NCBI GenBank assembly: GCA_963750735.1 | Contig: CAVVRY010000018.1 | Coordinates: forward strand, 10,751-74,750 | Source: an uncultured Bacteroidales bacterium | Lineage (GTDB): Bacteria; Bacteroidota; Bacteroidia; Bacteroidales; VadinHA17 | Direction: 5' to 3' | Length of the DNA stretch: 64,000 nt | In this document: piece after piece, positions 1 through 64,000 of the stretch | Numbering within the stretch: the stretch's first letter is position 1 | Layout of the letters: each line of letters starts with the position of its first letter | The notes under the pieces: generated by a model | Seen by the model: only the letters and a program-made list of their open reading frames with translations | Database searches by the model: none | Told to the model about the DNA's origin: nothing | Made by a program: the position numbers and the translations under genes

Positions 1-493
1 TGGTCAGATTTTCCTTGAATCAGATCTGTTTAATAGCGGTATCCGTCCGGCAATAAATGTTGGTATATCGGTTTCTCGTGTTGGAGGAAATGCACAGATT
101 AAATCAATGAAAAAAGTGGCTGGAACACTGAAACTTGACCTGGCTCAATATCGTGAATTGGAGGCTTTTACAAAATTTGGCTCCGATCTGGATGCAAGTA
201 CTATGGCTACACTGGATAAAGGTGCAAAAAACGTAGAAATCCTGAAACAGGGTCAGTATTCACCTGTACCAGTTGAAAAACAAATTGCTATAATTTATGC
301 TGGCACAAAAGGATTGCTTAAAAATATTCCGATTGAAAGTGTTTCCGATTTCGAAAAGGAATATATTGAATTCCTTGAATTAAAACATAAAAATGTCTTG
401 GATGATCTAAAAGAAGGCAAGCTAACGGAAGAAATTGAAAAAGTTTTAACCGAAACAGCTCTTGACCTAGCATTAAAATTTAAAAAAGATTAA
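1..493 (+). CDS. atpA: F1F0 ATP synthase alpha subunit, C-terminal part (gene starts before the window)
   Basis: The frame from nt 2 reads [56 protein letters not shown], the conserved AtpA C-terminus; atpG follows. Confidence 0.97.
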
Positions 494-520
494 ACTTTTT
501 ATAAAAGACACTCTATCTGA

Positions 521-1399
521 ATGGCAGGACTGAAAGAAATCAGAACAAGAATTGCTTCCGTAACTTCAACACGGAAGATAACATCAGCCATGAAAATGGT
601 GGCTGCTGCCAAGTTGCGCAAGTCACAGGATAAAATAGTACAGTTGCGACCATTTGCCAATAAGCTTGATGAGATACTGTCAAATGTTAGGAGAAGCCTG
701 GAAGGAGAAATAGAAAATCCTTTGATCCAGGACAGGCAACCTGAGAAAGTACTGATAGTTCTGGTAACTTCCAATAGAGGACTTTGTGGCGCTTTGAATA
801 GCAATGCCATAAAAAAAGCACTAAGTCAGGCGAAAGAAACCTATAGCGAACAGTTTAAAAAGGGTAACCTATCATTTTATGCTATTGGTAAAAAAGGCGC
901 AGATTATTTGAATTTGTATAAATATCAGGTGGTTGATATAAACAATGAAATATATGATCACCTCGATTTTGAAAGTGCCGCTGATTTAGCTCAAAAGTTT
1001 ATGAATCAGTTTGTTGAAGGAGAACTCGACCGTATAGATTTTGTTTACAATCAATTTAAAAATGCGGCGGTTCAAAATGTTTTGGCTGAAACTTTTTTAC
1101 CACTAAGTATTGAAGAGGAAGCCGAAAAACCAACTAAGAATTTTGATTCTATCATTGAACCAGATGAGAATTATTTGGTACAGAACTTAATTCCCCGGTC
1201 ATTGAAAACTAAATTGTTTAAGATTTTACTGGATTCTTATACATCTGAGCATGGTGCCAGGATGACATCCATGCATCAGGCCACTGATAATGCAAATGAT
1301 TTGATACGTGAACTTTCATTACATTACAACAAGGCTAGACAGGCATCAATTACCAAAGAACTATTAGATATTGTTGGAGGTGCTGAGGCATTGAAATAA
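521..1399 (+). CDS. atpG: ATP synthase gamma subunit
   Basis: KITSAMKMVAAAK, SNRGLCG, SEHGARMTSM and YNKARQASITKEL motifs. Confidence 0.97.
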   Translation: MAGLKEIRTRIASVTSTRKITSAMKMVAAAKLRKSQDKIVQLRPFANKLDEILSNVRRSLEGEIENPLIQDRQPEKVLIVLVTSNRGLCGALNSNAIKKALSQAKETYSEQFKKGNLSFYAIGKKGADYLNLYKYQVVDINNEIYDHLDFESAADLAQKFMNQFVEGELDRIDFVYNQFKNAAVQNVLAETFLPLSIEEEAEKPTKNFDSIIEPDENYLVQNLIPRSLKTKLFKILLDSYTSEHGARMTSMHQATDNANDLIRELSLHYNKARQASITKELLDIVGGAEALK

Positions 1400-1477
1400 A
1401 AAAGCAATATCTTCGTTTATCATAAATCAGAAATTATTCTTTTTCAATAGAAATCAGTTCTTGTTATTTATCTTGAA

Positions 1478-2452
1478 ATGCATTCAATAGAGGAAACAAG
1501 GGAATATATCGAGAAATCGATAAACAATCTTGAGTTTAATGAGGAGCCAAAAGAGCTTTACGAACCTATTCGCTATGTTTTTGGAACTGGTGGAAAGCGC
1601 TTACGGCCACTTATGACCCTTCTGGCCTGTAACCTCTTTGATGAAAAACTTGAAGGTGCGCTTATTCCTGCTCTTGGATTGGAAATATTTCATAATTTCA
1701 CCTTGTTGCACGATGATATTATGGATGAGGCCGACCTACGCCGCAACCACCCTACCGTACATAAAAAATGGGATCAAAATGTGGCTATTTTATCTGGTGA
1801 TGTTATGGCCATTCTTGCCTATGAATACATAACCAGCTGCGATGTTAAGGTACTTCCTGATGTAATAAAGGTTTTTAACACTACAGCTCGTCAGGTTTGC
1901 GAAGGCCAACAATTCGATATGAACTTCGAAATCCTTACACAGGTATCGGTTGAGGAATATCTGAAAATGATCGAAATGAAAACCTCTGTTTTGCTTGCCG
2001 GATGTATGCAGATTGGTGCCTTAATTGGAGGAGCAAGCAAGAAGGATGCCGAATTCCTTTATAACTTTGGTAGAGATATTGGAATGGCTTTCCAGATTCA
2101 GGATGACCTGCTGGATACCTATGGGGACACAGAGGTTTTCGGAAAAAGAATAGGGGGAGACATACTAGCGAACAAAAAAACCTATTTGCTGATTAAAGCC
2201 CTGGAAAGAGCCGACGAAAAGCAAAATAATATATTAAATGAATTGATAAATGGTTCTGCCGTCGATCCCCAGGATAAAATTGATGCAGTGAAGAATATTT
2301 ATAATGAATTGGAAATCAAAGGCCTTACAAATGACCTGGCAGGTGATTATTTGAAAAATGCTTTGATAAACCTTGAAAAGGTTGAGGTGCCGGAAGAAAG
2401 AAAAGTACACTTGAAACAACTTGCCGACCTTCTTCTAAACAGAGAAAAATAG
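1478..2452 (+). CDS. Polyprenyl diphosphate synthase (IspA/GGPP synthase family)
   Basis: GGKRLRP, first aspartate-rich motif LLHDDIMD..RR, second motif FQIQDDLLD. Confidence 0.92.
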   Translation: MHSIEETREYIEKSINNLEFNEEPKELYEPIRYVFGTGGKRLRPLMTLLACNLFDEKLEGALIPALGLEIFHNFTLLHDDIMDEADLRRNHPTVHKKWDQNVAILSGDVMAILAYEYITSCDVKVLPDVIKVFNTTARQVCEGQQFDMNFEILTQVSVEEYLKMIEMKTSVLLAGCMQIGALIGGASKKDAEFLYNFGRDIGMAFQIQDDLLDTYGDTEVFGKRIGGDILANKKTYLLIKALERADEKQNNILNELINGSAVDPQDKIDAVKNIYNELEIKGLTNDLAGDYLKNALINLEKVEVPEERKVHLKQLADLLLNREK

Positions 2453-2497
2453 AATTTTTCATCAGTTTTATATTTTTGTTGCTTATCTTTTTATAGC

Positions 2498-2944
2498 CTA
2501 TTTAACTTTTTTCCAGCGATTTTGTTCGTTTAATTCTTCAACCATATTCACCAGATCCTTAAGAACTTTTGGACCATCATAATAATCAAGAATCTTCTTT
2601 TCTTTTTCATTTAGCTTGAAATATATATAGGTGGTTTGCAAATCCATAATATGTGCCGAGTATACATCTTTCATTTCAAAAAAGTCTGAATTCAAAAAGG
2701 CTTCCTGAAGTTCTGAGAACTTCTTCTTGCTTATTTTAGTAGTATATACACCAATTTTATCCACATTTTCTTTTCCTTCATAAATGGCTATATGGTTGTT
2801 ATAAATTCTTAATTTGTAAGCAGGGCAATTTCCCATGCAAGGAAGCTTTTCAACGGAAATAACAACGAATGCATTTTCGGTTTGTCTTGTAACAGAGCAT
2901 CCATAGAGAAAGATTAGTCCAAAAAGTAACCAGGGAAATTTCAT
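2498..2944 (-). CDS. Lipoprotein, DUF6438-like domain
   Basis: Lipobox LYGC; conserved PCMGNCPAYKLRI segment typical of DUF6438-like proteins (recognised by eye). Confidence 0.6.
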   Translation of the reverse strand: MKFPWLLFGLIFLYGCSVTRQTENAFVVISVEKLPCMGNCPAYKLRIYNNHIAIYEGKENVDKIGVYTTKISKKKFSELQEAFLNSDFFEMKDVYSAHIMDLQTTYIYFKLNEKEKKILDYYDGPKVLKDLVNMVEELNEQNRWKKVK

Positions 2945-3073
2945 AGTATATACTTTCTCAAATGTATGAATTCAAATGCTTGGGTCCATTGAGTTTCCAA
3001 AATAATTGTATTTTTACTTTTCCTCAAGCAGGGTCAGGCCTGCTTGAAGATAATTATTTTTTGATTGAAGAAC

Positions 3074-5578
3074 ATGAAAAGAATTATAAATAGCATACTA
3101 CTTATATTGATAATTTCAATAATTGGCTTTACAGGATACGGCCAGAAAAAGTATCCTAAATTTATAAAACCTGGGATCCCAATGGTTTGTTATGGCGACA
3201 ACAGGGTTGCAAAAACCTTCATCCCGCCACCTTCAAAGTTTTTAAAATCCCATTCTTTGGAAACCGCTAAGAGTGCAGAAATAATAGTTACCTACAATGG
3301 GTTTACCTCTGATGCGAGGAAAGCTTTTCAACAAGCAGTTGATATCTGGGAAACCCTGATTGAATCACCTGTTCCAATTTATATGGAAGCCAATTGGGAA
3401 GATTTAGGAGAAACAACCCTGGGAAGTTGTTTTTCCAACGGTTATTATCTGGGTCTCTTCGTTGGAGCAAAATTTCCCTTTGCCTATTATCCTATTGCTG
3501 TGTATGAAAAAATGGCCAAAACCGATGTAAACCCTCCTGGTGAACCTGATCTGATTGCTAATTTTAGTTCAACAGCTAGCTGGTATTATGGTTCCGATGG
3601 CCAGACTCCAGCGGGAAAACATGATCTTGTATCTGTAGTCATGCATGAAATTGCCCATGGAATTGGATTTATAGGAAGTATGGGACTTTTGAATAGTAAC
3701 ACAGGAGCTTATGGTTTTGAAAATGGTTTTGTAATAGCATACGATGAATATATTGAGGACCTTGAGGGAGATGCACTGGTCGATACATCAAAATATGATA
3801 ACCCTTCAAATATGTTGTACCAGGCAATGACCAGTGGATCACTTTATTATAACAGTCCGGTTGCCTTATACAATAATGCTGACACCAAACCCAAACTGTG
3901 GGCACCCAACGAGTTTGACCCTGGCTCCAGCATTTATCATCTCGATGAGTTTAAATATTCATCTGGGAATATTAATTCAATGATGACCCCTTCTATTTCT
4001 CAAGCGGAAGCAATTCATGACCCGGGTCCTATTACTTTGGGCATGATGGCTGACTGGGGTTGGATCCATACCTGGATTGAATTTGAACCTTTTGACGATC
4101 GGGAAAGTTTGGATAATCCATTTACATTGCCCATTGAAATCACCAGTGATACAGTGTATTATGCAGACACATCCTTTCTGGTATATTCTTATGACGAATT
4201 TGAAACTACGGATACTATTTGGCTGTCTTCAACTGGTTCAGAAAATAACTTTGAGGCTACTATTCCGGTTGATATAGCTGACCGCACAGTCAGTTATTTT
4301 GTTTCCACTACTGATTATTTTGGACGTGAATTTACTGACCCACCAATGGCTCCCGATTTATTTTATCAGTTTTACGTTGGGCCAGATACTGTCAAACCAG
4401 TCATCGAGCACTTCCCGGTTGAGTTTATTCTGTTCAATAGCGATTCACTAAAAATAAAAGCTGCTGTTACCGATAATCTATTTATCGACAGTGTTTATGT
4501 TGAGTATTTTGTAAATGAAACTTCTCAGACACCCCTGACTATGCAACATGATTCAGTGGATGATTATTCAACATTTATGACATTTGCTGAGGGTACATTG
4601 AATCCAGGGGACTCAATTAGATATAGAATTGTTGCTGTAGATAGTTCGGAAAATGCAAATGTGGCCTTTAAACCTCTTGAAGATTATTATGTGATTCGTG
4701 TTGAAGATATCCGGCAACCACAGGCCGAATACCAGAATGATTTCAATAGCCAATCAGATGACTTTCTGTTCACCGGTTTTTCAATAACAACTCCTGAAAA
4801 TTTCAATAGCGGTGGACTTCATACTGTTCATCCATATGAGAGCCCTGACCAGGATAATCAGAACATAGAATATGTTGCTCAATTGAAAATTCCAATTATT
4901 CTTAAGAATGATGATGCCTTTATGAGTTTTGATGATATAGCCTTGATAGAACCGGGTGAACCTGGCACCAAGTGGGGCGATGAAGAATTCTGGGATTATG
5001 TAGTATTAGAAGGGTCAAAAGATGAAGGGAAAACCTGGAAAAATATTGACACTGGCTATGATTGTAGAAAGTATCCTGATTGGGAAACCAGATATACTTC
5101 AGCAGTTGAGGAAAACAATTCTACTGCTGTTGGAACACCCGACCTATACAAGCCAAACCTCATAAACCTGTTAGGAAATACTTATTTTAGTGGAGGAGAC
5201 ACCATTCTACTTCGCTTCAGGTTGTTCTCTGATCCTTATGCACATGGCTGGGGTTGGGCCATTGACAATCTGAAAATTCAGGGTACTGTTTCAACAGTTG
5301 AGGATGAACGATTTGCTCAGACTGATATAAAAGTTTATCCAAATCCGGTAAGGGATCAGCTATCCATTGAAATTAATAATTTACCACCACAAACAGGTGA
5401 ATATATTATATCAATTCATGATGTTTTGGGAAGGGAAATAAGAACTATTCAGGGAAATACTGGCCAGTCAATTGTAAGGGAGGTGGTTGATATATCAGCA
5501 GTTCCTAATGGATTAATTCTTATAAATTTCCGGTCAGGAAATTATTCAAGTTGGATACGGGTACTAAAAGTGGAATAA
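3074..5578 (+). CDS. Secreted zinc metallopeptidase-like protein with T9SS type A C-terminal sorting domain
   Basis: Signal peptide ending GYG/Q; zincin motif HEIAHGIGF and SSIYHLDE; C-terminal IKVYPNPVRDQLSI..ISIHDVLGR..WIRVLKVE CTD. ATG at 3074 preferred over TTG at 3065. Confidence 0.8.
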   Translation: MKRIINSILLILIISIIGFTGYGQKKYPKFIKPGIPMVCYGDNRVAKTFIPPPSKFLKSHSLETAKSAEIIVTYNGFTSDARKAFQQAVDIWETLIESPVPIYMEANWEDLGETTLGSCFSNGYYLGLFVGAKFPFAYYPIAVYEKMAKTDVNPPGEPDLIANFSSTASWYYGSDGQTPAGKHDLVSVVMHEIAHGIGFIGSMGLLNSNTGAYGFENGFVIAYDEYIEDLEGDALVDTSKYDNPSNMLYQAMTSGSLYYNSPVALYNNADTKPKLWAPNEFDPGSSIYHLDEFKYSSGNINSMMTPSISQAEAIHDPGPITLGMMADWGWIHTWIEFEPFDDRESLDNPFTLPIEITSDTVYYADTSFLVYSYDEFETTDTIWLSSTGSENNFEATIPVDIADRTVSYFVSTTDYFGREFTDPPMAPDLFYQFYVGPDTVKPVIEHFPVEFILFNSDSLKIKAAVTDNLFIDSVYVEYFVNETSQTPLTMQHDSVDDYSTFMTFAEGTLNPGDSIRYRIVAVDSSENANVAFKPLEDYYVIRVEDIRQPQAEYQNDFNSQSDDFLFTGFSITTPENFNSGGLHTVHPYESPDQDNQNIEYVAQLKIPIILKNDDAFMSFDDIALIEPGEPGTKWGDEEFWDYVVLEGSKDEGKTWKNIDTGYDCRKYPDWETRYTSAVEENNSTAVGTPDLYKPNLINLLGNTYFSGGDTILLRFRLFSDPYAHGWGWAIDNLKIQGTVSTVEDERFAQTDIKVYPNPVRDQLSIEINNLPPQTGEYIISIHDVLGREIRTIQGNTGQSIVREVVDISAVPNGLILINFRSGNYSSWIRVLKVE

Positions 5579-5852
5579 TCAATTTTCATATACAAGATAA
5601 ATAAAATAAGGTCTAAATTAGTATCTACTGCTTTGGAGAACATTCTGTCAAATATCTTATCTTAAATCCTAGTCTACTGCCTTAGAGAAACCCCTGTTGG
5701 GATTCTTTAGGTGGCATTGCAACTCAGCAATTTTTTTTGGACTCATAAAATTTACCATAAACAAATTCTATATCCAGTTAATATAAGGATTTGATAATGA
5801 ATATTTTAATTTACAAATTTGATATATATTGTTAATCAAAAACAAATATGTT

Positions 5853-7247
5853 ATGTTACAATTAGTAAAAGACTTAGAACCCTTGAAAATTAAAATTTGG
5901 GCTCACAGATAAGGGGAGAAATAATCTACCCCTGAAGACTCCAGTTACGATGAGGTTCGAAAAGTGTACAATGGAATGATAGATAAACGTCCCGGATTGA
6001 TTGTTAAATGTGTGGATGTTGCAGATGTAATAAATGCCGTAAATTTTGGTAGAGAGAACAACTTACTGGTAGCTGTCAGAGGAGGTGGCCACAATGGTGG
6101 AGGTTTAGGCATTTGTGATGATGGCCTGGTAATTGATTTGTCAGGAATTAAATTTGTACATGTAGATACATGCAGCGAATACAGTGAGAGTCGGTGGCGG
6201 AAATGTTTGGGGAGAAGTGGATCATGCAACCCATCCCTTTGGTTTGGCAGTTCCAGCAGGAATAATTTCTACTACTGGAGTAGGAGGTTTAACACTTGGA
6301 GGTGGAGTGGGTCACCTGTCACGAAAATATGGGCTAACTATCGATAATTTATTAGAAGCGGATATGGTTTTAGCCGATGGCTCATTTGTAACAGTAAGTG
6401 CGAAACAAAATGCGGATTTGTTTTGGGCAATTCGGGGTGGCGGTGGAAATTTTGGCATAGTTACCTCATTTAAATTCCAGGCGCATCCTGTAAAAACTGT
6501 TTACGGTGGACCAACTTTATGGCCAATAGAAAAAACGGAGGAAATTATGAACTGGTACCATGAATTTCATCTTGAATGCTCCTGATGAATTAAATGGCTT
6601 CATCGCAACTCTGATTATTCCTGGACCTCCATTTCCCGAACACCTTCACAACAAACAATTTTGTGCTATTGTATGGTGTTATGCAGGGGATTTAGACAAA
6701 GCTGAGGAAGCTTTTAAACCAGTTTTGGCAATGAATCCGTTTTTTGAACATGGTGGGTGCGATGCCCTACCCATCCATACAGTCTTTATTTGACGGAATG
6801 CTGATTCCAGGGATGCAATGGTACTGGAGAGCTGACTTTTTTAATGAATTAGGACCGGAAGTTCAGGCTCAGCATTTAAAATTTGGGTCAAGCATTCCCA
6901 CACCCCTTTCACAAATGCATTTATATCCAATCAGCGGAGCAGCAAGTCGAGTTGGGAAAGAAGAAACTCCCTGGGCATACAGAGATGCAAATTACTGTGG
7001 AGTAATAGTGGGAGTTGATCCCGATCCTGCAAATGCTGAAAAGATTACACAATGGTGTAAGGATTACTGGGAAGGTACACACGCATATTCATCTGGAGGT
7101 GCTTATTCAAACTTTATGATGGATGAAGGTCAGGAGCGTGTTAAAGCTAGCTATAAACACAATTATGAGCGCCTGGTTAAAATCAAAAACAAATTTGATC
7201 CTAATAATCTTTTTAAGGTAAATCAAAATATTAGGCCAGCTAATTAA
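5853..7247 (+). pseudogene. FAD-binding oxidoreductase (FAD_binding_4 plus BBE domain), broken by about 5 single-base frameshifts (likely sequencing errors)
   Basis: Fragments join into one protein: AVRGGGHN (covalent FAD His), TGVGGLTLGGG, DLFWAIRGGGGNFGIVT, C-terminal NYERLVKIKNKFDPNNLF. Shifts at about 5897, 5930, 6171, 6566 and 6752. Confidence 0.85.
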
Positions 7248-7272
7248 TCAAAGTTATTCATTTCTTATTTGC

Positions 7273-7297
7273 AAGCCAGAGGTATCTCTGGTTTTTT
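7273..7297 (+). terminator. Rho-independent terminator after the FAD oxidoreductase
   Basis: AAGCCAGAG-GTAT-CTCTGGTT hairpin followed by a T-run. Confidence 0.65.
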
Positions 7298-7486
7298 ACT
7301 TTTATATAACACATACATTTCCCGGTTCCTCAGAATACATTGCATAAGGAATTAAAACCTGATTGAAGCTTATTAAGTCATAATAAAGATTGTTGCGCAT
7401 AAGAGCAATGTGATAGCATATGTTCGTTAAAACTTCAAGTAATACACTTTTTGTTACTTTAAAATTTAAAACAGATGAAAAATTAT

Positions 7487-7494
7487 TAAATTTG
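7487..7494 (+). promoter_or_regulatory. Bacteroidota sigma-A -7 promoter element for atpD
   Basis: TAAATTTG matches the TAnnTTTG consensus, about 35 nt upstream of the atpD ATG. Confidence 0.55.
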
Positions 7495-7525
7495 TCGCTC
7501 TGTACCAATTAACAACTTAAATTAA

Positions 7526-9037
<1,512 letters not shown>

Positions 9038-9072
9038 GAAGGCTTTATTTTTATCATTGAAAGAACGATTAT

Positions 9073-9315
9073 ATGTTTCTTGAAATTATAACACCAGAAC
9101 AAACTGTATTTTCAGGCGAAATAAGCCTTATAAAGGTGCCAGGTACCAAAGGTTCTTTTGAGGTACTTAACAACCATGCCCCCATAATTTCAACCCTTGA
9201 TAAGGGCGACATTAAGATTATTACAAGAGGGGATGAGGAAAAACATTTTTCTATTGTAGGTGGAGTTATTGAAGTACGTGATAATAAAATTATAGTTTTG
9301 GGGGACTTTGTATAG
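9073..9315 (+). CDS. atpC: ATP synthase epsilon subunit (short Bacteroidota form)
   Basis: LEIITPE..VPGTKGSFEVLNNHAPIISTL; directly after atpD. Confidence 0.93.
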   Translation: MFLEIITPEQTVFSGEISLIKVPGTKGSFEVLNNHAPIISTLDKGDIKIITRGDEEKHFSIVGGVIEVRDNKIIVLGDFV

Positions 9316-9316
9316 C

Positions 9317-10033
9317 ATGAAAAAATTATTAGCCATCTTTTTTATAATAATTCCATTAATTACAACTGGACAGGAAATGGTATTTATTACTTCCAGCGAT
9401 GGATTGAAGATTACCGCTGATTTTTACCAGTCCGATCCCTTTCAGCCCTATATGATTTTTATGCACCAGGCTCGTTCTTCACGGGGAGAATACAAGGAAA
9501 TTGCACCCAGATTTGTAAAAATGGGTTACAACTGCCTGGTTGTTGACCTCAGGTCAGGGGGTGAAATGAATTATGTTCAAAACGAAACTGCCAGTCGTGC
9601 AAATGAAGAAAATCTACCCAACAGCATGGTCGATGCACGTAGAGATGTTGCTGCAGCCATTGATTATGCATTTAAGGAAAGTGGAAGACAGGTTATATTG
9701 TTTGGATCTTCCTATTCTGCAACCTTAGCTTTGGAAGAATCCAAATCTGATCCCAAAGTTCAGGCTGTAATAGCATTTAGTCCAGGCGAGTATTTCCCTG
9801 GTCACTCGGTTAAAGAAACCTTGAATGGATTAAAGAAACCCTATTTCGTAACAGGCTCTCTGAATGAGCAACCCTATATTGAGGAACTTATGTCTGGAAC
9901 CAACTCAGAAGTAGGAATAATTTTTGCCCCCAAGGATGGTCAGGGCAGGCATGGTGCAAGCACTCTCTGGAAAGAAGAACCTGCTGCATCAGAGTATTGG
10001 TTGGCACTGATAATGTTTATCAGGTCACTATAA
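9317..10033 (+). CDS. Secreted alpha/beta hydrolase (dienelactone hydrolase-like)
   Basis: Signal peptide MKKLLAIFF..TTG/Q; nucleophile elbow GSSYSA; VVDLRSGG; His in GRHGA. Confidence 0.75.
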   Translation: MKKLLAIFFIIIPLITTGQEMVFITSSDGLKITADFYQSDPFQPYMIFMHQARSSRGEYKEIAPRFVKMGYNCLVVDLRSGGEMNYVQNETASRANEENLPNSMVDARRDVAAAIDYAFKESGRQVILFGSSYSATLALEESKSDPKVQAVIAFSPGEYFPGHSVKETLNGLKKPYFVTGSLNEQPYIEELMSGTNSEVGIIFAPKDGQGRHGASTLWKEEPAASEYWLALIMFIRSL

Positions 10034-10104
10034 GCTTTGACTTTCAAGCTTACTCAACTTTTTCAGGTAATTTCCCAATTTCCAATTATTTCATTTTACT
10101 TCTT

Positions 10105-10800
10105 TTAACTGGTATGGCTTATCTTTTCCAGGGCCTCCATGTCTTTTATTTCGAAAGAATTTCCCTCAACACTAACGAACCCCTTTAATTTAAACTCCCT
10201 TAAAATCCGTATAAAACTTTCTTTGGCCAGGGAAGCAATATCAGCAAGGTCCTGCCGGGTTAGATTTGTTGTAAATGAGGGAGAATTGTATATAGCTTTT
10301 GACAAATAAATAAGAGCTTCAGCTACCCGGCCATGCATATTTTTATGCGTAAGTGTAATAAGTTTATCGTGGAGATTGACATGGATTTTATTCAGATAAC
10401 CGATAAATTGCATGGCAAATTCAGTGTTTCCCCTCATAACTTTTTCAAAAGCTTTTATATCAATAAAGCAAACCAGAGAATTTTCGAGTGCCATTACTGA
10501 AAAATGATGTTTGAAATCTGACATAAAACCAGGTCCGCCTACAAGCTCATTTGGCTTTCGAACAGTAAGTAAAAGGTTGTTCTTGTTACTATCTTCAATA
10601 TAAATTTTGAGCAATCCGCTTGTTAGGGCAGCCAAATGGGTTAAGGCACCATTTTGCTTAAAAACCGTTTCGCCAGCATTGAACCGAATTTCATATCGGT
10701 TTTCATCTAAATAAGCTAATTCTTCCTTGTTTAGATAATTGAAAAGGCTCAGTTTAAAGGGGCAATTCAGACAATTTAATTTCTTTGGTTGCTCTGCCAT
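10105..10800 (-). CDS. Crp/Fnr family transcriptional regulator (N-terminal CxxC)
   Basis: N-terminal CLNCPFK, cNMP-binding-like domain, HTH LTRQDLADIASLAKESFIRIL. Confidence 0.9.
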   Translation of the reverse strand: MAEQPKKLNCLNCPFKLSLFNYLNKEELAYLDENRYEIRFNAGETVFKQNGALTHLAALTSGLLKIYIEDSNKNNLLLTVRKPNELVGGPGFMSDFKHHFSVMALENSLVCFIDIKAFEKVMRGNTEFAMQFIGYLNKIHVNLHDKLITLTHKNMHGRVAEALIYLSKAIYNSPSFTTNLTRQDLADIASLAKESFIRILREFKLKGFVSVEGNSFEIKDMEALEKISHTS

Positions 10801-10887
10801 TTTTATTTCAGAAAAAGGGTTAAAGTGCGAATCTAAATAATTTTCAATGATTTACAAATAGATAAATGAAAAATATATACAATCTGA

Positions 10888-10901
10888 TTGATATTTGTCA
10901 A
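10888..10901. promoter_or_regulatory. FNR-type box
   Basis: TTGAT-ATTT-GTCAA (consensus TTGAT-N4-ATCAA, 1 mismatch) in the divergent region between the Crp/Fnr gene and the hexaheme lipoprotein gene. Confidence 0.65.
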
Positions 10902-11056
10902 TATCAGGGTTATAATATATCAGTTTGACTAAGGAAAAAGAATTTTATTTAAAGGACTTATTACACGCCGATTTCTCTTGCTATGACCCGTATATTTAAT
11001 AAAATTGTCATGTTATAAAATTAACAAACGAAAACTATTTCTAACTAATAAAAATT

Positions 11057-12145
11057 ATGATTATGAGAAACCTGAAACTTTTAACTTTTTTACTCGCTGT
11101 ATTAGCTGTATTTGCTATGAGCTGCGAAGGCCCAATGGGACCTGCAGGACAAAATGGTGCTAATGGTACAAACGGTACAGATGGTACAGATGGCGTAGAT
11201 GGCAATATTACTTGCCTGGCATGTCACTCCAGCGATAACATTCAAAGCGTTAAAGAGCAATTTAATCAATCTGTTCACTCAGCCGGTCAAATAGCAGTTG
11301 ACTATGCAGGTGGCCGTTCTTCTTGTGCCCAGTGTCACTCAAGCGAAGGCTTTATTGAGTGGGCTCATAATGGCTCAGTTGCAGAAAACATTGCAGCACC
11401 TAGTGCTTGGGAATGTGCAACATGTCACGGCTTGCATTCAAGTTTTGAAGTGACTGATTATGCATTAAGAGCTGATGATCCGGTTGAATTTATTTTTGAC
11501 GAAACAGTTGTAGCTGATTTTGGCAACAGTAATTTATGTTCAAACTGTCACCAGTCACGTAGAGCTGAGCCAAACGTTTCTGATCCTGGTACTGAATTTG
11601 AAATTACAAGTACACATTATGGACCACATCATGGCGCACAATCAAATGTTCTTTATGGTGCGGGTTTTGCTGAAATAGCTGGTTCAGTTTCCTACCCAGA
11701 CGCAGGATCAGCAAACCATATGGGTGCATCTTGTACAGGTTGTCACATGGCCGATGGTGGCACTGTAACTGATCAAGGAGGTCATACATTTAATCCATCT
11801 CTAAAATCTTGTAATGACTGTCACGGTGCAAGTGATGAGAATTTCAACTATGGTGGCGTACAAACAGCAGTTCATAATCAACTTGAGGAGTTGAGAGATA
11901 TTTTATTGGGTCTTGGAGTTATCGAGGAAGGCATAGAAGAAGTGTATGAACTGAATCCGGAGACCGGTGATATAGAATTAGTAGTATATACAGATGGATA
12001 TCATCCTGTAGTAGGTACTTATCCAATGGAACAGGCTCAGGCTTTCTTTAACTGGGTAGGTCTGGAAGAAGATCGTAGCATGGGTGTACACAATCCAAAA
12101 TATGTTAATGCTTTATTGACAAATACAATTGAAGCTTTACAATAA
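11057..12145 (+). CDS. Hexaheme cytochrome c lipoprotein with collagen-like (Gly-X-Y) linker
   Basis: Lipobox AMSC; GPMGPAGQNGANGTNGTDGTDGVDG; six CxxCH (CLACH, CAQCH, CATCH, CSNCH, CTGCH, CNDCH); C-terminal EEDRSMGVHNPKY resembles c552/NrfA-fold C-termini. Confidence 0.88.
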   Translation: MIMRNLKLLTFLLAVLAVFAMSCEGPMGPAGQNGANGTNGTDGTDGVDGNITCLACHSSDNIQSVKEQFNQSVHSAGQIAVDYAGGRSSCAQCHSSEGFIEWAHNGSVAENIAAPSAWECATCHGLHSSFEVTDYALRADDPVEFIFDETVVADFGNSNLCSNCHQSRRAEPNVSDPGTEFEITSTHYGPHHGAQSNVLYGAGFAEIAGSVSYPDAGSANHMGASCTGCHMADGGTVTDQGGHTFNPSLKSCNDCHGASDENFNYGGVQTAVHNQLEELRDILLGLGVIEEGIEEVYELNPETGDIELVVYTDGYHPVVGTYPMEQAQAFFNWVGLEEDRSMGVHNPKYVNALLTNTIEALQ

Positions 12146-12160
12146 TTGAGAAATAGTGGT

Positions 12161-12191
12161 AAAAAAAAAGCTTCGCGAGAAGCTTTTTTTT
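12161..12191 (+). terminator. Rho-independent terminator (bidirectional-looking)
   Basis: A9-GCTTC-GCGA-GAAGC-T8 hairpin directly after the hexaheme gene. Confidence 0.85.
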
Positions 12192-12233
12192 ATCTTTATA
12201 GTAAAAATTATGTCTTATTTTAATAGAATCAGT

Positions 12234-12614
12234 ATGAAAAAACTATTGAAACTTCTTATCCAACTGCATTTTTCGCTTTAATCTATCTTTCTTCTTGCGA
12301 ATATGCATATATAGTTGAGGAAGAAATAGAGCCCCCTGATACAACAGTAGATATGAGCTTTAATAACTCAATAAAGCCCATATTTTCAAACCGAAACTGT
12401 ACCAATTGTCATAAGCCTAGTAGTACATCAGCCAGACCTGACTCCGGATAATGCTTATGGAGAGATAGTTCCAGACCTACGTAGATTTGACAATCCAGAT
12501 CTGAGTATTATATATACAAAGCCGCTTCCTGATGGCGACCATTTTCAGAAGTATACTGCAAAACAAGCACAGGATATTTTGCTTTGGATTCAACAGGGAG
12601 CAAAAGATAATTAA
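12234..12614 (+). CDS. Monoheme cytochrome c lipoprotein missing from the ORF track (two apparent frameshifts)
   Basis: Manual translation across shifts near 12261 and 12428: MKKLLKLLI..TAFFALIYLSSCEYAYIVEEEIEPPDTTVDMSFNNSIKPIFSNRNCTNCHK..QPDLTPDNAY..YTKPLPDGDHFQKYTAKQAQDILLWIQQGAKDN*. CTNCH is at 12398-12412. Confidence 0.75.
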
Positions 12615-12659
12615 AGTTTGGCAAATCAAGATTTTAAAAAAATATATAAAGAATATAGT

Positions 12660-13520
12660 ATGAAAAAGAAGATATTTCAACTGTCCCTGCTTTGGGTTTT
12701 CTTCGCTTTTGCAGGATATGCACAGGAAGCAACAGAGGAAAAAAAGGTGGACGACAGGCCTGTTTCATCTACTTTTGAAAGTAGTATGCTTATTGATAAC
12801 CAGACCAACATAATCCCGGATAAGAAAACCCTGGAAATGCAAATCCAGCATCGTTTTGGACCTATGACCAATGGCTTTTCAGATTTGTTTGGTATTTATG
12901 CACCGGGAGCCAATATTCGAATGGGATTTAACTATAGTATTATCGACAGATTGCTGGTGGGATATGGATTAACCAAGAAAAACATGTACAGTGATTTCCA
13001 GATCAAATATGCCCTTCTTCGTCAGACCCGCTCGGGCAGAATACCTTTATCAATTACCTTATACGGAAATGCTGCCATTGACAGTAGGGATAAAGAGGTT
13101 TTTGGAACAGAGTACAAATTTGTTGATCGACTATCCTATTTTGGTCAGGTGATTTTTAGTAGAAAATTTGCCGACTGGCTTTCGCTACAAATACATGGTA
13201 GTTATACACATTATAATATTGTCGCTGAGGATATGGATCACGATAAAATTGGTGTAGGTATTAACGGACGAATTAAATTTTCACCTCAGTCTTCAATCAT
13301 ATTCCAGTATGATCAACCGATCAGTGTTCAGGGTAAATCAGAATCTAAACCAAACCTGGGTTTTGGCTATGAGGTTTCAACTTTTACACATGCTTTCCAG
13401 ATTTATGTGGGAACAGCACAGGGTATAATTCAGCAGGATAACTACATGTATAATCAGAATGATTTCACCAAAGGTGAAATGATGTTTGGCTTTACCATAA
13501 CAAGATTGTGGCAGTTTTAA
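12660..13520 (+). CDS. DUF5777-family outer-membrane beta-barrel protein
   Basis: Signal peptide GYA/Q; IQHRFG, LFGIY..ANIRMG, THAFQI, FGFTITRLWQF with terminal aromatic residue; amphipathic strands. Confidence 0.8.
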   Translation: MKKKIFQLSLLWVFFAFAGYAQEATEEKKVDDRPVSSTFESSMLIDNQTNIIPDKKTLEMQIQHRFGPMTNGFSDLFGIYAPGANIRMGFNYSIIDRLLVGYGLTKKNMYSDFQIKYALLRQTRSGRIPLSITLYGNAAIDSRDKEVFGTEYKFVDRLSYFGQVIFSRKFADWLSLQIHGSYTHYNIVAEDMDHDKIGVGINGRIKFSPQSSIIFQYDQPISVQGKSESKPNLGFGYEVSTFTHAFQIYVGTAQGIIQQDNYMYNQNDFTKGEMMFGFTITRLWQF

Positions 13521-13580
13521 GTTATTGTGAAGAACAACTTCATATTTTAGTTAGTATCAGTTAGGTTGCTTTTACGATTA

Positions 13581-13613
13581 GAATAAACTTCTGTGATTTG
13601 CAGAAGTTTATTC
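13581..13613 (+). terminator. Hairpin, possible terminator after the DUF5777 gene
   Basis: GAATAAACTTCTG..CAGAAGTTTATTC inverted repeat. Confidence 0.55.
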
Positions 13614-13709
13614 CAATTGTCTTTTCGGGTTCAAATTAGCTTTTCTCACTAGCTCTGATTGACTTATAGTTTTAAATAGAATTTAGAACAAAACCAATAG
13701 AATCAAACC

Positions 13710-15209
13710 ATGAAACTTCCAAAATCATTTTATAGCTGGACAACTGCTATGGGAGCTGCTATTGCAACAATTAGCTTTATATTATTTGTTTTTTTGATAG
13801 TTCTTTCTTTTTTATTTGGTGAAGGCTCAGGCTATACGGGACTTGTTACCTACATTATTTTACCCGTTTTTATAGTTATTGGAGGATTAATGATTCCAAT
13901 AGGAATATTCACAAAACGCAGGAGAGAAAAAAAGCACAAGGTTGTTAGAGAAGTAAAATTTCCAATTTTTGATTTTAATGATCCAAAACAGCGAAGAATA
14001 TTTTTCATTTTTGGAACGGGAACTATAATTTTTTTGATGTTGATAGGGCTGGGGAGCTATGAAGCTTTTCATTATACTGAGTCAACAACTTTTTGTGGTA
14101 CTGTTTGCCATTCTGTAATGGAGCCTGAATATGTAGCGTACCAAAACTCATCACACGCAAAGGTTGGCTGTGTTGACTGCCACATTGGAGGAGGGGCTAG
14201 CTGGACAGTAAAATCTAAATTATCCGGATCATATCAGGTGTATTCTGTTGCATTTAATAAATATGAAAAACCCATTCCAACTCCTGTCCATAATCTTCGT
14301 CCGGCACAGGAGACCTGTGAAGAATGTCACTGGCCTGAGAAGTTTTACTCACGCAAGCTGGACCTTGAGAAACATTACCTGGCGGATGAAAAGAATACTG
14401 AGTGGGATATTAACCTGCAAATGAAAATTGGTCCTGAACACAGCGGTCATGGTCTGAAAGAAGGTATTCACTGGCACATTAATCCGGATATTAAGGTAGA
14501 ATATATATCTAATGATCCTAAGAGGGAGCAGATATCCTGGGTTCGATATACCAATAAAATTACAGGCGAGGAGATTATTTTTCAGGAAGAAGGTGTAAAT
14601 TATACCCAGGAACAATTTGATACACTTGAGATTCGAACCATGGATTGTCTGGATTGCCATAACCGACCATCACACAATTATAATTCTCCTATGACCTTTG
14701 TAAATACGGCCATAAGTGCCGGAGCTATCCCGCAGGAATTACCTGAAATTAAGATGCTGGCTCTTGAAATTATGGGTGGTGACTACCCATCGAAGGATAG
14801 TGCCATGAAGTATATTGAAACAACTGTGAATGAATATTATGAATCCTCCTATAGTGAAATATACCAGGATAGGAAAGAGCTGATAGAAATGGCCATTACC
14901 GGATTACAAACAGAGTTCAATAAGAACATATTCCCCGGGATGAAAGTTAACTGGAGAGCCTATCCAAATCATATTGGCCATTTGGAATTCAACGGTTGCT
15001 TCCGTTGCCACAACGACCAGCATAGTGATGAAAGCGGAAAAACTATTTCTATGGATTGCAACTTGTGCCATACTATTGTGGGCCAGGGAGTACCTGATAC
15101 ACTTCAGGTGGCTAAATACAATGAATCACTTGAGTTTGTGCACCCCAATGACCCTGATCAATACTGGAAAGAAATGCTATGTGTTGACTGCCATAGTGGT
15201 TTGTATTAA
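13710..15209 (+). CDS. NapC/NirT-family inner-membrane heptaheme cytochrome (ImcH-like)
   Basis: Three N-terminal hydrophobic helices; YTESTTFCGTVCH..MEPEY..SSHAKVGCVDCH NapC/NirT signature; 6 CxxCH plus 1 CxxxCH. Size and architecture match Geobacter ImcH. Confidence 0.85.
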   Translation: MKLPKSFYSWTTAMGAAIATISFILFVFLIVLSFLFGEGSGYTGLVTYIILPVFIVIGGLMIPIGIFTKRRREKKHKVVREVKFPIFDFNDPKQRRIFFIFGTGTIIFLMLIGLGSYEAFHYTESTTFCGTVCHSVMEPEYVAYQNSSHAKVGCVDCHIGGGASWTVKSKLSGSYQVYSVAFNKYEKPIPTPVHNLRPAQETCEECHWPEKFYSRKLDLEKHYLADEKNTEWDINLQMKIGPEHSGHGLKEGIHWHINPDIKVEYISNDPKREQISWVRYTNKITGEEIIFQEEGVNYTQEQFDTLEIRTMDCLDCHNRPSHNYNSPMTFVNTAISAGAIPQELPEIKMLALEIMGGDYPSKDSAMKYIETTVNEYYESSYSEIYQDRKELIEMAITGLQTEFNKNIFPGMKVNWRAYPNHIGHLEFNGCFRCHNDQHSDESGKTISMDCNLCHTIVGQGVPDTLQVAKYNESLEFVHPNDPDQYWKEMLCVDCHSGLY

Positions 15210-15461
15210 TCAAGAGCCAGGTTTGGAATGAATTTAATTGCCCAAATGCCCATTTCCCTTTTGTGAGAAGAGCATATCCAGGGGACATTTTATGACAAAA
15301 GATCCATGTTTTTGTGATATATAACATTTTAGTTATCCGATATTCGAATGTTTATATATTTTTACACACTCATTTAATATTTTCCCCGGAAATTAGTTTG
15401 GTGGAACTTTATTGTTAAAAGCCTTATCCTTGAGGCAAAATTTAGTTTTAAAAATTTACAC

Positions 15462-18400
15462 ATGAAAAAAATATTTGATTTTTTATTCTCAATGCAATGG
15501 ATGGCATTTCTCATTCTTATAATGATATTTTCCACTGCCACAGCAACTTTTATTGAAAATGATTTTGGACCAGCAGCTGCAAGAGCAGCAGTCTACAACG
15601 CAAGGTGGTTTGAAGTTTTACTTTTATTTATAATCATAAACCTGATTGGGAATATGATTGTTAATAAAGTATATAAAACAAAAAAATTGAGCATATTCAT
15701 ATTCCATTTTGCTTTTCTTTTCATTTTTTTAGGTTCTGCTATTACCCGGTACATAAGCTATGAAGGATCCATGCATATTCGGGAAAATGATTCATCTGAC
15801 CGTATTATTTCTTCACAATCATATCTTAGTATTGAAGCAGAAAATGAATCCGGGGATGTGCAATACCATGAAAAGACACAATTTATAGCCGGCAAAAAGA
15901 ATAAATTCAATAAAACCCTCAAAATTGGGAATGAATCATTGAAGCTTAAATTGACCAGGTATATCCCAAATGCTGAAAAATCATTGATTCCTGACCCTGT
16001 TGGTGAGCCCGTTGTTTCATTTGTAACATTAGGATCTGAGGGTAGACAGCCACATCTTCTTACACCTGGAGAGACAGAGCATATTGCTGACTTTCATGTG
16101 GGATTTAATAATGCTGCTGCCGATTTTAACATTGTTATTAAGGATGAAGGTTTATATTTTACATCAAAAAACGATGTTTCACTAATGGATATGGGCACAA
16201 ATTCACAGACTCCCCTGGCAGATGGAGAATTGCATCCTTTTGAGACAAAGAGATTATATACTACTAATAATACACAAATAGTACTATCTGACTTTGTAAA
16301 TAAAGGTAAAGTAGATTGGGTTGTTGGTCCAAACGACGGGGCATTTCGACCTGATGTTTTGCTTCTGGAAGCATCATTTAAATCAAAGACTGAAATTCTT
16401 CCCTGTTTTGGAAAGGCTGATAGAATTGGGACTCAACAGAGTTTTGACCTCGATGGAACAACCGTTACCCTGACCTATGGCCCCAGGTGGATTCAGCTTC
16501 CATTTGCTCTCTTCCTTAAAGATTTTCAGCTTGAAAGGTATCCCGGTTCAAACAGTCCGGCTTCCTATGCAAGTGAAGTTACTTTGATTGATAGGGAGAG
16601 TGGTATTGAAAAACCCTATCGGATATTTATGAATAATATATTGAATTATAAGGGCTACAGGTTTTTCCAGTCTTCATATGATACAGATGAGAAAGGAACC
16701 ATTTTATCAGTAAATCACGATGCGATGGGAACTTTTGTAACGTATATAGGTTACTTTTTAATGACCCTGGGTATGGTATTATCCATTTTTAACAAAAATA
16801 GCCGTTTCAGAAGCCTTGCAAGATCAGGGAATAATACCAGAGGAGTTGCGGCAACAGTTTCTACTCTGCTTGTACTTGCATTTACTACGCTTATGCCTTC
16901 CACTTTAAATGCTCAAACAGCATCAGGCACAAATGACGTCATAAGTTCCAGCCAGGCGAACGAATTGTCATCTATTCTGGTTCAGGACCAGGGAGGGCGT
17001 ATTAAGCCCCTTCAATCAATGGCATCTGATGTTATGAGGAAGGTAGTTAAAAGTGAATCGGTTAATGGTATGAACTCAATGCAGGTTGTTATGGGGATGT
17101 ATTTATTCCCGGAATCATGGCAACATGTCCCTATGATCAAGGTAACTAATGGAGAGATTCAGAAAATGCTGGGAGTTCGTGACAAATTTGTATCCTACGT
17201 TGACTTCTTTGATATGGCTGCAATGGGTCAGTACAAGCTATCGAAAATCGTGCAGGAAGCCTATCAGAAAAAGCCAGGTTTACGGACCAAACTTGACCAG
17301 GAAATCCTAAAGGTGGATGAAAGGGTTAATGTTTGTTATATGGTATACTCCGGAAGTATAATAAGGATATTTCCTGTTTTGAATGATCCAAATCATAAAT
17401 GGTATGGCCCGGCAGAAGCTGTAAGTGTAGTTCCAAAATCAGATTCCATTTTTGTAAGTGGAGTTCTCGCTTCTTACAAGAATTCCATCGCTCAGAAAGG
17501 CAATGAAGCAACAGCTTCGGAGATTATAAATGGCATAAAAAAATATCAACAAATTAATGCCGGTGAGTTGTATCCAGCCAAATCGAAAATCTCACTGGAA
17601 ATATTTTACAACCGGATTCATATTTTTGATAAGCTTACAAAATACTATGCGATCATTGGCTTTATCCTGTTGATTCTTCTTCTGATTTCTGTTCTGAATG
17701 AAAAAACAGGAATAAATAAAATTATTCGAATAGCCACCTTATTACTCTTATTGGGTTTTATTTTCCACACATTTGGTTTGGGTATTCGTTGGTATATTTC
17801 CGAACACGCTCCATGGAGTAATGGATATGAATCCATGATTTATATAGCATGGGCTGCTATGCTCTCGGGTTTGATATTCGTTCGAAAATCAACCTTTACT
17901 CTGGTTGCAGCCTCATTGCTTGCTGCTTTAACCCTTATGGTGGCACATATGAGCTGGATGAACCCGGAGATTACGAACCTGGTACCTGTTCTGAAGTCCT
18001 ATTGGTTGACTATACATGTATCAGTTATTACGGCCAGCTATGGATTCCTTGGAACAGGGATGGTCTTAGGACTGTTTAATCTGGTTCTGTATATAATGAA
18101 AACAGACAAGAATCATTTTAAGCTGGAGAAACAGATTAAAACACTTAGTGAAATCAATGAATTATCACTTATTCTTGGTGTCTACTTTTTATCTGTTGGT
18201 ACTTTCTTAGGAGGTGTTTGGGCCAATGAATCCTGGGGACGTTACTGGGGCTGGGACCCAAAGGAGACCTGGGCATTGATAACGGCACTGGTATATATTT
18301 TCATAACCCATATGAGGTTTGTACCGGGGCTAAAAGGAGATTTTGCTTTTAACCTTGCATCAGTTGTAGGATTCTTTTCCGTATTGATGACTTATTTTGG

Positions 18401-18560
18401 AGTGAACTATTACCTGGCTGGTCTTCATTCTTATGCTGCTGGCGATGCTGTACCCATTCCGAAGTTTGTTTATTTTACGGTCGCAAGCCTTGTTTTAATA
18501 ATTCTTTTTGCCTGGTTCAACGAAAAGAATTTTAGAAAAAAGATCCCTGCTGTTAAGTAA
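15462..18560 (+). CDS. ccsA: Fused System II cytochrome c synthetase CcsBA (ResB-CcsA, NrfI-like)
   Basis: N-terminal ATFIEND..YNARWFE and FHFAFLFIFLGSAITRY (ResB part); C-terminal HAPWSNGYE, LKSYWLTIHV and WWD motif WANESWGRYWGWDPKETW, GLHSYA. Confidence 0.93.
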   Translation: MKKIFDFLFSMQWMAFLILIMIFSTATATFIENDFGPAAARAAVYNARWFEVLLLFIIINLIGNMIVNKVYKTKKLSIFIFHFAFLFIFLGSAITRYISYEGSMHIRENDSSDRIISSQSYLSIEAENESGDVQYHEKTQFIAGKKNKFNKTLKIGNESLKLKLTRYIPNAEKSLIPDPVGEPVVSFVTLGSEGRQPHLLTPGETEHIADFHVGFNNAAADFNIVIKDEGLYFTSKNDVSLMDMGTNSQTPLADGELHPFETKRLYTTNNTQIVLSDFVNKGKVDWVVGPNDGAFRPDVLLLEASFKSKTEILPCFGKADRIGTQQSFDLDGTTVTLTYGPRWIQLPFALFLKDFQLERYPGSNSPASYASEVTLIDRESGIEKPYRIFMNNILNYKGYRFFQSSYDTDEKGTILSVNHDAMGTFVTYIGYFLMTLGMVLSIFNKNSRFRSLARSGNNTRGVAATVSTLLVLAFTTLMPSTLNAQTASGTNDVISSSQANELSSILVQDQGGRIKPLQSMASDVMRKVVKSESVNGMNSMQVVMGMYLFPESWQHVPMIKVTNGEIQKMLGVRDKFVSYVDFFDMAAMGQYKLSKIVQEAYQKKPGLRTKLDQEILKVDERVNVCYMVYSGSIIRIFPVLNDPNHKWYGPAEAVSVVPKSDSIFVSGVLASYKNSIAQKGNEATASEIINGIKKYQQINAGELYPAKSKISLEIFYNRIHIFDKLTKYYAIIGFILLILLLISVLNEKTGINKIIRIATLLLLLGFIFHTFGLGIRWYISEHAPWSNGYESMIYIAWAAMLSGLIFVRKSTFTLVAASLLAALTLMVAHMSWMNPEITNLVPVLKSYWLTIHVSVITASYGFLGTGMVLGLFNLVLYIMKTDKNHFKLEKQIKTLSEINELSLILGVYFLSVGTFLGGVWANESWGRYWGWDPKETWALITALVYIFITHMRFVPGLKGDFAFNLASVVGFFSVLMTYFGVNYYLAGLHSYAAGDAVPIPKFVYFTVASLVLIILFAWFNEKNFRKKIPAVK

Positions 18561-18580
18561 ACTGTAAATGAATCGAAAAT

Positions 18581-18616
18581 AAAAATCGGGAGGCTGAGAA
18601 CCAGTCCTCCCGGTTT
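18581..18616. terminator. Terminator between convergent ccsBA and multiheme operon
   Basis: CGGGAGGCTG-AGAAC-CAGTCCTCCCG hairpin flanked by A and T runs. Confidence 0.7.
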
Positions 18617-18635
18617 CATTTTTGTAATAAAATCT

Positions 18636-20411
18636 TTACCAACAACTTTGTCTACCTCCACAATGAGCATCCGTACCCAGATAAGAATAACTGAAGCTTC
18701 CACCTGTGGGATTGTTTACAATTGTGCCACCATCCACAAAGCTTCTGGGATCAAAATAAGTATTCCCATCCACATGCCATGATGTCCCATATGTTCCCTG
18801 GTAAACAGGAGAACCGCTATCTCCATAATCTCCATCATTCGCATTATGACACCAGAAACAGTTAACCTGAGTCCAACCGCTAGCTATTAAATCCTGATCA
18901 TTATCTTTATGAGGCGTTCTTCTATGACCACCATAGTTTGGAGGTTGAGGGTCTGCTGGGCCAGGAGTTGTAATTGTATAATCACCAGTCATATTGCCAA
19001 CACCGGAATGACAGGCATCGCAGGAAGAAATAGTTCCAACAGTTGAATTCCATGCCGGCGTTAAAGTATATATGGGTGAATCTGGAGGTCTTGCACCCCA
19101 TATTAAAACGCCGTCAGTTCCCCTGTAAGCGCTTTTACCATCACTATGACAATAGATATTGCCACAGGTTTTGTCGCCATTGTAAGACGGTGTATTGCTG
19201 TCTGCTCCATTCCTGTATACCAGGCCGGAGGGATCAAAAGCGACATTGGCTGCACCGCCACTTGGGTGTGAGCCTTCAAGATCACCACCTGATCCATACT
19301 GGTAATGGCAGGTGTTGCATTCGAATTGATATTTGGATGTATGAGCGTAATGACCCTCTGTAGTACCCCAGCCTGGAAAATTTGCAATATGGCAATCTTC
19401 ACATCCGGTTGGAGCAAAGCTGTCTTCATGAGGATGACAGCCAATACAATTGTCCCCTGCATGATGATTACCTCCGGTACCATCATTATTATGATAGTTT
19501 GTACTTGTATGACAAACCTCACATATTCCATCATAATTGGAATCTCCATCTGCACCTGAGTTGGAGCCTGTTTGTTCTGTAAATAGTACAGTTTTATCTC
19601 CACTGTTTGGAGTTGAAACAATATTTCTAATTAAATAAATGTTGGCCTTATTAGTATTGTGTGTTTGATGACAGGCTGAGCATCCCATGGACTCGTGCGC
19701 TGTATAGGTATGACAACTGGCACATAGAGCATCATTATTTGTTTGACGGAGAAGATAGCCGTCTGTGGTAGCTGAATAATGAACCTGGTGGCAACTTGAG
19801 CATTCAATATTGCCATCGGGTATTATCACAGATCCTGTAGGCGGTTCCTTATACGCAATATTTCCTGTAGGATAGGCCAGACCAATAGGGTGACTTCCTT
19901 TATTATTGATGTTGTCGTCTGCATATCGGCCAACATCCCGGGCTGAATGACAATCCTTACACATGGCATCACCTTCATTGGAAATCCGAAGATAGTTTGG
20001 AATTGTATTTCCAACATGCTGATCATGGCAGGTAGAACAGATTATATTTCCATCAGGCAGGCGTAGCAGCATTTCCGGATTAGTAGGTGTGTTTGTCTCG
20101 TAGCTTGCATTGATTGCCAATTCACCCCAGGCATGAGAAGTCCCTCTCGTTCCGGGTATTGCCTTGTCTGAGTTATCCAGGGGCAGACCGCTTGCTGTTC
20201 CGGTTGGATTGTGGCAACTGATACACAAATTGGCATTTCCGTCAACTGCAGTTAAGGCTCCTCCGGGAGCATTGTGGAATATATGACATGCACTACAGGT
20301 ATAAACAATATGTCCCTGTGCAAGACCTAAATTGTTAATAGCTGAGAATAAAGCAACTAGAAATATCCCTTTTATCAAGTATTGATTTAATTTATAGGAG
20401 ATATCTTTCAT
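18636..20411 (-). CDS. Secreted multiheme cytochrome c, about 14 hemes, with Geobacter-type CxxxxCH...CxxCH C-terminal domain
   Basis: Signal peptide GLA/Q; 13 CxxCH plus CGNIYCH followed by PAW..CDACH; OmcE-like pairs (CxxCHxxH..LR..LCxxCH) in the N-terminal half. Confidence 0.9.
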   Translation of the reverse strand: MKDISYKLNQYLIKGIFLVALFSAINNLGLAQGHIVYTCSACHIFHNAPGGALTAVDGNANLCISCHNPTGTASGLPLDNSDKAIPGTRGTSHAWGELAINASYETNTPTNPEMLLRLPDGNIICSTCHDQHVGNTIPNYLRISNEGDAMCKDCHSARDVGRYADDNINNKGSHPIGLAYPTGNIAYKEPPTGSVIIPDGNIECSSCHQVHYSATTDGYLLRQTNNDALCASCHTYTAHESMGCSACHQTHNTNKANIYLIRNIVSTPNSGDKTVLFTEQTGSNSGADGDSNYDGICEVCHTSTNYHNNDGTGGNHHAGDNCIGCHPHEDSFAPTGCEDCHIANFPGWGTTEGHYAHTSKYQFECNTCHYQYGSGGDLEGSHPSGGAANVAFDPSGLVYRNGADSNTPSYNGDKTCGNIYCHSDGKSAYRGTDGVLIWGARPPDSPIYTLTPAWNSTVGTISSCDACHSGVGNMTGDYTITTPGPADPQPPNYGGHRRTPHKDNDQDLIASGWTQVNCFWCHNANDGDYGDSGSPVYQGTYGTSWHVDGNTYFDPRSFVDGGTIVNNPTGGSFSYSYLGTDAHCGGRQSCW

Positions 20412-20432
20412 TTTAAAATCCAGTATAGTTGT

Positions 20433-22625
20433 TTATTTACTTATAATTAATTTTCCTGAACTGACCAGGTCTTCTGAAGCAACTCTTACCATATATATAC
20501 CTTTTGGAAGACCGCCCAAGTCAATTATTTCCTTGGCCTCGTTGGGATTAAGTTGCACCGAGTAAATTATCTGTCCCTGCAAATTATAAATCTCTATCTT
20601 CATATTGTTATGAACTGGGTTAATAAGCTCTATAGTCAATAGGCCACTTGTTGGGTTCGGATATAAGCTTATGATATCATCCAGCACAATAGATTCAACA
20701 GGCAACTGTAAAACAGTTATAGTATCCGAAAAGGCTACATCACCACAGTTTTCATTGTATGAGGTTAGAGTTACAATATAATCACCTGGACTTGAATATG
20801 TGTGAACCGGATTGGCTTCTGTGCTTGTTTTTGTATCGCCAAAATCCCATAGGTATGAATCAGAATTAAGAGAAGTATTTATGAAACTAATTTCCATTGC
20901 ATTATGATTGAAGTCGAATCCTGGTACGGGAGATTCCCTTTTAACAATATCAGGATAACCAACAGACTTTGTATTACTGCAGTTTTGATCACTTACTAAT
21001 TTAACCTCATATGTACCCTGATCGGAAACAGAAAGTGTATATGGGCTTTGATGAATATTTTCAACTGTCTTAGGGTTTGAGTCATCATTTGTATATGTAA
21101 TAGACCAGGGTGAAGAGCCTGTAAGATCAATGATCAGATCTGTGCTCTGATCCTCACAGATCAAAACTGTAGCATTTCCAATTGTGATAGTTGATGTAGG
21201 TAAAGAATTCATCGTAACCTCGGCTGTTCCGGTGTAAATGCTTCCGGAGCAACCACCACCTTCCAGAGCAACCACTTCGTAAAGTCCTGCTTCTGAAACC
21301 TTAAGCAGGTAGGGATTATTTGTTGTAGTTTCCGTTTTTGGATCAGATCCATTCTTAGTATAGGTAAAGGTCCAGGGAGGTAGTCCTGTAAAACTTATTG
21401 CTATATCAGTTGATTCTCCGTCGCATATTGCTACCTCCCCATTTGAAATATTGGAAGTAGGAGGATCATTATTTACTTCAATTTTTGTTTTTCCTGTGAA
21501 ACAGGTGCCTGCAGAGTTGGCATCATTGAGAGCTGATACTTCATAGGTCCCAGGTTCAGAAACCGTTAAAACATATCGATTCTCTATTATGTTATTAACC
21601 TCTACCGGGTTTAACCCGTCCACCGTATAGATGAATGTCCAGGGCGCTGTTCCGGTGAATTCAATTTCAATATTCGTGCTTTCTCCCTGGCAAATGATAG
21701 TATTCAGGCTATTCATTTTTGCTGTTGGTAAAGCACTGTTAATGCCATACACATCAAATGCTGAATTATTCAATGAACTAATTAGTAGCTGATTATGGGA
21801 ATTTGAAACAATATCGAGAGGTACATTCAATTGGCCTTCTGTACTTCCAAACTCACCAAACCGGGTAATATACGATCCATTCTGATCGAATATGCTTATT
21901 TGCGCCTGAAATGGATCAGTAACAAATATATTTCCACAATTGCCTGTGGTAATACCCTGGATTCTGTAAAACTCACCTTCTCCATTTCCATGTTTTCCAA
22001 AGCTGCCAATTAATGTTCCATCAAGATTGAATATCCATACCTTAACTTCAGGATTAAATCCGGTGCCCAATCCCCCATGTTCTGCAACCAGTAAAGTATT
22101 ATTATTCGGGTTGTATGCTATTCCGGTTGGGAAAACTAAAATTCCTTCACCAATTACACGTATTACATTTGCTGAAAGATCAAGAACAATTACTTTTTTT
22201 AACTCACTATCTGCCACGTACAAAAGGCCGTCAGCATCAAATGCCATTGAATTTGGGAATAGTGTTCCTGAATAAAATTCGGTTAAGTTCCCATCTGGCT
22301 CAAATCTATAAATGTGGCCCGTTTCATCAGATCCGATGAACAGTTGATTGTTTCTGTTAACAGCAAGAGAAAGAGGTGAGATTTCCGGATATTGGGTAGC
22401 TAGTAAATTCCCGGAAGGATCAAATTTCAATATACGTTTTTCATTTACATCTGTCAGATAAATATTATCGAAATGGTCAACAGCCATTCTTACAGGAGCA
22501 TTTATTCCATTTTCAATACGGGATATATGAACAATATCCTCAGGAGCGACCTGAGAATATATGATTTTAATGGATGCAAGCACTATGATCCAAAGAAATA
22601 GATTTTTCTTTAAAAAACTTTTCAA
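20433..22625 (-). CDS. NHL-repeat beta-propeller, 3 Ig-like repeats, PKD domain and T9SS type A C-terminal domain
   Basis: NHL blades (FPNSMAFDADGLLYVAD, LVFPTGIAY, GQLNVPLDI); three repeats of ICxGESTxIxIxFTGxxPWTFxYT; PKD SYLWDFGD..NPVHTYSSPGDYIVTL; CTD LYPNPTSG..IEIYNLQGQ..LPKGIYMVRV..KLIISK. Confidence 0.88.
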   Translation of the reverse strand: MKSFLKKNLFLWIIVLASIKIIYSQVAPEDIVHISRIENGINAPVRMAVDHFDNIYLTDVNEKRILKFDPSGNLLATQYPEISPLSLAVNRNNQLFIGSDETGHIYRFEPDGNLTEFYSGTLFPNSMAFDADGLLYVADSELKKVIVLDLSANVIRVIGEGILVFPTGIAYNPNNNTLLVAEHGGLGTGFNPEVKVWIFNLDGTLIGSFGKHGNGEGEFYRIQGITTGNCGNIFVTDPFQAQISIFDQNGSYITRFGEFGSTEGQLNVPLDIVSNSHNQLLISSLNNSAFDVYGINSALPTAKMNSLNTIICQGESTNIEIEFTGTAPWTFIYTVDGLNPVEVNNIIENRYVLTVSEPGTYEVSALNDANSAGTCFTGKTKIEVNNDPPTSNISNGEVAICDGESTDIAISFTGLPPWTFTYTKNGSDPKTETTTNNPYLLKVSEAGLYEVVALEGGGCSGSIYTGTAEVTMNSLPTSTITIGNATVLICEDQSTDLIIDLTGSSPWSITYTNDDSNPKTVENIHQSPYTLSVSDQGTYEVKLVSDQNCSNTKSVGYPDIVKRESPVPGFDFNHNAMEISFINTSLNSDSYLWDFGDTKTSTEANPVHTYSSPGDYIVTLTSYNENCGDVAFSDTITVLQLPVESIVLDDIISLYPNPTSGLLTIELINPVHNNMKIEIYNLQGQIIYSVQLNPNEAKEIIDLGGLPKGIYMVRVASEDLVSSGKLIISK

Positions 22626-22782
22626 TGAATGTCTGATTTAGTTTTGGTCTCTATACAAATTTACACATTTTCTTGATTTATACTTAGAGAGCAAGAAATC
22701 ATATACATAAGACTTAATTAGTATAAATTAAAATAATGGTTTATGTTGACTCTGAATTTATATTTTCTCCTACCAGTTTCCC

Positions 22783-24465
22783 CTAGTAATTTTCAGGATT
22801 GTGTTCTTTTCCATGGCAGGTTAAGAAGCAGCGGCCCCTAAAATTTCCCTGATCTTCAAAATAAAGCCGCCCCTGGCTGTCTGCACTTACAATACTTAGA
22901 TCAAAATTTATCAGGTGAGAATTGTTTGAACTGTTTCCCTGAGTGTTACTGATTCCATGTGGATCATGACAAACATTGCAGGGTGTATTTTCTTCTCTAA
23001 TATGCATGTTGTGATCCTTGAACGACTGATTGTTCAAAATTGAATTACGATTGTGGCAAGAGTAGCAAAGTTCATAACTCAATGAAGACTCGATAGTATT
23101 ATCTGCTTTATCATACCTATATTTTAATATTGCAGGATAGATTGATCCATGCGGTCCAGCCGGTGAGTCAGAACCATCGCTTGCGTGGCAATCGGAACAA
23201 TAGATTTGACTCGCTTCTGTTAAGGGTGAAATAAGGCTGGGAACATTTGGATTTATACCTGTGCTTACCACCGGATGAAAGGAAGGATTGCTTGTGTCAA
23301 ATTCTAGTCGAACATTGTTTTGTTCTAATTGCCGGGAAGTATTTCCTGCGGGTTTTAATGGGCTGTCTGCATGACAACGGAAACATATTTCATATTCATA
23401 TTGGGCTGGGAATATGGGTATTCCTGAACGGTTTATTCCTTTCACTCCATCAATGAATCCATTCACATTGGGTGCTACTGCTGAAAGATTCCGAACAGCA
23501 TGTGGATTGTGACAGTCTTCGCATTCGACATGTAAATTAAGAGAAGTAAAATCCTCCATTGGATCGTGCTGCAAATTGTATGCATAAACATTATGCGAGT
23601 ATGTTTTTACCAGCTGCGACTCAATATTTGTTTCTGCCACATTTCCATTGTGACAATACAGACAATTCTCTTCCTCAGCCAGATAATTCATCAGCCGTGG
23701 TTTGCCCCCGGCAGTATGAGGATTGTGACAATTTTCACAGGCATTTTCGGAGACATTATCAAAATTGGTATGCGGCCATGGATTTGTTCCTGAATCATTC
23801 CAGTTAGCGGTTGAGGTATTGTGACTGGAAGTGCTCCAATAGTTCCTGTTGTGGCAATAAAAACAAAGATCAGAGAACCTGTTGGTAACTACTAAAAAGT
23901 CATCAAGTAATTCAGAATGTGGATCATGGCAGGAGGTACACTGGACTTTCTCGTTTTCAAGGCTTACCGGATCAAGGATTGTTTCAGGGTCTTTTAGTTG
24001 TCCATCCATACTTGCAATTGAAGCATTATAAACAAATGAAATAGGATGATCATCTGATAAATCGGTTGAAAGGTTGCTTCTGCCTTGAGGCATGCGGGTG
24101 ATACCTCGTCCAAAACCAATGTGGGTCGATCTACTCCGAATATTTCCCAGAGCAGTGGTACCATCATGACAGGAAAGACAAAGAATTGAACTACCATCAG
24201 GTTGACCAGGAATTGCATCAATCGTCGAACTATTGTATAAAGTATAAGTTCTACCCTGGTCATTCCTATTCCATAAGGGTCCCTTGGGGCCCCGCCTGCT
24301 GTGAGAAGTGTGACAAAAAATACAGGTTTGAGATTCAGATGAAGCCTTTATATTTCCAATGCCCTGTGCAGATAAATTGTGTTTACTATTACGAAGAATT
24401 TGTGTGTGAGAGTCAATGGGTATGCAAAACAAATACATTACAAAAATGATTCGGAAATGCTTCAT
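22783..24465 (-). CDS. Dodecaheme cytochrome c with N-terminal OmcE-like domain
   Basis: 11 CxxCH plus terminal CFLTCH; N-terminus SKHNLS..CIFCHTSH..PLWNR..YTLYNS..LCLSCHDG..LSDDHPISF..CTSCHDPH parallels the 35331-35927 protein. Confidence 0.9.
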   Translation of the reverse strand: MKHFRIIFVMYLFCIPIDSHTQILRNSKHNLSAQGIGNIKASSESQTCIFCHTSHSRRGPKGPLWNRNDQGRTYTLYNSSTIDAIPGQPDGSSILCLSCHDGTTALGNIRSRSTHIGFGRGITRMPQGRSNLSTDLSDDHPISFVYNASIASMDGQLKDPETILDPVSLENEKVQCTSCHDPHSELLDDFLVVTNRFSDLCFYCHNRNYWSTSSHNTSTANWNDSGTNPWPHTNFDNVSENACENCHNPHTAGGKPRLMNYLAEEENCLYCHNGNVAETNIESQLVKTYSHNVYAYNLQHDPMEDFTSLNLHVECEDCHNPHAVRNLSAVAPNVNGFIDGVKGINRSGIPIFPAQYEYEICFRCHADSPLKPAGNTSRQLEQNNVRLEFDTSNPSFHPVVSTGINPNVPSLISPLTEASQIYCSDCHASDGSDSPAGPHGSIYPAILKYRYDKADNTIESSLSYELCYSCHNRNSILNNQSFKDHNMHIREENTPCNVCHDPHGISNTQGNSSNNSHLINFDLSIVSADSQGRLYFEDQGNFRGRCFLTCHGKEHNPENY

Positions 24466-24467
24466 TC

Positions 24468-25547
24468 TTACTGTTTGTTTACTAATTGAAATATTTGAAT
24501 TCTAGAGTTGTAGGTATCAGCAACATAAATATAATCATTTTCATCAATAAAAATCCCACCCGGCATCCAGAATTGTTCCTTTCCGTGTCCCTGGGAGCCA
24601 AAATAATGTAAAAAGTTACCTTCCCTGTCATAAATTTGGACCACATGATACAGGGCATCTGCTACATAAATATGTCCGTATGAATCGGTTGCAACACCCT
24701 TGGGTCGGGCGAAATACCCACTGGCATCACCAATTTCCCCAAACACAGATATAAATTCTCCATTTTTATCGAAAATCTGAACCCTGAAATTCATTGAGTC
24801 GACAATATATACATTACCAGAAATGTCTATCCAAATAAAGGTTGGATAATTAAATTCTCCTGGACCACTACCCCTTTTACCAATCTTCCTTATCACTTCA
24901 CCCTTTTGATTTAACAATGCTATACGATGGGAATGGGTTTCTACCACCCATATCTCTTTATTTGCAGCAGACCATGCTATTCCGGTTGGTTGGTCCAGTT
25001 TTAGGGAATCATTTAGTTTCTTTAGATTTTTTCCCTCTTTTGAAAGAACAAAAATTTGATTTAACCGGGAATCAGTAAATAGGAGCTGTTCTCCCGGGAT
25101 AGCACAGATACCAGCCAAAGAAGGATATATTTTGTTTTCTTTTCTCAATGCCAATGGAACTTCACTGGTCCCTTCAGAGTTTCTTATTATCAATCCGGTA
25201 CCCTGATCTAAAATCCAGAAGTTGTTGGGATCTGTTCCAAAAATGGAAAATGGCTTACTTATTTCTACTTTCTTTTTTCCTAGAATTATCCCGGCCATTT
25301 TTTCCTTAAATGCCCTATTTTGTTTGTTGTCTTTTGAAGGAAATTCCCCTATCCATTGAACAGAATACAATTTTGCTTCTTGGCTAGTTAGGGCATTCAT
25401 TTGTCCTTTGGTTACAAAGAATGGCAACAAAAAGAGAACAAGCAGAAAAATGGCAAATGCTGTACCATGCAATTCGCTGGAATACTGAAAGTTAATAGTG
25501 TGTTTTAAAATTTGCATTTGATTCATTACAAAAGAGAGATCATGCAA
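24468..25547 (-). CDS. NHL-repeat six-bladed beta-propeller protein
   Basis: Repeats GSGPGEFNYPTFI..GNVYIVDSMNFRVQIFD, GYFARPKGVATDSYGHIYVAD, QFWMPGGIFID..IYVADTYNSRIQIF. The true start is probably downstream of 25547. Confidence 0.9.
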   Translation of the reverse strand: MHDLSFVMNQMQILKHTINFQYSSELHGTAFAIFLLVLFLLPFFVTKGQMNALTSQEAKLYSVQWIGEFPSKDNKQNRAFKEKMAGIILGKKKVEISKPFSIFGTDPNNFWILDQGTGLIIRNSEGTSEVPLALRKENKIYPSLAGICAIPGEQLLFTDSRLNQIFVLSKEGKNLKKLNDSLKLDQPTGIAWSAANKEIWVVETHSHRIALLNQKGEVIRKIGKRGSGPGEFNYPTFIWIDISGNVYIVDSMNFRVQIFDKNGEFISVFGEIGDASGYFARPKGVATDSYGHIYVADALYHVVQIYDREGNFLHYFGSQGHGKEQFWMPGGIFIDENDYIYVADTYNSRIQIFQLVNKQ

Positions 25548-25792
25548 GTTAAAAAATCAACATTCTGGTTTTGGAATTGTCTTGAAAAGCCTATTATTAC
25601 TACAATTTAAAATTACAATTAATTTCATGAACAGAAAGCCATAAACATATCGATAAGGATGACATTTCTTATTTATAATGGTTTTAATTAAGGTTGTGTA
25701 CCCTATTTTTGGTATAATAATTGAACAGGAATTAATAATAATATTTATTTTTATCAACCTGAAAAACAATTTTAAACTTAAAATCTAAAATT

Positions 25793-26323
25793 ATGTTTAC
25801 TAAAAAATCTCTATTAATTCTAAGTCTGGCTTTATTCATGGGCAGTACATTATTTGCTCAGGACTATAAGTACATTGGTGCTGCAAAATGCAAAATGTGC
25901 CATAATAAAGAGGAAAAAGGCGAGCAATATAATAAATGGCTGGCTGCTCCTCATGCCAATGCAATGAAATCCTTAAGCAATGAAGAATCGATGGCATATG
26001 CAAAAGAAAATGGCATTGCTGATCCAACCAAAGATCCTGGATGCCTTTCCTGCCATGCTACTGCCGGAGCTATAGATAAGAGCCAAAATGGTGGTGTAAA
26101 AGTGACTGAGGGAGTATCATGTGAATCATGTCATGGCCCTGGAAGTGTTTATAAGAACATGTCCATAATGAAAAGTCGTGAGAAAAGCATGGACGCAGGT
26201 TTAATACTTCCTACTAAAGAAGTATGTGTTACCTGTCACAATGAGAAAAATCCTTTCCATAAGCCATTTAACTTCGATGAGGCGGTTAAGAAAATTGCTC
26301 ATCCAGACCCAACAGCAGAATAA
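25793..26323 (+). CDS. Periplasmic tetraheme cytochrome c, c554-like family
   Basis: Signal LFA/Q; YIGAAKCKMCH, CLSCH, GVSCESCHGPGS, CVTCH. Confidence 0.88.
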   Translation: MFTKKSLLILSLALFMGSTLFAQDYKYIGAAKCKMCHNKEEKGEQYNKWLAAPHANAMKSLSNEESMAYAKENGIADPTKDPGCLSCHATAGAIDKSQNGGVKVTEGVSCESCHGPGSVYKNMSIMKSREKSMDAGLILPTKEVCVTCHNEKNPFHKPFNFDEAVKKIAHPDPTAE

Positions 26324-26345
26324 TTAAACACATAAATAATAAATG

Positions 26346-26378
26346 AATCCTTTGTCAATCTGGCAAAGGATTTTTTTT
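26346..26378 (+). terminator. Rho-independent terminator after the c554-like gene
   Basis: AATCCTTTGTCA-ATC-TGGCAAAGGATT hairpin followed by a T-run. Confidence 0.75.
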
Positions 26379-26534
26379 AATTCAAACTTTAAGTAATCTT
26401 CCTTTGGATTGGGTAGTAAATTTTATTCATTTTAAATATGTATTAAACAATCCCAAAATAAAGAACTACAAGCTTCCGTTTCAAAATAAATCCGTATTTT
26501 CGGGCCGATTAAATAATATGAAAAAAATATAAAA

Positions 26535-27239
26535 ATGAAAAAAATACTTACAGTTTTAATAGTCGTTTCATTACTGGTCTCATGTGGAGGCAATTCCAAA
26601 CCTAATTTTGTTCAGGATCTTCAGCCCGGTGTACATAAGGTAAAACTTATGGAGGTTTTGCAAACAAATAATTACACTTACCTGCTGGTTCGTGAGAGTG
26701 GAGAAGATCAATGGTTGGCTGTTCCCAAAACGGAAGCCGTGGTTGGAAAATTCTATTACTACAAAGGTGGAATGGAAATGCCTAATTTTAAAAGTAAAGA
26801 GCTCGACAGGGAATTCGAATCTGTTCTTTTCCTTGAAAAGGTAAGTGAAAATCCTGATCTGGAAGTAAAACAAGATATCCCTGCTACAACCCATTCTGCT
26901 ATGGTAAAGAAAGATGCTAAGATGGAAATTGAAATCAGTCCTGCAGAAGGAGGAATAACTATAGCTGAATTATTTGCCAATAAAGAAAAGTACGAGGGTA
27001 AAACTGTAAAGGTCAAAGGAGAGGTTACAAAGTATAATGCCCAAATTATGGGTAAAAACTGGATTCATATACAGGATGGAACCGATTATAATGGCTTATT
27101 CGATCTTACTGCTACTTCTGCTGCCGAAGTTGAGGTTGGAAGCGTTATCACCCTTGAAGGCAAAATAGCCCTTAATAGAGACTTTGGTTATGGCTATACC
27201 TATGATATAATTCTTGAAGAGGCAGTTCTTATAAAGTAG
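26535..27239 (+). CDS. Lipoprotein with NrfJ-related domain and OB-fold domain
   Basis: Lipobox LVSC; YTYLLV..WLAVP..MPNFKSKELDREFESVLF (NrfJ-like); TIAELFANKEKYEGKTVKVKGEV..IMGKNWIHIQDG (OB-fold). Confidence 0.7.
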   Translation: MKKILTVLIVVSLLVSCGGNSKPNFVQDLQPGVHKVKLMEVLQTNNYTYLLVRESGEDQWLAVPKTEAVVGKFYYYKGGMEMPNFKSKELDREFESVLFLEKVSENPDLEVKQDIPATTHSAMVKKDAKMEIEISPAEGGITIAELFANKEKYEGKTVKVKGEVTKYNAQIMGKNWIHIQDGTDYNGLFDLTATSAAEVEVGSVITLEGKIALNRDFGYGYTYDIILEEAVLIK

Positions 27240-27329
27240 ATATATCCCTGATAATAATATTTTCTTTATACTTCTTTCTATAAAGAGGTGCATCCAAATT
27301 TTGTACCTTAAAAGTTGGGATGATTAATT

Positions 27330-27465
27330 AACCTCCTCTCCCTGACTCTGCGGTCAGGGTGCTCCTCTTTAAAAGGAGGAGAAATGAGAACTTTTTGAGA
27401 AGCTCTAATATTCCCCTACCCTCCCAGGAGGGGTGGGTCCTACAAAGGAGGGGACGGGGAGGTTT
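27330..27465. repeat. Palindromic REP/MITE-like element, copy 1
   Basis: Terminal inverted repeat AACCTCC...GGAGGTT; internal hairpins CCCTGAC-tctgcg-GTCAGGG and CTCCT..AGGAG; similar to 29240-29379. Confidence 0.75.
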
Positions 27466-27557
27466 GAAACCATTATAAATTCAAAATCGTAATATTTATA
27501 AATACCTTATTAAGTTTACAATCAATCGAAGTATCTAAACGGGTTTATTAATATTCG

Positions 27558-27933
27558 ATGACTTTTTAATTTACATAACCGAAAGAATTTAAAAGGATTT
27601 CGAAGGTATTTACGAAATAATTCTACTTCGGCTGAATCTGTTTTATGGACAATATTGAAAAACAAACAGGTTGCAGGGTTGAAGTTTCGGAGACAACATA
27701 GTATTGGAAATTATATAGTTGATTTTTTTTGCCCAAAACTAAATCTTGTCATTGAATTAGATGGTGGATATCATGCTTCATATCAGGCGATTATACGAGA
27801 TGAAAAGAGGGATAAATATCTGGAAAGTTATGGAATGACCATACTTAGATTTGAGAATAAAGTTGTATTTGAAAAACCTGAAGAGATTCTAAGACAGATA
27901 ATGGATGTGAAAAACAATTTAATTCCAAATTGA
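27558..27933 (+). CDS. DUF559 (Vsr-like, PD-(D/E)XK) endonuclease domain protein
   Basis: RRYLRNNSTSAESVLWTILKNKQVAGLKFRRQHSIGNYIVDFFC..IELDGGYH..DEKRDKYL..LRFEN. The ATG at 27558 is out of frame by one extra T in a T-run (ACTTTTTAAT). Confidence 0.85.
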
Positions 27934-27963
27934 CCTGACTCGTCCTGAAAAAGGTTTACAGGT

Positions 27964-28829
27964 TTATTGATTTAAAGTTACTGTTTTTTTGTAATAATTT
28001 TTCCACCGTTTTTTAAGTTTTCCTGACGCTTGATGAGCAAGCTCAGGAGTCAACATATCACAACTTAAGTGTGGTCTTTTTCTATTATACTTTTCTATTG
28101 ATTTTTCTAATTGTAAAGTTGTTAGGTTTTGATACTGATTTAGATACTCATCCTTTAATATTCCATTTACTCTTTCAGCAATAGCGTTTTCCAGGGGATC
28201 GCCTTTTTCTGTCATGCTTATATGAATGTTGTTTTCTTGAAGCACCTTTATATACTCTTTGCTGCAGTATTGTATTCCCCTGCCAGGAGGGATGATTAGT
28301 CATGTAATAGGTTGACGGTTGTTTTTAAGAGCGTCCTGCAATGAGTTTACAGCATGCATGCTATCGAGGGTATTAGCCAGCTTACAACCTATGATCTTCT
28401 TAGAATAAGCATCTGTAATCAGGAATAGGTATATGAACTCATTACCGGATCTTTTATAGCTTATATCGCTAACCCAGATCTGGTTAGGAATCCGGGTCAT
28501 ATCCTTGAAAAGGAAAGGTATTTTCTATATACATGGTTGTGAAAAATTGTTGTAGTATATCTTCTTTTTCTTTTGGTAACTTTTAGATTATTAGGTGCCA
28601 TCAGGTCAAACAAAGTATCCCTGCCCATTTTTATGTTGGACCTCTGCAGTTCAGGTTTGATTAAATGATATATCTTTCTTGTACCCATTCTGGGATGATC
28701 CTTTTTGATACTTAACACCATTTGATAAACGATATGGTCTTCAAAAAGCATCTTTTGAGTTGCTTTTAAATACTTATAAAATGCTTGTCTGGATAAACCA
28801 AACAGTCTGCATATCCTTTCCAGACCCAC
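27964..28829 (-). pseudogene. IS3-family OrfB DDE transposase, split into three frames
   Basis: CRLFGLSRQAFYK, PNQIWVSDISY..LITDAYSKKIIG and ISMTEKGDPLENAIAERVNGILKDEY lie in different frames. Confidence 0.82.
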
Positions 28830-28846
28830 TGTAGGATATACTTCTT

Positions 28847-29200
28847 TTATTTCTTGGACTGTTTGGTGTCTGGCTTTTTTCTTATTGGAACTTTTAATTG
28901 CTCCTCAGCAATATCAATCATCTTAGAGTAACCAAAAGAACGAATCTGTTCGTCCTCAAGCTTTCTCTCAAGCTCTTTGATTCGCTTAATCAGCTCTTTT
29001 TTATCAGATTTACTGTAATCCATAAGGCTTTGTAAATATGGGTCCGACCCTTCAGATTTACGAATCCATTTTAAAATAGTAGTAGAACCTCCAATTCCAT
29101 ATTTTCTCCTGGCTGCTTCCTTTGAGATCTGGCCAGACTGAACTTGGAATACGATCTCTCTTTTTAAAGACTCACTGTAATAATAATTTAATCCTGACAT
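28847..29200 (-). CDS. IS3-family OrfA (HTH transposase subunit)
   Basis: YSESLKREIV..SKEAARRKYGIGGSTTILKWIRK helix-turn-helix plus coiled coil. Confidence 0.85.
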   Translation of the reverse strand: MSGLNYYYSESLKREIVFQVQSGQISKEAARRKYGIGGSTTILKWIRKSEGSDPYLQSLMDYSKSDKKELIKRIKELERKLEDEQIRSFGYSKMIDIAEEQLKVPIRKKPDTKQSKK

Positions 29201-29239
29201 AAGTTTACATTTTGTGTAAACCTATTTTGGGACAAGATA

Positions 29240-29379
29240 ACCCCCACCCCCTGACGCTTGCGGTCAGGGTACTCCCCCTGTCAGGGAGGAGAAATGATGA
29301 GTAATATTTTTGTAGCTTAGTATTCCCCTCCTTTTAGGAGGGGTGAATCCTTGACAAAGGAAAGGAGACGGGGAGGTTT
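29240..29379. repeat. Palindromic REP/MITE-like element, copy 2
   Basis: CCCTGAC-gcttgcg-GTCAGGGT, GGAGGAGAAATGA, TATTCCCCT and ACGGGGAGGTTT blocks are shared with 27330-27465. Confidence 0.75.
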
Positions 29380-29424
29380 ATGCACTATTTTTTTTTCTCG
29401 TAAGATCGGACTGATTTCTCATTG

Positions 29425-29452
29425 AAAGGGGAGAAACTTCCCTCTTTTTTTT
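29425..29452. terminator. Terminator-like hairpin downstream of the 21-heme gene
   Basis: AAAGGGGAG-AAA-CTTCCCTCTTT followed by a T-run. Confidence 0.55.
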
Positions 29453-29462
29453 ATTAGTTTTT

Positions 29463-31136
29463 TTATTCAACCAAAACTCGATCGTATTTTAGCTCCCCGT
29501 GGCAACCTGGTAAACAGGAACCCCCGTTTTCCATTGGTTTGTAGTTCATTTGCATTTCCCATTTTCCAAAGGGAACGACATCCCTGATCAAATGTTCATT
29601 TATCGAGGCGTGTACATCATGACACATGCTGCAACTCCGGCCACGGGTGCCATTTATATGGAAATAATGGAGGTTCTGACTGCCATTCCTGAAGTTGGTG
29701 CCCGAGGCTGATGCATCTTCCTGTAATATTGCCCCATCGTGGCAGTCAAAGCAAAGAGCAAAATTCTCAGGCTTTGCTCTAACATAATAGCTAGCAGGAA
29801 AGTTATTCTTTAGCATAGCTGATCTGCCGGTACTGTGGGCACTATGGCAGGTAGAACAGCCATCCATTTCAATGGCGGCATGTATATACTGGCTCTTGGT
29901 AATTTTCTGGCCAATATTCTCCACAAGGGTGGAATCTGTACGATAGGTTTTACTATGGCAACCCAGGCAGAGTTCCTGTTTGTTAGCAGTGAGCAAAGAA
30001 CTCTGGTCTGAAGCATGTGGGTTATGACAACTTGCACATTCTCCGTTTTTTACCGGTGCATGTGAAAATTCACCACTACTTTCTTCATGACAATTTAAAC
30101 AAAGTCCTGGCATTTCCTGTGTCAACAACTTTGCCTGCTCTGAGCTATGGGGACTATGACAGGTGGAGCATTCATCCAGAATAGCATGGACGGAGGACGC
30201 TCCCTCTGATGTATTTTCATGGCATTCATAACACATGCCTGGTTGTGCGGTTTTAACCAGGGCAGGATTATCCGACTCATGTACTTCATGACAATCGGAA
30301 CAAGAACCTTCAGTAAAAGGATAATGAACTGTGTGACCCTCAGGAACGGATGCATCATGACAGCTAACACACAATTCTTCTGTTGCAACATTTAGAAGAG
30401 AAGAGTTCTGTGCCGCATGAGGATTGTGACAACCTGCGCACTCTCCCACGGCTACCGGGGAATGAATATTATTCTTTGAGAATTCTTCGTGGCAGTTAAA
30501 GCATAAACCGGGCATTTCCTGAATCAACAACTTGGCTTGTTCTGCACTATGGGAACTATGGCAGGTAGAACATTCTTCGAAAACTGCATGTATGGAGGAG
30601 GCTCCTTCTGAGGGGTTCTCATGGCACTCAAAACAGAGAGCTGGCATAGCACTTTTAAGCAGGCTACCATTGTCTGACTGGTGTGAGTCATGACAGGAAG
30701 AACATTCTCCTTCGGAGTAAGGGTAATGGCCAACATTATTTTCGGGTACCCCTGCCTCATGGCATTCTGCGCATATTTTTCCTGCTTCAACATTTAATAT
30801 GGATGAAAATTCAGAGCCATGTGGAGCGTGGCAGGCCAAACACTCACCCTCACCGGCGGGATAATGAATGTTTTTCTTTGAATATTCATCATGACACATG
30901 TAACATAGAGCGGGAATTGCTTCAGTAAGTTTGAACCCCCCTGTATTAGGGTGCCCTTCACCGGTAGACTCATGACAGGTCTCGCAACCCATTTCCATTA
31001 CAGCATGCATATTCTTATATTCCATTAAATCACTATGGCATTCTGTACAGTTCTGTTGTAGCTGTATTTTAGTTGTGCTAAAATTTAAGCTTAGAAATCC
31101 AATAAAAACCAATCCGGAAAACACTAAATACTTCAT
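29463..31136 (-). CDS. Periplasmic 21-heme cytochrome c (doubled-CXXCH repeat type; ExtA/DmsE-like conduit subunit)
   Basis: 20 CxxCH plus terminal CLPGCH; repeated HxPxxxGxCxxCHxxHxS..LL..LCxxCH units; C-terminal TNFRNGSQNLHYFH..CSMCHDVHAS. Confidence 0.92.
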   Translation of the reverse strand: MKYLVFSGLVFIGFLSLNFSTTKIQLQQNCTECHSDLMEYKNMHAVMEMGCETCHESTGEGHPNTGGFKLTEAIPALCYMCHDEYSKKNIHYPAGEGECLACHAPHGSEFSSILNVEAGKICAECHEAGVPENNVGHYPYSEGECSSCHDSHQSDNGSLLKSAMPALCFECHENPSEGASSIHAVFEECSTCHSSHSAEQAKLLIQEMPGLCFNCHEEFSKNNIHSPVAVGECAGCHNPHAAQNSSLLNVATEELCVSCHDASVPEGHTVHYPFTEGSCSDCHEVHESDNPALVKTAQPGMCYECHENTSEGASSVHAILDECSTCHSPHSSEQAKLLTQEMPGLCLNCHEESSGEFSHAPVKNGECASCHNPHASDQSSLLTANKQELCLGCHSKTYRTDSTLVENIGQKITKSQYIHAAIEMDGCSTCHSAHSTGRSAMLKNNFPASYYVRAKPENFALCFDCHDGAILQEDASASGTNFRNGSQNLHYFHINGTRGRSCSMCHDVHASINEHLIRDVVPFGKWEMQMNYKPMENGGSCLPGCHGELKYDRVLVE

Positions 31137-31147
31137 AAATAGTTAGT

Positions 31148-33118
31148 TTAAAATTTCCTTGTAACTCGTAAGAAAAATCCGTTTAATATAAATTTGCTCG
31201 TTACGTAATTACGGCTATAAAAGTCAATTCCTGCATTCAAATACAATTGACGGAAGACAGTTGAAAATTCAAGCCTGCCTGTCCACATACTGAGGTCTGT
31301 TTGGAATGCCTTATGTCTTAAGTAACCTACTTCCAATTCGATTCGCGTTTGGGCCTTAAAGACATAAGCCGCCCTACCAGAAATATTCCCAAATCTTTGT
31401 TGATGGTTATCCTCAATATATTTGTAATCTCTCAGAGAGGCATTTAGTGAGAGAATTAACTTATTATTGAAATCACCCTGCAGGTTTAGATAATAGCGAA
31501 TCATACGGTAGGGTATTATATTGCTATTGTAGTTGTCTAATTCTACACCTCCCCGAGCAAAGTTTTTTTCCAGGCGTATCCCAACTATATTTTGAGAAAA
31601 GTAGTTAAGCGTAAGAAAATCGGTTTGTTGGATATTAACATAGTTTTGAAATCGGCCCATGTAATATATCTCAAGTAAGCGATCAAAGAGAAGAAAGCCC
31701 AAATAAACATTATGATTATTAAGATCATACTTGTAACTTCCTGGTTGAATGACAGTATAGTCAACGAGTACTGAACCCCCATTGGGAATCAGGCCTCCTA
31801 ATAATCTCTGGACTTCAATATAATTATTTCTTTCAATAAGTATATAATCCAGATTTAGCTGATAAATTATAGTTCCGGAGATGTCTTTTAATACTACAGA
31901 ATTGATATCTGCATTTGGTTTCCCAAGCAATTCAATCACTCCATCTGTTAATGTATGCCCCTCATTTAGGACTTGCAATGTAGCAGTTTCGCCATCCATC
32001 TCAAGGTGATGCCGAAAATAATGGTAAGATATGTTTAAACGCCCAAAAGGAATTTTTTTAGTATAGTCAAAACCAAATCCTCCTTTGAAATTTGATTCAT
32101 AGTAAACGGTTTGATTTGTGTTGTAATATTCCAGGAAGATGTTGCTTCTAAGGCTTAGAAATAATTCTTGATGCAGGTCGACACCCACCCTGTTTTGGGC
32201 AATATCCTGGAAACTTTCTTTTAACTTGTAAAAATTGTAATGAGCTGCAAGCTGGAAATTTGAAGGAAGATTAAACAATATACGTTCGTTTATATCAAGC
32301 CGTTCAAAATCAAATGTACCAACCTGAGAATAATAAGAAATTCGGGAATTGAAATTATAGTTTTTCGCAGAATCGAGAAATACCTGGTTGTTCAGGTTAA
32401 CACGGTTTATAACATTTCGGTTGGTGTCAAGTGCTGAATGAGTATAAGTAAAATCATCATGACCATAAATTAGTTCATTTTTATCACGCATCCCAAATGA
32501 TCTGTCAATCCGACCTTCGAATGTACTTCTATCGTTGGTGAAAACTCTTCCTGTTTCGGTTTCCCTCTGATTCCACTTTAAATCATTATACCTAAGAGTG
32601 AGAGGTACATGTTTATTCTTTAATAGAAGGATGCCTCCCCATTGTTGGCTTTTTGAACGAACATTTGTAAGGTTTTCCCGATTGAAATAACTTTGGTGAT
32701 AATTATAAAATGGAGTTATTGTTACAGTTTTACCGTTGAATAATGTAGATCTAATTCCTATTTTACCCAATGTACGTACTTCGGATCGATTCGGTATTGT
32801 CAGATATTTTTCATTCCTAGTTTCAGGATTGAATTCAAAATCTAAATCCAGAAGCACCAAGTCAGGAAGCCAGAGAAAAGAACTGGAATGTAATTTAATT
32901 CCTGCAATTCCATATATACTTTGCTGTTTTTCTTCAGTAATTCCAATCGTGCTATTTTGCTGGCGATAGAAACCTTCTAGGCTAACTTCACCGGTAAATG
33001 CCAGTTGATGCCAGAAGCCCAGTGAAGAAAGGGAACCCTGAGGGAGGACTTCCAGGCATAATGGGAGAATTAAAAGAATCAATATGTAGCGAAAGTGTTT
33101 CACGCAATTGTTAATCAA
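31148..33118 (-). CDS. Large outer-membrane beta-barrel protein (putative porin of a porin-cytochrome conduit, ExtB-like)
   Basis: Signal peptide; many alternating aromatic/hydrophobic strands rich in Y, N, R; C-terminal FLRVTRKF; lies between two multiheme genes. Confidence 0.72.
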   Translation of the reverse strand: MINNCVKHFRYILILLILPLCLEVLPQGSLSSLGFWHQLAFTGEVSLEGFYRQQNSTIGITEEKQQSIYGIAGIKLHSSSFLWLPDLVLLDLDFEFNPETRNEKYLTIPNRSEVRTLGKIGIRSTLFNGKTVTITPFYNYHQSYFNRENLTNVRSKSQQWGGILLLKNKHVPLTLRYNDLKWNQRETETGRVFTNDRSTFEGRIDRSFGMRDKNELIYGHDDFTYTHSALDTNRNVINRVNLNNQVFLDSAKNYNFNSRISYYSQVGTFDFERLDINERILFNLPSNFQLAAHYNFYKLKESFQDIAQNRVGVDLHQELFLSLRSNIFLEYYNTNQTVYYESNFKGGFGFDYTKKIPFGRLNISYHYFRHHLEMDGETATLQVLNEGHTLTDGVIELLGKPNADINSVVLKDISGTIIYQLNLDYILIERNNYIEVQRLLGGLIPNGGSVLVDYTVIQPGSYKYDLNNHNVYLGFLLFDRLLEIYYMGRFQNYVNIQQTDFLTLNYFSQNIVGIRLEKNFARGGVELDNYNSNIIPYRMIRYYLNLQGDFNNKLILSLNASLRDYKYIEDNHQQRFGNISGRAAYVFKAQTRIELEVGYLRHKAFQTDLSMWTGRLEFSTVFRQLYLNAGIDFYSRNYVTSKFILNGFFLRVTRKF

Positions 33119-33164
33119 TTATTACTCAATAGTAATTCGTGGTCATTCAAATGTCAATTTTGCC

Positions 33165-33405
33165 GTTTAATCGTTTAACTGTTTTTTGATAATTGATTAT
33201 CTGTTTATTGGCTCATTGTTTACTGATAACTGATTATTTGTTTCTTTTACCCTGATTACTGTTTATTGATAATTGTTTATTGGTAACTGTTTACTGATAA
33301 CTGATAATTGATTATTTGTTTTCTTTATTAGTTTGGTTTTTGGTTCCTGTTTTTATCTGATTACTGATTACTGATTATTGATTATTGTTTAGTGATATCT
33401 GTTTA
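33165..33405. repeat. Degenerate 7-nt tandem repeat tract (TGATTAC/TGATAAC/TGTTTAC/TGATTAT)
   Basis: For example CTGATTACTGATTACTGATTATTGATTATTGTTTAGTGATATCTGTTTA and ACTGATAACTGATAATTGATTAT; intergenic. Confidence 0.75.
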
Positions 33406-33439
33406 GGACTTTCGATTTACGTTTCACACCTTATGTCAT

Positions 33440-33997
33440 TTAATTAAACATTAACCTATCCTTTCCTCCATGGGGATTGTGGCATTCGATGCAATTCGTA
33501 TCTTCTATTCCTTCATGAATTTTTGTATTAAAACCTTCCCCCGGAACATGACAATGTAAACAGAGTTCCTGCCCACTGCGTTTCAGTAAATTTTCTTTTG
33601 CATAATGGGGCTGATGACAGGCCGTGCAATAGCCTCCGGCAACCGGGCCATGAACAGTTTTATAGCGCTCTTCGAAATTTTCATGGCACTGGTAACAGAG
33701 TTTGGGCTGAGGGAGAATGTATCGGCCCATCGTATTTTGGTCATGGCAGCTTGAACAATCTTTTTCCAGGTATGGAATGTGATAAATAGTCTTTGGTGCG
33801 TTTGGAATTTCAGTTTCCTGGACTATTATATCAGGACTGTTTAAAGAATCAATACCGATGGTCTGCTCCAGTAGCTCATCACCAGGGACTCCGTCAAAAA
33901 AGAAATTCATGGCCTTTTTCCCTGCTTCAGGGGAACAACCACCTAATAGGATAAGAATGAAAATGATAATTGAGCTTACTGACCAAGCATTATTCAT
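33440..33997 (-). CDS. Pentaheme cytochrome c lipoprotein (ExtC-like)
   Basis: Lipobox LGGC; FFFDGVP; CSSCH, CYQCH, CTACH, CLHCH, CIECH; directly upstream of the barrel gene. Confidence 0.88.
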   Translation of the reverse strand: MNNAWSVSSIIIFILILLGGCSPEAGKKAMNFFFDGVPGDELLEQTIGIDSLNSPDIIVQETEIPNAPKTIYHIPYLEKDCSSCHDQNTMGRYILPQPKLCYQCHENFEERYKTVHGPVAGGYCTACHQPHYAKENLLKRSGQELCLHCHVPGEGFNTKIHEGIEDTNCIECHNPHGGKDRLMFN

Positions 33998-35060
33998 TTA
34001 TAGATGTTTTTTCTTCAACAAATCCGTATACCCCTATTTTATTGGGTCCAAATTGATTTGTCACATAGATTAAGAATTTCAGGTTAAAATCCTTATAAAC
34101 ATAGGGTTTGAAATAATCAAGGTTATCATAGCTGATGGCAACTCCGGCTGGAAGACTCATATTTCCATGTCCTCCAAAAAACATCAATAATGCACCACTT
34201 TTATTAAAGATTTGAACATTTTCAAAAGCTGCATCTACTGCATACAGGTTTTCATTTTTGTCAAGAGCAATGCCTTTTGGGCGTGTAAATTGGCCAAATC
34301 CCTTTCCATAATTCCCAGTTATACCCCTAAAACTTCCATCTGGTGAAAAAGATTTAATATTAAATCCACCAAAATCTGTAACATAAATATTTTCATTTGA
34401 AGAAGAAATATTCACAGGCTGATTTAGGTATCCCTTCGACTCTGGATTTAAGTTTGGGAAAGAATCAATCAGGTTATAATCCAGTAAATCGTATACAAAT
34501 ATTTTATGTCCACTAACATTGGCCACATATATTTTTTCATCCTTCACCCATACACCTGTTGGTTTAAAATTCCCAGTTGCCCCCAGGGCAGTGACATACT
34601 TTAACATATGGTCGAATACTACAACCTGTTTTCGTTCCCCATCAGCAACAAAGAGATAATGAAATTCATCAACAAAACAATTTAGTGGAAGTTTTAGTTG
34701 GCCTTTGCCAGTAGGTATAAAGTATTCGAAGGTTCCTTTTTTCAAATTAATAATTTCCAATCCGCCAATTCCCGGGTCGCAGATATATATACTATTTTTT
34801 GTTACCTGAATTCCATATGGCCTGTTTATGGGTCTCGGTTCTTCTTCACCAAGGAAAAACTTTTTAAATCCGGATTGGGGTCTGGCAATGTTTTCTGAGC
34901 TGTTAATATAAGTTAAAAATTGTATTCTTGCAGAATCCGGAGGGGAGGGAAATAGTATAAGTTCTTCAGCAGTTGGAGATTTGATTATTTTCTTTGTGCA
35001 GGCATCAAAAGTAAATGCCATGATCAAAAGAATGAATAATGTAGAAAGGCTTCGATTCAT
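33990..35060 (-). CDS. NHL-repeat beta-propeller lipoprotein
   Basis: Lipobox FDAC; FPSPPDSARIQFL; NHL blades GQFTRPKGIALDKNENLYAVDAAFENVQIF; overlaps the pentaheme gene by 8 nt. Confidence 0.87.
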   Translation of the reverse strand: MNRSLSTLFILLIMAFTFDACTKKIIKSPTAEELILFPSPPDSARIQFLTYINSSENIARPQSGFKKFFLGEEEPRPINRPYGIQVTKNSIYICDPGIGGLEIINLKKGTFEYFIPTGKGQLKLPLNCFVDEFHYLFVADGERKQVVVFDHMLKYVTALGATGNFKPTGVWVKDEKIYVANVSGHKIFVYDLLDYNLIDSFPNLNPESKGYLNQPVNISSSNENIYVTDFGGFNIKSFSPDGSFRGITGNYGKGFGQFTRPKGIALDKNENLYAVDAAFENVQIFNKSGALLMFFGGHGNMSLPAGVAISYDNLDYFKPYVYKDFNLKFLIYVTNQFGPNKIGVYGFVEEKTSINE

Positions 35061-35280
35061 TTAGTAAAAAGTTGTTGTAGGCCCTATAAAATGGCAGGGT
35101 GAAAGCCTACATTTAGATACACTGTTTTTCTACATACTTTATTGTGCGAAATCGTATGCCGGGAAATAACAGAAATATAGTCTTAATGTAAGCAGAACCA
35201 TTTCCGAAAATATACATTTTTTCTTTTAGAAATTTTTTAAATAAGAGATCGACAAAATCTTTATCTTTTTTTTGAAATGG

Positions 35281-35304
35281 AAAAGGGCAGCCGAAACCAC
35301 CCTT
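35281..35304 (-). terminator. Terminator hairpin after the omcE-like gene
   Basis: Minus strand AAGGGTGGT-TTCG-GCTGCCCTT-TT, a UUCG-loop hairpin with G-U pairs. Confidence 0.65.
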
Positions 35305-35330
35305 AAATATTTATTATGCAAAACTGACCT

Positions 35331-35927
35331 TTATTTAAGGTGACAGGTCAGACAAAGTGCACTACCTCCATTATCCAATCGAAGAAAATTGCCAAATTGA
35401 TTATCGTGCACATCATGACATGAAGCACACTCCATCCTTTCTGAAAACAACATATCTGCATCTATGGTTCCACCAAGACCTGAATTCACAGCAGAAGGAT
35501 CTGCCAGTCCATCATCAATTGTAGAGAGAGCAGTATTGTAGTCAAAACTTATAGGATGGTCATTATCTAAACTTGTACCAACTAAAGCGCTCCCAGTCAT
35601 AAAATTTGTTCCAGTATTACCTCCAAAACTTTCAAGAGCAACAGTACCATCATGACAACTGAGGCACAATAATGAATTTGAGCCTGGTTGTGCAACGGTG
35701 GCATCTAATGTTGGCGAAGTATACAAAGTAAATGTTGCGGTAGTAACGTCATGATTCCATAGCGGAGCATTGGCCACAGCAGTACCATTGTGGGGAGTAT
35801 GGCAGACTATACAAATTTCACCTCCTGACCAGGTGTCACCACTAAAGTCATGACCAGAACCTGTAATTTGACCAAATGCTATTACTGTCAAGCACATCAA
35901 AAAAGAAGCAATTAGTATTTTTTTCAT
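35331..35927 (-). CDS. omcE: OmcE-like tetraheme cytochrome c (candidate cytochrome nanowire subunit)
   Basis: Signal AFG/Q; ordered motifs SGHDFS, EICIVCHTPHN, PLWNH, TFTLYTS, SLLCLSCHDG, VGTSLDNDHPISF, MECASCHDVHDN, FLRLDNGGSALCLTCH match Geobacter OmcE as I recall it (not aligned computationally). Confidence 0.85.
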   Translation of the reverse strand: MKKILIASFLMCLTVIAFGQITGSGHDFSGDTWSGGEICIVCHTPHNGTAVANAPLWNHDVTTATFTLYTSPTLDATVAQPGSNSLLCLSCHDGTVALESFGGNTGTNFMTGSALVGTSLDNDHPISFDYNTALSTIDDGLADPSAVNSGLGGTIDADMLFSERMECASCHDVHDNQFGNFLRLDNGGSALCLTCHLK

Positions 35928-36089
35928 AAACGAAAGGTTAAGTTGATGATTTATTAAAATTATTTGAAAATCATTACAGCACTAAGACTGAAGGGCATAT
36001 TTATTAAATATAGATATATTATTTTCTCAAGATTCTACCCAAAATATGTTTTAGAACATATGTATATAGGTAATATTACCTTGTCCGAA

Positions 36090-36103
36090 TTGATATATAT
36101 CAA
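36090..36103. promoter_or_regulatory. Perfect FNR box upstream of the omcE-like operon
   Basis: TTGAT-ATAT-ATCAA, about 160 nt upstream of the ATG at 35927. Confidence 0.75.
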
Positions 36104-36364
36104 TAGAAAAAACGTAGATATACACAAGGAAGGCTGATAAAATATATTCATATTATTGATAATCAGCTATAAAATGAATGAGATTAATTGAAAAAGGATA
36201 TTGTCATCTGAAAATCAGTTTAATATGTTCAGTGGAAACTAGGCGTCATATTTTTGAGCAATGATGGGCAAAAAATAAGAATTTCTATCTTTTCAAATAT
36301 TGGGATGGGTATTGCTATTTTTCCGGCAAACGACTTAGTTTTGAAAATGAAACTCATTTATTAA

Positions 36365-36515
36365 GCTCCAAAAATCAATATTCAAAAAACAAACAATAAT
36401 TAATGTTCAAATAATCAAAATTCAAAAGGAATCACTTATTATATTAAAGTCTTTCTTTTAATAATTGAGTTTTGAGATTTATTTGGGTTTTGGCTATTGT
36501 AGTTTGGTATTTAAA
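36365..36515. repeat. Low-complexity inverted repeat (CAAA-rich arm and TTTG-rich arm)
   Basis: CCAAAAATCAATATTCAAAAAACAAACAA... is mirrored by ...TTGAGTTTTGAGATTTATTTGGGTTTTGGCTATTGTAGTTTGG. Confidence 0.5.
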
Positions 36516-36607
36516 TGATGATCCTTAAAATACTGGAGCAGCTGCAATACCTTGCAGCCTGGTATACCAAGGAATAGTCCGTCCGATCACTCAGTGTGAC
36601 TTTAATT

Positions 36608-39391
36608 CTAGCCAAATATGAAGGCATAAATAAGAAGGATAACCATTAAAAACCCAATACCCAGGAAGATAAAACCAAAGGTTTTGATTAAGCGCATCCA
36701 GTCTTTAGAATAGGTTTTCTCAACTACCAGTTCTTTTAACTTACCTGATTCTTTTAATTCTTCGTATTCTCTGGGTCTTTCGTGCTTAAAAGTTTCCAAT
36801 GGCATATGTCCTGTGAAAATTACAGTATCCATTGGGAAGGCTTCAGGGCGGAAATGGGTATTGAAGAAGTGAACCGTAAAGATAAATCCTACGGCAAGAA
36901 GGGCCTCATCACTGTGAATGATCTGAGAAATGTTAATGACCCAACCAGGTAAGAACTTGGTAAAGAATACCGGGAACCAAAGTACCAGACCGCTAAAACC
37001 AATCACCGCAACCCCCCAGAATACAGCCATATAGTCAAATTTCTCCCAGTACGTCCATCTGCCATAATTAGGGCGTGGTCCCCGTCCTAAAAACCATTTT
37101 ATTGTGGCTCCAAAGTCTCTAATATCCTGCTTGTTGAACATCAGTGAATTTCTACCGAATACGAATTCAACAAAGGACTTGCGTCGTTTGATTTTTTGCC
37201 GGATCAAATTAAATAGATGAAACGCAAAGTAACCAAAGGTAATAATGGCACCGATGCGGTGCAATACTCCTGCTCCCTGAACTCCACCTACAATTGACGC
37301 AATTGTTTTGGCCCATTCCATATGGGCGAATTTCAGCATCATACCGGTCAGGGCCAGCAGAATGAAACTTACTATAACAAATAAATGAGTAATTCTTTGA
37401 TTTCTGCTAAACCTTCTGAAATAGGTGGCAGGGCCATCAGTTTTTACATGATGGTGCTTTTTCCTCTCTTTAAATGATCTTGGTAACCACAACAGGATAT
37501 GCAAACCAAAAAAGCCAAACACTCCTAATAAAAGGGATGTCATAAACCAATAGGTATATTTTAGTGCAGGTGCATCATCGTGGGTGGAATGATTCAGGTA
37601 TCCGGTAAACCTGTAGTTGGCACCTGTATGACACCGGGAACAGGTTGAAACAATATTGTTTTCACCGACCATTGAATTGGGGTTGTTCACCTTTAATACA
37701 TTGTGTGCGCCATGGCAATCGGAACAACGGGCCGCCTCAAGATAGCCTAATTGGTAAGCCTTACCATGATAAGTATCCATATAGGTTTCAGAGAGTTCTT
37801 CATGACAGGCCCCACACTGAACGGTAACTTCCGTCATAAACTCATCTTGTTTACTTGGTGAAATCACGTGTGCTGAATGGCAATTCACACAGGTTGGCAG
37901 CTTTACTAAAGTATCAGTCCTGGTAATTGAATGATCACTGGTAATATATTCGTCATAGATTCCTTTATGGCAGGTAGCACAGGTAGCAGGAATATTAGAA
38001 GGGTGAACAGATGAACGTTCATCCTCTTCCTTTAGCATAAAATGAGTTGTATGGCAATCAGTACATACGGCACTTACGCTTAAGCCTTTTTCTATTAAGC
38101 CTTTTCCATGTACACTCTGAGAATAATCCAAATAAGCGTCTTTCTCTTTGAGGTCGGCATGTTCAGTTGCCTTTCCATCTTCCTTATGACATGAACCACA
38201 CAATTCAGGGATTAAAGTATGATAAGTTGGTGAGGTATCGTCATATCTCGATTGTGTTTTGTGGGTTCCGTGGCAATCGGTACAATACGGTGCATTTTCA
38301 TCATTTGCATAATATGCCTTTCCGTGTCCGCTATCAAAATACAGGTCAAAGACTTCTGAATGGCAGTTTGAGCAATCGACCTTGCCCGCTGTTTCACAGG
38401 CTGAATTACTGGTATGAGGTTTAATATCGGTATGGCATTTAGCACATGGGATATTTTTATGCACAGAAGTAGATAAGTCGGCCCGATTTACAAACATTGA
38501 AACTTGTTCCCCATCAATAACTTTATGTACGTCATCCTTTTCATGACAACTAAGGCATGTTTTATCGGCAATATTGGCTTCCACAAAGGTCACATTCTCA
38601 CGATGAGGTGGATGGCAACTATTACAAACAGGAATGGAATTTGGATCTTTCTCCCACAATTCTCCTCTTATTACCTTTTTGTGAACTTCTTCAATTTTTG
38701 TATGGCACTTAAGGCAGGTTTTTGCAATATTGTTTGGAGATACAGTTGAATTGCGACTGGTATGAGCCAATACCATATGATTTCCATGGCAATCATTACA
38801 GGTGGCCGTTACAATCAATCCTTTGTTAAATAATCCTTCACCATGAATTCCCTGGGTATAGTTCTCTATAATATTGTGCTCTGAAACGTCATATCCACGT
38901 GAAACAGGAGCACCTTCCTTATGACATTTACCGCAAAGAATGGGAATATTGGTTTTATAGGTGCGTGAATTTAATTCAGTATAGTGCAAAATATCATGCC
39001 TTCCATGACATTCTTTGCAATCCGGTGCGTGGCTGTCGCCCATTTTCAATGCCTGGCCATGTATTCCCGCAAAAAACCGGCGATCTGGTTCTTCATGACA
39101 GGTACCACAACTTACCTTAGCCAGATTTTCCGCATGCGGATAATCAGCCACGGCGGCATCAGCATGGCACAAGGCACAGTCAACATCTTTATGAACTGAT
39201 TTGTCCAGGATGGCGGTGTTTACAAATAATGAAACAGTACGACCATTTCTTACTGTACTCAGGTCAGGATCCTCATGACACATGAGGCAGTCATCCCTTG
39301 ATTGTGAATTTGCGTTAATTATAAATAAAAACGATAGAATAAATGCCGATAAAAGACTTTTAGTCAGGCTAAAGCATTGGTTTATTCTCAT
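36608..39391 (-). CDS. CbcL-like fusion: 19-heme periplasmic cytochrome c domain plus membrane cytochrome b domain
   Basis: 19 CxxCH, then six hydrophobic helices with [59 protein letters not shown] (diheme b ligands). Confidence 0.9.
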
Positions 39392-39486
39392 GGTTATTCT
39401 AAATTATTTTAAAATAATGCGTCTAAAATAATCAGAATAAATTAATAAACAATTTACAGCCCTCGTGTAATTTGTAAAGGAACAAA

Positions 39487-39500
39487 TTGATATTTATCAT
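39487..39500. promoter_or_regulatory. FNR-type box upstream of the cbcL-like gene
   Basis: TTGAT-ATTT-ATCAT (1 mismatch), about 95 nt upstream of the ATG at 39391. Confidence 0.6.
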
Positions 39501-39763
39501 AAAGGATTCAAATCCCGAATAATATAGACCTTATAAGTATAATAAAATCAATATGTTATTCTGTTAACAGGCAGTAGCTTAGTAAGAAATTATAAACTAT
39601 TATTTAAAAGATATTATTTAAATTGGATTCTTACTTCTGAATTTTATTACTCAATAGAAGCAATATCCTTGCCAATACTACCAGGCCCTTTTGAATTTGG
39701 AATATTATTTACCTTCTATATAAATATTCAATCCGATAAGTGAAATCAATTATTCCTTTAGCA

Positions 39764-40432
39764 TTAATGTCCCTCATGATAGCCGGTTATCATACTTTTA
39801 AAAAGAGTTGAAGATTTATCTCCCAGTGTACATGTATAAATGTGGATAAGCATAAACAGGGAAAGTATAAATCCTGTGGTAATATGAATCAGGTCATTAA
39901 TAAGCAACCCACTTATATTAAAAATCCTGTTCACTATCAATTCCGGGAAAAACATAGCTATTCCTGATAAGATTAACAAGGGCATGCCTACATACATAGC
40001 CAGGATATAACTTACTTTTTGCAGGGGATTGAATTTGCTGTTTTCAGTAACCGGAAAAGGATGTGGTTCTCCCTTAAACATACCATATGCATAATATCTT
40101 CCCTGTATGTAGAGATTTTTAAGAAGGCCTTTTTCTCCAAACCTATAATGTTTACTGTTACCGGTTGTAATGTTACCAATTATAAATACCAAGAAATTAG
40201 CGCTTAAAATCAGTGCTGTTATGTTGTGCCATTTAACTGCTGCACCAAAGTTCATAAGGAAAAATTCATTTTTCGCATTTGCTGCAGCTTCTGAACCAGC
40301 AGGCAATAACCACCCGGCGGCCCCGGCATATTGCATACTTAAGCCTGTAGCGATAAGCACAATAAATAGGAGAGCATTGAGAATATGCCAGGACCGAATC
40401 CATTTTGGATATAAATATAGTTTATGACTCAT
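39764..40432 (-). CDS. Membrane cytochrome b (Ni-hydrogenase/FdnI-type; CbcB-like)
   Basis: IRSWHILNA..ATGLSM, WHNI, KFNPLQKVSY, LIHI..FMLIHIY; four TM helices; overlaps the upstream heptaheme gene. Confidence 0.88.
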   Translation of the reverse strand: MSHKLYLYPKWIRSWHILNALLFIVLIATGLSMQYAGAAGWLLPAGSEAAANAKNEFFLMNFGAAVKWHNITALILSANFLVFIIGNITTGNSKHYRFGEKGLLKNLYIQGRYYAYGMFKGEPHPFPVTENSKFNPLQKVSYILAMYVGMPLLILSGIAMFFPELIVNRIFNISGLLINDLIHITTGFILSLFMLIHIYTCTLGDKSSTLFKSMITGYHEGH

Positions 40433-41435
40433 GTTTTACTTTTTTTGAATTTAATATCCTGAAAAACACGTGAATGCCAATCCCAAATAATGTTCCCGCA
40501 AGGAATATAAAACTTAAAATATTAAGATATTTATTTCGGTTGGCACCAATCACATAAGATTCATTTATTATTATACCATTAAAAAATCCTGATTGTCTCT
40601 GTTCCCGGGATTTGAATTTATAAAGAGTATTCATTAACCTGGTATCTTGAGAATGGCATTCAATACATCGTTGTACAGCCTCTGACTTTGGAAGCAGGAG
40701 ATGGGCTACTAATATGGTATCGTTTATTTGGGTATGACACTCAATACACCTGACCTTGGTAAAATGCAGTGCCTGGTTTGGAAGCCATTCATGTGTTTGA
40801 ACAATATCAAGCTCCCCATGATCAGTCAGCAACTGGTATCGGTCGAAGTTCGTATGACAGGCAAGACACATATCGTTTGCAAAAGTTACTATTTCAGAGA
40901 AGTCATCACTTCTTCGAACAGTTGGAACATAACCATGTGGATCGTGGCATTTCCAGCAGGAAAATCCATCCCCTTCATGACCATAATGCACACTTGCCTG
41001 ATACTCAACTTCGATTTCCTCAAAATGGTATTGGGCAAAAGCTTCATCACCACCATGACAATCTATACAAGTGGGATGTTCCTCAAAAATAAGTTCAGCC
41101 GGATGCGGAAAGGTGTTAAAATCATATGAGTGGCAATCAGTACAGCTAAAGTTTTTGTGAACCGACATGTAATAAACCTCCCTGGATAATATCTTATCCA
41201 TAGGCATCAAACGCCGCATTATTTTGCCGGTTTCAGGATTCTCATATTCATATCTTGCACCACTATGGCATGTAAAACACACTTCATTATCAGCATAAGA
41301 GGCAAACTGTTCTGAGAGGCTGTCCTGAAAATAGCCTGGTACAGTTGGAATGTCAGGTAAAATATTCCCAAAGGAGGGCAGCATGGTAATAAGAAATATT
41401 ATTACCAGACATTTTTTTTGAAATATATCTTTCAT
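40422..41435 (-). CDS. Heptaheme cytochrome c with C-terminal membrane anchor (CbcA-like)
   Basis: Seven CxxCH (CFTCH, CTDCH, CIDCH, CWKCH, CLACH, CIECH, CIECH); HEWLPNQALH; YVIGANRN followed by a TM helix ending GIHVFFR. Confidence 0.88.
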   Translation of the reverse strand: MKDIFQKKCLVIIFLITMLPSFGNILPDIPTVPGYFQDSLSEQFASYADNEVCFTCHSGARYEYENPETGKIMRRLMPMDKILSREVYYMSVHKNFSCTDCHSYDFNTFPHPAELIFEEHPTCIDCHGGDEAFAQYHFEEIEVEYQASVHYGHEGDGFSCWKCHDPHGYVPTVRRSDDFSEIVTFANDMCLACHTNFDRYQLLTDHGELDIVQTHEWLPNQALHFTKVRCIECHTQINDTILVAHLLLPKSEAVQRCIECHSQDTRLMNTLYKFKSREQRQSGFFNGIIINESYVIGANRNKYLNILSFIFLAGTLFGIGIHVFFRILNSKKVKHES

Positions 41436-41442
41436 AAAAAAA

Positions 41443-41682
41443 TCAATTAGAGGTTGAGGGTATTCTTTTCCTTAGTACCTGCTTCTTCCTTAGAGTGTAG
41501 AATGAAACTCCAATTGAAAGAATAAAGCCAACAGTAACCAAAGAATAGAAAACACCCATTGGCAATCCAAAACCATAAAAGAAGATTCCTATATACAGAA
41601 GCGCCAGGAGTGTTCCAAAAATTGAAACAAGGAAATTAAAACACTCATTAGATATGAATTCTGAGAATGATGATTTTTTCAT
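41443..41682 (-). CDS. Small two-TM membrane protein, first gene of the cbcAB-like operon
   Basis: 79 aa, two hydrophobic stretches and a basic C-terminus; 7 nt from the next gene. Confidence 0.55.
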   Translation of the reverse strand: MKKSSFSEFISNECFNFLVSIFGTLLALLYIGIFFYGFGLPMGVFYSLVTVGFILSIGVSFYTLRKKQVLRKRIPSTSN

Positions 41683-41761
41683 TTATCAATTAATTTTGGG
41701 TTGAACGAATTAGTTGGGTGATTATTCGGCGCTAAATTAGGAGTTGTATTATTATTTGTTA

Positions 41762-41852
41762 ATGATTTAAATCAGGGTACTTAAGTGATATATAAACGTG
41801 ACGCAGGTCACACCTGATAAGCGATATATTTTGGTGTCATGACAAATATCAA
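41762..41852. promoter_or_regulatory. Cluster of Crp/Fnr-type palindromes in a divergent promoter
   Basis: ATGAT-TTAA-ATCAG (41762-41775), GTGAC-GCAG-GTCAC (41798-41811), ATGAC-AAAT-ATCAA (41839-41852); TACATTTG -7 element at 41875-41882. Confidence 0.6.
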
Positions 41853-41899
41853 CCTCCTTCGCATTTTTTATCACTACATTTGGAAACAAATTAGAATAC

Positions 41900-42598
41900 G
41901 TGTTTGAGATTATAGCGAATAAAACAACCTGTAGCAACTGTGGATTTATTTCACAGGCAGCTAAATTCTTAAAGGAAGCAGAGCTTAAAGAACTAGCACA
42001 GGGAACTGTGGATGTAAGCCTTAAAAGAGGGGATAAACTTTTTGTGGAAGGGCTTCCTCACTCGCATGTAATATATTTACGGGAAGGATTTGTAAAAGTT
42101 CATATGACTGGCCCAAATGGCCGGGATCAGATATTGAAATTTGCCAGACCTGGAGCCTATCTTGGGATACAATCTCTGATGGGTTCGGATGTAAACAGGT
42201 TTTCTGCGACCGCCCTTGAAAATGTACGTTTATGTTATATTAATGGCAACACTTTCAAGAATCTTATTCAAACTAATGCTTCTTTTTCAGCCGAAATTTT
42301 GACATTTTTGTGTAAAGATGAGTTGAATTATTTTGAAAGATTTGTTAGCCTTCAGCAAAAAAATAATAGCGGTAAACTAGCAGATGCTCTTTTATATTTT
42401 TCAGGTAGAGTTTTCGAAAGTGATACATTCACTCTACCCTTAACCTATGTTGATTTAGCTGCCTTAACTGGAACAACCAGAGAAAGTACTACCCGTTTGA
42501 TAAAAGATTTCGTTAAAGGCGGAATTATTGAAGTAAACAGCCGGGAAATAAGAATCATTGACAAAGGCATCCTTACAAAAATCAGTGAGAACGGTTAA
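41900..42598 (+). CDS. Crp/Fnr family transcriptional regulator (N-terminal CxxC)
   Basis: TTCSNCGF; cNMP-like domain; HTH LPLTYVDLAALTGTTRESTTRLI. Confidence 0.9.
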   Translation: MFEIIANKTTCSNCGFISQAAKFLKEAELKELAQGTVDVSLKRGDKLFVEGLPHSHVIYLREGFVKVHMTGPNGRDQILKFARPGAYLGIQSLMGSDVNRFSATALENVRLCYINGNTFKNLIQTNASFSAEILTFLCKDELNYFERFVSLQQKNNSGKLADALLYFSGRVFESDTFTLPLTYVDLAALTGTTRESTTRLIKDFVKGGIIEVNSREIRIIDKGILTKISENG

Positions 42599-42620
42599 TC
42601 CCTGTTAAATCCAAGAATAA

Positions 42621-43307
42621 TTAACCTTTATTACTTATCTGACTCAGGAGGTCCTGCTTTAGAATTTCAATAGAATTTCCGGAAACGGTTATAACATCCT
42701 CATTATCAAAAGATTTAAGAATTTTGAAAGTACTTTCTTTCGACATGCCTGCCATCTCAGAAAGCTCCACCTTTGAGATATTCAAAGTAAATGGATTGGC
42801 TTCATAAATTTCTTCTGAGAGGTACAATAAAGCCTCCGCTATTTTGCCCTGATTGTTTTTCTGGTTTAGATTCAATAATTTGTTTAAAGTTTGAATCAAA
42901 TTCTTCTGTGAAAGCCGCATGAAAGCCTTTGTAAAAATCATATTTGATTCCAACACCTTGATAAAAGCCATTCTTTCAATAAAAGATACAGAAGATTCTT
43001 CTATGGCCGTTACCGAGTAATGGTGGATATTGTCTCCAAGTAAGCCGGCTCCTGTAATATATTCAATAGGTTTGATGAGTCGGATGATCAGATTTCTCTC
43101 GTTTGAACCTGTCATATGGATTTTTGCCATCCCTGTAGTAAAGGACAAAAGATGAGTACAGGCGGTACCTTGTTTAAATATGGTTTCCCCGGGTTTGTAT
43201 ATTACCTCATGTTTGTTTTCATTAATCAGGTTTAACTCTTCTGTAGTTAGAAGATCAAAAACATTGGCATTGATTGAGTGATGAGATCCGTGTCCGTGAT
43301 TGGCCAT
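42621..43307 (-). CDS. Crp/Fnr family transcriptional regulator (His-rich N-terminus)
   Basis: MANHGHGSHHS start (ATG at 43307); YKPGETIFKQG; HTH ISKVELSEMAGMSKESTFKIL. Confidence 0.88.
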   Translation of the reverse strand: MANHGHGSHHSINANVFDLLTTEELNLINENKHEVIYKPGETIFKQGTACTHLLSFTTGMAKIHMTGSNERNLIIRLIKPIEYITGAGLLGDNIHHYSVTAIEESSVSFIERMAFIKVLESNMIFTKAFMRLSQKNLIQTLNKLLNLNQKNNQGKIAEALLYLSEEIYEANPFTLNISKVELSEMAGMSKESTFKILKSFDNEDVITVSGNSIEILKQDLLSQISNKG

Positions 43308-43346
43308 AAAATTCAGATTGAAGGGTGCTAATATACACAATAACGA

Positions 43347-43360
43347 TTGATTTACATCAA
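43347..43360. promoter_or_regulatory. Perfect FNR box upstream of the third Crp/Fnr gene
   Basis: TTGAT-TTAC-ATCAA, 40 nt upstream of the ATG; a weaker TTGAC-ATTA-ATTAA lies at 43375-43388. Confidence 0.72.
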
Positions 43361-43593
43361 TATTATAATGTATTTTGACATTAATTAATTGGTTAATTAG
43401 CTTTAGAATATGGGAAAATGGATTTCTATTGCAGGTGCGAATTGCTTTAAGATATTTCTGTACTATAGGTCATTCGCAGCAATTAGTTATTTCAATTTTT
43501 GCATTATTACAGTATTGCCAGGTGAAATATTTTGACTTTGTTTAATATTTATGGGATGCTAAAGCCATGCAAGACAGTCAATTGCAATTAAAA

Positions 43594-44514
43594 TTAGTTA
43601 TTTTTTAGAAAATCTTCGATCTGTTTTCTGCCTGGAGCAGAAGGTTGAGCACCAACCTTAGTAACACACAAGGCAGCTGCTGCATTTGCAAATTTGAGAG
43701 ATTCTTTCAGCGATTTGCCTTCGATTCTGGCAACAGCAAAACTCCCGCAAAAAACATCTCCCGCAGCTGTTGTATCAACTGCATCAACTGCAAATGCAGG
43801 AACAAAATGTTTCTCACCCATTGAAAACGCCAGTGCTCCTTTACTTCCCAGAGTTAGAATTACAATTTCGGTTCCATTCTCAATTAATCTTACTGCAGCT
43901 TTTTCTGCCGTTTCCTGATCAATTATTTTAACTCCGGTAAGGAATTCAGTTTCAATTTCGTTTACGACCAGAATATTTGTATTGGCAATATAATTCATAT
44001 CAAATTCCCGGGCAGGAGCGAAGTTCCACATAACCGGGATCTGTTTTTGCCGGGCAATATCTATAATGTATTTAATTGTATCGGCAAGGATTTCAAATTG
44101 AAGTATGATCATAGATGCCTGGTCAATTATTGGCATAGCTTCTTTGATTTTTGCCCTATTCAAAGCATAATTGGCACCAGGAGCGACCGATATATAATTA
44201 TTTCCGGCATCTCCAATCATAATCAGGGCGTGACCACTACTCAATCCTTCTTCCTGGAAAACATAAGATGTATCTATCCCATCGTCTTTATAATTCTTCA
44301 ACATTTGTGGAGTATGGGCATCTTCCCCAACGCAGCTTATAAATGCAACGTTTCCTCCGGCACGAGCGGCACCAACTGCCTGGTTGGCCCCCTTACCACC
44401 ATATACCTGAAGGAATTCAGCATCTCCTACTGTCTCTCCTTTGGATGGCAGGCGATCCATTTTCATGATCAAATCTATATTTGAACTGCCAATTACAACA
44501 ATTTTATTCCGCAT
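43594..44514 (-). CDS. rbsK: Ribokinase (PfkB family)
   Basis: VIGSSNIDL, GGKGANQAVGAARAG, VVNEIE, VDTTAAGDVFCG. Confidence 0.9.
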   Translation of the reverse strand: MRNKIVVIGSSNIDLIMKMDRLPSKGETVGDAEFLQVYGGKGANQAVGAARAGGNVAFISCVGEDAHTPQMLKNYKDDGIDTSYVFQEEGLSSGHALIMIGDAGNNYISVAPGANYALNRAKIKEAMPIIDQASMIILQFEILADTIKYIIDIARQKQIPVMWNFAPAREFDMNYIANTNILVVNEIETEFLTGVKIIDQETAEKAAVRLIENGTEIVILTLGSKGALAFSMGEKHFVPAFAVDAVDTTAAGDVFCGSFAVARIEGKSLKESLKFANAAAALCVTKVGAQPSAPGRKQIEDFLKNN

Positions 44515-44520
44515 AGGACA

Positions 44521-45525
44521 TTAGTTTAGGCGTGCAACTACAATTAAGCTTAATCCTATTATAAACAGGATGAACATTGCAGCCAATAGTTTATTTGTGC
44601 TTTTTGGGGCTCCGGCAAATTCCTTCCAGACAAATACCCCCCAGGCAGCTGATATCATGGTGGCACCTTGGCCCAATCCATAAGAGATTGCAAAACCGGC
44701 TTGTTCAGAAGCGATGAGGTTGAACTCCATTGCCGCAGCCCAAATAATACCTCCAAGTATTCCGATTAGGTGCAGTTTAGGTGTTCCTAGTTTAAAATAA
44801 TCCCCATACTGAACAGGTTTGCCAGCAATAGGCTTGTACATAAACCAGGTGTTAAATATGAAATTGGAAATAAGAATACCCACTGCAAAAATGAACATCG
44901 CTGAATAAGGAGTGAGTAATCCTGCATCAGGGGTTGAGAAATTGGTAGTCATAGAGGCAGCAACAAACCGATAAAAAAATCCCATTAAAATTCCCGAAAG
45001 AATAGAAATAACAATTCCCTTTTTCTGATCCCCTTTCTTGTCCTGAGGAAGTTTGCGATAAGCGGCTGCATCAACAAGTATAGCTGCAACAACAAGAAAA
45101 AGCCCAATAAACAGCAAATAAGGATTACCCAGCGGAGTGGCAATATAATTTACAACTACTCCAATTACCAGAGCCAATCCAACTGCAATGGGAAAGGCTA
45201 CTGCCATTCCCGCAATGGCTGTTGCAGCAACAATTAGTAAATTAGATAGGTTAAAAATCACACCTCCTATAAATGCGGAGGTCAGCGCACTGGTATCTGC
45301 CTGGAGTAAATCATCAGTAAAGCTTCTTCCTTCCTCCCCTAAACTTCCAAAAGTGAATCCAAACAGAAGTGTGGTTAATACAATACCAATAGAATAGTCC
45401 CAGTAATATAAGGGAAACTCCCACGACTTTGACGACATTTTCAGGGTATTGGCCCAGGATCCCCAGCCGAGCATGGTTATAATACAGAATACAACAGCCA
45501 GTCCATACGAATCAACTATATACAT
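44521..45525 (-). CDS. GRP/DMT-superfamily sugar permease (putative ribose/deoxyribose uptake)
   Basis: Ten TM helices; MLGWGSWANT, FPLYYWDYSIG, GMAVAFPI, ISYGLGQGATM..WGVFVWKEF; lies between deoC and rbsK. Confidence 0.8.
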   Translation of the reverse strand: MYIVDSYGLAVVFCIITMLGWGSWANTLKMSSKSWEFPLYYWDYSIGIVLTTLLFGFTFGSLGEEGRSFTDDLLQADTSALTSAFIGGVIFNLSNLLIVAATAIAGMAVAFPIAVGLALVIGVVVNYIATPLGNPYLLFIGLFLVVAAILVDAAAYRKLPQDKKGDQKKGIVISILSGILMGFFYRFVAASMTTNFSTPDAGLLTPYSAMFIFAVGILISNFIFNTWFMYKPIAGKPVQYGDYFKLGTPKLHLIGILGGIIWAAAMEFNLIASEQAGFAISYGLGQGATMISAAWGVFVWKEFAGAPKSTNKLLAAMFILFIIGLSLIVVARLN

Positions 45526-45554
45526 TTTTGCAGATTTAAAAATTAATAAATAGG

Positions 45555-46268
45555 CTACTTTCCAAAACGGTTTTCAGCTTCATCTAATATAGCAACAGTG
45601 GCAGTGGCACCACAGCGATCGCAGCCTGCTTCCTGAGCGGTTATAAGCTGATCCAGGGTTCTGACTCCACCTGCGGCTTTTAACTTCACATTTGGACCAA
45701 TACTGCCCTTCATTAGTTTTAAATTTGGAATGGTAGCTCCCTCATAGCTGTATTTTCCATCAGCTCCTTTAACAAATCCAAATCCGGTTGAGGTTTTTAC
45801 ATAATCAGCACCTACATTGGTGCTTATCTTGCATAGTTTTACAATATCTTCCTTTTTTGAAATATAGTCTGTTTCAAAAATCACCTTTACTATTGCATCA
45901 TTTTTATGACAGGCTTTAGTAACCTGGTCAATTTCATTTTCAATATAATCCCAATCTCCTTCTAATGCTTTAGCAATGTTTATCACCATATCTATTTCCA
46001 AGGCTCCATCAGCACAGGCTTTTTCGGTTTCGAAAACTTTAACTTCGATTGAAGAATTTCCCGAAGGGAAACCAATAACGCTACCCACGAGTACATCAGA
46101 TCCTTCAAGCAGTTGAACTGCTTCCGAAACGGCATAGGGTTTTACACATACTGAGGCAACATTATACTTTTTAGCAACTTCACATTCCCTTACCAGGTCC
46201 TCTGTGTTCATGGTAGGGTGAAGGATTGAATGGTCAATCATTTTTGCTAATTCTCTTGTTTTTGACAT
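45555..46268 (-). CDS. deoC: Deoxyribose-phosphate aldolase
   Basis: IDHSILHP, VIGFPSG, EIDMVINI, VKVIFET, DYVKTSTGFG, KAAGGVR. Confidence 0.95.
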   Translation of the reverse strand: MSKTRELAKMIDHSILHPTMNTEDLVRECEVAKKYNVASVCVKPYAVSEAVQLLEGSDVLVGSVIGFPSGNSSIEVKVFETEKACADGALEIDMVINIAKALEGDWDYIENEIDQVTKACHKNDAIVKVIFETDYISKKEDIVKLCKISTNVGADYVKTSTGFGFVKGADGKYSYEGATIPNLKLMKGSIGPNVKLKAAGGVRTLDQLITAQEAGCDRCGATATVAILDEAENRFGK

Positions 46269-46478
46269 TATAATTAAAGGATTAATTTTATGAAAGATAA
46301 AGATAGAAACATAGAATTTATGTTCAACTTGAATACAAATTAATTTTGATGAAATATTAATTAAGAATAATTTTTACACTTGACCTTATTTGGAAAAAAC
46401 AATAATTATTTTGAAAATTTTGTCCATACTATTTTGTAATAATTAATTTTGATATCAACAATTAAGATTATCAAAATT

Positions 46479-47901
46479 ATGACCTCGGAAGAATTTAGAA
46501 TTAAAGCCCATGAATTTGTTGACTGGATGGCAGATTACCTTAGTTCAATAGAGGAATATCCGGTTAAAGCAAATGTACAACCAGGGGAAATCTATAATAA
46601 ACTGCCTGAAAATCCGCCTGAAACAGGGGAAAGTATGGATGAAATCTTTAAGGATTTTCAGAATATCATAATGCCTGGAATAACGCACTGGCAAAGTCCA
46701 AATTTCTTTGCATATTTCCCGGCCAATTCAAGTTATGCTTCTATATTGGCTGAAATGCTTACTGCCACACTGGGTGCGCAATGTATGATATGGGAAACCT
46801 CCCCGGCTGCTGCTGAGCTTGAGGAAAAAGTAATGAACTGGCTAATTCAGATGTTGGGTTTACCCTCAGGTTTTGAGGGTGTTATTCAGGATACCGCTTC
46901 CACCGCTACTCTGGCAGCTTTAATAACAGCCAGGGAAAAGGCTACACAATTGCGAATTAATGAAAAAGGATTCAAGTCTGAAGATAAGTTCAGGATATAT
47001 TGCTCAGGCGAAACCCATTCTTCCATCGAAAAGGCAGTGAAAATTGCCGGTTTTGGAAAAGAAAACCTGGTAAAAATTGAAGTGGATGAAAACTTTAGAC
47101 TCAAACCCGATCTACTTAAAGAATCAATTGAGAGAGATATTGAGCAGGGTTACCAACCGCTAAGTATCGTAGCCACCATTGGCACTACAGGTACAACTTC
47201 CTCTGATCCACTTGAAGAAATTGCCCTGATAAGCAAGAAGTATAATCTCTGGTTACATGTGGATGCAGCCCTGGCTGGTTCTGCTCTTCTCCTGCCTGAA
47301 TACCGATGGATGATAAAGGGAATTGAACAGGTGGATAGTTTTGTATTTAATCCTCATAAATGGTTGTTCACCAATTTTGACTGTTCAGCATATTTTGTTC
47401 GCGATCCGGAAATGCTAATTAGAAACATTTGAAATATTGCCCGAATACCTCAAAACAAAAACCAGGGGCCAGGTGAACGATTACAGGGACTGGGGAATTC
47501 CTCTGGGGAGAAGATTCAGAGCCCTGAAACTTTGGTTTGTAATACGAAGTTATGGAATAACAGGTCTGCAGGAAAAACTTCGATTGCATTTACAGTTGAC
47601 ACAAAATCTTGCTCACATAATTGATGAAAGTGAGAATTTTGAACTACTTGCTCCTGTACCTCTAAATACCATTTGTTTCAGATATCATCCCGTGGATATT
47701 AATGATCAGAACCAGCTTAATGACATGAATGAAAAGTTATTGCATACCATTAATCAAAGCGGGAAAGCATATTTTACACACACAAAAATAGATTCTAAAT
47801 ATGCTATCCGTTTTGTTATTGGCCAGACAAATGTAACCGAAAAACATGTTAAAGAAGCCTGGTTAAGAATAGTTGAAACGAGCGAAAGCTTAGGCAATTA
47901 A
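46479..47901 (+). CDS. Group II PLP-dependent aromatic L-amino-acid decarboxylase, one apparent +1 frameshift near 47423
   Basis: PGITHWQSPNFFAYFP, SPAAAELE, WLHVDAA, FNPHKW (PLP Lys), DWGIPLGRRFRALKLWF. Deleting one A in AGAAAC restores IRTFEILPEY. Confidence 0.88.
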
Positions 47902-47948
47902 TAATTTATATTACTTAATTTAATTTTTCAGTTTTTCAACAAATAAAT

Positions 47949-48170
47949 ATGACAATGAAAACAAAACTAGATGAACAGATTCTTGATGCTATGAGCAGAG
48001 ATCCTGGAAATTGGCGGGGCCCTTTTTATTATAACCGAAAGGATCCCAGATTAAGAGTTCCTAAATTATATAAGTCAATGGGGTGGACATTTAATTTTGC
48101 AAGCCCATATGCCTATGTATTAGTAATTTGTTTAGTCCTTATTATAATTGCCTCACAAATTTTACTTTAA
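47949..48170 (+). CDS. DUF5808-like small membrane protein
   Basis: NWRGPFYYNRKDPRLRVPK..MGWTFNFA plus a C-terminal TM helix. Confidence 0.7.
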   Translation: MTMKTKLDEQILDAMSRDPGNWRGPFYYNRKDPRLRVPKLYKSMGWTFNFASPYAYVLVICLVLIIIASQILL

Positions 48171-48180
48171 TATAATTCAT

Positions 48181-48855
48181 ATGGAAAAATATCCCTTAAA
48201 TAGCCTGGAAGCAAAATTCAAAGATGCAGCTGATCCGGCCAGAGCCTTTCAAATGAAAAAATACATGAAAGACCATTTTCAATTTTTTGGAATTCAGGCC
48301 AACCCAAGAAGGGCTATTTGCAGCGAATTTCTATTGGAAAACGGATTACCTGAAAAAGAAATTTTGAATGAGGTAATCAGGGAACTCTGGGAAAAGGAGG
48401 AGCGGGAATTTCACCATTTCGGTGCTGAATTGGCATACCGTTATAAGAAAAATGTTGACGAAAAAGATATCGAATTATTTAGGTGGATGTTGGTGAATAA
48501 ATCCTGGTGGGATACAGTTGATTTTATAGCCGCCAATCTGGTTGGGAATTATTTTCAGGCATTTTCTGAACAAATGGGATCAACTATGAAAGACTGGTTG
48601 GAATCGGGCAATATGTGGCTTCAAAGAACAACAATAATATTTCAATTAAAATATAAGAAGGTCACGGATTTGAAGCTGTTATCAAGGCAAATCAACGCTT
48701 TGAAGCATTCGAAAGAGTTTTTCATCAGAAAAGCCATTGGATGGGCTTTGCGCGAGTATTCAAAAACCGATCCGAACTGGGTGCAGGAATTTGTTGATAA
48801 AACTGAATTGTCGCCCCTGAGTGAGAGAGAAGCGTTGAAAAGAATAAATGCTTAG
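48181..48855 (+). CDS. DNA alkylation repair protein (AlkD-like HEAT-repeat glycosylase family)
   Basis: MKKYMKDHFQFFGI, LWEKEERE, SWWDTVD, EFFIRKAIGWALREYSK. Confidence 0.88.
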   Translation: MEKYPLNSLEAKFKDAADPARAFQMKKYMKDHFQFFGIQANPRRAICSEFLLENGLPEKEILNEVIRELWEKEEREFHHFGAELAYRYKKNVDEKDIELFRWMLVNKSWWDTVDFIAANLVGNYFQAFSEQMGSTMKDWLESGNMWLQRTTIIFQLKYKKVTDLKLLSRQINALKHSKEFFIRKAIGWALREYSKTDPNWVQEFVDKTELSPLSEREALKRINA

Positions 48856-48887
48856 GCTCACATCTAAAAATGAGGTAATAAATTTTT

Positions 48888-51821
48888 CTAATGCAATAAT
48901 GCATTTGAATTGCAATGTGAGCAGGTCCTTCTTTTATTTATTGTGAAACCAAAAAAATCAATCCCAAAGGAATAAGCTATATCATAGTTTTGAAGCGAGG
49001 GCATATAGGAATACTGCACCCCAAAGGAGAAGGGAAAAGGAAAACGAAATGCATAAAAGTTCATGTTGATTTGCCCCCCAAAACTTGTCATTTTCATCGC
49101 ATTCGGATCATACTGCCAGCTACCTTCATTATGAAAATAATTTCCCTCTCCTTTTGCATAGTTATAAAACGCTTTTGCATAAAATCTGGGGACATACAAA
49201 ATACCGCCAATGTTTAATTCTGGATAGAAAAGCGGAAGATAATATTCAGCATAGAGCGTATTTAGTTTTTCAGCTACACGTTGGTCATATCCACTTGGGA
49301 AAGACAAACGATTGCTGTACAAAAATTGGCTTACATTCTGTCTTTCCAGGCCCCCTCTTATAAAAATAGTATGATGCCTGAAGAAACCAGGTAAATATAC
49401 TCCTCCATAGACAGATCCAATGGACCCATATTGATTGGAATTAAACGGTGCATTTGTGTAATTTATGTCAAAAAGAAAACCCAGTCTTGGTTTGATATCT
49501 TTTGTCGCTAATTTTAAGTAGTTATAATAATAGAGACGATAATTTAGGAGAAGACGACCCCTGTCATAATTCAAGGTTTCCTGATTATAAATATAGCTGT
49601 TGGTATACTGACCTGAAATTTCGGGGTACAATCCACGAACCCACTTATTGCGAGTCAGGTTTAATGGAATATAAATATTTACATTAAAATTAGATCTGTA
49701 TCCAGAATATGAAATGTCAACCGAATCAGGTTTAGAAATTTGAGGAGCTCCTCCATAATCCCAGAAAAGATCAATTATCGGATACCAGCCTTTGTAGGTA
49801 AATCGGGTAACAAAATGATGCTCCTGGTTTTTGTAATAATAACCCAGTGAGGTAACAGCAGTGCTAAGTTTGTTCTGAGACAACAAGGTTACACCCAGAT
49901 TAAGAGGTTCATCTTCCAGGGTAAAGCTATTGTAATCGAAATAGAAGGGCATCCAGCTATGAAATCCAAACAGGTTTTTCCACTTTCTAAATGGCACTTC
50001 CTTATAATCTACCTGTGGAGTATCCTTTGTTTCCAAAATTCCCTTTTCCTGCTCCTTAAGTTTTTCATAGGCTTTTACAGAATAGTCCTGTATCTCTTTA
50101 AGGGGAATCCATTTATCAGGGTTCAATGGAAGCTCCATAAGTCGGTACCCATCAGAGGAATAATCGGCTACAGCAATTTTATTCTTTGAAGAGGAGAGAG
50201 TAACATCCATGGCTCCGAAGCGGGAAGAGGTAACCTGAAATTTTTGACCAGTTTCCGTATCTAGTGCATAGATATTATCGATGCCTGAATATGTAGCATG
50301 GTAGATTATAAATTTATTATACGGAACGGCTTTTTGTATATCATCATAGCTGGCCGGCAAAAGGACTTCCCAATCCCCGGAATCGAGATTTAATCTCTGG
50401 ATACTTTTTCCTTCATCATCCAACACAATTACAATTATTGTTTTATCGTCTACCCATTCAGGCATATGAAGAGAGTTATTACCCGGTATACTATATCTCT
50501 GCTGAATATTTCCATTTTCCAAATCAAGGATTGCTATAGAGCATTCATTGGCGACACTTATGTCAACAGCAGCAATTCTCTTTTCATCAGGCGAAATATC
50601 GGGGGCAAAATATCGGGTTCTCCTTGCAAGAGTTTTTTCATTTTGATCTCTAAGGTCCAGTTTCTTAATAATGGAATAGGATCTGTTTTCCCAGCGACTA
50701 TCATTATAAGTTTCAGCCCAGACAACAAAATTCTTTGAGGCCGAGAACCTAACAGGATAGTAAAATCCCGGAGTAAAAATAACCTCTTCCTCCCCTGCCA
50801 GATCTATTTTAACCAGCTTCCTGATTTGATCCATGCCTGATTTTTGAACCAGTAAGACACTATCGCTCAGGTACTGCGGAAAACGAAAGCTGGTGTAATG
50901 TTTTAAGCCGGTTTGGCTGATGGTATCAAAAGATGACTTAGAGGTTATTAGGTCCTGCTCCATCCATTTTAGCTGTAAATCTCTAAAAGTCATATCATAC
51001 AGCCTTTTCTTAGTAAGCTTTTGCTGTTTTCTAAAACTGAAATTTATAGGATTAATGATAATGGATTTTTTACCGGTATTATCGACTGCTTTCTCCCAAA
51101 ATTCCGATCCATAAAGACTTCTGCTATAGGAAACAAGTTGGTAGCCAAACTCATAATAATCGGGAGAAAAATCTTTATACGATCCAAAACTGGCCTTGTC
51201 GTATTTAAAAACCTTTCCCTTCTCAAGTGATAATGCCCGCAATCCCATTTCAAAAGAGGGTTGACGGCCCCTACCTGTTCTGGAAAGGCTGGTTTCCGTA
51301 GCTACTGCATCACCCTCAAGATACCACAATGGAAGTTCAACTGACACAGCCCCAATGGCCTGCTGACCCAGAATGTAAGAAAGTACTTTTGTAAATCCCT
51401 GGTTGAGTTTATCTAATTGTACTACATGTCTGAGTTCATGCAAAACAAGCTGCTCCAATTCATCCTGAGGATAAGTTGTAGCCATTGGAGTAGGAAACAG
51501 TTCCATACGTTTTGGGGCCCATGAAACAAATCCATTGCTTTTTGCAGAATAGTTGTGAACAATTACAGGGATTTTTTTTGGATTATGGTTCAGGCTATAA
51601 GGTACCAGCGTATAGGCATATTCAAGAATATTAGCCAGTCGTTGTCCTTCGGAGGAAAAACTTTCAGGAAAAATGATTTGAAAATTTGGACTTTTTATTT
51701 GTTTCCATTTTAGTGAAGTTGGATCCTGTCCACTTTCATAATACTGGCCATAAGAATATGCAACAGATAAAAACAATACAATAAAAAGTGTATGTATCTT
51801 TCGCAATTGATTCATAATCAT
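48888..51821 (-). CDS. Large outer-membrane protein: HExxH metallopeptidase-like domain, TolB-like propeller and C-terminal barrel-like region
   Basis: Signal SYG/Q; VLHELRHVVQ..PLWYLEGDAV; FAPDISPD repeats; aromatic beta-strand C-terminal third. Confidence 0.65.
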   Translation of the reverse strand: MIMNQLRKIHTLFIVLFLSVAYSYGQYYESGQDPTSLKWKQIKSPNFQIIFPESFSSEGQRLANILEYAYTLVPYSLNHNPKKIPVIVHNYSAKSNGFVSWAPKRMELFPTPMATTYPQDELEQLVLHELRHVVQLDKLNQGFTKVLSYILGQQAIGAVSVELPLWYLEGDAVATETSLSRTGRGRQPSFEMGLRALSLEKGKVFKYDKASFGSYKDFSPDYYEFGYQLVSYSRSLYGSEFWEKAVDNTGKKSIIINPINFSFRKQQKLTKKRLYDMTFRDLQLKWMEQDLITSKSSFDTISQTGLKHYTSFRFPQYLSDSVLLVQKSGMDQIRKLVKIDLAGEEEVIFTPGFYYPVRFSASKNFVVWAETYNDSRWENRSYSIIKKLDLRDQNEKTLARRTRYFAPDISPDEKRIAAVDISVANECSIAILDLENGNIQQRYSIPGNNSLHMPEWVDDKTIIVIVLDDEGKSIQRLNLDSGDWEVLLPASYDDIQKAVPYNKFIIYHATYSGIDNIYALDTETGQKFQVTSSRFGAMDVTLSSSKNKIAVADYSSDGYRLMELPLNPDKWIPLKEIQDYSVKAYEKLKEQEKGILETKDTPQVDYKEVPFRKWKNLFGFHSWMPFYFDYNSFTLEDEPLNLGVTLLSQNKLSTAVTSLGYYYKNQEHHFVTRFTYKGWYPIIDLFWDYGGAPQISKPDSVDISYSGYRSNFNVNIYIPLNLTRNKWVRGLYPEISGQYTNSYIYNQETLNYDRGRLLLNYRLYYYNYLKLATKDIKPRLGFLFDINYTNAPFNSNQYGSIGSVYGGVYLPGFFRHHTIFIRGGLERQNVSQFLYSNRLSFPSGYDQRVAEKLNTLYAEYYLPLFYPELNIGGILYVPRFYAKAFYNYAKGEGNYFHNEGSWQYDPNAMKMTSFGGQINMNFYAFRFPFPFSFGVQYSYMPSLQNYDIAYSFGIDFFGFTINKRRTCSHCNSNALLH

Positions 51822-51846
51822 ATAAACTCATTCAACCAGAGGAAAA

Positions 51847-52197
51847 TTATCCTCCATGTCTTTTTACCTGATACCCTTCTTTTTGAAGCACAGGTATAAT
51901 TTTATCCCTGAAATCACCCTGAAGCAAAATGCTATTGTCTTTAACAGAGCCACCGGATCCACACAACATCTTTAGTTTCTTGCCAAGGTCTTTCAAATCA
52001 TTTTCTTTACCAACAAAGCCTGACACCAATGTTACAGATTTGCCTTTGCGGTTTTTTCGGTCTAAAGATATGTAAAGTTTTTGCTGTGAGGGAGGAAGTG
52101 TTTCCATCTCTTCTGCCTCATTATACGAATAATTAAAATCGGCATTTGTGGAATAAACAATGTCTACTCTGTCCTTTCTCCGTTTCTGTTTTGACAT
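51847..52197 (-). CDS. yciH: SUI1/eIF1-like translation initiation factor
   Basis: IVYSTN, RKGKSVTLVSGF, LKMLCGSGGSVKD, LQGDFRDK. Confidence 0.9.
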   Translation of the reverse strand: MSKQKRRKDRVDIVYSTNADFNYSYNEAEEMETLPPSQQKLYISLDRKNRKGKSVTLVSGFVGKENDLKDLGKKLKMLCGSGGSVKDNSILLQGDFRDKIIPVLQKEGYQVKRHGG

Positions 52198-52372
52198 GAT
52201 TTTAACTTTCAGATAAATTAATATTTCAGTAATGGAATCTAAAAATCTTAAAATTATTTAAAAAAAAGGCAATCAAGCAGAAAAATACTAAATTCGCTGC
52301 ATATTTTCATCAAGTAAGATATATAGCTAATTATTCTACTTCGATTCATCAAAGTACTGAAAATAAGATAAT

Positions 52373-55300
52373 ATGAAGAATTTTAAGTTCTGGAATTTAC
52401 TTTTCGGCTGGTTTAGTTTTCTAACTGCTGCAATAGTATATCTTTCAACAATGGAGCCAACAGCCAGTTTATGGGATTGTGGTGAGTATATTGCAACAGC
52501 CTATAAGCTGCAGGTTGGACACCCTCCGGGAGCTCCATTATTTCAAATGATAGCCAGGGTATTTACTCTTTTTGCTGGCAATGATGTTTCACAGGTTGCA
52601 AAAATGGTGAATGCTTTTTCAGCCCTCTCAAGTGCGTTTACAATAATGTTTTTATACTGGACCATCACTCACCTGGGAAGGAAATTGTTTGCTAAAGATG
52701 AAAATTATACAAATAGCAATATTATCGGAATAATAGCTGCAGGTCTTGTTGGGGCTTTTGCATACATGTTTTCTGATTCTTTCTGGTTCTCAGCAGTTGA
52801 GGGAGAAGTATATGCGAACTCTTCCTTATTTACAGCCATGGTTTTCTGGGCCATCTTAAAATGGGAAAATGTGGCAAATGAAAAGGGAAGCGACAAATGG
52901 ATTATTTTAATTGCCTATCTCATGGGCCTTTCCATTGGGGTACACTTATTGAACCTCCTTGCGATTCCGGCCATTGTATTTGTCTATTACTTTAAGAAAT
53001 CTGATAATATCAATATCCGCGGTATATTAACTGCAGGATTGGTTTCTGTTGCCCTTCTGGGGGTTGTTATGTATGGTATAATACTTGGATTATTTAAGGT
53101 TTCAGCCCAAATGGAATTATTCTTTGTGAATAGTCTGGGCCTTGGTTATAATACTGGTTTTATTACCCATCTGTTGCTGCTGACCATTGCTCTTGTTGGA
53201 GCTATTTATTATTCCCAATACAAGAAGGAGCTAATTATTACAACAGTGCTTGGCAGTCTGGCACTTGTTTTATCCGGTGCGCCCTTTATGTCTGACTCCA
53301 CATTCCTGGGCATAATTTTTATTGGTGGAATTGTTTGGCTGGTATATTACCTTGCTCAAAATAACCGGGTTATTTTGAATACACTTTTGATTAGTGCTAC
53401 CATGATAATTCTTGGATATTCATCTATCAGTCTTGATGTTATCCGTTCAAAGGCAAACCCTCCAATTGATGAAAACAGCCCTGATAATGTCTTTGCATTG
53501 TTATCATATATAAACAGAGAACAATACGGTGACAGGCCCCTTGTTAAAGGACAATATTATAATGCTCCCCCGATTGAAAACAATGAGGGCAAAGCCTATT
53601 ATATTCCAAAAGATGGCCGATATGTTGTTTCAAAAAGAAAAATAGAAACAGTATATGATCCACGGTTTGTTACTGTATTCCCAAGAATGTGGAGCCCACA
53701 GGCCGATCATAAAGAAGTTTATCAACAATGGGGGGGAGTGCGTGGTAAACCAGTAACAGTTGGCTCAGGGGAGGAAAGAAAAACGCTCAGAGTCCCAACA
53801 TTTGGTGAAAACCTCCGTTTTTTCTTTACTTACCAGGTAGGATACATGTACGGGCGATATTTTTTGTGGAATTTTGTTGGCAGGCAGAACGATATACAGG
53901 GTTCAGGTGGGCCGCTTAAAGGAAACTGGTTATCAGGCATAAAGTTTCTGGATGAATTTCGCCTGGGAACACAGGATAATTTGCCTGATTATCTGAAAAA
54001 CAATTGGGGTAGGAATAAATATTATATGCTGCCCTTATTGCTTGGGTTGATTGGGTTATTATTTCAACTTCAAAGGAATCCGAAAGATTTTTCAATAGTG
54101 CTCCTTTTGTTTGTGCTTACCGGATTGGCTATTGTGGTTTATTTGAACCAGTATCCGAACCAACCAAGGGAAAGGGATTATGCCTATGCCGGTTCATTTT
54201 ATGCATTTGCTATTTGGATAGGACTGGGGGTTCTGGCTATAATTGATGCCATGAAAAGGTTTATACCTGAAAAATATGGGGCTATTCTGGCAGGAGTGCT
54301 GTCTATGGCCCTGGTTCCGGGGATAATGGGAATGGAAAACTGGGATGACCATGACCGGTCGGGACGATATACTGCACGAGATATTGCATTTAATTATCTG
54401 AATTCATGTGAACCAAACTCAATTCTGGCTACAAATGGTGATAATGATACCTTCCCGCTTATGGTATGCCCAGGAAGTAGAGGGAATAAGAACCGATATA
54501 CGGGTGGTGAATATGATGCTTTTCAATACCGATTGGTATATCGACCAGATGAAAAGAAAGGCATATGATTCTAAAGGATTGCCACTTTCCTTGCCACGGG
54601 AAAAATATGTAGATGGCACCAACAATATGATTTATGTGATTGACAAGTTTAAAGAGCCACAGGATATTAAGCTGGTAATGGATTTTGTTAGGGATGATAA
54701 CCCCAGAACTCAGGTGCAGGTGCAAAGGGGAGACTATATCGATTATATTCCTACAAGAAAGATAAAGCTGAAATTTGATACCACCATTTTCCAGGAAATG
54801 ACACCTATTAACTTTAAGCCTACTGAACAGCCAGTGTCTTTTGTTGATATTAACCTGACTGGGAATTTCATCATGAAAAGTCAGTTGATGATGCTTGATC
54901 TTTTTGCCCAGAACAATTGGGAAAGGCCGGTATATTATGTGGCAGGAGGCCATGAGGATGCCCTTGGTCTTGAACCCTATTTCCAGCAGGAAGGTTTTGC
55001 TCATCGCATTGTTCCCATAAAGACGGAGTCAAATAGCCAGTATCTTGATTATGGTCGGATGAATACAGAGGCAATGTACAAGAACTACATGGAAGAATTT
55101 AAGTGGGGCAGGATGAATGAACCCGATGTATACCTTGATTATTACACAAGACGGACCTTGAGTGTAATTCGTGTTAGAAATAATTTTGCGCGCTTGGCCA
55201 TTGAGCTGGCTGATCAAGGGAAGAAAGATTCAGCAGTTGCTGTTCTCGATCGTTGTTTGTATTTGTTGCCGCCGGATAAGATGCGCCATGATATTTATTC

Positions 55301-55583
55301 CGGACGACTTTTGGAAGGGTATTACCATGCCGGTGATATAGAAAAAGCAAACCTGCTGTTTGAAGAGATTTTCACACAGGTGGATAAAGAGCTGAATTAT
55401 TATTATTCCTTAAGACCCGGGCTTGGTCAGGCCATTTCACTTGAAAAAAGAATAAGCCTGCAGTTGCTTTCTATTCTTACAAATTTGACTGAGCAATACA
55501 AGCAGGATGAATTGCATATAAGGGCAAATGATGCCTTTGAAAGATATTATACTCAGTTCATGGGAGAAATGCCTGGTCAGTAA
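52373..55583 (+). CDS. DUF2723 membrane protein (GT-C fold, TMEM260/GT117-like glycosyltransferase), one apparent frameshift near 54459
   Basis: SLWDCGEYI..LQVGHPPGAPLF, FWFSAVEGEVY, QPRERDYAYAGS, NGDNDTFP|LWYAQEVEGIRTD across the shift. Confidence 0.87.
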
Positions 55584-55651
55584 ATAGAATTATTTATCCC
55601 TAGTACAATATTTTAAATAAATATATATCTTTACAGCTGATAATTTAAGTA

Positions 55652-55705
55652 ATGCAAAGAAGTATTCATACATGGTGGTGGCTCCAGGTTTTTTCCAACC
55701 GGTGA
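55652..55705 (+). CDS. trpL: trp operon leader peptide MQRSIHTWWWLQVFSNR
   Basis: 17-aa ORF with three consecutive TGG codons upstream of trpE. Confidence 0.85.
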   Translation: MQRSIHTWWWLQVFSNR

Positions 55706-55738
55706 GGTAACTACGGCCATTATTGAATCTAAAAATAT

Positions 55739-55767
55739 AAGCCTGCTGTCCTCACAGCAGGCTTTTT
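55739..55767 (+). terminator. trp attenuator terminator
   Basis: AAGCCTGCTG-TCCTCA-CAGCAGGCTT-TTT between the leader and trpE. Confidence 0.88.
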
Positions 55768-55780
55768 AATTTTAGGAATT

Positions 55781-57175
55781 ATGAAGATCAAAACCATTTT
55801 GAAAAGAGGCCTTGCCGACACACTAACTCCTGTAAGTGTGTATATGAAAATGCGCGACAATTATGGTGAATCCGTATTGCTGGAAAGCTCAGATTACCGG
55901 GGAAATGAAAACAGCCTCTCATTTATATGTGCCGATCCTTTGGCTGGCTTTAAACTTTTTGAGGATGAAATAATTACTCAATATCCAGATGGAACCAGGA
56001 AATCTGTTCCGGTTGAGGGTCAGGATCCACTGGAAGCATTGGATGAATTTATCAAAGGATTTAGTTTTGATATACCGGAAGAAGCAGAGCCTTATTCAGG
56101 ATTTTTCGGATATCTTTCTTTTGATAGTATTCAATATTTAGACAATGTACCCTGGCCCAATAGAGACAAGAAGCCGGGTGAAGTGCCGGATATTCTGTAT
56201 TCACTATATCGCTTTGTTGTATTGATAAATCATTTTAATGATGAACTGCTCCTGATTGAAAATTGCCCTGCCGGGGAAACTTCTCAGATAGAGCGTTTTG
56301 ATACCCTGGTGCGTTCCAGAAATTCCCCGGAACATAGCTTCATGGCAGATGAAAAAGAAAGCTCAAATCTTTCAGATTATGCGTATATGGACCTGGTAAA
56401 ATCAGGTAAATATCATTGCCAGCGGGGCGATGTATTCCAGATTGTTTTTTCCCGCCAGTTTTCTCAATCTTTTACCGGTGATGAGTTCAACGTTTACCGG
56501 GCCCTAAGGCACATAAATCCATCACCCTATCTATTTTATTTTGACTTCGGTAATTTCCGGGTTTTTGGATCTTCACCGGAATCACAAATGGTGATAAAAA
56601 AAGGAATTGCGGAGGTTCATCCCATTGCAGGAACAGTTAAACGTACCGGGAATGATAAAGAGGATTTTGAATTGGCTTCTCAACTCGCCGCCGATGCAAA
56701 AGAGAATGCAGAACATACCATGTTGGTGGACCTTGCACGAAACGACCTGGGACGTAATACACGAAACGTGAAAGTTGTTCAACTAAAAGATATTCAGTGG
56801 TTTAGCCACGTGATTCACCTTGTATCAAAAGTTCAGGGAAAACTGGGCAAAGATGCCAATTCCCTTAAAGTTCTTGGAGATACCTTTCCAGCAGGGACAC
56901 TTTCAGGCGCCCCAAAACACAAAGCTGTAAGTCTGATTCGGGAATATGAAAATCAGGCTCGCGGATTGTATGGCGGAGCGATTGGGTTTTTAGGTACAAA
57001 TGGATCTGTAAACCATGCCATAATGATTCGATCATTTTTAAGTAAGGACCAGGTATTGTATTACCAGGCTGGAGCTGGTATTGTGATTGATTCAGTTCCT
57101 GCAAAAGAACTGCAGGAAGTAAATAATAAACTCGGAGCTTTGAAAAAAGCCATACAACTTGCCAGCAAAAGATGA
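55781..57175 (+). CDS. trpE: Anthranilate synthase component I
   Basis: LLESSD, GDVFQIV, YRALRHINPSPY, PIAGT, KENAEHTMLVDLARND, TFPAGTLSGAPK. Confidence 0.95.
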   Translation: MKIKTILKRGLADTLTPVSVYMKMRDNYGESVLLESSDYRGNENSLSFICADPLAGFKLFEDEIITQYPDGTRKSVPVEGQDPLEALDEFIKGFSFDIPEEAEPYSGFFGYLSFDSIQYLDNVPWPNRDKKPGEVPDILYSLYRFVVLINHFNDELLLIENCPAGETSQIERFDTLVRSRNSPEHSFMADEKESSNLSDYAYMDLVKSGKYHCQRGDVFQIVFSRQFSQSFTGDEFNVYRALRHINPSPYLFYFDFGNFRVFGSSPESQMVIKKGIAEVHPIAGTVKRTGNDKEDFELASQLAADAKENAEHTMLVDLARNDLGRNTRNVKVVQLKDIQWFSHVIHLVSKVQGKLGKDANSLKVLGDTFPAGTLSGAPKHKAVSLIREYENQARGLYGGAIGFLGTNGSVNHAIMIRSFLSKDQVLYYQAGAGIVIDSVPAKELQEVNNKLGALKKAIQLASKR

Positions 57176-57768
57176 AGCAAAAACTAATAGTGATAGACAA
57201 TTACGATTCATTTACATTTAACCTGGTTGAATACCTTCGGGATTTGACCGGTGATGATCCTGTTGTGGTTCGGAATGATGCCATACCACTCGAATCGCTC
57301 GAAGAATATGATATAATAATATTATCCCCCGGACCTGGACTTCCGGAGGAAGCTGGGATTTTGAAGCAAATCATTAAGATGTATGGTCCCACAAAAAAAA
57401 TGCTGGGTGTGTGCCTTGGCCATCAGGCAATTGCTGAGGTATATGGTGGCTCTCTGATAAATTTAAGCCGGGTATACCACGGTGTAGCGACTCAGATGAA
57501 AAAGACTAAAAACAAGCATTTTCTTTTTGATTCCTTACCTGATTCCTTTGAAGCAGGTAGATATCACTCATGGATAGTGCAATCAGGTTCCCTGCCCGAG
57601 GAACTGGAAGTATTGGCCAGGGATGAAGAAGGACAAATTATGGCCTTACAGCACAAGGATTATGAACTTTATGGAGTCCAGTTTCATCCGGAGTCAATTC
57701 TTACGCCTGGAGGCAAACAGATATTAAAGAATTTCCTGGATCATTGTGAACCTGCTACAAATCCTTAG
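57172..57768 (+). CDS. trpG: Anthranilate synthase component II (glutamine amidotransferase)
   Basis: IDNYDSFTFNL, LSPGPG, GVCLGHQ, GVQFHPES. Confidence 0.95.
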   Translation: MKQKLIVIDNYDSFTFNLVEYLRDLTGDDPVVVRNDAIPLESLEEYDIIILSPGPGLPEEAGILKQIIKMYGPTKKMLGVCLGHQAIAEVYGGSLINLSRVYHGVATQMKKTKNKHFLFDSLPDSFEAGRYHSWIVQSGSLPEELEVLARDEEGQIMALQHKDYELYGVQFHPESILTPGGKQILKNFLDHCEPATNP

Positions 57769-57801
57769 ACGATTTTTAATAGAGAATAACAGAACATCAA
57801 T

Positions 57802-58790
57802 ATGAAAACCATACTTAACAGATTATTTGATCACGGGAGCCTGGACAGGGATACGGCCCGAACCGTCCTTATAAACATAGCACAGGAAAAATACAATTAT
57901 GCACAGATAGCCTCCTTCCTGACAGTATACCTGATGCGATCTATTACAGTAGATGAGCTGGCCGGATTTCGTGAAGCATTGTTGGAATTATGTCTCCCGC
58001 AAAACTTCAGGCAGACAAAACAATTGACGTATGTGGCACAGGAGGAGATGGTAAAGACACTTTTAATATCTCTACCCTAACAGCATTTGTAGTAGCCGGG
58101 GCAGGGTATAAGGTAGTAAAGCATGGAAACTACAGTGTATCCTCTTCATGTGGATCTTCAAATGTGCTTGAGTATTTTGGAGCCGAATTTACCAATGAAA
58201 CTGATAAACTTAACAAACAGTTAGAGAAAGCCGGGATTTGTTTCCTGCATGCACCTCTTTTTCACCCTGCAATGAAAACCGTCGCCCCGGTTCGAAGAGA
58301 ACTTGGGATTAAAACCTTTTTCAATATGCTTGGGCCACTTGTAAATCCGGCTCAGCCAACCCACCAGATGATTGGCGTTTTTAGTCTGGAGCTGGCAAGG
58401 ATGTATCATTATTTACTTCAGGAAGAGGATGTCGAATATGCTGTTCTGTATGATTTGGCCGGGTATGATGAAATATCGCTAACAGGGAAAATAAAGCTTT
58501 TTACAAGAAGGTATGAAAAGCTTATTGATCCCGGTGATACCTTTGGTCAGCGATTTAAGGAAAAAGATCTGTTTGGAGGCCAGACAGTAAAGGAAGCAGC
58601 TGAGATTTTTGAGCAGGTGCTTACAAATAAAGGCACAGAAGCACAGGTTCAGGTTGTACTCGCCAATGCAGCTCTGGCCATACAGCGATTTCAATTGGAT
58701 AAAAGCATTGAAGACTGTGTTGAGGAGGCCCGTAGTTCTTTGGTATCTGGTAAAGCCAATGAAGCATTTAAATCATTTCTCAACAACTAA
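57802..58790 (+). CDS. trpD: Anthranilate phosphoribosyltransferase, one apparent frameshift near 57996
   Basis: N-terminal domain in ORF 57802-58080; DVCGTGGDG..FNIST, KHGNYSVSSSCGS and FNMLGPLVNP in ORF 57990-58790. One missing base in the CTCCCG C-run would join them. Confidence 0.92.
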
Positions 58791-58793
58791 AGC

Positions 58794-59576
58794 ATGAGGT
58801 TTTTAGAAGAAATAGTATCTAAGAAATGGAAGGAAGTGGCTGAACGTCAAAAGCGATTTTCAATTAAAGATTTGAAAACAAAAGAGAATTATACCAGGAC
58901 TACCCATTCCCTGGTGCAAAGGCTCAAGGATTCTAAAATACCCGGAATTATAATGGAATTTAAGCGCAGATCACCCTCCAAAGGATTTATAAATGAAATG
59001 GCTAAGGTGAGTGAAATAATCCCGGGCTATATAAGTGCTGGGGCAGCCGGAATATCCATCCTTACCGATGAGCAATTCTTTGGTGGTTCCTTGAGTGATC
59101 TGGAGGAAGCTCGTTTGATTTCAGACATTCCATTGCTTAGAAAAGATTTTGTGATTCATCCCTACCAGGTATTTGAAGCCAAAGCCTTTGGTGCCGATGT
59201 GGTATTGCTAATTGCAGAATGTCTTGAAAAACATGAACTACAGGATCTACATGATCTGGCCCGTAAAATAGGTCTTGAAGTACTCGTTGAGTTGCATCAT
59301 GAAAGAGAGCTGGAAAAAATGCCACAGGGACAGCAATTATTGGGTGTAAACAATCGCAACCTGCTTAGCTTTGAGGTGGATTTAGAAACTTCTGTCAACA
59401 TTTTAAAACAACTTCCAGAAGGAATTGAATTGGTTTCAGAAAGTGGAATCTCCAGGCCTGAAACAATAAAAAAGCTATGGAAGATAGGATATTCCGGGTT
59501 TCTTATGGGGGAACATTTTATGAGTGCTGAAAATCCTTCTGAGGCAGCTCTTGACTTAATAAAAAATATAGAATAA
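58794..59576 (+). CDS. trpC: Indole-3-glycerol phosphate synthase
   Basis: EFKRRSPSKG, ISILTDEQFFGG, PLLRKDF, GVNNRNL, SESGI. Confidence 0.95.
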   Translation: MRFLEEIVSKKWKEVAERQKRFSIKDLKTKENYTRTTHSLVQRLKDSKIPGIIMEFKRRSPSKGFINEMAKVSEIIPGYISAGAAGISILTDEQFFGGSLSDLEEARLISDIPLLRKDFVIHPYQVFEAKAFGADVVLLIAECLEKHELQDLHDLARKIGLEVLVELHHERELEKMPQGQQLLGVNNRNLLSFEVDLETSVNILKQLPEGIELVSESGISRPETIKKLWKIGYSGFLMGEHFMSAENPSEAALDLIKNIE

Positions 59577-60193
59577 TGATTGTAAAAGTATGTGGTATTA
59601 ACGATTTAAATAATTTTCAGGCTTTATCAAAACTTCCTGTTGATATCCTGGGGATGGTTTTTTACTCAAATTCTCCCCGGTCTGTCAGGCCTGATAATGA
59701 AAATATGGCTAATACAATATCTGGAATGCCTGTGAAAAAAGCAGGTGTATTTGTTGATGAAGATTTGAACCAGATTACAAAAATTGCCAGAAAATTTAAC
59801 TTGACCCATATCCAATTGCATGGAAATGAGTCACCTGATACCTGCAGAAAGCTGAAAAATGAATTTAAGGTGATTAAAGCATTCAGAGTTGGATCAAGAA
59901 AAGATTTGGAAGGGATTGAACAATATAAAGAGGTTTCAGATTTATTTTTATTTGATACAAAAGGAATACAAGCAGGTGGTACTGGAGTGAAATTCGATTG
60001 GAACCTAATAATGAATCTTTCCCTTCAAGTACCCTATCTTTTAAGTGGTGGTATTGCCGCTGAAGATGCTGAAAGATTAGCTAAACTTAGCTTACCCGGA
60101 TGTGTAGGGATTGATATTAACAGTTGCTTTGAGGTAAAACCGGGTATAAAGGATATTTCAAAAGTTGAATATTTATTATCGAAAGTTAAATGA
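59576..60193 (+). CDS. trpF: Phosphoribosylanthranilate isomerase
   Basis: VKVCGI, IQLHGNES, LFDT..GGTGVKFDW, LSGGI. Confidence 0.93.
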   Translation: MIVKVCGINDLNNFQALSKLPVDILGMVFYSNSPRSVRPDNENMANTISGMPVKKAGVFVDEDLNQITKIARKFNLTHIQLHGNESPDTCRKLKNEFKVIKAFRVGSRKDLEGIEQYKEVSDLFLFDTKGIQAGGTGVKFDWNLIMNLSLQVPYLLSGGIAAEDAERLAKLSLPGCVGIDINSCFEVKPGIKDISKVEYLLSKVK

Positions 60194-61375
60194 AACGATT
60201 AGTTGATGAACGTGGATATTTTGGGCCCTATGGCGGTGCCTTTATCCCGGAAATGCTTTATCCGAATGTGTTGGAACTGCAAGAAAAGTATGAGGAGATT
60301 CTGTTTTCAGATTCTTTTACCGAAGAATACAAAGCTTTGCTTAAGGATTATGCCGGCCGTCCAACTCCCTTGTTTCATGCTAAAAACCTATCCTCTATCT
60401 ATGGATGTCATGTTTTATTGAAGCGAGAGGATCTTGCTCATACCGGCTCACATAAAATCAACAATACCCTTGGACAAATTCTAATAGCCAGGCATCTCGG
60501 GAAAGAAAAGAATTATTGCCGAAACAGGGGCAGGTCAGCATGGGGTGGCCACTGCCACCGTTTGTGCTCTGCTTGGATTGGATTGTACTGTTTTTATGGG
60601 TGCCCGTGACACCGAAAGGCAGGCCCCAAATCTGGCCCGTATGAAAATGTTGGGTGCCAGAGTTGTTCCTGTGGAAAGCGGAAGCAAGACACTAAAGGAT
60701 GCAACCAATGAAGCCATTCGGGAGTGGACACGGCATCCCTCTGATACCCATTATATTATTGGTTCTGTGGTGGGTCCCCACCCATACCCTGATATGGTAG
60801 CCAGGTTGCAATCCATCATAAGCGAAGAACTCAGGTCACAACTACTTGAAGCAACCGGAAACTCAGAACCCTATGCAATATTAGCCTGTCTCGGCGGGGG
60901 TAGCAATGCAGCAGGCTCATTCTTCCATTATCTCGACCTGCCTGAAGTAAAACTTGTTGTAGCTGAGGCGGCTGGATTGGGATTGGAATCAGGCAAAACA
61001 GCAGCCACTACCTGGAAAGGTTCAGATGGAGTTTTGCATGGAAGTAAAACCATACTTATGCAAACCGAAGATGGCCAGGTAGTTGAACCTCATTCTGTTT
61101 CAGCAGGTCTGGACTACCCGGGAATTGGCCCCATGCACGCAAACTTAATTAGAACTGGTCGGGTAGAGAGCATTCCTGTGACTGATGAGGAGGCTTTGGT
61201 TGCAGGCTGTTTATTGGCTGAAAAAGAAGGAATAATTCCTGCCCTGGAATCTGCACATGCAATTGCATTGCTTGAAAAAATGAAATTTGAACCGCATCAT
61301 ACCATTGTAGTAACTGTTTCTGGTAGAGGCGATAAGGATATGGATACCTATATTAAATACTTGGAAAATGAATAG
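60190..61375 (+). CDS. trpB: Tryptophan synthase beta chain, one apparent +1 frameshift near 60505
   Basis: GYFGPYGG, GRPTPL, KREDLAHTGSHKINN, then IIAETGAGQHG in the next frame; HSVSAGLDYPGIGP, SGRGDKD. Confidence 0.93.
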
Positions 61376-62144
61376 GATAGACGAATTATTCAACAGGAAG
61401 AAAAATAGGATTTTAAGTATCTTTTTTACGGCCGGTTACCCCGAGTTGAATAGCACCGGAGAAATTCTTCTCTCATTACAGGATCAGGGTGTAGATATGG
61501 TTGAAATTGGGATGCCCTATTCAGATCCGGTGGCAGATGGACCGGTAATTCAGGAAAGCAGTCAGCAAGCTCTTGAAAATGGAATGACCCTGGACCTGCT
61601 TTTTAAGCAACTAAAAGAGTTTATGCCCGGAATTCATATACCGGTAATTTTGATGGGATATCTGAACCCGGTGATGAAAATGGGTTTCGAAACATTTTGC
61701 CAGAAAGCATCTGAGGCAGGGGTCTCTGGTTTGATCCTTCCTGATCTTCCACCTGAATTATCAGCAACGGAATATCAATCCCTGTTGGATAAGTATAAGC
61801 TCAGGAACATCTTTCTTATCTCACCACAAACGCAGGAATCGCGGGTTCGATTTATCGATAAGCATACAGGTGGCTTTATTTATATGGTATCATCCCCTTC
61901 GGTTACGGGTAGTCAATTGGAGAAGAATTCAGCAATTCAAAGCTATTTTGATAATATATCTAAAATGAATCTTCAACATGCAGGGATGGTGGGCTTTGGG
62001 ATATCAACGCCCGAACAGTTTGATTTTGTTTGTCAGAATACCCGGGGTGGAATAATTGGAAGCGCATACGTTAAGCAGTTAAAATCAGCAGGAAACATTA
62101 GTCAGATTACTGAAAAGTTTATAAAACCATTTCTAAAGAGTTAG
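61368..62144 (+). CDS. trpA: Tryptophan synthase alpha chain
   Basis: FTAGYP, EIGMPYSDPVADGPVIQ, LMGYLNP, PDLP, VGFGIS. Confidence 0.95.
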   Translation: MNRIDELFNRKKNRILSIFFTAGYPELNSTGEILLSLQDQGVDMVEIGMPYSDPVADGPVIQESSQQALENGMTLDLLFKQLKEFMPGIHIPVILMGYLNPVMKMGFETFCQKASEAGVSGLILPDLPPELSATEYQSLLDKYKLRNIFLISPQTQESRVRFIDKHTGGFIYMVSSPSVTGSQLEKNSAIQSYFDNISKMNLQHAGMVGFGISTPEQFDFVCQNTRGGIIGSAYVKQLKSAGNISQITEKFIKPFLKS

Positions 62145-62233
62145 ATGACTTTTCAATCACAAAAATTCTAATCACATTGAGAATCTGATCCAATAGTGTA
62201 TATTGCAAGCAAAATTCTTCAAATATTATCTCC

Positions 62234-62560
62234 ATGGAAAAAAATGAATTTAACAAATCAGAAATATTTAACTTTCAGGATAAGGTAGATTATTCATCAG
62301 GTGGAATCGTAAGTAAGCAGGTTATAAAAACTGAAAAAGGAAATGTTAGCTTATTTGCATTTGACAAAGGTGAGGGCCTGAGTGAGCATACAGCCCCTTT
62401 TGATGCAATGGTTCAGATTATTGAAGGAAAGGCAAAAATAACTATCGGTGGGGTGGATTATGAGCTTAGCGAAGGCAATACTATTATTATGCCTGCCAAT
62501 ATTTCTCATGCTGTATTTGCATTGGAAAAATTTAAAATGGTGCTGACCATGATTAGATAA
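62234..62560 (+). CDS. Cupin domain protein
   Basis: LFAFDKGEGLSEHTAPFDA..EG..IMPANISHA. Confidence 0.88.
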   Translation: MEKNEFNKSEIFNFQDKVDYSSGGIVSKQVIKTEKGNVSLFAFDKGEGLSEHTAPFDAMVQIIEGKAKITIGGVDYELSEGNTIIMPANISHAVFALEKFKMVLTMIR

Positions 62561-62698
62561 GCTGAGGGCTTAAGGCGAGTGGGGTAAATCATATTCTCGC
62601 TGATCTTCATTTACACTTACTATCCTCGTTCATAAATTTTTTCATAACGTTGCTTCTTATGTAGCGCTATTTCAAGGACGAGATGTTTTGTTAAAATA

Positions 62699-62728
62699 AA
62701 AAGGATGCCATGTTAAAGGCACCCTTTC
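62699..62728. terminator. Terminator-like hairpin between convergent cupin and trpB2 genes
   Basis: AAAAGGATGCC-ATGTTAAA-GGCACCCTTT. Confidence 0.5.
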
Positions 62729-62742
62729 TACTCATTAACCAC

Positions 62743-64000
62743 CTATTTTGAAATATCAGCCAGACTGGCTTCAATTTCACCGTTAGTAAGTTCATGATCA
62801 ACCAAATTTCCGGTAAAGTACTTGTCATAGGCTGCAAGATCAAAATGCCCATGACCGCTAAGGTTGAATAATATTGTTTTAGATACCCCTTCTTCATCAG
62901 CTTTACGGGCTTCCTCAACCGCTCCGGCTATAGCATAGGTTGCTTCGGGAGCCGGAATGATTGCTTCTGAGCGGGCAAAAGTAACTCCTGCATCGAAACA
63001 CTCACTTTGTTTCTTCGAGCGGGCTTCAATCAATTGGTCTTTTATCAACTGGCTTACCAGCACCCCTGCACCATGATACCTTAATCCACCTGCATGAATT
63101 TCTGCAGGGATAAAGTTGTGTCCAAGTGTAAACATGGGCAATAATGGTGTCATACCTGCTGTATCACCAAAGTCATACATAAATTTACCTCGGGTTAATT
63201 TCGGACATGAGGATGGCTCAATTGTAAGTAATTTAATGTTTTTACCTTCCGTTAAATTTAACCTAAGGAAAGGAAAAGCTATTCCGGAAAAGTTAGATCC
63301 ACCCCCAAAGCAGCCAATCACAACATCAGGCAATGCTCCTGCCTTTTCCATCTGAAGAATAGATTCCTGTCCAATTATGGTCTGATGCAAAATTACATGA
63401 TTCAGAACACTGCCCAGGGAGTATTTTGTATCGGGATCTTTGGCTGCCACTTCCATTGCTTCAGAAATTGCTATACCCAGGCTTCCCGGTGAATTTGGAT
63501 CCTTTGCTAAAATCGCCCTGCCAGCTTCGGTTCTGTCACTGGGTGAGGGATACACATTGGCGTTGTATGTATTCATCATAAGCTTCCTGAAGGGCTTCTG
63601 ATCATAGCTGACTCTAACCATATATACATCCAGGTCAATCCCAAAATGCTGACAGGCAAAACTCAATGCACTTCCCCATTGACCGGCTCCGGTTTCGGTT
63701 GTCATTTTTTTAACTCCTTCAATTTTATTGTAGTATGCCTGAGGGATGGCTGTATTTGCTTTGTGTGATCCGGAATAATTACCTCCTTCGTATTTGTAAT
63801 AAATTTTGCTGTTGGTACCAAGTGCTTTTTCCAAAGCTTTGGCCCTGAACATCGGACTCGGACGATAAGATCTATATAATTCCAGAACCTCCTCAGGGAT
63901 GTCAATGTATCTTTCCTGTGATACTTCCTGCTCAATGAGTCCCATAGGAAAGATGGGGGCAAGGTCTTCAGGCCCAATAGGTTGACGGGTGCCGGGATGC
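62743..64000 (-). CDS. trpB2: TrpB2 (TrpB-like PLP-dependent enzyme), 5' end outside the window
   Basis: YYKYEG..SGSHKANTA, TTETGAGQWGSAL, YSLGSVLNHV, IHAGGLRYHG, FNLSGHGHFD. The frame stays open to the window end (HPGTRQPIGPEDLAPIFPMG). Confidence 0.92.
   Translation of the reverse strand, partial: HPGTRQPIGPEDLAPIFPMGLIEQEVSQERYIDIPEEVLELYRSYRPSPMFRAKALEKALGTNSKIYYKYEGGNYSGSHKANTAIPQAYYNKIEGVKKMTTETGAGQWGSALSFACQHFGIDLDVYMVRVSYDQKPFRKLMMNTYNANVYPSPSDRTEAGRAILAKDPNSPGSLGIAISEAMEVAAKDPDTKYSLGSVLNHVILHQTIIGQESILQMEKAGALPDVVIGCFGGGSNFSGIAFPFLRLNLTEGKNIKLLTIEPSSCPKLTRGKFMYDFGDTAGMTPLLPMFTLGHNFIPAEIHAGGLRYHGAGVLVSQLIKDQLIEARSKKQSECFDAGVTFARSEAIIPAPEATYAIAGAVEEARKADEEGVSKTILFNLSGHGHFDLAAYDKYFTGNLVDHELTNGEIEASLADISK

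What the first reader, a model, noticed from the sequence alone, without database searches (positions are those of the whole stretch)
10105..43360. Self-contained Geobacter-style extracellular electron transfer island in a Bacteroidota genome (~100 heme motifs)
Seen: 11 c-type cytochrome genes with about 100 heme motifs by manual count (6+1+7+14+12+4+21+5+4+19+7), two cytochrome b domains, two outer-membrane barrels, three NHL propellers, a fused CcsBA and three Crp/Fnr regulators, all in 33 kb between housekeeping genes. Established: Geobacter sulfurreducens links the quinone pool to external acceptors through ImcH/CbcL/CbcBA, periplasmic cytochromes, porin-cytochrome conduits (e.g. ExtABCD) and polymerised cytochromes (OmcE/OmcS/OmcZ), encoded at scattered loci. 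Inference: every tier of that chain is present here in one co-regulated block, in a phylum usually regarded as fermentative polysaccharide degraders. This suggests respiration of Fe(III)/Mn(IV), humics or electrodes, or direct interspecies electron transfer.
Basis: partly seen in the sequence, partly recalled or inferred. Interest (0 to 1): 0.93.

Follow-up and report, generated by a model that had tools for sequence, protein, structure and literature searches.

The report
Cytochrome nanowire respiration island in Bacteroidales
An uncultured sediment Bacteroidales genome carries a 33-kb gene block with relatives of each part Geobacter uses to pass respiratory electrons out of the cell, including a likely nanowire subunit, so this bacterium can probably breathe solid minerals, though similar genes were already reported in this phylum.

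Summary
Window 10105-43360 has 10 intact multiheme c-type cytochrome genes with 99 heme motifs, plus one frameshifted monoheme gene. It also has two cytochrome b domains, two outer-membrane barrels, three NHL propellers, a CcsBA fusion and three Crp/Fnr regulators.

- 13710-15209 is an ImcH homolog.
- 36608-39391 is a CbcL-type protein with 19 hemes.
- 40422-41435 plus 39764-40432 is a CbcBA-type pair.
- 35331-35927 is a full-length OmcE nanowire-subunit homolog (E 1.3e-25 to 7TFS).
- Around it lies the omcE-type cluster: two propellers, a roughly 30-strand barrel, a pentaheme lipoprotein and an MtrA-family cytochrome.
- A conserved 12-heme protein joins an OmcE-like domain to an MtrA-like wire.

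The island is native to this genome, not a chimera. Its composition matches the genome, an island protein carries a T9SS sorting domain, relatives share the gene order, and an independent contig bridges one border.

It is not unprecedented. ImcH, CbcL and cbcBA homologs and candidate conduits were already reported in Bacteroidetes. The omcE-type core occurs in at least eight phyla by record titles, and its tree follows taxonomy. I file it as a new member of a known kind. The most interesting lead is the 12-heme fusion as a possible filament anchor or tip.

The parts
10105..10800 (-). Crp/Fnr-type regulator 1, with an N-terminal CxxC
   Evidence: Pfam cNMP_binding 5.8e-15 and HTH_Crp_2 1.5e-13. 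N-terminus read.
11057..12145 (+). Hexaheme lipoprotein with a collagen-like Gly-X-Y linker after the lipobox. Possible surface cytochrome.
   Evidence: 6 CXXCH. Weak MtrC/MtrF II-IV, c7 and c552 hits. No PDB sequence hit.
12231..12612 (+). Monoheme lipoprotein gene, frameshifted. Either a pseudogene or an assembly error.
   Evidence: CXXCH at 12398-12412 lies in a 74-codon frame. The pieces align in two frames to an intact 127-aa gene beside DUF5777 in G018.
12618..13520 (+). Small outer-membrane beta-barrel (DUF5777)
   Evidence: Pfam PF19089, E 4.4e-79. Again paired with a monoheme gene in L093, L130 and L175.
13710..15209 (+). ImcH homolog: inner-membrane quinol-oxidising heptaheme cytochrome
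   Evidence: 3 N-terminal transmembrane helices and CX3CH + 6 CXXCH. NapC/NirT domain. 38-49% identity over the full length in 40 of 61 Desulfuromonadia-class genomes. E124, K170, Q176 and Y185 are invariant at the ImcH offsets.
15462..18560 (+). Fused CcsB(ResB)-CcsA system II cytochrome c synthase
   Evidence: Pfam Cytochrom_C_asm 5.1e-39 and ResB 2.4e-20. Adjacent to the same cluster in L107, L128 and L130.
18636..20411 (-). 14-heme cytochrome of no named family
   Evidence: 13 CXXCH + CX4CH and the GSu_C4xC__C2xCH motif. Only generic relatives found.
20433..22625 (-). NHL propeller + Ig-like + PKD protein with a type IX secretion sorting domain
   Evidence: Por_Secre_tail 1.5e-16, NHL, Ig-like_POM152 and PKD. 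SprA is present in G000. A homolog sits by the cluster in L114.
22783..24465 (-). 12-heme protein: OmcE-like tetraheme N-domain fused to an MtrA-like 8-heme wire. Candidate filament anchor or tip.
   Evidence: Residues 21-207 match 7tfs at 1.6e-25 and 9yuq_N at 1.2e-26. Fold: OmcE Z 10.7, MtrA Z 10.2. All 8 OmcE-type His are invariant. 12 motif His + 13 other His are invariant in 43 rows.
24468..25547 (-). NHL beta-propeller A, always upstream of the 12-heme gene
   Evidence: Pfam NHL 1.1e-22. Synteny.
25793..26323 (+). Soluble tetraheme cytochrome (c554-like). Candidate periplasmic carrier.
   Evidence: Pfam Cytochrome_C554 1.1e-16. Signal peptide and no lipobox. Conserved in G012, L114 and L130.
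26535..27239 (+). Conserved lipoprotein of unknown function
   Evidence: Lipobox. No significant Pfam family. 49-51% identical copies in the clusters of G009 and G012.
27655..29200 (.). Insertion: DUF559 gene plus IS3-type transposase fragments
   Evidence: DUF559 2.4e-26, rve_3 1.6e-15 and HTH fragments. Absent at this spot in G012. Contigs of run X2 diverge at 27223 and 29464.
29463..31136 (-). 21-heme MtrA/DmsE-family periplasmic wire
   Evidence: TIGR03508 scores 212.7 bits against a cut-off of 192.2. MtrA 6r2q_A 9.9e-15. Relatives have 8-14 hemes.
31148..33118 (-). Roughly 30-strand outer-membrane barrel, unnamed family
   Evidence: No Pfam or NCBIfam hit. AlphaFold pLDDT 86.7. Best TM among the top hits is MtrB 6r2q_B at 0.45. 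Atlas clusters are all 'hypothetical'.
33440..33997 (-). Pentaheme lipoprotein
   Evidence: 5 CXXCH and an LGGC lipobox. Paired_CXXCH 4e-22.
33990..35060 (-). NHL beta-propeller lipoprotein B
   Evidence: Pfam NHL 3.1e-11. Lipobox. 54-75% identical in relatives.
35331..35927 (-). OmcE homolog: tetraheme candidate nanowire subunit
   Evidence: 7tfs_A 1.3e-25 over residues 6-198 against 11-232. 9yuq_N 1.9e-23. 4 CXXCH + 4 further His invariant.
36608..39391 (-). CbcL-type quinol oxidase: 19-heme domain fused to a dihaem cytochrome b membrane domain
   Evidence: 19 CXXCH and transmembrane helices at 616-925. Ni_hydr_CYTB. Residues 535-927 are 46-51% identical to single-copy proteins in 53 of 61 genomes. 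A 9-heme+b ORF in L182 aligns at E 8e-139.
39764..40432 (-). CbcB-like 4-helix dihaem cytochrome b
   Evidence: Ni_hydr_CYTB 6e-24. Thiosulfate-reductase cyt b model 2.5e-49, below its cut-off. 4 invariant His.
40422..41435 (-). CbcA-like heptaheme cytochrome with a C-terminal membrane helix carrying a His
   Evidence: 7 CXXCH and a transmembrane helix at 306-324. The helix His is conserved with L189 and L191 proteins.
41900..42598 (+). Crp/Fnr-type regulator 2, with an N-terminal CxxC
   Evidence: Pfam.
42621..43340 (-). Crp/Fnr-type regulator 3, with a His-rich N-terminus
   Evidence: Pfam. N-terminus read.

Best explanation
The block is a native genomic island of an uncultured Bacteroidales bacterium. 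It encodes a complete route for extracellular electron transfer, built around an omcE-type cytochrome-nanowire cluster.

Proposed path (inferred, not shown):
1. NADH feeds a menaquinone pool through Na+-NQR. Both are encoded elsewhere in the genome.
2. Menaquinol is oxidised at the inner membrane by one of three alternative oxidases: an ImcH homolog, a 19-heme CbcL-type fusion, or a CbcBA-type pair.
3. Electrons cross the periplasm through the soluble tetraheme cytochrome and the 21-heme MtrA-family wire.
4. They cross the outer membrane through the roughly 30-strand barrel with its pentaheme lipoprotein.
5. They leave through the OmcE homolog, which probably polymerises into a filament. The 12-heme OmcE-domain/MtrA-like protein may link filament and conduit.

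The two NHL propellers probably help assembly. CcsBA loads the hemes. The three Crp/Fnr regulators probably switch the block on under anoxic or reducing conditions. The likely acceptors are Fe(III)/Mn(IV) minerals, humics or partner cells in sediment.
For: Shown here.
- Gene content and heme counts.
- OmcE homology over the full length, E 1.3e-25. All four CXXCH and four further His are invariant in 9 of 9 aligned family members.
- The neighbourhood matches the minimal omcE cluster described for Desulfuromonadia: multiheme cytochromes, two beta-propeller lipoproteins, OmcE and a large barrel (PMC13712944, section 8). The same order recurs in G009, G012, G018 and G003 and in loci whose titles span at least eight phyla.
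- ImcH: three transmembrane helices, 7 motifs, 38-49% identity over the full length in 40 of 61 genomes. The residues matching E127, K173, Q179 and Y188 are invariant.
- CbcL: 53 of 61 genomes, with a 9-heme+b relative at E 8e-139.
- CbcBA-type architecture, including the His in the CbcA C-terminal helix.
- The MtrA family model scores above its curated cut-off.
- The barrel model is confident.
- No catalytic subunit for a soluble acceptor appears among the island ORFs, and there is no CXXCK motif.

The island is native.
- Tetranucleotide correlation with the genome is 0.986, against a mean of 0.990 (sd 0.015) for 129 genome windows.
- An island protein carries a T9SS sorting domain and the genome has SprA.
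- Gln follows the signal peptide in 9 of 9 aligned OmcE-type proteins of this family. This is a Bacteroidetes trait according to the abstract of PMC5837995.
- A contig of run X2 spans 42948-44400, across the right border.
- The 12-heme tree puts the window in a Bacteroidota clade (SH-aLRT 96), inside a Bacteroidota/Ignavibacteriota/Calditrichota/Chlorobiota clade (SH-aLRT 99).

Genome context: futalosine-pathway markers, UbiA-family genes and NqrA are present.

Weak evidence.
- Barrel plus the C-terminal part of the 12-heme protein gave 'weak support': median score 0.50 (runs 0.00, 0.50, 0.54), best of 3 controls 0.00. That mark was reached by 58 of 80 solved complexes and 2 of 110 mismatched pairs, but at 0.60 or under by only 7 of those 80 solved complexes and by both mismatches that passed. 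Partner pLDDT was at least 76, and the runs agree in at least 11% of contacts. Likeness to the solved MtrAB complex may explain the pass.
- 5 of the 7 FNR-box-like sites inside the island fall in intergenic promoter regions (one search read against the ORF map). AT-rich spacers bias this count.
Against: - There is no expression or physiology evidence. No RNA run holds the stretch, and the organism is uncultured.
- OmcE-like sequences are widespread, and polymerisation cannot be read from sequence.
- CbcA and CbcB are only 23-34% identical to the Desulfuromonadia-class pairs. No sigma-54 BccR-type regulator is present.
- The barrel has no sequence link to MtrB/PioB, and its fold match is generic (TM 0.45).
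- One gene is frameshifted and an IS remnant sits inside the cluster.
- The FNR-box motif is not enriched over the whole window: 10 sites against 8.1 expected.
- CbcL/MtoC-type and Mtr-type parts also work in the inward direction in Fe(II) oxidisers (PMC6295460 abstract).
- Neither menA nor NuoD was found.
Confidence: 0.75

Rival explanations
1. The gene set is the same, but the OmcE homolog does not polymerise. The cluster would then be a porin-cytochrome conduit whose tetraheme and 12-heme proteins sit as monomers on the cell surface, giving short-range transfer only.
For: - Petersen et al. note that OmcE-like sequences are widely distributed and restricted their own set by gene context (PMC13712944 passages).
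- Filaments have been solved only for Geobacter and Desulfuromonas OmcE.
- Identity to 7TFS is moderate: the 12-heme N-domain model is 33-34% identical to 7TFS.
Against: - All eight heme-ligating His are invariant, including those that would be needed for inter-subunit ligation if the packing is as in OmcE.
- The defining neighbours (barrel and two propellers) are all present.
Confidence: 0.3
2. The island runs inward. It would take electrons from Fe(II), cathodes or partner cells into the quinone pool, with cytochrome bd oxidase or another sink as the acceptor.
For: - CbcL/MtrH/MtoC homologs occur in both Fe(III) reducers and Fe(II) oxidisers (PMC6295460 abstract).
- The genome has cytochrome bd.
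- A monoheme gene sits next to a small barrel (DUF5777), which recalls the cytochrome-porin Cyc2. That resemblance is recalled, not tested.
Against: - The abstract passage of PMC6295460 begins to state that ImcH homologs are found only in Fe(III)-reducing bacteria, but the passage is cut there.
- OmcE and ImcH are tied to acceptor reduction in Geobacter.
- The monoheme gene is broken here.
Confidence: 0.1
3. The cytochromes serve a soluble-acceptor pathway in the periplasm (nitrite, sulfur compounds, DMSO/TMAO) rather than extracellular transfer.
For: - There are weak below-cut-off matches to NrfH, NrfB, TorC and cytochrome c552 models.
- The best model for the small cytochrome b is the thiosulfate-reductase cytochrome b subunit, at 168 bits against a cut-off of 204.
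Against: - None of the 30 ORFs scanned shows a molybdopterin, sirohaem, NrfA-type (CXXCK) or octaheme catalytic subunit.
- The 'thiosulfate reductase-like' label is the usual misannotation of CbcB, according to the Joshi et al. preprint.
- An outer-membrane barrel, lipoprotein cytochromes and a T9SS cargo protein all point outward.
Confidence: 0.04
4. The island is an assembly or binning artefact, foreign DNA joined to a Bacteroidales contig.
For: - The genome is a metagenome-assembled genome with 4.87% estimated contamination.
- An IS remnant lies inside the block.
- In G003 both flanks end at contig breaks.
Against: - Composition is indistinguishable from the genome.
- An island protein has a T9SS domain and island proteins follow the Q-rule.
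- Same-genus G003 holds 60-81% identical island proteins, while the flanking DNA is 80-81% identical.
- An X2 contig bridges the right border.
- The tree places the island's 12-heme protein with other Bacteroidota.
Confidence: 0.02

Closest known systems
omcE nanowire gene cluster of Desulfuromonadia (Geobacter sulfurreducens OmcE, PDB 7TFS; Desulfuromonas soudanensis OmcE, PDB 9YUQ; Petersen et al., mBio 2026, PMC13712944)
   Same: - A tetraheme subunit of about 200 aa with four CXXCH and four further conserved His.
- Neighbours are a large beta-barrel, two beta-propeller proteins and multiheme cytochromes.
- Cytochrome c synthase genes lie nearby.

   Different: - The host phylum is not among the five that paper lists.
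- No glycosylation gene block is present.
- The MtrA-type partner has 21 hemes.
- An extra propeller protein is a T9SS cargo.
- Control is by Crp/Fnr regulators.
- Filament formation is untested.
ImcH of G. sulfurreducens (GSU3259)
   Same: - Three transmembrane helices and a NapC/NirT-like core.
- Seven heme motifs, the first being CX3CH in all 7 aligned sequences.
- Conserved Glu, Lys, Gln and Tyr around heme 1.

   Different: 38-49% identity. It is encoded inside the island next to CcsBA. Its role at high-potential acceptors is untested.
CbcL of G. sulfurreducens (CbcL/MtrH/MtoC family)
   Same: A periplasmic multiheme domain fused to a dihaem cytochrome b membrane domain. The b part is 46-51% identical.
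   Different: 19 heme motifs instead of 9. This lies within the 3-23 range reported for the family (PMC6295460 abstract).
CbcBA of G. sulfurreducens (GSU0593-0594)
   Same: - A heptaheme CbcA with a C-terminal helix bearing a His.
- A four-helix cytochrome b that is usually annotated as thiosulfate-reductase-like.
- The two genes are adjacent.

   Different: Only 23-34% identity to the Desulfuromonadia-class pairs found here. There is no sigma-54 BccR regulator.
MtrCAB of Shewanella (PDB 6R2Q)
   Same: The MtrA/DmsE family model is passed. A large barrel is encoded next to it, and MtrB gives the best TM-score among the top barrel hits.
   Different: - The barrel has about 30 strands and no MtrB/PioB sequence signal.
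- There is no MtrC homolog as such.
- The wire has 21 hemes.
Geobacter porin-cytochrome conduits (OmaB-OmbB-OmcB, ExtABCD)
   Same: The gene logic is the same: periplasmic multiheme cytochrome + porin + lipoprotein cytochrome. These systems are named from the ImcH preprint's introduction.
   Different: No sequence of these proteins was available to me, so homology was not tested.

Membership tests
OmcE (tetraheme nanowire subunit) | Four CXXCH motifs in a protein of about 200-230 aa that is mostly coil | tested here: met
   198 aa with CXXCH at 39, 88, 167 and 192.
OmcE (tetraheme nanowire subunit) | Four further conserved His that complete bis-His ligation, one of them across subunits | tested here: met
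   H26, H46, H124 and H174 are invariant in 9 of 9 sequences, and each aligns to a His of 7TFS. The feature is as stated in PMC13712944 passages. Ligation across subunits itself cannot be tested here.
OmcE (tetraheme nanowire subunit) | Sequence similarity to solved OmcE filament subunits over the whole length | tested here: met
   7tfs_A E 1.3e-25 (6-198 against 11-232). 9yuq_N E 1.9e-23.
OmcE (tetraheme nanowire subunit) | Gene neighbourhood with a large beta-barrel and beta-propeller lipoprotein(s) | tested here: met
   Barrel at 31148-33118, propellers at 33990-35060 and 24468-25547. The criterion comes from PMC13712944.
OmcE (tetraheme nanowire subunit) | Polymerises into a conductive extracellular filament | not testable with these tools
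   Needs purification and cryo-EM.
ImcH | N-terminal membrane domain (three helices in Geobacter) followed by a NapC/NirT-like multiheme domain with seven motifs | tested here: met
   Helices at 18-36, 49-67 and 97-115. CX3CH at 129 plus 6 CXXCH. Pfam Cytochrom_NNT 1.9e-12.
ImcH | Heme-1 His/Gln ligation and conserved Glu/Lys/Tyr near the quinol site (E127, K173, Q179, Y188 relative to H137) | tested here: met
   E124, K170, Q176 and Y185 are invariant in 7 of 7 sequences at the same offsets from H134, in a gap-free stretch. The residue list comes from preprint passages. The G. sulfurreducens sequence itself was not in hand.
ImcH | Orthology to the Geobacter protein | tested here: inconclusive
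   Full-length matches at E <= 1e-100 in 40 of 61 genomes of the class that holds a 'Geobacter sp.' MAG.
CbcL (CbcL/MtrH/MtoC) | Multiheme c domain fused to a C-terminal dihaem cytochrome b membrane domain | tested here: met
   19 CXXCH, then Ni_hydr_CYTB and helices at 616-925. A 9-heme+b relative in L182 aligns at E 8e-139.
CbcBA | Heptaheme CbcA with a C-terminal helix that supplies a His, plus a four-helix CbcB | tested here: met
   7 CXXCH. Helix at 306-324 with a His that aligns with those of L189 and L191. The b subunit has 4 helices and 4 invariant His. Features come from preprint passages.
CbcBA | Sigma-54-dependent BccR-type regulator beside the operon | tested here: not met
   No sigma-54 interaction domain appears among the island ORFs scanned. 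Three Crp/Fnr regulators are present instead.
CbcBA | Close sequence similarity of CbcB | tested here: inconclusive
   28-34% identity, several copies per genome, in 36 of 61 genomes.
MtrA/DmsE decaheme family (TIGR03508) | Score above the curated cut-off | tested here: met
   212.7 bits against 192.2, in 5 stretches.
MtrA/DmsE decaheme family (TIGR03508) | Ten hemes | tested here: not met
   21 motifs here, and 8-14 in relatives.
MtrB/PioB outer-membrane barrel | Sequence membership | tested here: not met
   No NCBIfam or Pfam family at the thresholds used.
MtrB/PioB outer-membrane barrel | Large barrel fold able to hold a heme wire | tested here: inconclusive
   Roughly 30 strands, pLDDT 86.7. 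6r2q_B scores TM 0.45/0.46, E 2.6e-8, among generic large barrels.
Type IX secretion cargo | C-terminal sorting domain, and a T9SS translocon in the genome | tested here: met
   Por_Secre_tail 1.5e-16 at 654-728. SprA_N 4.8e-191 in G000:C1.

The most novel reading that the evidence does not exclude
The conserved 12-heme protein (22783-24465) may be the missing terminal subunit of OmcE-type nanowires. Its N-domain is a complete OmcE fold that could dock onto the filament end. Its C-terminal MtrA-like 8-heme wire could sit in, or on, the roughly 30-strand barrel, so that one protein seeds or anchors the filament and wires it to the periplasm.

Supporting observations:
- It has 12 heme motifs and 25 invariant His (2n+1), the kind of surplus that Petersen et al. 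predicted for an anchor (PMC13712944 discussion).
- It sits within a few kb of the short OmcE gene in 18 of 19 Bacteroidales-order carriers, in 8 of 8 phylum-sample carriers and in many Desulfuromonadia-class genomes.
- The family has at least 6817 unnamed clusters in public data.

If this is right, it applies to cytochrome nanowires in general and not only to this genome.
Probability: 0.3. Interest if true: 0.8.

Novelty: new member of a known kind. Interest (0 to 1): 0.6.

Why it matters
Bacteroidales are abundant in anoxic sediments and digesters and are usually modelled as fermenters. A complete, conserved route to mineral or partner-cell acceptors would let some of them respire polymers fully. 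That would change carbon and iron budgets in coastal sediment, which is where DNA of this island turns up.

The wider point is that the omcE-type nanowire module is not a Geobacter speciality. The same gene set appears under record titles from at least eight phyla, and its tree follows taxonomy.

The module also includes a conserved 12-heme OmcE-fusion protein. This offers a concrete, testable candidate for how such filaments are anchored or capped. The latest structural paper raises that question and states that no tip candidate is encoded in the OmcE operons.

Tried and rejected
- Whole-window test for FNR boxes (TTGAT-N4-ATCAA, 1 mismatch allowed): 10 sites against 8.1 expected, and 34 of 100 shuffles reached 10. 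Not enriched.
- Expression: no RNA holder is listed for 29463-39391. This says nothing either way.
- Read laying gave only short contigs.
- PDB sequence searches gave nothing for the hexaheme lipoprotein and only a marginal hit for the 14-heme protein.
- Foldseek found no significant match for the C-terminal part of the 12-heme model. VIA-align then gave MtrA at Z 10.2.
- The Atlas gave only unnamed clusters for the barrel and generic cytochrome clusters for the 14-heme protein.
- The OmcE structure paper (PMC9357133) is not held.
- The eLife OmcZ paper had nothing on the omcE cluster.
- The deep-sea chitin paper (PMC13374861) mentions Bacteroidota only as an enriched lineage.
- Literature searches for OmcE in Bacteroidetes found no paper describing an omcE-type cluster in this phylum. 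Supplementary tables of PMC13712944 and PMC6295460 could not be read and may list such homologs.
- I considered and rejected recent transfer from Desulfuromonadia. The tree groups the window with Bacteroidota, and phylum labels need 9 changes where 8 is the minimum.
- I considered a split Cyc2-like role for the monoheme + DUF5777 pair. It was not tested.

Full report
**What is there**

The window is G000:C18:10751-74750. The assembly is 4.68 Mb in 20 contigs, 96.85% complete with 4.87% contamination.

Between 10105 and 43360 I count 95 CXXCH, 3 CX3CH and 1 CX4CH motifs in ten intact ORFs.

It is broken by frameshifts. Its pieces align in two frames to an intact 127-aa gene that lies beside a DUF5777 gene in relative G018.

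Pfam confirms the rest:
- three Crp/Fnr regulators
- a DUF5777 barrel
- a ResB+CcsA fusion
- three NHL propellers, one with Ig-like and PKD domains and a type IX secretion sorting domain
- two cytochrome b561-type domains

An IS3-type remnant and a DUF559 gene lie in the middle, at 27655-29200. The 656-aa protein at 31148-33118 matches no Pfam or NCBIfam family. It folds with confidence (mean pLDDT 86.7) into a barrel of about 30 long strands by my count of the DSSP string.

**Whose genome**

The AtpD gene next to the island is 96% identical to that of a Bacteroidales MAG. The 80 loci kept out of 515 relatives are nearly all titled Bacteroidales, Bacteroidota or Rikenellaceae.

Several results argue against a chimera.
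- The island's tetranucleotide profile correlates 0.986 with the genome. For 129 other 33-kb windows the mean is 0.990 (sd 0.015), and 13% of them score lower than the island.
- An island protein carries a T9SS sorting domain, and the genome encodes SprA.
- In the alignment of OmcE-type proteins from this family, 9 of 9 have Gln at the end of the signal peptide. The abstract of PMC5837995, seen in a search listing, describes this as specific to Bacteroidetes.
- A contig of public run X2 covers 42948-44400, across the right border.

The island is variable among close relatives.
- In G002 (same genus, 96% complete, no cluster found) atpD and the hydrolase gene are followed after about 3.7 kb by homologs of window 46457-47862. 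The island and the ribokinase block are missing there.
- In G003 (same genus) both flanks stop at contig ends, and a 6.5-kb contig holds 60-81% identical island proteins.

**The core is an omcE-type nanowire cluster**

The 198-aa tetraheme protein (35331-35927) matches the solved OmcE filament subunit of G. sulfurreducens over its whole length: 7tfs_A, E 1.3e-25, residues 6-198 against 11-232. It also matches the D. soudanensis subunit, 9yuq_N, at E 1.9e-23. All four CXXCH and four further His (H26, H46, H124, H174) are invariant in 9 of 9 aligned relatives. These are the features Petersen et al. report as conserved (PMC13712944; I read the outline, passages, and sections 8 and 12).

[quoted passage not shown] Read along the minus strand, the window has:
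1. OmcE homolog
2. NHL lipoprotein
3. pentaheme lipoprotein
4. barrel
5. 21-heme MtrA-family cytochrome
6. the IS remnant
7. two plus-strand genes (a lipoprotein and a tetraheme c554-type cytochrome)
8. NHL propeller
9. 12-heme cytochrome

G012 has the same order without the IS, so the IS is a local insertion. Contigs of run X2 also diverge at 27223 and 29464.

**The 12-heme protein**

Residues 21-207 of the 560-aa product of 22783-24465 match OmcE (7tfs E 1.6e-25, 9yuq_N 1.2e-26) and keep all eight OmcE-type His.

An AlphaFold model built from 43 sequences has mean pLDDT 78.7, with the C-terminal half near 90.
- Foldseek matches the N-domain to 7TFS: E 6.8e-8, TM 0.65 on the target.
- VIA-align gives OmcE Z 10.7 (rmsd 3.1, 168 aligned) and MtrA Z 10.2 (rmsd 3.9, 236 aligned, model residues 91-520).

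Across the 43 rows, 12 motif His and 13 other His are invariant. That is one more than bis-His ligation of 12 hemes needs, although three further His are nearly invariant.

I found 48 near-full-length homologs in the 87 loci examined, and 46 of them have 11 CXXCH. For the alignment and tree I left out six: three over-long ORF calls (L102, L121, L142), L170, and two with 10 motifs (L115, L116).

A public-protein search gave 6817 clusters at E <= 1e-20 among the 8000 candidates scored. The only names were of the kind 'hypothetical' or 'predicted CXXCH cytochrome family protein', plus one row each of 'cytochrome c3 family' and a mis-assigned 'nitrite reductase pentaheme subunit'.

Petersen et al. 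ask for an anchor 'with a structure resembling OmcE' and a surplus His. [quoted passage not shown] My searches show a 540-620-aa frame carrying an OmcE-like domain a few kb from the short gene:
- in 18 of the 19 carriers in the order sample
- in all 8 carriers in the phylum sample
- in many of the 91 of 151 matching genomes of the class that holds a 'Geobacter sp.' MAG

So the fusion is a general member of the module, and it is a concrete candidate for that role.

A complex prediction of the barrel with the C-terminal wire gave 'weak support'. The median score was 0.50 (runs 0.00, 0.50, 0.54) and the best of 3 controls 0.00. That mark was reached by 58 of 80 solved complexes and 2 of 110 mismatched pairs, but at 0.60 or under by only 7 of those 80 solved complexes and by both passing mismatches. 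Partner pLDDT was at least 76, and the runs agree in at least 11% of contacts. Likeness to the solved MtrAB complex may account for the pass.

**Inner-membrane tier**

*ImcH.* The 499-aa protein at 13710-15209 has three N-terminal helices, a NapC/NirT domain, and CX3CH plus six CXXCH. It matches single proteins of about 490-570 aa over nearly its full length at 38-49% identity. Matches reach E <= 1e-100 in 40 of 61 genomes of that class, and 51 of 61 match at 1e-5. In the alignment E124, K170, Q176 and Y185 are invariant. They lie at offsets -10, +36, +42 and +51 from the first heme His. Those are the offsets of E127, K173, Q179 and Y188 from H137 in G. sulfurreducens ImcH, as given in passages of the bioRxiv preprint 10.1101/2023.05.03.539133.

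*CbcL.* In the 927-aa protein at 36608-39391, residues 535-927 are 46-51% identical to single-copy 600-760-aa proteins in 53 of 61 genomes. One of these (L182, 613 aa) has nine CXXCH and a cytochrome b domain, and aligns to window residues 270-927 at E 8e-139. This is a CbcL-type protein with about ten extra hemes. That is within the 3-23 range reported for the family (PMC6295460, abstract and Table 1 passages).

*CbcBA.* The pair 40422-41435 / 39764-40432 has the architecture described for CbcBA: seven hemes plus a C-terminal helix with a His, and a four-helix cytochrome b usually labelled thiosulfate-reductase-like. Identity to the class's pairs is only 23-34%, and there is no sigma-54 regulator.

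**Distribution and origin**

- The 21-heme protein has relatives in 4 of 24 other genomes of the family and 1 of 3 of the genus.
- The OmcE profile finds 19 of 401 genomes in the order sample and 8 of 401 in the phylum sample, G000 included in both.
- A scan of species-representative genomes found 564 relatives. The best 80 carry titles from Bacteroidota (Bacteroidales, Cyclobacteriaceae, Saprospiraceae, Chitinophagaceae, Lentimicrobiaceae), Ignavibacteriota, Calditrichota, Planctomycetota, Verrucomicrobiota, Kiritimatiellota, Thermodesulfobacteriota, Pseudomonadota and others. Many of these loci hold the whole core.
- A quick IQ-TREE of 43 12-heme proteins puts the window in an eight-row clade of Bacteroidota and same-family genomes (SH-aLRT 96). 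That clade lies inside a 24-row Bacteroidota/Ignavibacteriota/Calditrichota/Chlorobiota clade (SH-aLRT 99). Phylum labels need 9 changes, where 8 is the minimum and the shuffled mean is 24.1.

The module therefore looks old in this group and patchily kept. It does not look recently borrowed from Geobacter.

**Context in the genome**

Markers found: futalosine-pathway genes (two VitK2_biosynth genes), three UbiA-family genes, NqrA and cytochrome bd. Markers not found: menA and NuoD.

Other multiheme genes lie elsewhere: a cytochrome b-fused 11-heme protein, a 10-heme protein, an 8-heme TPR protein, a 6-heme protein and two NapC/NirT-FGE fusions.

DNA of the core turns up in 20 runs from 11 studies. 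Of these, 10 runs in 5 studies hold at least 0.21 of the sampled words, and they are labelled sediment, marine sediment, salt marsh or plain 'metagenome'. None is RNA.

**Against what is known**

- Joshi et al. (bioRxiv 10.1101/2021.04.15.440034, passages) already noted cbcBA clusters in Bacteroidetes (Prolixibacter, Marinilabiliales, Labilibaculum).
- PMC6295460 lists 5 CbcL-type and 1 ImcH homolog in Bacteroidetes.
- He et al. (bioRxiv 10.1101/392027, passages) reported candidate porin-cytochrome genes and outer-surface multiheme cytochromes in Bacteroidetes MAGs.
- Petersen et al. list five phyla for context-supported OmcE homologs, and Bacteroidota is not among them.
- My searches found no paper describing an omcE-type cluster in Bacteroidota. 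Supplements were closed and may hold such lists.

**Verdict**

Function is still inferred. This is a new member of a known kind, in a phylum where pieces of the pathway had already been noticed. The most valuable lead is the conserved OmcE-domain/MtrA-like 12-heme protein as a candidate filament anchor or tip.

Noticed in passing
window 5964-7247: Three consecutive or overlapping ORFs (5964-6347, 6184-6585, 6744-7247) read like pieces of one FAD-linked oxidase gene. The N-terminus resembles FAD-binding oxidases, but that resemblance is recalled and was not tested. With the split gene at 46449-47901 and the broken monoheme gene, this suggests either several pseudogenes or indel errors in the assembly.
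   Followed up: no
window 46449-47901: Two adjacent same-strand ORFs of 327 and 154 aa look like one gene split by a frameshift. G002 has matching DNA for 46457-47862.
   Followed up: no
L090:1368-2108 (G009:C61): A second OmcE-like gene sits inside the cluster. It is 246 aa with five CXXCH, the extra motif lying in a C-terminal insert. This is the kind of 5-heme OmcE-like protein Petersen et al. mention as a possible new nanowire family.
   Followed up: partly
window 29463-31136 and its homologs in L090, L091, L095, L114, L128, L130: The MtrA-family wire varies from 8 to 21 heme motifs between relatives that share the same neighbours. It appears to vary by gain or loss of paired-CXXCH units.
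   Followed up: partly
window 12231-13520; L093:505-1753; L130:1005-4099; L175:2777-4093: A monoheme lipoprotein gene and a DUF5777 barrel recur together near the cluster. The pair recalls a split version of the cytochrome-porin Cyc2. That resemblance is recalled and untested.
   Followed up: no
window 11057-12145: The hexaheme lipoprotein starts with a collagen-like Gly-X-Y run right after the lipobox (Pfam Collagen 8.5e-4). This may be a flexible tether for a surface cytochrome.
   Followed up: no
G000:C7:112568-113776 and G000:C12:32362-33906: Two proteins fuse a NapC/NirT tetraheme membrane anchor to an FGE-sulfatase (formylglycine-generating-enzyme-like) domain. Function unknown.
   Followed up: no
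G000:C6:305591-307095: Cytochrome bd subunit I matches in two separate frames of 318 and 223 aa. This may be another frameshift.
   Followed up: no
window 36090-36103, 43347-43360, 10888-10901, 25744-25757, 39487-39500: FNR-box-like palindromes (two perfect, three with one mismatch) lie in the island's intergenic promoter regions. These are 5 of the 7 sites inside the island. The motif is not enriched over the whole window.
   Followed up: partly
window 42599-42621: Contigs of runs X2 and X7 diverge from the window in the short spacer between the two convergent Crp/Fnr genes (loose ends). Other populations may carry something different there.
   Followed up: no

Follow-up and report, generated by a model that had tools for sequence, protein, structure and literature searches.

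Putative members of the ImcH, CbcL and CbcBA quinol oxidase families in the probable main cytochrome island of a Bacteroidales-type genome

Three inner-membrane quinol oxidases of Geobacter sulfurreducens, ImcH (GSU3259), CbcL (GSU0274) and CbcBA (GSU0593/0594), serve acceptors of high, low and very low potential respectively; ImcH is needed only at potentials above about −0.1 V. Criteria for the ImcH family come from Levar et al. 2014 and from Zhong & Shi 2018 (PMC6295460), and the section of the latter on this family gives identities of just 31.5–49% between the Geobacter group and ImcH proteins of other bacteria. In its Table S3, the row for GSU3259 (507 amino acids) places transmembrane helices at residues 13–35, 45–67 and 100–122, and the published description of the haem-1 pocket names E127, K173, Q179 and Y188 relative to H137 (bioRxiv 10.1101/2023.05.03.539133). 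CbcL has 619 amino acids and nine haems; for the CbcL/MtrH/MtoC family, PMC6295460 reports 3–23 haems and identities as low as 28.6%. The conserved histidines of the transmembrane region number three in that account, and are placed one each in TM1–3 and two in TM5 by Joshi et al. CbcB homologues carry the annotation thiosulfate-reductase cytochrome b (Joshi et al.), and the b-type modules of CbcL and CbcB are reported to be barely alike in Geobacter. All three families have previously been reported in Bacteroidota and Ignavibacteria.

We analysed a 64,000-nucleotide stretch (the window) of contig CAVVRY010000018.1 from an uncultured Bacteroidales bacterium. The initial annotation had described in it a three-helix, seven-haem NapC/NirT protein, a fusion of a multihaem domain with a cytochrome b, and a seven-haem C-anchored cytochrome overlapping a four-helix cytochrome b. 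Each of these observations was confirmed, and their assignment as ImcH-, CbcL- and CbcBA-like held when compared with the published signatures: haem spacing, haem-1 pocket and transmembrane histidines. The putative orthology to the G. sulfurreducens proteins rests on published numbers and descriptions. At the thresholds used, the 4.68-Mb assembly contains one copy of each unit.

The ImcH-like protein P0001 (13710..15209, plus strand) is 499 amino acids long, and its N-terminal region, which matches NapC/NirT in Pfam, contains three hydrophobic segments (residues 9–43, 39–69 and 95–117 by hydropathy), as in GSU3259. One haem motif is CX3CH, at C129, and six are CXXCH, at residues 154, 203, 313, 430, 450 and 491; the count of seven haems is therefore six plus one atypical motif. 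This set agrees with the haem-motif definition of the family in section 11 of PMC6295460. The spacing of 25, 49, 110, 117, 20 and 41 is that listed for Draconibacterium sediminis in Table S3 of the same source, except that the table gives the first interval as one lower, and is co-linear with the published numbers for GSU3259 (24/25, 49, 106, 117, 20 and 38). The intervals between haems 3 and 4 and haems 6 and 7 are thus of the Bacteroidota/Ignavibacteria type (110, 41) and not of the Geobacter type (106, 38). Around the haem-1 histidine, H134, the residues E124, K170, Q176 and Y185 occupy positions −10, +36, +42 and +51, which are the published pocket offsets if there are no indels relative to GSU3259. 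An alignment of 28 sequences shows no variation at E124, C129, C133, H134 or K170, and at least 90% conservation of Q176. P0001 and LH29_RS21090, the published D. sediminis member of the family, are each the one match in the other's genome, with 51% identity. Together, the published signatures argue strongly that P0001 belongs to the ImcH family.

The fusion protein P0002 (36608..39391, minus strand, 927 amino acids) consists of a signal peptide, 19 CXXCH motifs between residues 35 and 584, and a C-terminal region (616–926) with six hydrophobic segments. The single polypeptide thus joins a periplasmic multihaem c domain to a six-helix, HydC/FdnI-like dihaem b-type domain, the architecture of CbcL and of the CbcL/MtrH/MtoC family, and it gave matches below cut-off to Ni_hydr_CYTB (Pfam) and to an FdnI-like model (NCBIfam). 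His631, 669, 711, 725, 826, 841 and 846, in or beside TM1, 2, 3 and 5, are invariant in 14 sequences; CbcL likewise has histidines conserved in TM1–3 and TM5. With 19 motifs P0002 departs from the nine-haem form of G. sulfurreducens CbcL, but its count lies inside the published family range, and its spacing is that of the Ignavibacteria, Bacteroidetes and Caldithrix rows in Table S2 of PMC6295460. The 19-haem form is the usual one in Bacteroidota, Ignavibacteria and Calditrichota, unlike the nine-haem Geobacter form. Within the c domain an eight-haem module is tandemly duplicated (40% identity over 238 amino acids, E 8e-54), and there is a partial three-haem copy in addition. Membership of P0002 in the CbcL/MtrH/MtoC family has good support from these signatures.

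The third unit, also on the minus strand, has the order cbcA then cbcB, as in G. sulfurreducens, with an 11-nucleotide overlap. P0004 (40422..41435, 337 amino acids) has seven CXXCH motifs and a C-terminal transmembrane anchor (residues 303–328) that contains His322; all 28 CbcA sequences compared retain the seven motifs, seven further histidines and His322. P0003 (39764..40432, 222 amino acids) has four transmembrane segments and an 85-bit Pfam match to Ni_hydr_CYTB. Its His16, 69, 183 and 197, kept in 29 of 29 CbcB sequences and invariant in 25, agree with the minimum of three conserved histidines for such a dihaem b subunit, and its 'thiosulfate-reductase-like' character is that of the Geobacter protein. 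The b-type modules of P0002 and P0003 share 20% identity over 96 amino acids (E 3e-4). On these signatures there are good grounds for regarding P0003 and P0004 as a CbcBA-family pair. It differs from the Geobacter pair in lying directly upstream of a cbcL-like gene, here as in relatives G040 and L003–L058, and in its regulatory neighbours, which are of the Crp/Fnr family in place of the sigma-54/BccR system; a Pfam scan of the 30 ORFs between 10105 and 46268 found no sigma-54 or BccR-type regulator near cbcBA. An ORF for a 79-amino-acid protein with two transmembrane segments (41443..41682, minus strand), 7 nucleotides upstream of cbcA, has a counterpart in none of the 61 related loci described below. 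Proteins in which CbcB and ImcH are naturally fused (CbcB::ImcH) also came to light as a family, making up 75 of the best 120 database clusters. The fusions have an additional conserved histidine in TM1, where CbcBA depends on the CbcA anchor.

The surrounding island comprises ten multihaem ORFs, a ResB/CcsA fusion, barrels and three Crp/Fnr regulators, and the contig holds 10 of the 17 ORFs in the genome with at least three CXXCH motifs. A regulator on the minus strand (10105..10800; Pfam cNMP_binding and HTH_Crp_2) has Cys10, Cys13 and Cys111, which we take to be an FNR-like cysteine pattern. It is followed on the plus strand by a six-haem cytochrome of lipoprotein type that contains a collagen-like Gly-X-X stretch and shows weak likeness to MtrC/MtrF domain II/IV (11057..12145), a monohaem lipoprotein cytochrome gene (12296..12611), and a DUF5777 membrane beta-barrel protein (12618..13520; Pfam, 266 bits) that is conserved in 31 of the 61 loci and, at 300 amino acids, seems small for a cytochrome-sheathing porin. 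The monohaem gene was located by tblastn with the intact 125-residue gene of D. sediminis JN14CK-3; it lies in two frames, with an apparent frameshift between 12412 and 12426, and appears only as short ORFs. Downstream of imcH is the ResB/CcsA fusion for system II cytochrome c maturation (15462..18560, plus strand, Pfam). A cluster on the minus strand (18636..25547) then encodes a 13-haem cytochrome (18636–20411), a T9SS-sorted NHL/Ig-like protein (20433–22625), an 11-haem MtrC-like cytochrome (22783–24465) and an NHL propeller (24468–25547), and is followed by a four-haem, c554-like secreted cytochrome on the plus strand (25793..26323; found in 37 of the 61 loci) and by mobile DNA remnants (DUF559, an rve_3 integrase-core fragment and HTH_21; 27655..29200). 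A second, porin-cytochrome-like cluster on the minus strand (29463..35927) encodes a 20-haem cytochrome (29463–31136), a 656-residue protein ending in Phe (31148–33118) whose sequence character suggests a beta-barrel, a five-haem lipoprotein (33440–33997), an NHL protein (33990–35060) and a four-haem cytochrome (35331–35927). Beyond cbcA lie the other two regulators, at 41900–42598 (plus strand; Cys11/14/112/138) and 42621–43340 (minus strand), both identified with Pfam.

Gene neighbourhoods were compared in 61 named loci around cbcL homologues. In 18 of them, including D. sediminis, the genes crp-cyt6-DUF5777-cbcA-cbcB-cbcL-imcH-cyt4-resB/ccsA are contiguous, with cbcA, cbcB, cbcL and imcH on one strand and separated by short spacers; three further loci contain all three oxidases in another order, giving 21 of 61. 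A homologue of the 10105–10800 regulator stands at the head of the compact cluster in 24–25 of the loci. The clusters of D. sediminis JN14CK-3, Maribellus sp. YY47 and Mangrovibacterium lignilyticum BM_7 share with the window crp, cyt6, the monohaem gene, DUF5777, cbcA, cbcB, cbcL, imcH, cyt4 and resB/ccsA, at 40–60% identity. There these families occupy a single uninterrupted stretch of about 13.5 kb on one strand, whereas in the window they are split into blocks at 10105–18560 and 36608–43340, with cyt4 apart at 25793. The cbcA-cbcB-cbcL segment lies inverted, 21 kb from imcH, and the two outer-membrane cytochrome clusters and mobile DNA remnants are between them. What the window carries is a split and rearranged version of a cluster that is widespread among related bacteria. 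The initial annotation had drawn attention to all three oxidase types in one locus; they are indeed together in the window, but this is not peculiar to the organism, because 18 of the 61 related loci carry the three as neighbours. The find is solid, yet the co-location is fairly ordinary, being shared with relatives. Among 41 related genomes the distribution is patchy, with ImcH in 14, CbcL in 6, CbcA in 17 and all three in 3. To our knowledge, none of the named cultured carriers is known as a metal reducer. Sequences nearly identical to parts of cbcL (run X19) and to parts of the cbcA/cbcB junction (run X20) were present in two sediment RNA libraries, which is only a hint because DNA carry-over is possible.

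We searched the window for binding sites of Crp/Fnr regulators. FNR-like boxes were found between the first regulator and the six-haem cytochrome gene (TTGATATTTGTCAA, one mismatch, 10888..10901), upstream of the four-haem gene of the second cluster (TTGATATATATCAA, perfect, 36090..36103), 96–109 nucleotides upstream of the cbcL-like start (TTGAT-N4-ATCAA with one mismatch, 39487..39500), and 7–20 nucleotides upstream of the regulator gene starting at 43340 (perfect, 43347..43360). Intergenic boxes with at most one mismatch numbered 4 against 0.94 expected, a count reached in 4 of 500 shuffles; over the whole window boxes were not enriched (10 observed and 8.1 expected; 34 of 100 shuffles gave 10 or more). 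The separate boxes that had been proposed for the cbcL-like and cbcBA-like units were thus found in part: the former has a box with one mismatch, but upstream of cbcA there is only a weak box with two mismatches (41839–41852) and a weak CRP-like palindrome with one (41797–41812). In the compact clusters an FNR-like box precedes the first structural gene, the cyt6 homologue, in 10 of 15 cases, and precedes cbcA in 0 of 18, cbcL in 1 of 18 and imcH in 1 of 18. Boxes at the head of the cluster, and rarely before single oxidase genes, therefore point to co-regulation as the usual state, and not to the differential control that the initial annotation had envisaged.

The three units could in principle oxidise quinol on behalf of periplasmic enzymes that reduce soluble acceptors, either nitrite and nitrate (NrfH/NapC-like) or thiosulfate and polysulfide (PhsC-like), and take no part in extracellular electron transfer. 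The best curated matches are NrfH for P0001 (49 bits) and, at the top of the NCBIfam results, thiosulfate-reductase cytochrome b for P0003 (168 bits), and the six-haem cytochrome has a marginal Cytochrom_C552 match (24.8 bits, cut-off 24.1), but the first two lie under their curated cut-offs of 134 and 204 bits. Also rejected on score were NapC/NirT (20 against 311 bits) and TorC (25 against 455–478) for P0001, hydrogenase cytochrome b (53 against 121.5) and FdnI (48 against 116) for P0003, and FdnI (43 against 116) for P0002. No nrfA, napA or torA gene, and none for PhsA/B, a hydrogenase or a formate dehydrogenase, was found among the 30 ORFs scanned with Pfam (10105–46268). Since scores fell under the cut-offs and matching catalytic subunits are not encoded nearby, a grouping of the proteins with NrfH/NapC or with the cytochromes b of hydrogenases and formate dehydrogenases, which would speak against the family assignments, is not indicated. 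The neighbours being large multihaem cytochromes, barrels and a T9SS-sorted protein, a soluble-acceptor role is very improbable. Almost as hard to credit is that the modules run in reverse, reducing quinone with electrons from Fe(II), cathodes or partner cells outside. CbcL/MtrH/MtoC proteins do work both ways, occurring in Fe(II) oxidisers (MtoC) as well as reducers, but Fe(III) reducers are the only bacteria from which ImcH homologues are so far known, according to the same source (PMC6295460). FNR-type control and the anoxic sediment habitat better suit an electron sink, and no oxidase or carbon-fixation genes were found by Pfam among the 30 ORFs of the island (10105–46268).

The initial annotation had gone further, proposing that the organism switches between the three oxidases according to acceptor potential, as in G. 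sulfurreducens, with separate Crp/Fnr control assisting. All three architectures are present in single copy, the two b-type modules are barely alike, as in Geobacter, an FNR-like box of its own precedes the cbcL-like gene, and two regulators stand beside cbcA; moreover, 21 of 61 loci have kept all three modules, which suggests that they are not simply redundant. However, the sequence gives no sign of tuning to redox potential, and potential windows cannot be read from it: in G. sulfurreducens the CbcL cut-off hinges on the single residues V205 and F525, and single substitutions abolish it, according to the results on these variants in bioRxiv 10.1101/2022.08.31.506072. Published identities are low, as quoted above for ImcH and the CbcL family, imcH and cbcL are reported to be constitutive in Geobacter, and neither the head-of-cluster boxes in relatives nor the weak matches that precede cbcA in the window favour separate control. 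Switching by potential would here be pure analogy and we consider it doubtful; the interpretation as a whole is only partly supported.

We think it likely that this Bacteroidales-type genome, from anoxic sediment, has its main cytochrome island in the window, where one member each of ImcH, CbcL/MtrH/MtoC and CbcBA, as pieces of a conserved cluster, would pass electrons from menaquinol to extracellular acceptors. Judging from the families, each module would oxidise menaquinol at the inner membrane: ImcH at a NapC/NirT-type site beside haem 1, and CbcL and CbcBA through dihaem b domains, the CbcA anchor providing a histidine in CbcBA. Electrons would then pass along the periplasmic haem chains to small secreted cytochromes, to the outer-membrane cytochrome/barrel units and so to the acceptors outside, and FNR-type regulators would probably induce expression under anoxia. 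A more speculative extension, which we hold to be unlikely on balance, is that cbcA-cbcB-cbcL-imcH in Bacteroidota, Ignavibacteria and Calditrichota forms one co-transcribed, FNR-controlled respiratory unit and not a set of alternatives, with b- and c-type modules that may be exchangeable or physically linked. This idea draws support from the natural CbcB::ImcH fusions. The split arrangement of the window may then be derived from such a unit, and so may the dispersed genes of Geobacter, where imcH is not clustered with cbcL- and cbcBA-like genes as it is here and in relatives.

The initial annotation had described three quinol oxidase-like units in the window, and all three are present with the expected ORF coordinates, haem motifs and hydrophobic segments. 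The ImcH-like protein P0001 (13710-15209, + strand; 499 aa) combines three hydrophobic segments near its N-terminus with six CXXCH motifs and a single CX3CH motif (C129). In the CbcL-like P0002 (36608-39391, - strand; 927 aa), a signal peptide is followed by 19 CXXCH motifs and, within residues 616-926, six hydrophobic segments. The third unit is formed by the CbcA-like P0004 (40422-41435, - strand; 337 aa), with seven CXXCH motifs and a C-terminal anchor, and the CbcB-like P0003 (39764-40432, - strand), a four-TM b-type cytochrome whose gene overlaps that of P0004 by 11 nt. Pfam and NCBIfam matches of the three units were of the NapC/NirT, cytochrome c3/c7 and Ni_hydr_CYTB types, and none of the units reached the curated equivalog cut-offs for NrfH, NapC, TorC, PhsC, hydrogenase cytochrome b or FdnI. 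The window's assembly (4.68 Mb in 20 contigs, 96.9% complete, about 37% GC) contains 17 ORFs with at least three CXXCH motifs, 10 of them on the window's contig; within the window, the region 11057-41435 has ten ORFs with 4 to 20 motifs each. Neither tRNA genes nor a compositional break were found in the window.

ImcH homologues are defined by three TM motifs, a membrane-proximal atypical CX3CH and six CX2CH motifs, as set out in the available text of Zhong & Shi 2018 (PMC6295460), where the Geobacter ImcH group spans 495-519 aa. P0001 has every one of these defining features. Its haem spacing (25, 49, 110, 117, 20, 41) equals that given in Table S3 of the same survey for Draconibacterium sediminis ImcH, except for the first interval, which is numbered one lower in the table, and it is co-linear with that of GSU3259, in which the two variable intervals are 106 and 38. 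The D. sediminis protein was located by its length and haem positions in the cbcL locus of strain JN14CK-3 (L057); a search with either this protein or P0001 in the genome of the other gave a single match (51% identity). The published haem-1 ligands of ImcH are H137 and Q179, and the conserved pocket residues E127, K173 and Y188 (bioRxiv 10.1101/2023.05.03.539133, as far as its text was available). Glu, Lys, Gln and Tyr occur in P0001 at identical offsets from the haem-1 His, and in an alignment of 28 family members E124, H134 and K170 of P0001 were invariant and Q176 was at least 90% conserved. This family has very many members: of 8000 proteins scored, 7992 gave E 0.001 or better, and 716 clusters at 50% identity had E 1e-30 or better. 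No ImcH, CbcL or CbcBA chain was found in the PDB, the best matches being NrfH (E 7e-5) and a 278-aa cytochrome. NCBIfam family NF041028 had no match in any of 14 control genomes, and a tblastn search of plasmids gave a single NapC/NirT match, in Selenomonas. None of the ImcH representatives compared showed clear Geobacter-type haem spacing; in P0333, which came closest, Arg replaces the haem-1 Gln. In three other representatives (P0250, P0254 and P0287; 876-940 aa), the ImcH core is followed by about 20 haem motifs. The range of the family reaches well past the 6-10 motifs of the 2018 survey (PMC6295460).

P0002 has 19 haem motifs, whereas CbcL of G. sulfurreducens is described as a protein of 619 aa with nine haems and six TM helices (PMC6295460 Table S2; PMC9129911). 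The CbcL/MtrH/MtoC family covers 3-23 motifs and 416-1034 aa in PMC6295460, and the 19-haem members in its Table S2, from Ignavibacteria, Bacteroidetes and Caldithrix abyssi, have almost exactly the motif spacing of P0002. The best 120 database relatives of P0002, mostly Bacteroidales or Bacteroidota records, were 878-954 aa long and 62-91% identical to it. On these lengths and identities, the 19-haem form is the norm in this group. The 19-haem domain (residues 35-610 of P0002) is the product of an internal tandem duplication: an 8-haem module at residues 35-263 matches 279-508 at 40% identity (238 aa, E 8e-54), and behind the two lies a partial copy with three haems. In the membrane domain, His631, 669, 711, 725, 826, 841 and 846 were invariant in 14 sequences, in agreement with the CbcL pattern described by Joshi et al. 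(bioRxiv 10.1101/2021.04.15.440034), in which TM1, TM2 and TM3 have one histidine apiece and TM5 has two.

The same preprint, in the text available, describes CbcA as a seven-haem cytochrome whose C-terminal anchor apparently provides a b-haem histidine, CbcB as a dihaem b subunit that has four TM helices and is 'thiosulfate reductase-like', and homologous cbcBA clusters in Calditrichaeota and Bacteroidetes. P0004 and P0003 agree with this description. Seven CXXCH motifs, seven further histidines and the anchor His322 were retained in 28 of 28 CbcA sequences, and His16, 69, 183 and 197 in 29 of 29 CbcB sequences. Among curated families P0003 scored best with thiosulfate-reductase cytochrome b (168 bits; cut-off 204). 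It has very little similarity to the b domain of P0002 (20% identity across 96 aa, E 3e-4), so that the b-type modules in the window are of two distinct kinds, which is also what has been reported for Geobacter. The neighbours of cbcBA differ, being Crp/Fnr regulators in the window and a sigma-54/BccR system in Geobacter. Searches of the genus's three other genomes (G001-G003, 80-96% complete) found neither cbcA nor cbcB, and the nearest CbcA to P0004 was only 56% identical, whereas ImcH and CbcL relatives within the genus reached 81-97%. In this genome, cbcA and cbcB may have had a history of their own.

The orthology proposed between the three units and the Geobacter genes draws on published numbers and descriptions rather than on alignment, and a separate potential window for each module cannot be read from sequence. 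In Geobacter, single V205 or F525 substitutions abolish the CbcL cut-off (bioRxiv 10.1101/2022.08.31.506072), and ImcH and CbcL are constitutive according to Joshi et al. (bioRxiv 10.1101/2021.04.15.440034), both preprints being cited from part of their text.

Among 41 related genomes, the window's own included, an ImcH-like gene was found in 14, a CbcL-like gene in 6 and a CbcA-like gene in 17, counts that represent samples with several incomplete assemblies. CbcB adjoins every CbcA gene found in those 17 genomes. All three units occurred in three of the 41 (G000, G009 and G040), and G040 has cbcA-cbcB-cbcL in the same order as the window. Species-representative genomes were then scanned with an alignment of P0002 relatives, giving 636 stretches, 624 of which encoded a relative; the best 80 of these 624 yielded 61 loci. 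Their sources were Bacteroidales, Prolixibacteraceae, 'Chlorobiota' (Ignavibacteria-type), Calditrichia, Aminicenantes, Latescibacterota and others. Geobacter was absent from the best 80 of the 624 stretches, all of which came from Bacteroidota-like groups or other non-Geobacter phyla.

The genes cbcA, cbcB, cbcL and imcH were consecutive on one strand in 18 of the 61 loci, and in another 3 all three units lay within 10 kb in a different order. At least one unit was missing despite adequate flanks in 25; the flanks were too short to judge in 14, and one locus had a partial cbcL match only. The compact cluster is about 13.5 kb long and runs in the order Crp/Fnr regulator, 6-haem cytochrome, monohaem cytochrome, DUF5777 barrel, cbcA (7 haems), cbcB, cbcL (19 haems), imcH. 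This order was seen in full in D. sediminis JN14CK-3, Maribellus sp. YY47 and one metagenome-assembled Chlorobiota genome; downstream of imcH, the first two have a 4-haem cytochrome and a ResB/CcsA fusion, and the Chlorobiota genome has other ORFs. In a Pseudomonadota-labelled metagenome-assembled genome of 67% GC (L005), a cbcL-like gene (41% identity) is immediately preceded by one resembling imcH (39%). As this is a high-GC genome outside Bacteroidota, imcH-cbcL adjacency is therefore not restricted to one phylum.

In the window the same families are found in two blocks. One (10105-18560) contains a regulator, the 6-haem cytochrome gene, a monohaem remnant, DUF5777, imcH and resB/ccsA; the other (36608-43340) contains cbcA-cbcB-cbcL and two more regulators. 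The 4-haem gene (25793) lies apart from both, and two outer-membrane-type cytochrome clusters and mobile-DNA remnants separate the blocks. Since these families are contiguous in relatives, the window thus represents a loosened copy of a widespread cluster. The initial annotation's grouping of all three units in one locus holds for their presence, but not as something special to this organism, given the 18 contiguous loci and the 3 in another order.

Fragments of mobile DNA at 27655-29200, comprising a DUF559 endonuclease-like ORF, an rve_3 integrase-core fragment and HTH_21, are located between the two outer-membrane cytochrome clusters and may mark the rearrangement behind the split. The monohaem lipoprotein cytochrome gene (12296-12611) is in two reading frames, with an apparent frameshift between 12412 and 12426; it is intact in L057 (125 aa) and was matched in 26 loci. 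The copy in the window may be a pseudogene or an assembly error. Between 13-haem and 11-haem cytochrome genes, the ORF at 20433-22625 encodes a 730-aa protein that has NHL, Ig-like and PKD domains, ends in a type IX secretion sorting domain and may be a surface partner of the cytochromes. In the 6-haem cytochrome (11057-12145), a signal of the lipoprotein type (Cys23) precedes a collagen-like Gly-X-X stretch, possibly a spacer keeping the 6-haem domain off the membrane.

The window encodes three Crp/Fnr-family regulators, at 10105-10800, 41900-42598 and 42621-43340, and two of them have an N-terminal CxxC and a central Cys, which we take to resemble the cluster-binding cysteines of FNR. Intergenic TTGAT-N4-ATCAA boxes with at most one mismatch numbered 4 against 0.94 expected, a count reached in 4 of 500 shuffles. 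They lie at 10888 before the 6-haem cytochrome gene, at 36090 before a 4-haem gene, at 39487 before cbcL and at 43347 before a regulator gene. At up to two mismatches the number was at background (13 against 11.5 expected), as were sigma-70 promoter (65 sites against 54) and terminator (12 against 10) scans, which are uninformative for Bacteroidota. Separate Crp/Fnr-type boxes had been proposed for the cbcL-like and cbcAB-like units; the box at 39487 bears this out for cbcL, but the predicted sites upstream of cbcA, among them a box at 41839, are weak. In the compact clusters, an FNR-like box precedes the 6-haem cytochrome gene in 10 of 15 loci, cbcA in none of 18, and cbcL and imcH in 1 of 18 each. 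As a rule, then, the genes seem to form a single unit under FNR control, and any separate control in the window would have followed secondarily from the split.

P0269, a 734-aa representative from the ImcH search that lies outside the window, is 43% identical to P0003 over residues 3-201 (E 6e-54) and continues into a complete ImcH module. Such CbcB::ImcH fusions (P0269 and P0411-P0486, all outside the window; 686-761 aa) made up 75 of the best 120 database clusters found with P0269, with named members from Ignavibacteria, Kapaibacteria, Chloroherpetonaceae and Bacteroidota records. In the fusions TM1 ends in a 96%-conserved His where P0003 has Gln, and this His may replace the one provided by the CbcA anchor. 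The fusions tie CbcB-type and ImcH-type modules functionally, and they are the basis for reading cbcA-cbcB-cbcL-imcH as one co-transcribed, FNR-controlled respiratory unit, a reading that we nevertheless regard as rather unlikely. Complex prediction for CbcB and residues 1-240 of ImcH gave a score of 0.16 against a mark of 0.32, which is evidence neither way.

DNA contigs from sediment, salt-marsh and marine-sediment metagenomes (18 runs) contained 26-47% of the sampled words of 36500-41900. In two of these runs, X1 and X3, all 30 bins were covered, and 7 of 22 and 15 of 91 pieces, respectively, were at least 99% alike. Two sediment RNA libraries also gave near-identical pieces: in X19 these were cbcL-like, for example 223 nt with 2 differences, and in X20 a 159-nt piece spanned the cbcA/cbcB junction with no difference. 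RNA contigs covered 12 (X19) and 9 (X20) of 30 bins over 36500-41900, uncovered bins being uninformative. Because DNA carry-over is possible, these pieces are only a hint of transcription.

Alongside the architectures, ligands, neighbourhood and cluster conservation, which were observed directly, family membership suggests how the system would work. Three structurally different modules would oxidise menaquinol and feed a shared network of periplasmic and outer-membrane cytochromes, from which electrons would pass to extracellular acceptors, flow direction and acceptor both being judged from the families; the system would be switched on under anoxia. The window genes are new members of known families, and the window alone is a well-founded annotation with no surprise. 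In the parts of these sources available, ImcH homologues in Bacteroidota and Ignavibacteriae (bioRxiv 10.1101/2023.05.03.539133; PMC6295460 Table S3; Levar et al. 2014), 19-haem CbcL-family members in Ignavibacteria, Bacteroidetes and Caldithrix (PMC6295460) and cbcBA clusters in Bacteroidetes (bioRxiv 10.1101/2021.04.15.440034) have already been published. Full-text searches found no description of a contiguous cbcA-cbcB-cbcL-imcH cluster, part of which may be depicted in Figures 5 and 7 of PMC6295460 (gene neighbourhoods, available as legends only).

In sediment Bacteroidota these three modules occur as a group, as the relatives show more than the window does, and the compact cluster brings its own cytochrome maturation system, small secreted cytochrome, barrel and FNR-type regulator. 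In Geobacter the imcH, cbcL and cbcBA genes are scattered, and to our knowledge ImcH, CbcL and CbcBA have been studied almost only there. Draconibacterium sediminis, Maribellus sp. YY47 and Mangrovibacterium lignilyticum are offered as cultured organisms for tests. The finding raises the questions of whether redox-potential-dependent use is general to these families, and whether the fermentative Bacteroidota that abound in marine and salt-marsh sediments may dispose of electrons extracellularly.

What the first reader, a model, noticed from the sequence alone, without database searches (positions are those of the whole stretch)
20433..22625. T9SS-secreted NHL/Ig/PKD protein inside a multiheme operon: a Bacteroidota-specific add-on to EET
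Seen: NHL propeller, three ~87-aa Ig-like repeats, PKD and a type A T9SS CTD, encoded 21 nt upstream of the 14-heme gene, whose product has a Sec signal but no CTD. Established: T9SS CTD proteins are exported to the surface of Bacteroidota; Geobacter has no T9SS. Inference: the protein could be a surface stalk, scaffold or piggy-back carrier that displays or nucleates CTD-less cytochromes outside the cell. I know of no described link between T9SS and cytochrome nanowire export.
Basis: partly seen in the sequence, partly recalled or inferred. Interest (0 to 1): 0.72.

Follow-up and report, generated by a model that had tools for sequence, protein, structure and literature searches.

The report
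T9SS-tagged propeller partner of a multiheme cytochrome
This gene encodes a secreted, stalked beta-propeller protein that looks like the dedicated binding partner of the large multiheme cytochrome encoded right after it, and it may show how Bacteroidota put such cytochromes on their surface.

Summary
ORF 20433-22625 (-) encodes 730 aa: signal peptide, six-bladed NHL propeller, three 87-aa Ig-like repeats, a PKD domain and a type A T9SS C-terminal domain (CTD; TIGR04183 55.6 bits, cut-off 23). It lies 21 nt upstream of a 14-heme cytochrome that has no CTD. The genome encodes SprA, PorU, PorV and GldM.

The pairing is not chance. In 44 of 44 related genome loci with enough downstream sequence, a 12-25-heme cytochrome follows on the same strand. 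None of the 46 such cytochromes examined has room for a CTD. Starting from the cytochrome, 47 of 56 metagenome loci with upstream flank carry an NHL partner. In 11 of those 47 the propeller is fused to the cytochrome; named relatives of the fused form are Planctomycetota. A complex model places the cytochrome's N-terminal heme region on the propeller face (ipSAE 0.69, best control 0.00).

Best reading: a T9SS-exported, stalked, non-heme subunit that binds, tethers and possibly carries the cytochrome. Export and location are untested. NHL partners of multiheme cytochromes are known. In six full-text searches I found no paper linking T9SS to them. The "nanowire" label fits another gene in the window (OmcE homolog, 35331-35927), not the 14-heme protein. 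Verdict: a new variant of a known kind.

The parts
20433..22625 (-). Gene for the 730-aa NHL / 3x Ig-like / PKD / T9SS type A CTD protein (the finding).
22551..22625 (-). Signal peptide, residues 1-25 (MKSFLKKNLFLWIIVLASIKIIYSQ).
   Evidence: Sequence; helix 2-18 in the model. Judged by eye.
21735..22550 (-). Six-bladed NHL beta-propeller, residues about 26-297. This is the predicted docking face for the cytochrome.
20946..21728 (-). Three 87-aa Ig-like (POM152-type) repeats, residues about 300-560; the presumed stalk.
20706..20933 (-). PKD domain, residues about 565-640.
20442..20666 (-). T9SS type A C-terminal sorting domain, residues 654-728.
18636..20411 (-). 14-heme c-type cytochrome (591 aa; 13 CxxCH + 1 CxxxxCH). 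It has a signal peptide, no CTD, and the invariant C-terminus H-C-x5-C-W. This is the predicted partner.
15462..18560 (+). Fused ResB-CcsA (CcsBA) cytochrome c synthase, convergent with the pair. A CcsBA-like ORF lies in 17 of 55 related loci.
22783..24465 (-). 12-heme cytochrome (11 CxxCH + 1 CxxxCH) upstream in the same gene string.
24468..25547 (-). Second NHL propeller (359 aa, no CTD), directly upstream of the 12-heme gene. This is a second propeller-cytochrome pair.
33990..35060 (-). Third NHL propeller (356 aa, lipoprotein-like N-terminus). It overlaps the start of the 5-heme gene 33440-33997. This is a third pair, inside the OmcE-like cluster.

Best explanation
The gene encodes the non-heme partner subunit of the multiheme cytochrome encoded 21 nt downstream.

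Proposed mechanism:
1. Both proteins enter the periplasm by Sec.
2. The cytochrome receives its hemes there. A CcsBA synthase gene sits beside the pair.
3. The top face of the NHL propeller binds the N-terminal two-heme region of the cytochrome.
4. The CTD sends the propeller protein through the T9SS (SprA translocon; PorV/PorU handling). The cytochrome has no such signal of its own.
5. The Ig-like and PKD domains form a stalk that holds the propeller, and with it the cytochrome, outside the outer membrane.

Shown here: the domain architecture; the T9SS genes; the conserved gene pair; the absence of a CTD on the cytochromes; the propeller-cytochrome fusions.

Modelled only: the interface.

Inferred: export by the T9SS, surface location, and whether the cytochrome travels with its partner or is caught outside.
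For: 1. T9SS cargo marks. TIGR04183 scores 55.6 bits against a cut-off of 23. It is the best of 55 CTD matches in the genome. SprA scores 2785 bits, PorU 1321, PorV 504 and GldM 392 in the same genome.

2. Conserved pair, seen from the propeller side. There are 55 genome loci with an NHL+Ig ORF; 48 have the CTD in the same ORF. In 41 of the 55, an ORF with 10 or more CxxCH starts -79 to +393 nt after it on the same strand. In 3 more it lies within 5 kb behind a split ORF. Eleven loci are cut by a contig end. None has enough flank and no cytochrome, so 44 of 44 testable loci have the pair. Control: 0 of 15 loci that matched only the Ig repeats hold any ORF with 4 or more CxxCH.

3. No CTD on the cytochromes. 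In 46 downstream cytochromes, only 21-113 residues follow the last CxxCH. Of the 14 scanned with Pfam, 0 have Por_Secre_tail or CHU_C; 9 have PKD_6 repeats, 3 have Gly_rich_2 and 1 has Ig_7 at the N-terminus. All 22 N-termini inspected look like ordinary signal peptides, with no lipobox. In the own genome, 0 of 16 ORFs with 4 or more CxxCH carry a CTD.

4. Conserved pair, seen from the cytochrome side. Of 74 metagenome loci, 18 have no upstream flank. Of the other 56:
- 24 have an adjacent CTD protein.
- 3 have one 2.5-5 kb upstream.
- 5 have an adjacent short NHL protein. Of the three short NHL proteins scanned (L097 and L111 from this group, and L057, a Calditrichaeota genome locus), two reach the Por_Secre_tail cut-off of 27 (30.9 and 28.1 bits). 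L097 falls short at 25.1 bits.
- 4 have an NHL protein further upstream.
- 11 have the propeller fused to the cytochrome.
- 9 have none.

5. The fused form is a large family: 143 proteins at E<=1e-3. Almost all named proteins in the fused, heme-bearing part of the list are Planctomycetota or Phycisphaerae; one is labelled only 'bacterium'.

6. The target propeller aligns end to end with the fused one (residues 29-311 against 2-294, E 5e-25). It shares R46, H183, R221, D271 and N286 with most of the 12 fused proteins checked. The window's two other NHL paralogs lack most of these residues but keep R221.

7. Complex model. ipSAE is 0.69 (runs 0.67, 0.72, 0.69); the best of 3 controls is 0.00. 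The runs agree in at least 88% of contacts and the partner's pLDDT is at least 89. In the tool's calibration this mark was reached by 116 of 157 solved complexes and 2 of 215 mismatched pairs. Those counts hold only roughly here, because my own alignments were used. The interface is cytochrome residues 38-82 on all six blades. Sequence searches found no solved complex of these two families.

8. SprA is present in 5 of 5 other genomes that carry a CTD-bearing partner.

9. Stalks co-vary. The number of Ig repeats tracks the length of the cytochrome's heme-free N-terminal extension (Spearman 0.67, n=41). With 4 or more Ig repeats, 26 of 26 have an extension; with 3 or fewer, 3 of 15 do. Related loci are not independent, so this is weak evidence.
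Against: - There are no localisation or expression data. No RNA run holds the stretch.
- The complex was modelled without hemes, and the cytochrome chain is only moderately confident (pLDDT 66-69).
- The fused Planctomycetota forms have no recognisable CTD, so the propeller-cytochrome unit works without a T9SS. The propeller's primary job is therefore something other than export.
- The island holds candidate outer-membrane barrels: a DUF5777 protein at 12618-13520 and a 656-aa unknown at 31148-33118. These could export cytochromes on their own.
- A stalk of three Ig domains plus a PKD domain would hold the hemes away from the membrane. The electron path to them is unexplained.
- 9 of 56 cytochrome-side loci with flank show no NHL partner.
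- L040 has an NHL protein with 7 Ig repeats and no recognised CTD.
- The module is rare: the 14-heme protein was found in 0 of 400 sampled genomes of the phylum at E<=1e-10.
Confidence: 0.55

Rival explanations
1. It is a T9SS-secreted adhesin or binder of minerals, humics or cells. It works alongside the cytochrome, bringing the cell to its electron acceptor, without forming a complex with it.
For: Ig-like and PKD repeats plus a CTD are a usual surface-adhesin layout. An NHL protein of Geobacter metallireducens was attributed to cell adhesion in a passage of bioRxiv 10.1101/2022.05.06.490989. The nearest solved NHL domains are binding modules, not enzymes: TRIM71, Thin, Brat and the PknD sensor.
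Against: The propeller is fused to this cytochrome family in 11 loci and in a family of 143 proteins. The complex model passes with controls at 0.00. The residues conserved between split and fused forms lie at the predicted interface.
Confidence: 0.12
2. The propeller is a catalytic or cofactor-binding redox subunit, and the cytochrome is its electron wire. Together they form a secreted two-subunit oxidoreductase rather than a scaffolded conduit.
For: Invariant polar residues (R46, D59, D139, E182, H183, R221, Q223, D271, N286) cluster on the top face, around the central channel. From general knowledge, not tested here: six-bladed propellers of related families include metal-dependent enzymes. 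Weak Pfam matches to SGL and Vgb_lyase exist.
Against: The Vgb_lyase match is below its cut-off (27.8 against 50), and the SGL match is a short stretch. The closest solved relatives by sequence are non-enzymatic NHL domains. The same face is the predicted protein interface. No cofactor motif was found.
Confidence: 0.12
3. It is an assembly chaperone. It caps the OmcE-like N-terminal module of the cytochrome in the periplasm to prevent premature stacking or aggregation. It is then removed through the T9SS, while the cytochrome stays behind or leaves by a porin-type route.
For: The predicted contact is the cytochrome's N-terminal region. With a family profile, that region weakly resembles OmcE (7tfs, E 7e-7). 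Propeller lipoproteins are constant members of OmcE nanowire clusters (passages of PMC13712944). Candidate barrels lie in the island.
Against: A chaperone has no evident need for a stalk of 1-7 Ig domains whose length tracks the cytochrome's own stalk. The permanent fusion in Planctomycetota argues for a stable complex rather than a transient one.
Confidence: 0.08
4. The adjacency has no functional meaning.
For: None beyond the lack of experiments.
Against: 44 of 44 testable loci have the pair, against 0 of 15 control loci. Only 16 of 8420 ORFs in the own genome have 4 or more CxxCH. Fusions exist.
Confidence: 0.02

Closest known systems
NHL beta-propeller proteins encoded beside multiheme cytochromes in extracellular-electron-transfer clusters: UetH/UetI of Ca. 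Tenderia, the DFE_448-451/461-465 region of Desulfovibrio ferrophilus IS5, Dethiobacter clusters, and the propeller lipoproteins of OmcE clusters in Desulfuromonadia.
   Same: A six-bladed NHL propeller gene sits next to multiheme cytochrome genes. It is proposed to mediate protein-protein contacts that stabilise cytochrome complexes (passages read). The window itself holds three such pairs.
   Different: Those proteins are described as lipoproteins, or as periplasmic or cytoplasmic by prediction. None of the passages I read describes an Ig/PKD stalk or a T9SS sorting domain. Orthology to them was not tested here.
Fused NHL-multiheme cytochromes of Planctomycetota (Phycisphaerae); unnamed family, found.
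   Same: The propeller subfamily is the same: collinear alignment at E 5e-25, with shared R46, H183, R221, D271 and N286. The cytochrome family is related: 29-40% identity over the first ~340 residues.
   Different: They are one polypeptide with no Ig stalk and no CTD. In the window the two halves are separate genes, and the propeller half carries the stalk and the T9SS signal.
Ordinary T9SS type A cargo of Bacteroidota.
   Same: N-terminal signal peptide, folded passenger domains, and a C-terminal TIGR04183 domain, in a genome with SprA, PorU, PorV and GldM. T9SS moves folded proteins (passage of PMC9251779).
   Different: Known cargo carries its own CTD. Here the CTD sits on a partner of a CTD-less cofactor protein. 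A search combining T9SS with piggyback/hitchhiking/co-secretion terms listed no such case among the 15 shown of 182 hits.
Tat 'hitchhiker' export (for example E. coli PaoABC).
   Same: A signal-less, cofactor-loaded subunit crosses a membrane bound to a signal-bearing partner (abstract of PMC4273604, in the listing). This is the nearest mechanistic analogy for the piggy-back reading.
   Different: It is a different machine (Tat) and a different membrane (inner), with no sequence relation. It is an analogy only.
OmcE cytochrome nanowire subunit (PDB 7tfs, 9yuq).
   Same: The window's ORF 35331-35927 is a full-length homolog (E 1.3e-25 and 1.9e-23). The 14-heme family profile weakly matches part of OmcE (E 7e-7).
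   Different: The 14-heme protein alone does not match 7tfs at E<=1. It is three times longer and has 14 hemes. Nothing shows that it polymerises.

Membership tests
T9SS type A cargo | C-terminal type A sorting domain (TIGR04183 / PF18962) above the curated cut-off | tested here: met
   55.6 bits against 23; 60.9 bits against 27; residues 654-728, ending 2 residues before the stop.
T9SS type A cargo | N-terminal Sec signal peptide | tested here: met
   A basic N-terminus followed by a hydrophobic stretch; helix 2-18 with low confidence at 19-23 in the model. Judged by eye; no predictor was run.
T9SS type A cargo | The genome encodes the T9SS core | tested here: met
   SprA 2785 bits, PorU 1321, PorV 504, GldM 392; all above their cut-offs.
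T9SS type A cargo | Secretion depends on the T9SS, with the CTD removed | not testable with these tools
   Needs mutants and proteomics.
NHL-repeat six-bladed beta-propeller | NHL repeats that fold into six four-stranded blades | tested here: met
   PF01436 40.1 bits against 20. 24 strands at residues 31-295 with pLDDT about 90. PDB NHL domains match at E 2e-28 to 1e-10.
Propeller partner of multiheme cytochromes in electron-transfer clusters | Encoded next to a multiheme cytochrome, conserved across genomes | tested here: met
   44 of 44 testable loci; 47 of 56 from the cytochrome side.
Propeller partner of multiheme cytochromes in electron-transfer clusters | Physical binding to the cytochrome | tested here: inconclusive
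   The model supports it (0.69 against 0.00) and fusions exist. There is no experiment.
Propeller lipoprotein of OmcE-type nanowire clusters | Lipoprotein signal (lipobox cysteine) | tested here: not met
   No cysteine in the N-terminal 25 residues. The window's other propeller, 33990-35060, does have a lipobox-like FDAC.
OmcE-type nanowire subunit (asked of the 14-heme partner) | Full-length homology to the tetraheme OmcE subunit | tested here: not met
   No match to 7tfs with the single sequence at E<=1. The family profile gives a partial match at E 7e-7. ORF 35331-35927 meets the feature instead.

The most novel reading that the evidence does not exclude
The CTD acts in trans. The propeller protein binds the folded, heme-loaded cytochrome in the periplasm and carries it through the SprA translocon. 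If so, this pair would be the first piggy-back cargo of a T9SS and a dedicated export route for giant extracellular cytochromes in Bacteroidota and their relatives. The matched Ig and PKD_6 stalks would then form a two-stranded tether that sets how far from the cell the hemes sit.
Probability: 0.3. Interest if true: 0.85.

Novelty: new variant of a known kind. Interest (0 to 1): 0.68.

Why it matters
How large multiheme cytochromes and cytochrome filaments cross the outer membrane is still called an open question (discussion passage of PMC13712944). Here a conserved gene pair links such a cytochrome to a well-understood secretion machine.

The pair occurs in cultured bacteria: Aestuariivivens species, Lutimonas vermicola and Carboxylicivirga marina. 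The question can therefore be tested with ordinary genetics and heme staining.

If the link holds, three things follow:
- It would show what the widespread NHL propellers of electron-transfer clusters are for.
- It would add a cofactor-protein complex to the cargo range of the T9SS.
- It would give a marker (NHL + CTD gene followed by a CTD-less multiheme gene) for finding extracellular electron transfer in Bacteroidota from sediments.

Tried and rejected
- Phylum sample: the 14-heme protein was found in 0 of 400 other genomes at E<=1e-10. Presence/absence statistics from that sample were therefore impossible, and I used pattern scans of the collections instead.
- RNA evidence: no RNA holder is listed for 18636-25547.
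- Terminator scan of 18400-26000: 6 terminator-like sites against 5.4 expected, all inside genes and none in the 21-nt gap. This is not informative either way.
- A CTD hidden on the cytochromes: rejected. The tails are short, and heme motifs run almost to the C-terminus in two of the cytochrome classes.
- Surface-lipoprotein export of the cytochromes: rejected. No lipobox in the 22 N-termini inspected.
- 'The pair stands alone in Flavobacteriaceae': I thought so, because within 10 kb there is only CcsBA plus the pair. One search corrected this: further multiheme genes lie roughly 7-30 kb away on the same contigs.
- 'NHL-only' partners: my own CTD profile missed them. Pfam showed that two of the three checked reach the Por_Secre_tail cut-off (L111 30.9 bits, L057 28.1). 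L097 is just under it at 25.1 bits, with FlgD_ig at 37.5.
- Earlier notes of this scan: none for this genome.
- The paper on the OmcS assembly machinery (Shen et al. 2025, PMC11845295) is not held. I saw only its citation in PMC13712944. It may describe propeller proteins of OmcS clusters that bear on the novelty claim.
- Supplements of the papers read were not opened.
Full report
**What is there**

The minus-strand ORF 20433-22625 encodes 730 residues from a TTG start. Homologs called independently in other assemblies have the same length and cover all of it.

Pfam and NCBIfam give these domains:
- an NHL propeller;
- three Ig-like POM152-type repeats (121 bits);
- a PKD domain;
- a type A T9SS sorting domain (TIGR04183 55.6 bits, cut-off 23; Por_Secre_tail 60.9 bits).

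This CTD is the best-scoring of 55 TIGR04183 matches in the genome. The three repeats are 87 aa long and 40-44% identical to each other. An AlphaFold2 model (mean pLDDT 86) shows an N-terminal helix, 24 strands forming six blades, three beta-sandwiches, a PKD domain and the CTD.

The gene ends 21 nt before the ATG of a 591-aa cytochrome with 13 CxxCH and one CxxxxCH, a signal-peptide-like N-terminus and no CTD.

**Setting**

The gene lies in an island of about 33 kb (roughly 10.1-43.3 kb of the window) flanked by Crp-type regulators. The island holds 10 of the genome's 16 ORFs with four or more CxxCH. None of those 16 carries a CTD, and the genome has only one NHL-Ig-PKD-CTD gene.

The genome encodes the T9SS core: SprA, PorU, PorV and GldM, all far above their cut-offs.

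The island contains three propeller-then-cytochrome gene pairs:
- 24468-25547, then the 12-heme gene;
- 33990-35060 (lipoprotein-like), then a 5-heme gene;
- the finding, then the 14-heme gene.

The same three pairs recur in related loci. The third pair sits in a cluster with a clear OmcE homolog (35331-35927; E 1e-25 to PDB 7tfs), a 656-aa unknown protein and a 21-heme cytochrome. This resembles the minimal OmcE nanowire cluster described for Desulfuromonadia (passages of PMC13712944).

**Is the pairing more than chance?**

*From the propeller side.* A scan of one genome per species found 73 loci. Of these, 55 hold an NHL+Ig ORF, and 48 of those have the CTD in the same ORF:
- In 41, an ORF with ten or more CxxCH starts within -79 to +393 nt on the same strand.
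- In 3 (L005, L015, L021), it follows within 5 kb behind what look like frameshifted pieces.
- 11 are cut by a contig end.
- None has enough flank but no cytochrome.

The 15 loci that matched only through the Ig repeats have no multiheme ORF at all.

The carriers, by record title, are Bacteroidales, Marinilabiliales, Cytophagales and Flavobacteriales. They include cultured Aestuariivivens, Lutimonas and Carboxylicivirga, and a few MAGs labelled Chlorobiota. One Calditrichaeota MAG (L057) carries a short NHL protein that reaches the Por_Secre_tail cut-off but has no Ig repeats.

*From the cytochrome side.* A metagenome scan with an alignment of the 14-heme family gave 74 loci. Of these, 18 have no upstream sequence. 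Of the other 56:
- 24 have the CTD protein adjacent;
- 3 have it 2.5-5 kb upstream, behind another cytochrome;
- 5 have an adjacent short NHL protein;
- 4 have an NHL protein further upstream;
- 11 have the propeller fused to the cytochrome in one reading frame;
- 9 show none.

I scanned three short NHL proteins with Pfam: L097 and L111 from the adjacent group, and L057 from the genome scan. L111 and L057 reach the Por_Secre_tail cut-off of 27 (30.9 and 28.1 bits). L097 scores 25.1, just under it.

**The cytochromes never carry the sorting signal**

In 46 downstream cytochromes, only 21-113 residues follow the last CxxCH, and their C-termini are family-specific heme-domain ends. Of 14 scanned with Pfam, none has a type A or type B CTD.

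Most of the larger ones have heme-free N-terminal extensions: PKD_6 repeats in 9 of 14, Gly_rich_2 in 3 and Ig_7 in 1. From general knowledge, this is the domain vocabulary of secreted Bacteroidota proteins. The 22 N-termini I looked at are ordinary signal peptides, not lipoproteins.

So the only recognisable outer-membrane export signal in the pair is on the propeller protein.

**Evidence that the two proteins bind**

1. *Gene fusion.* The fused form is a family of 143 proteins at E<=1e-3. Almost all named proteins in the fused, heme-bearing part of the list are Planctomycetota or Phycisphaerae; one is labelled only 'bacterium'.
2. *Same propeller subfamily.* The target propeller aligns collinearly with the fused one (E 5e-25). 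It shares R46, H183, R221, D271 and N286 with most of the 12 fused proteins checked. The window's two other propellers lack most of these residues but keep R221.
3. *Complex model.* A model of the propeller (residues 24-297) with the cytochrome (33-591) scored ipSAE 0.69 in three runs; the best of three controls was 0.00. The runs agree in at least 88% of contacts, and the partner's pLDDT is at least 89. In the tool's calibration this mark was reached by 116 of 157 solved complexes and 2 of 215 mismatched pairs. Those counts hold only roughly here, because my own alignments were used.

In the model, cytochrome residues 38-82 (the first two heme motifs and a conserved loop) sit on the top face of the propeller and touch all six blades. 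That position is where a short linker would put them in the fused proteins. No solved complex of these families turned up by sequence, so the pass is unlikely to be from memory.

The model has no hemes, and the cytochrome chain is only moderately confident (pLDDT 66-69).

**Further hints**

- SprA is present in all 5 other carrier genomes tested, including the Chlorobiota-labelled and Calditrichaeota MAGs.
- A fused CcsBA synthase gene lies beside the pair in the window and in 17 of 55 loci.
- The number of Ig repeats in the propeller protein tracks the length of the cytochrome's own N-terminal stalk (Spearman 0.67, n=41). With 4 or more Ig repeats, 26 of 26 have an extension; with 3 or fewer, 3 of 15 do. 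Related loci are not independent, so this is suggestive only. It fits two stalks running side by side in one compartment.

**What is not shown**

- Nothing here shows where either protein ends up, or that the T9SS moves them.
- No RNA run holds the region.
- The fused Planctomycetota forms have no recognisable CTD, so the propeller's basic role is not export.
- The island has candidate barrels that could export cytochromes independently.
- In the Flavobacteriaceae isolates the pair is not isolated, as I first thought. Other multiheme genes lie roughly 7-30 kb away.
- A stalked cytochrome raises the unanswered question of how electrons reach it.

**Comparison with the literature**

NHL propellers beside multiheme cytochromes have been noted in:
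- Dethiobacter (PMC10376724, passages);
- Ca. Tenderia (bioRxiv 10.1101/2022.05.06.490989, passages);
- Desulfovibrio ferrophilus (PMC5815863, passages);
- OmcE clusters of Desulfuromonadia (PMC13712944, passages).

In each case they are proposed to be interaction or stabilising modules. Multiheme clusters in Bacteroidetes MAGs have also been reported (PMC6344600 and PMC8258643, passages).

Searches of the held library:
- 'type IX secretion' + 'multiheme': 0 papers.
- 'T9SS' + 'extracellular electron transfer': 1 paper, judged unrelated from its title and the start of its abstract.
- T9SS with piggyback/hitchhiking/co-secretion terms: none relevant among the 15 listed of 182.
- The CTD model names with cytochrome or heme: 5 papers. 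I opened only the Caldithrix paper, where the two topics are unconnected.

The Shen et al. 2025 paper on OmcS assembly is not held, and I opened no supplements. Either could weaken the novelty claim.

**Verdict**

The gene is one half of a conserved two-gene module. Its propeller is very probably the binding partner of the downstream cytochrome. Its stalk and CTD are additions found in T9SS-bearing lineages.

That it displays the cytochrome on the surface is the best reading (about 0.55). That it carries the cytochrome through the T9SS is the boldest reading still open (about 0.3). The 'nanowire' framing belongs to the neighbouring OmcE-like cluster, not to this pair.

Noticed in passing
window 29463-35927 (-): An OmcE-type cluster. 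It holds a 198-aa tetraheme with full-length homology to the OmcE nanowire subunits 7tfs (E 1.3e-25) and 9yuq (E 1.9e-23), a lipoprotein-like NHL propeller, a 5-heme cytochrome, a 656-aa protein with no family match (atlas lead: clusters from Bacteroidota and Planctomycetota, and a weak Porin_4 hint), and a 21-heme cytochrome (20 CxxCH + 1 CxxxCH). This looks like a Bacteroidota counterpart of the minimal OmcE cluster of Desulfuromonadia.
   Followed up: partly
window 24468-25547, 33990-35060 and 20433-22625; loci L001, L012, L013, L017, L018, L028, L030, L046, L048: Three distinct NHL propeller paralogs sit each directly upstream of their own cytochrome class (about 563 aa with 11 CxxCH; about 190 aa with 5; and the large one). 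The arrangement recurs across related loci. It suggests one dedicated propeller per cytochrome, at different depths of the envelope (membrane-anchored or periplasmic, lipoprotein, T9SS).
   Followed up: partly
loci L115-L118, L120-L122, L124, L126-L128; proteins P0121-P0227: A large family of single-chain NHL-propeller-multiheme cytochromes (15-30 CxxCH, about 1000-1800 aa). Almost all named members are Planctomycetota or Phycisphaerae. I found no description of this family in the papers I read.
   Followed up: partly
41 pairs (the window plus loci L001-L055): The Ig-repeat number of the CTD protein (1-6 in the 41 counted pairs) co-varies with the length of the heme-free PKD_6 / Gly_rich_2 N-terminal extension of the partner cytochrome (0 to about 1400 aa). 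Spearman 0.67, not corrected for relatedness.
   Followed up: partly
window 36608-39391 (-): A 927-aa protein with 19 CxxCH fused to a cytochrome b561-type membrane domain (Ni_hydr_CYTB), followed by a separate b561 gene (39764-40432) and a 7-heme gene (40422-41435). These are candidates for the quinol-oxidising entry point of the island.
   Followed up: no
window 27655-29200: Mobile-element debris in the middle of the cytochrome island: a DUF559 endonuclease-like ORF, a 93-aa integrase-core fragment (rve_3), and two small ORFs with no family match.
   Followed up: no
window 5964-7247 (+) and 46449-47901 (+): Two genes appear split by frame changes. An FAD_binding_4/BBE oxidase lies in three ORFs, and a pyridoxal-dependent decarboxylase in two. 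These are either pseudogenes or assembly errors.
   Followed up: no
window 22656-22663 (-): TAAATTTG lies 31 nt upstream of the TTG start, in the 157-nt gap after the 12-heme gene. It fits the TAnnTTTG -7 promoter box of Bacteroidota as I recall it. The motif is from memory and was not tested. If real, the propeller and 14-heme genes could have their own promoter.
   Followed up: no
window 18636-20411 (-); alignment A2: All 12 aligned members of the 14-heme family end in an invariant H-C-x5/6-C-W at or near the C-terminus, which is not a heme-binding motif. Its role is unknown; a disulfide loop is one possibility.
   Followed up: no
window 3065-5578 (+): A second T9SS CTD protein in the window (837 aa; Por_Secre_tail 34 bits) with no other recognisable domain, outside the cytochrome island.
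   Followed up: no
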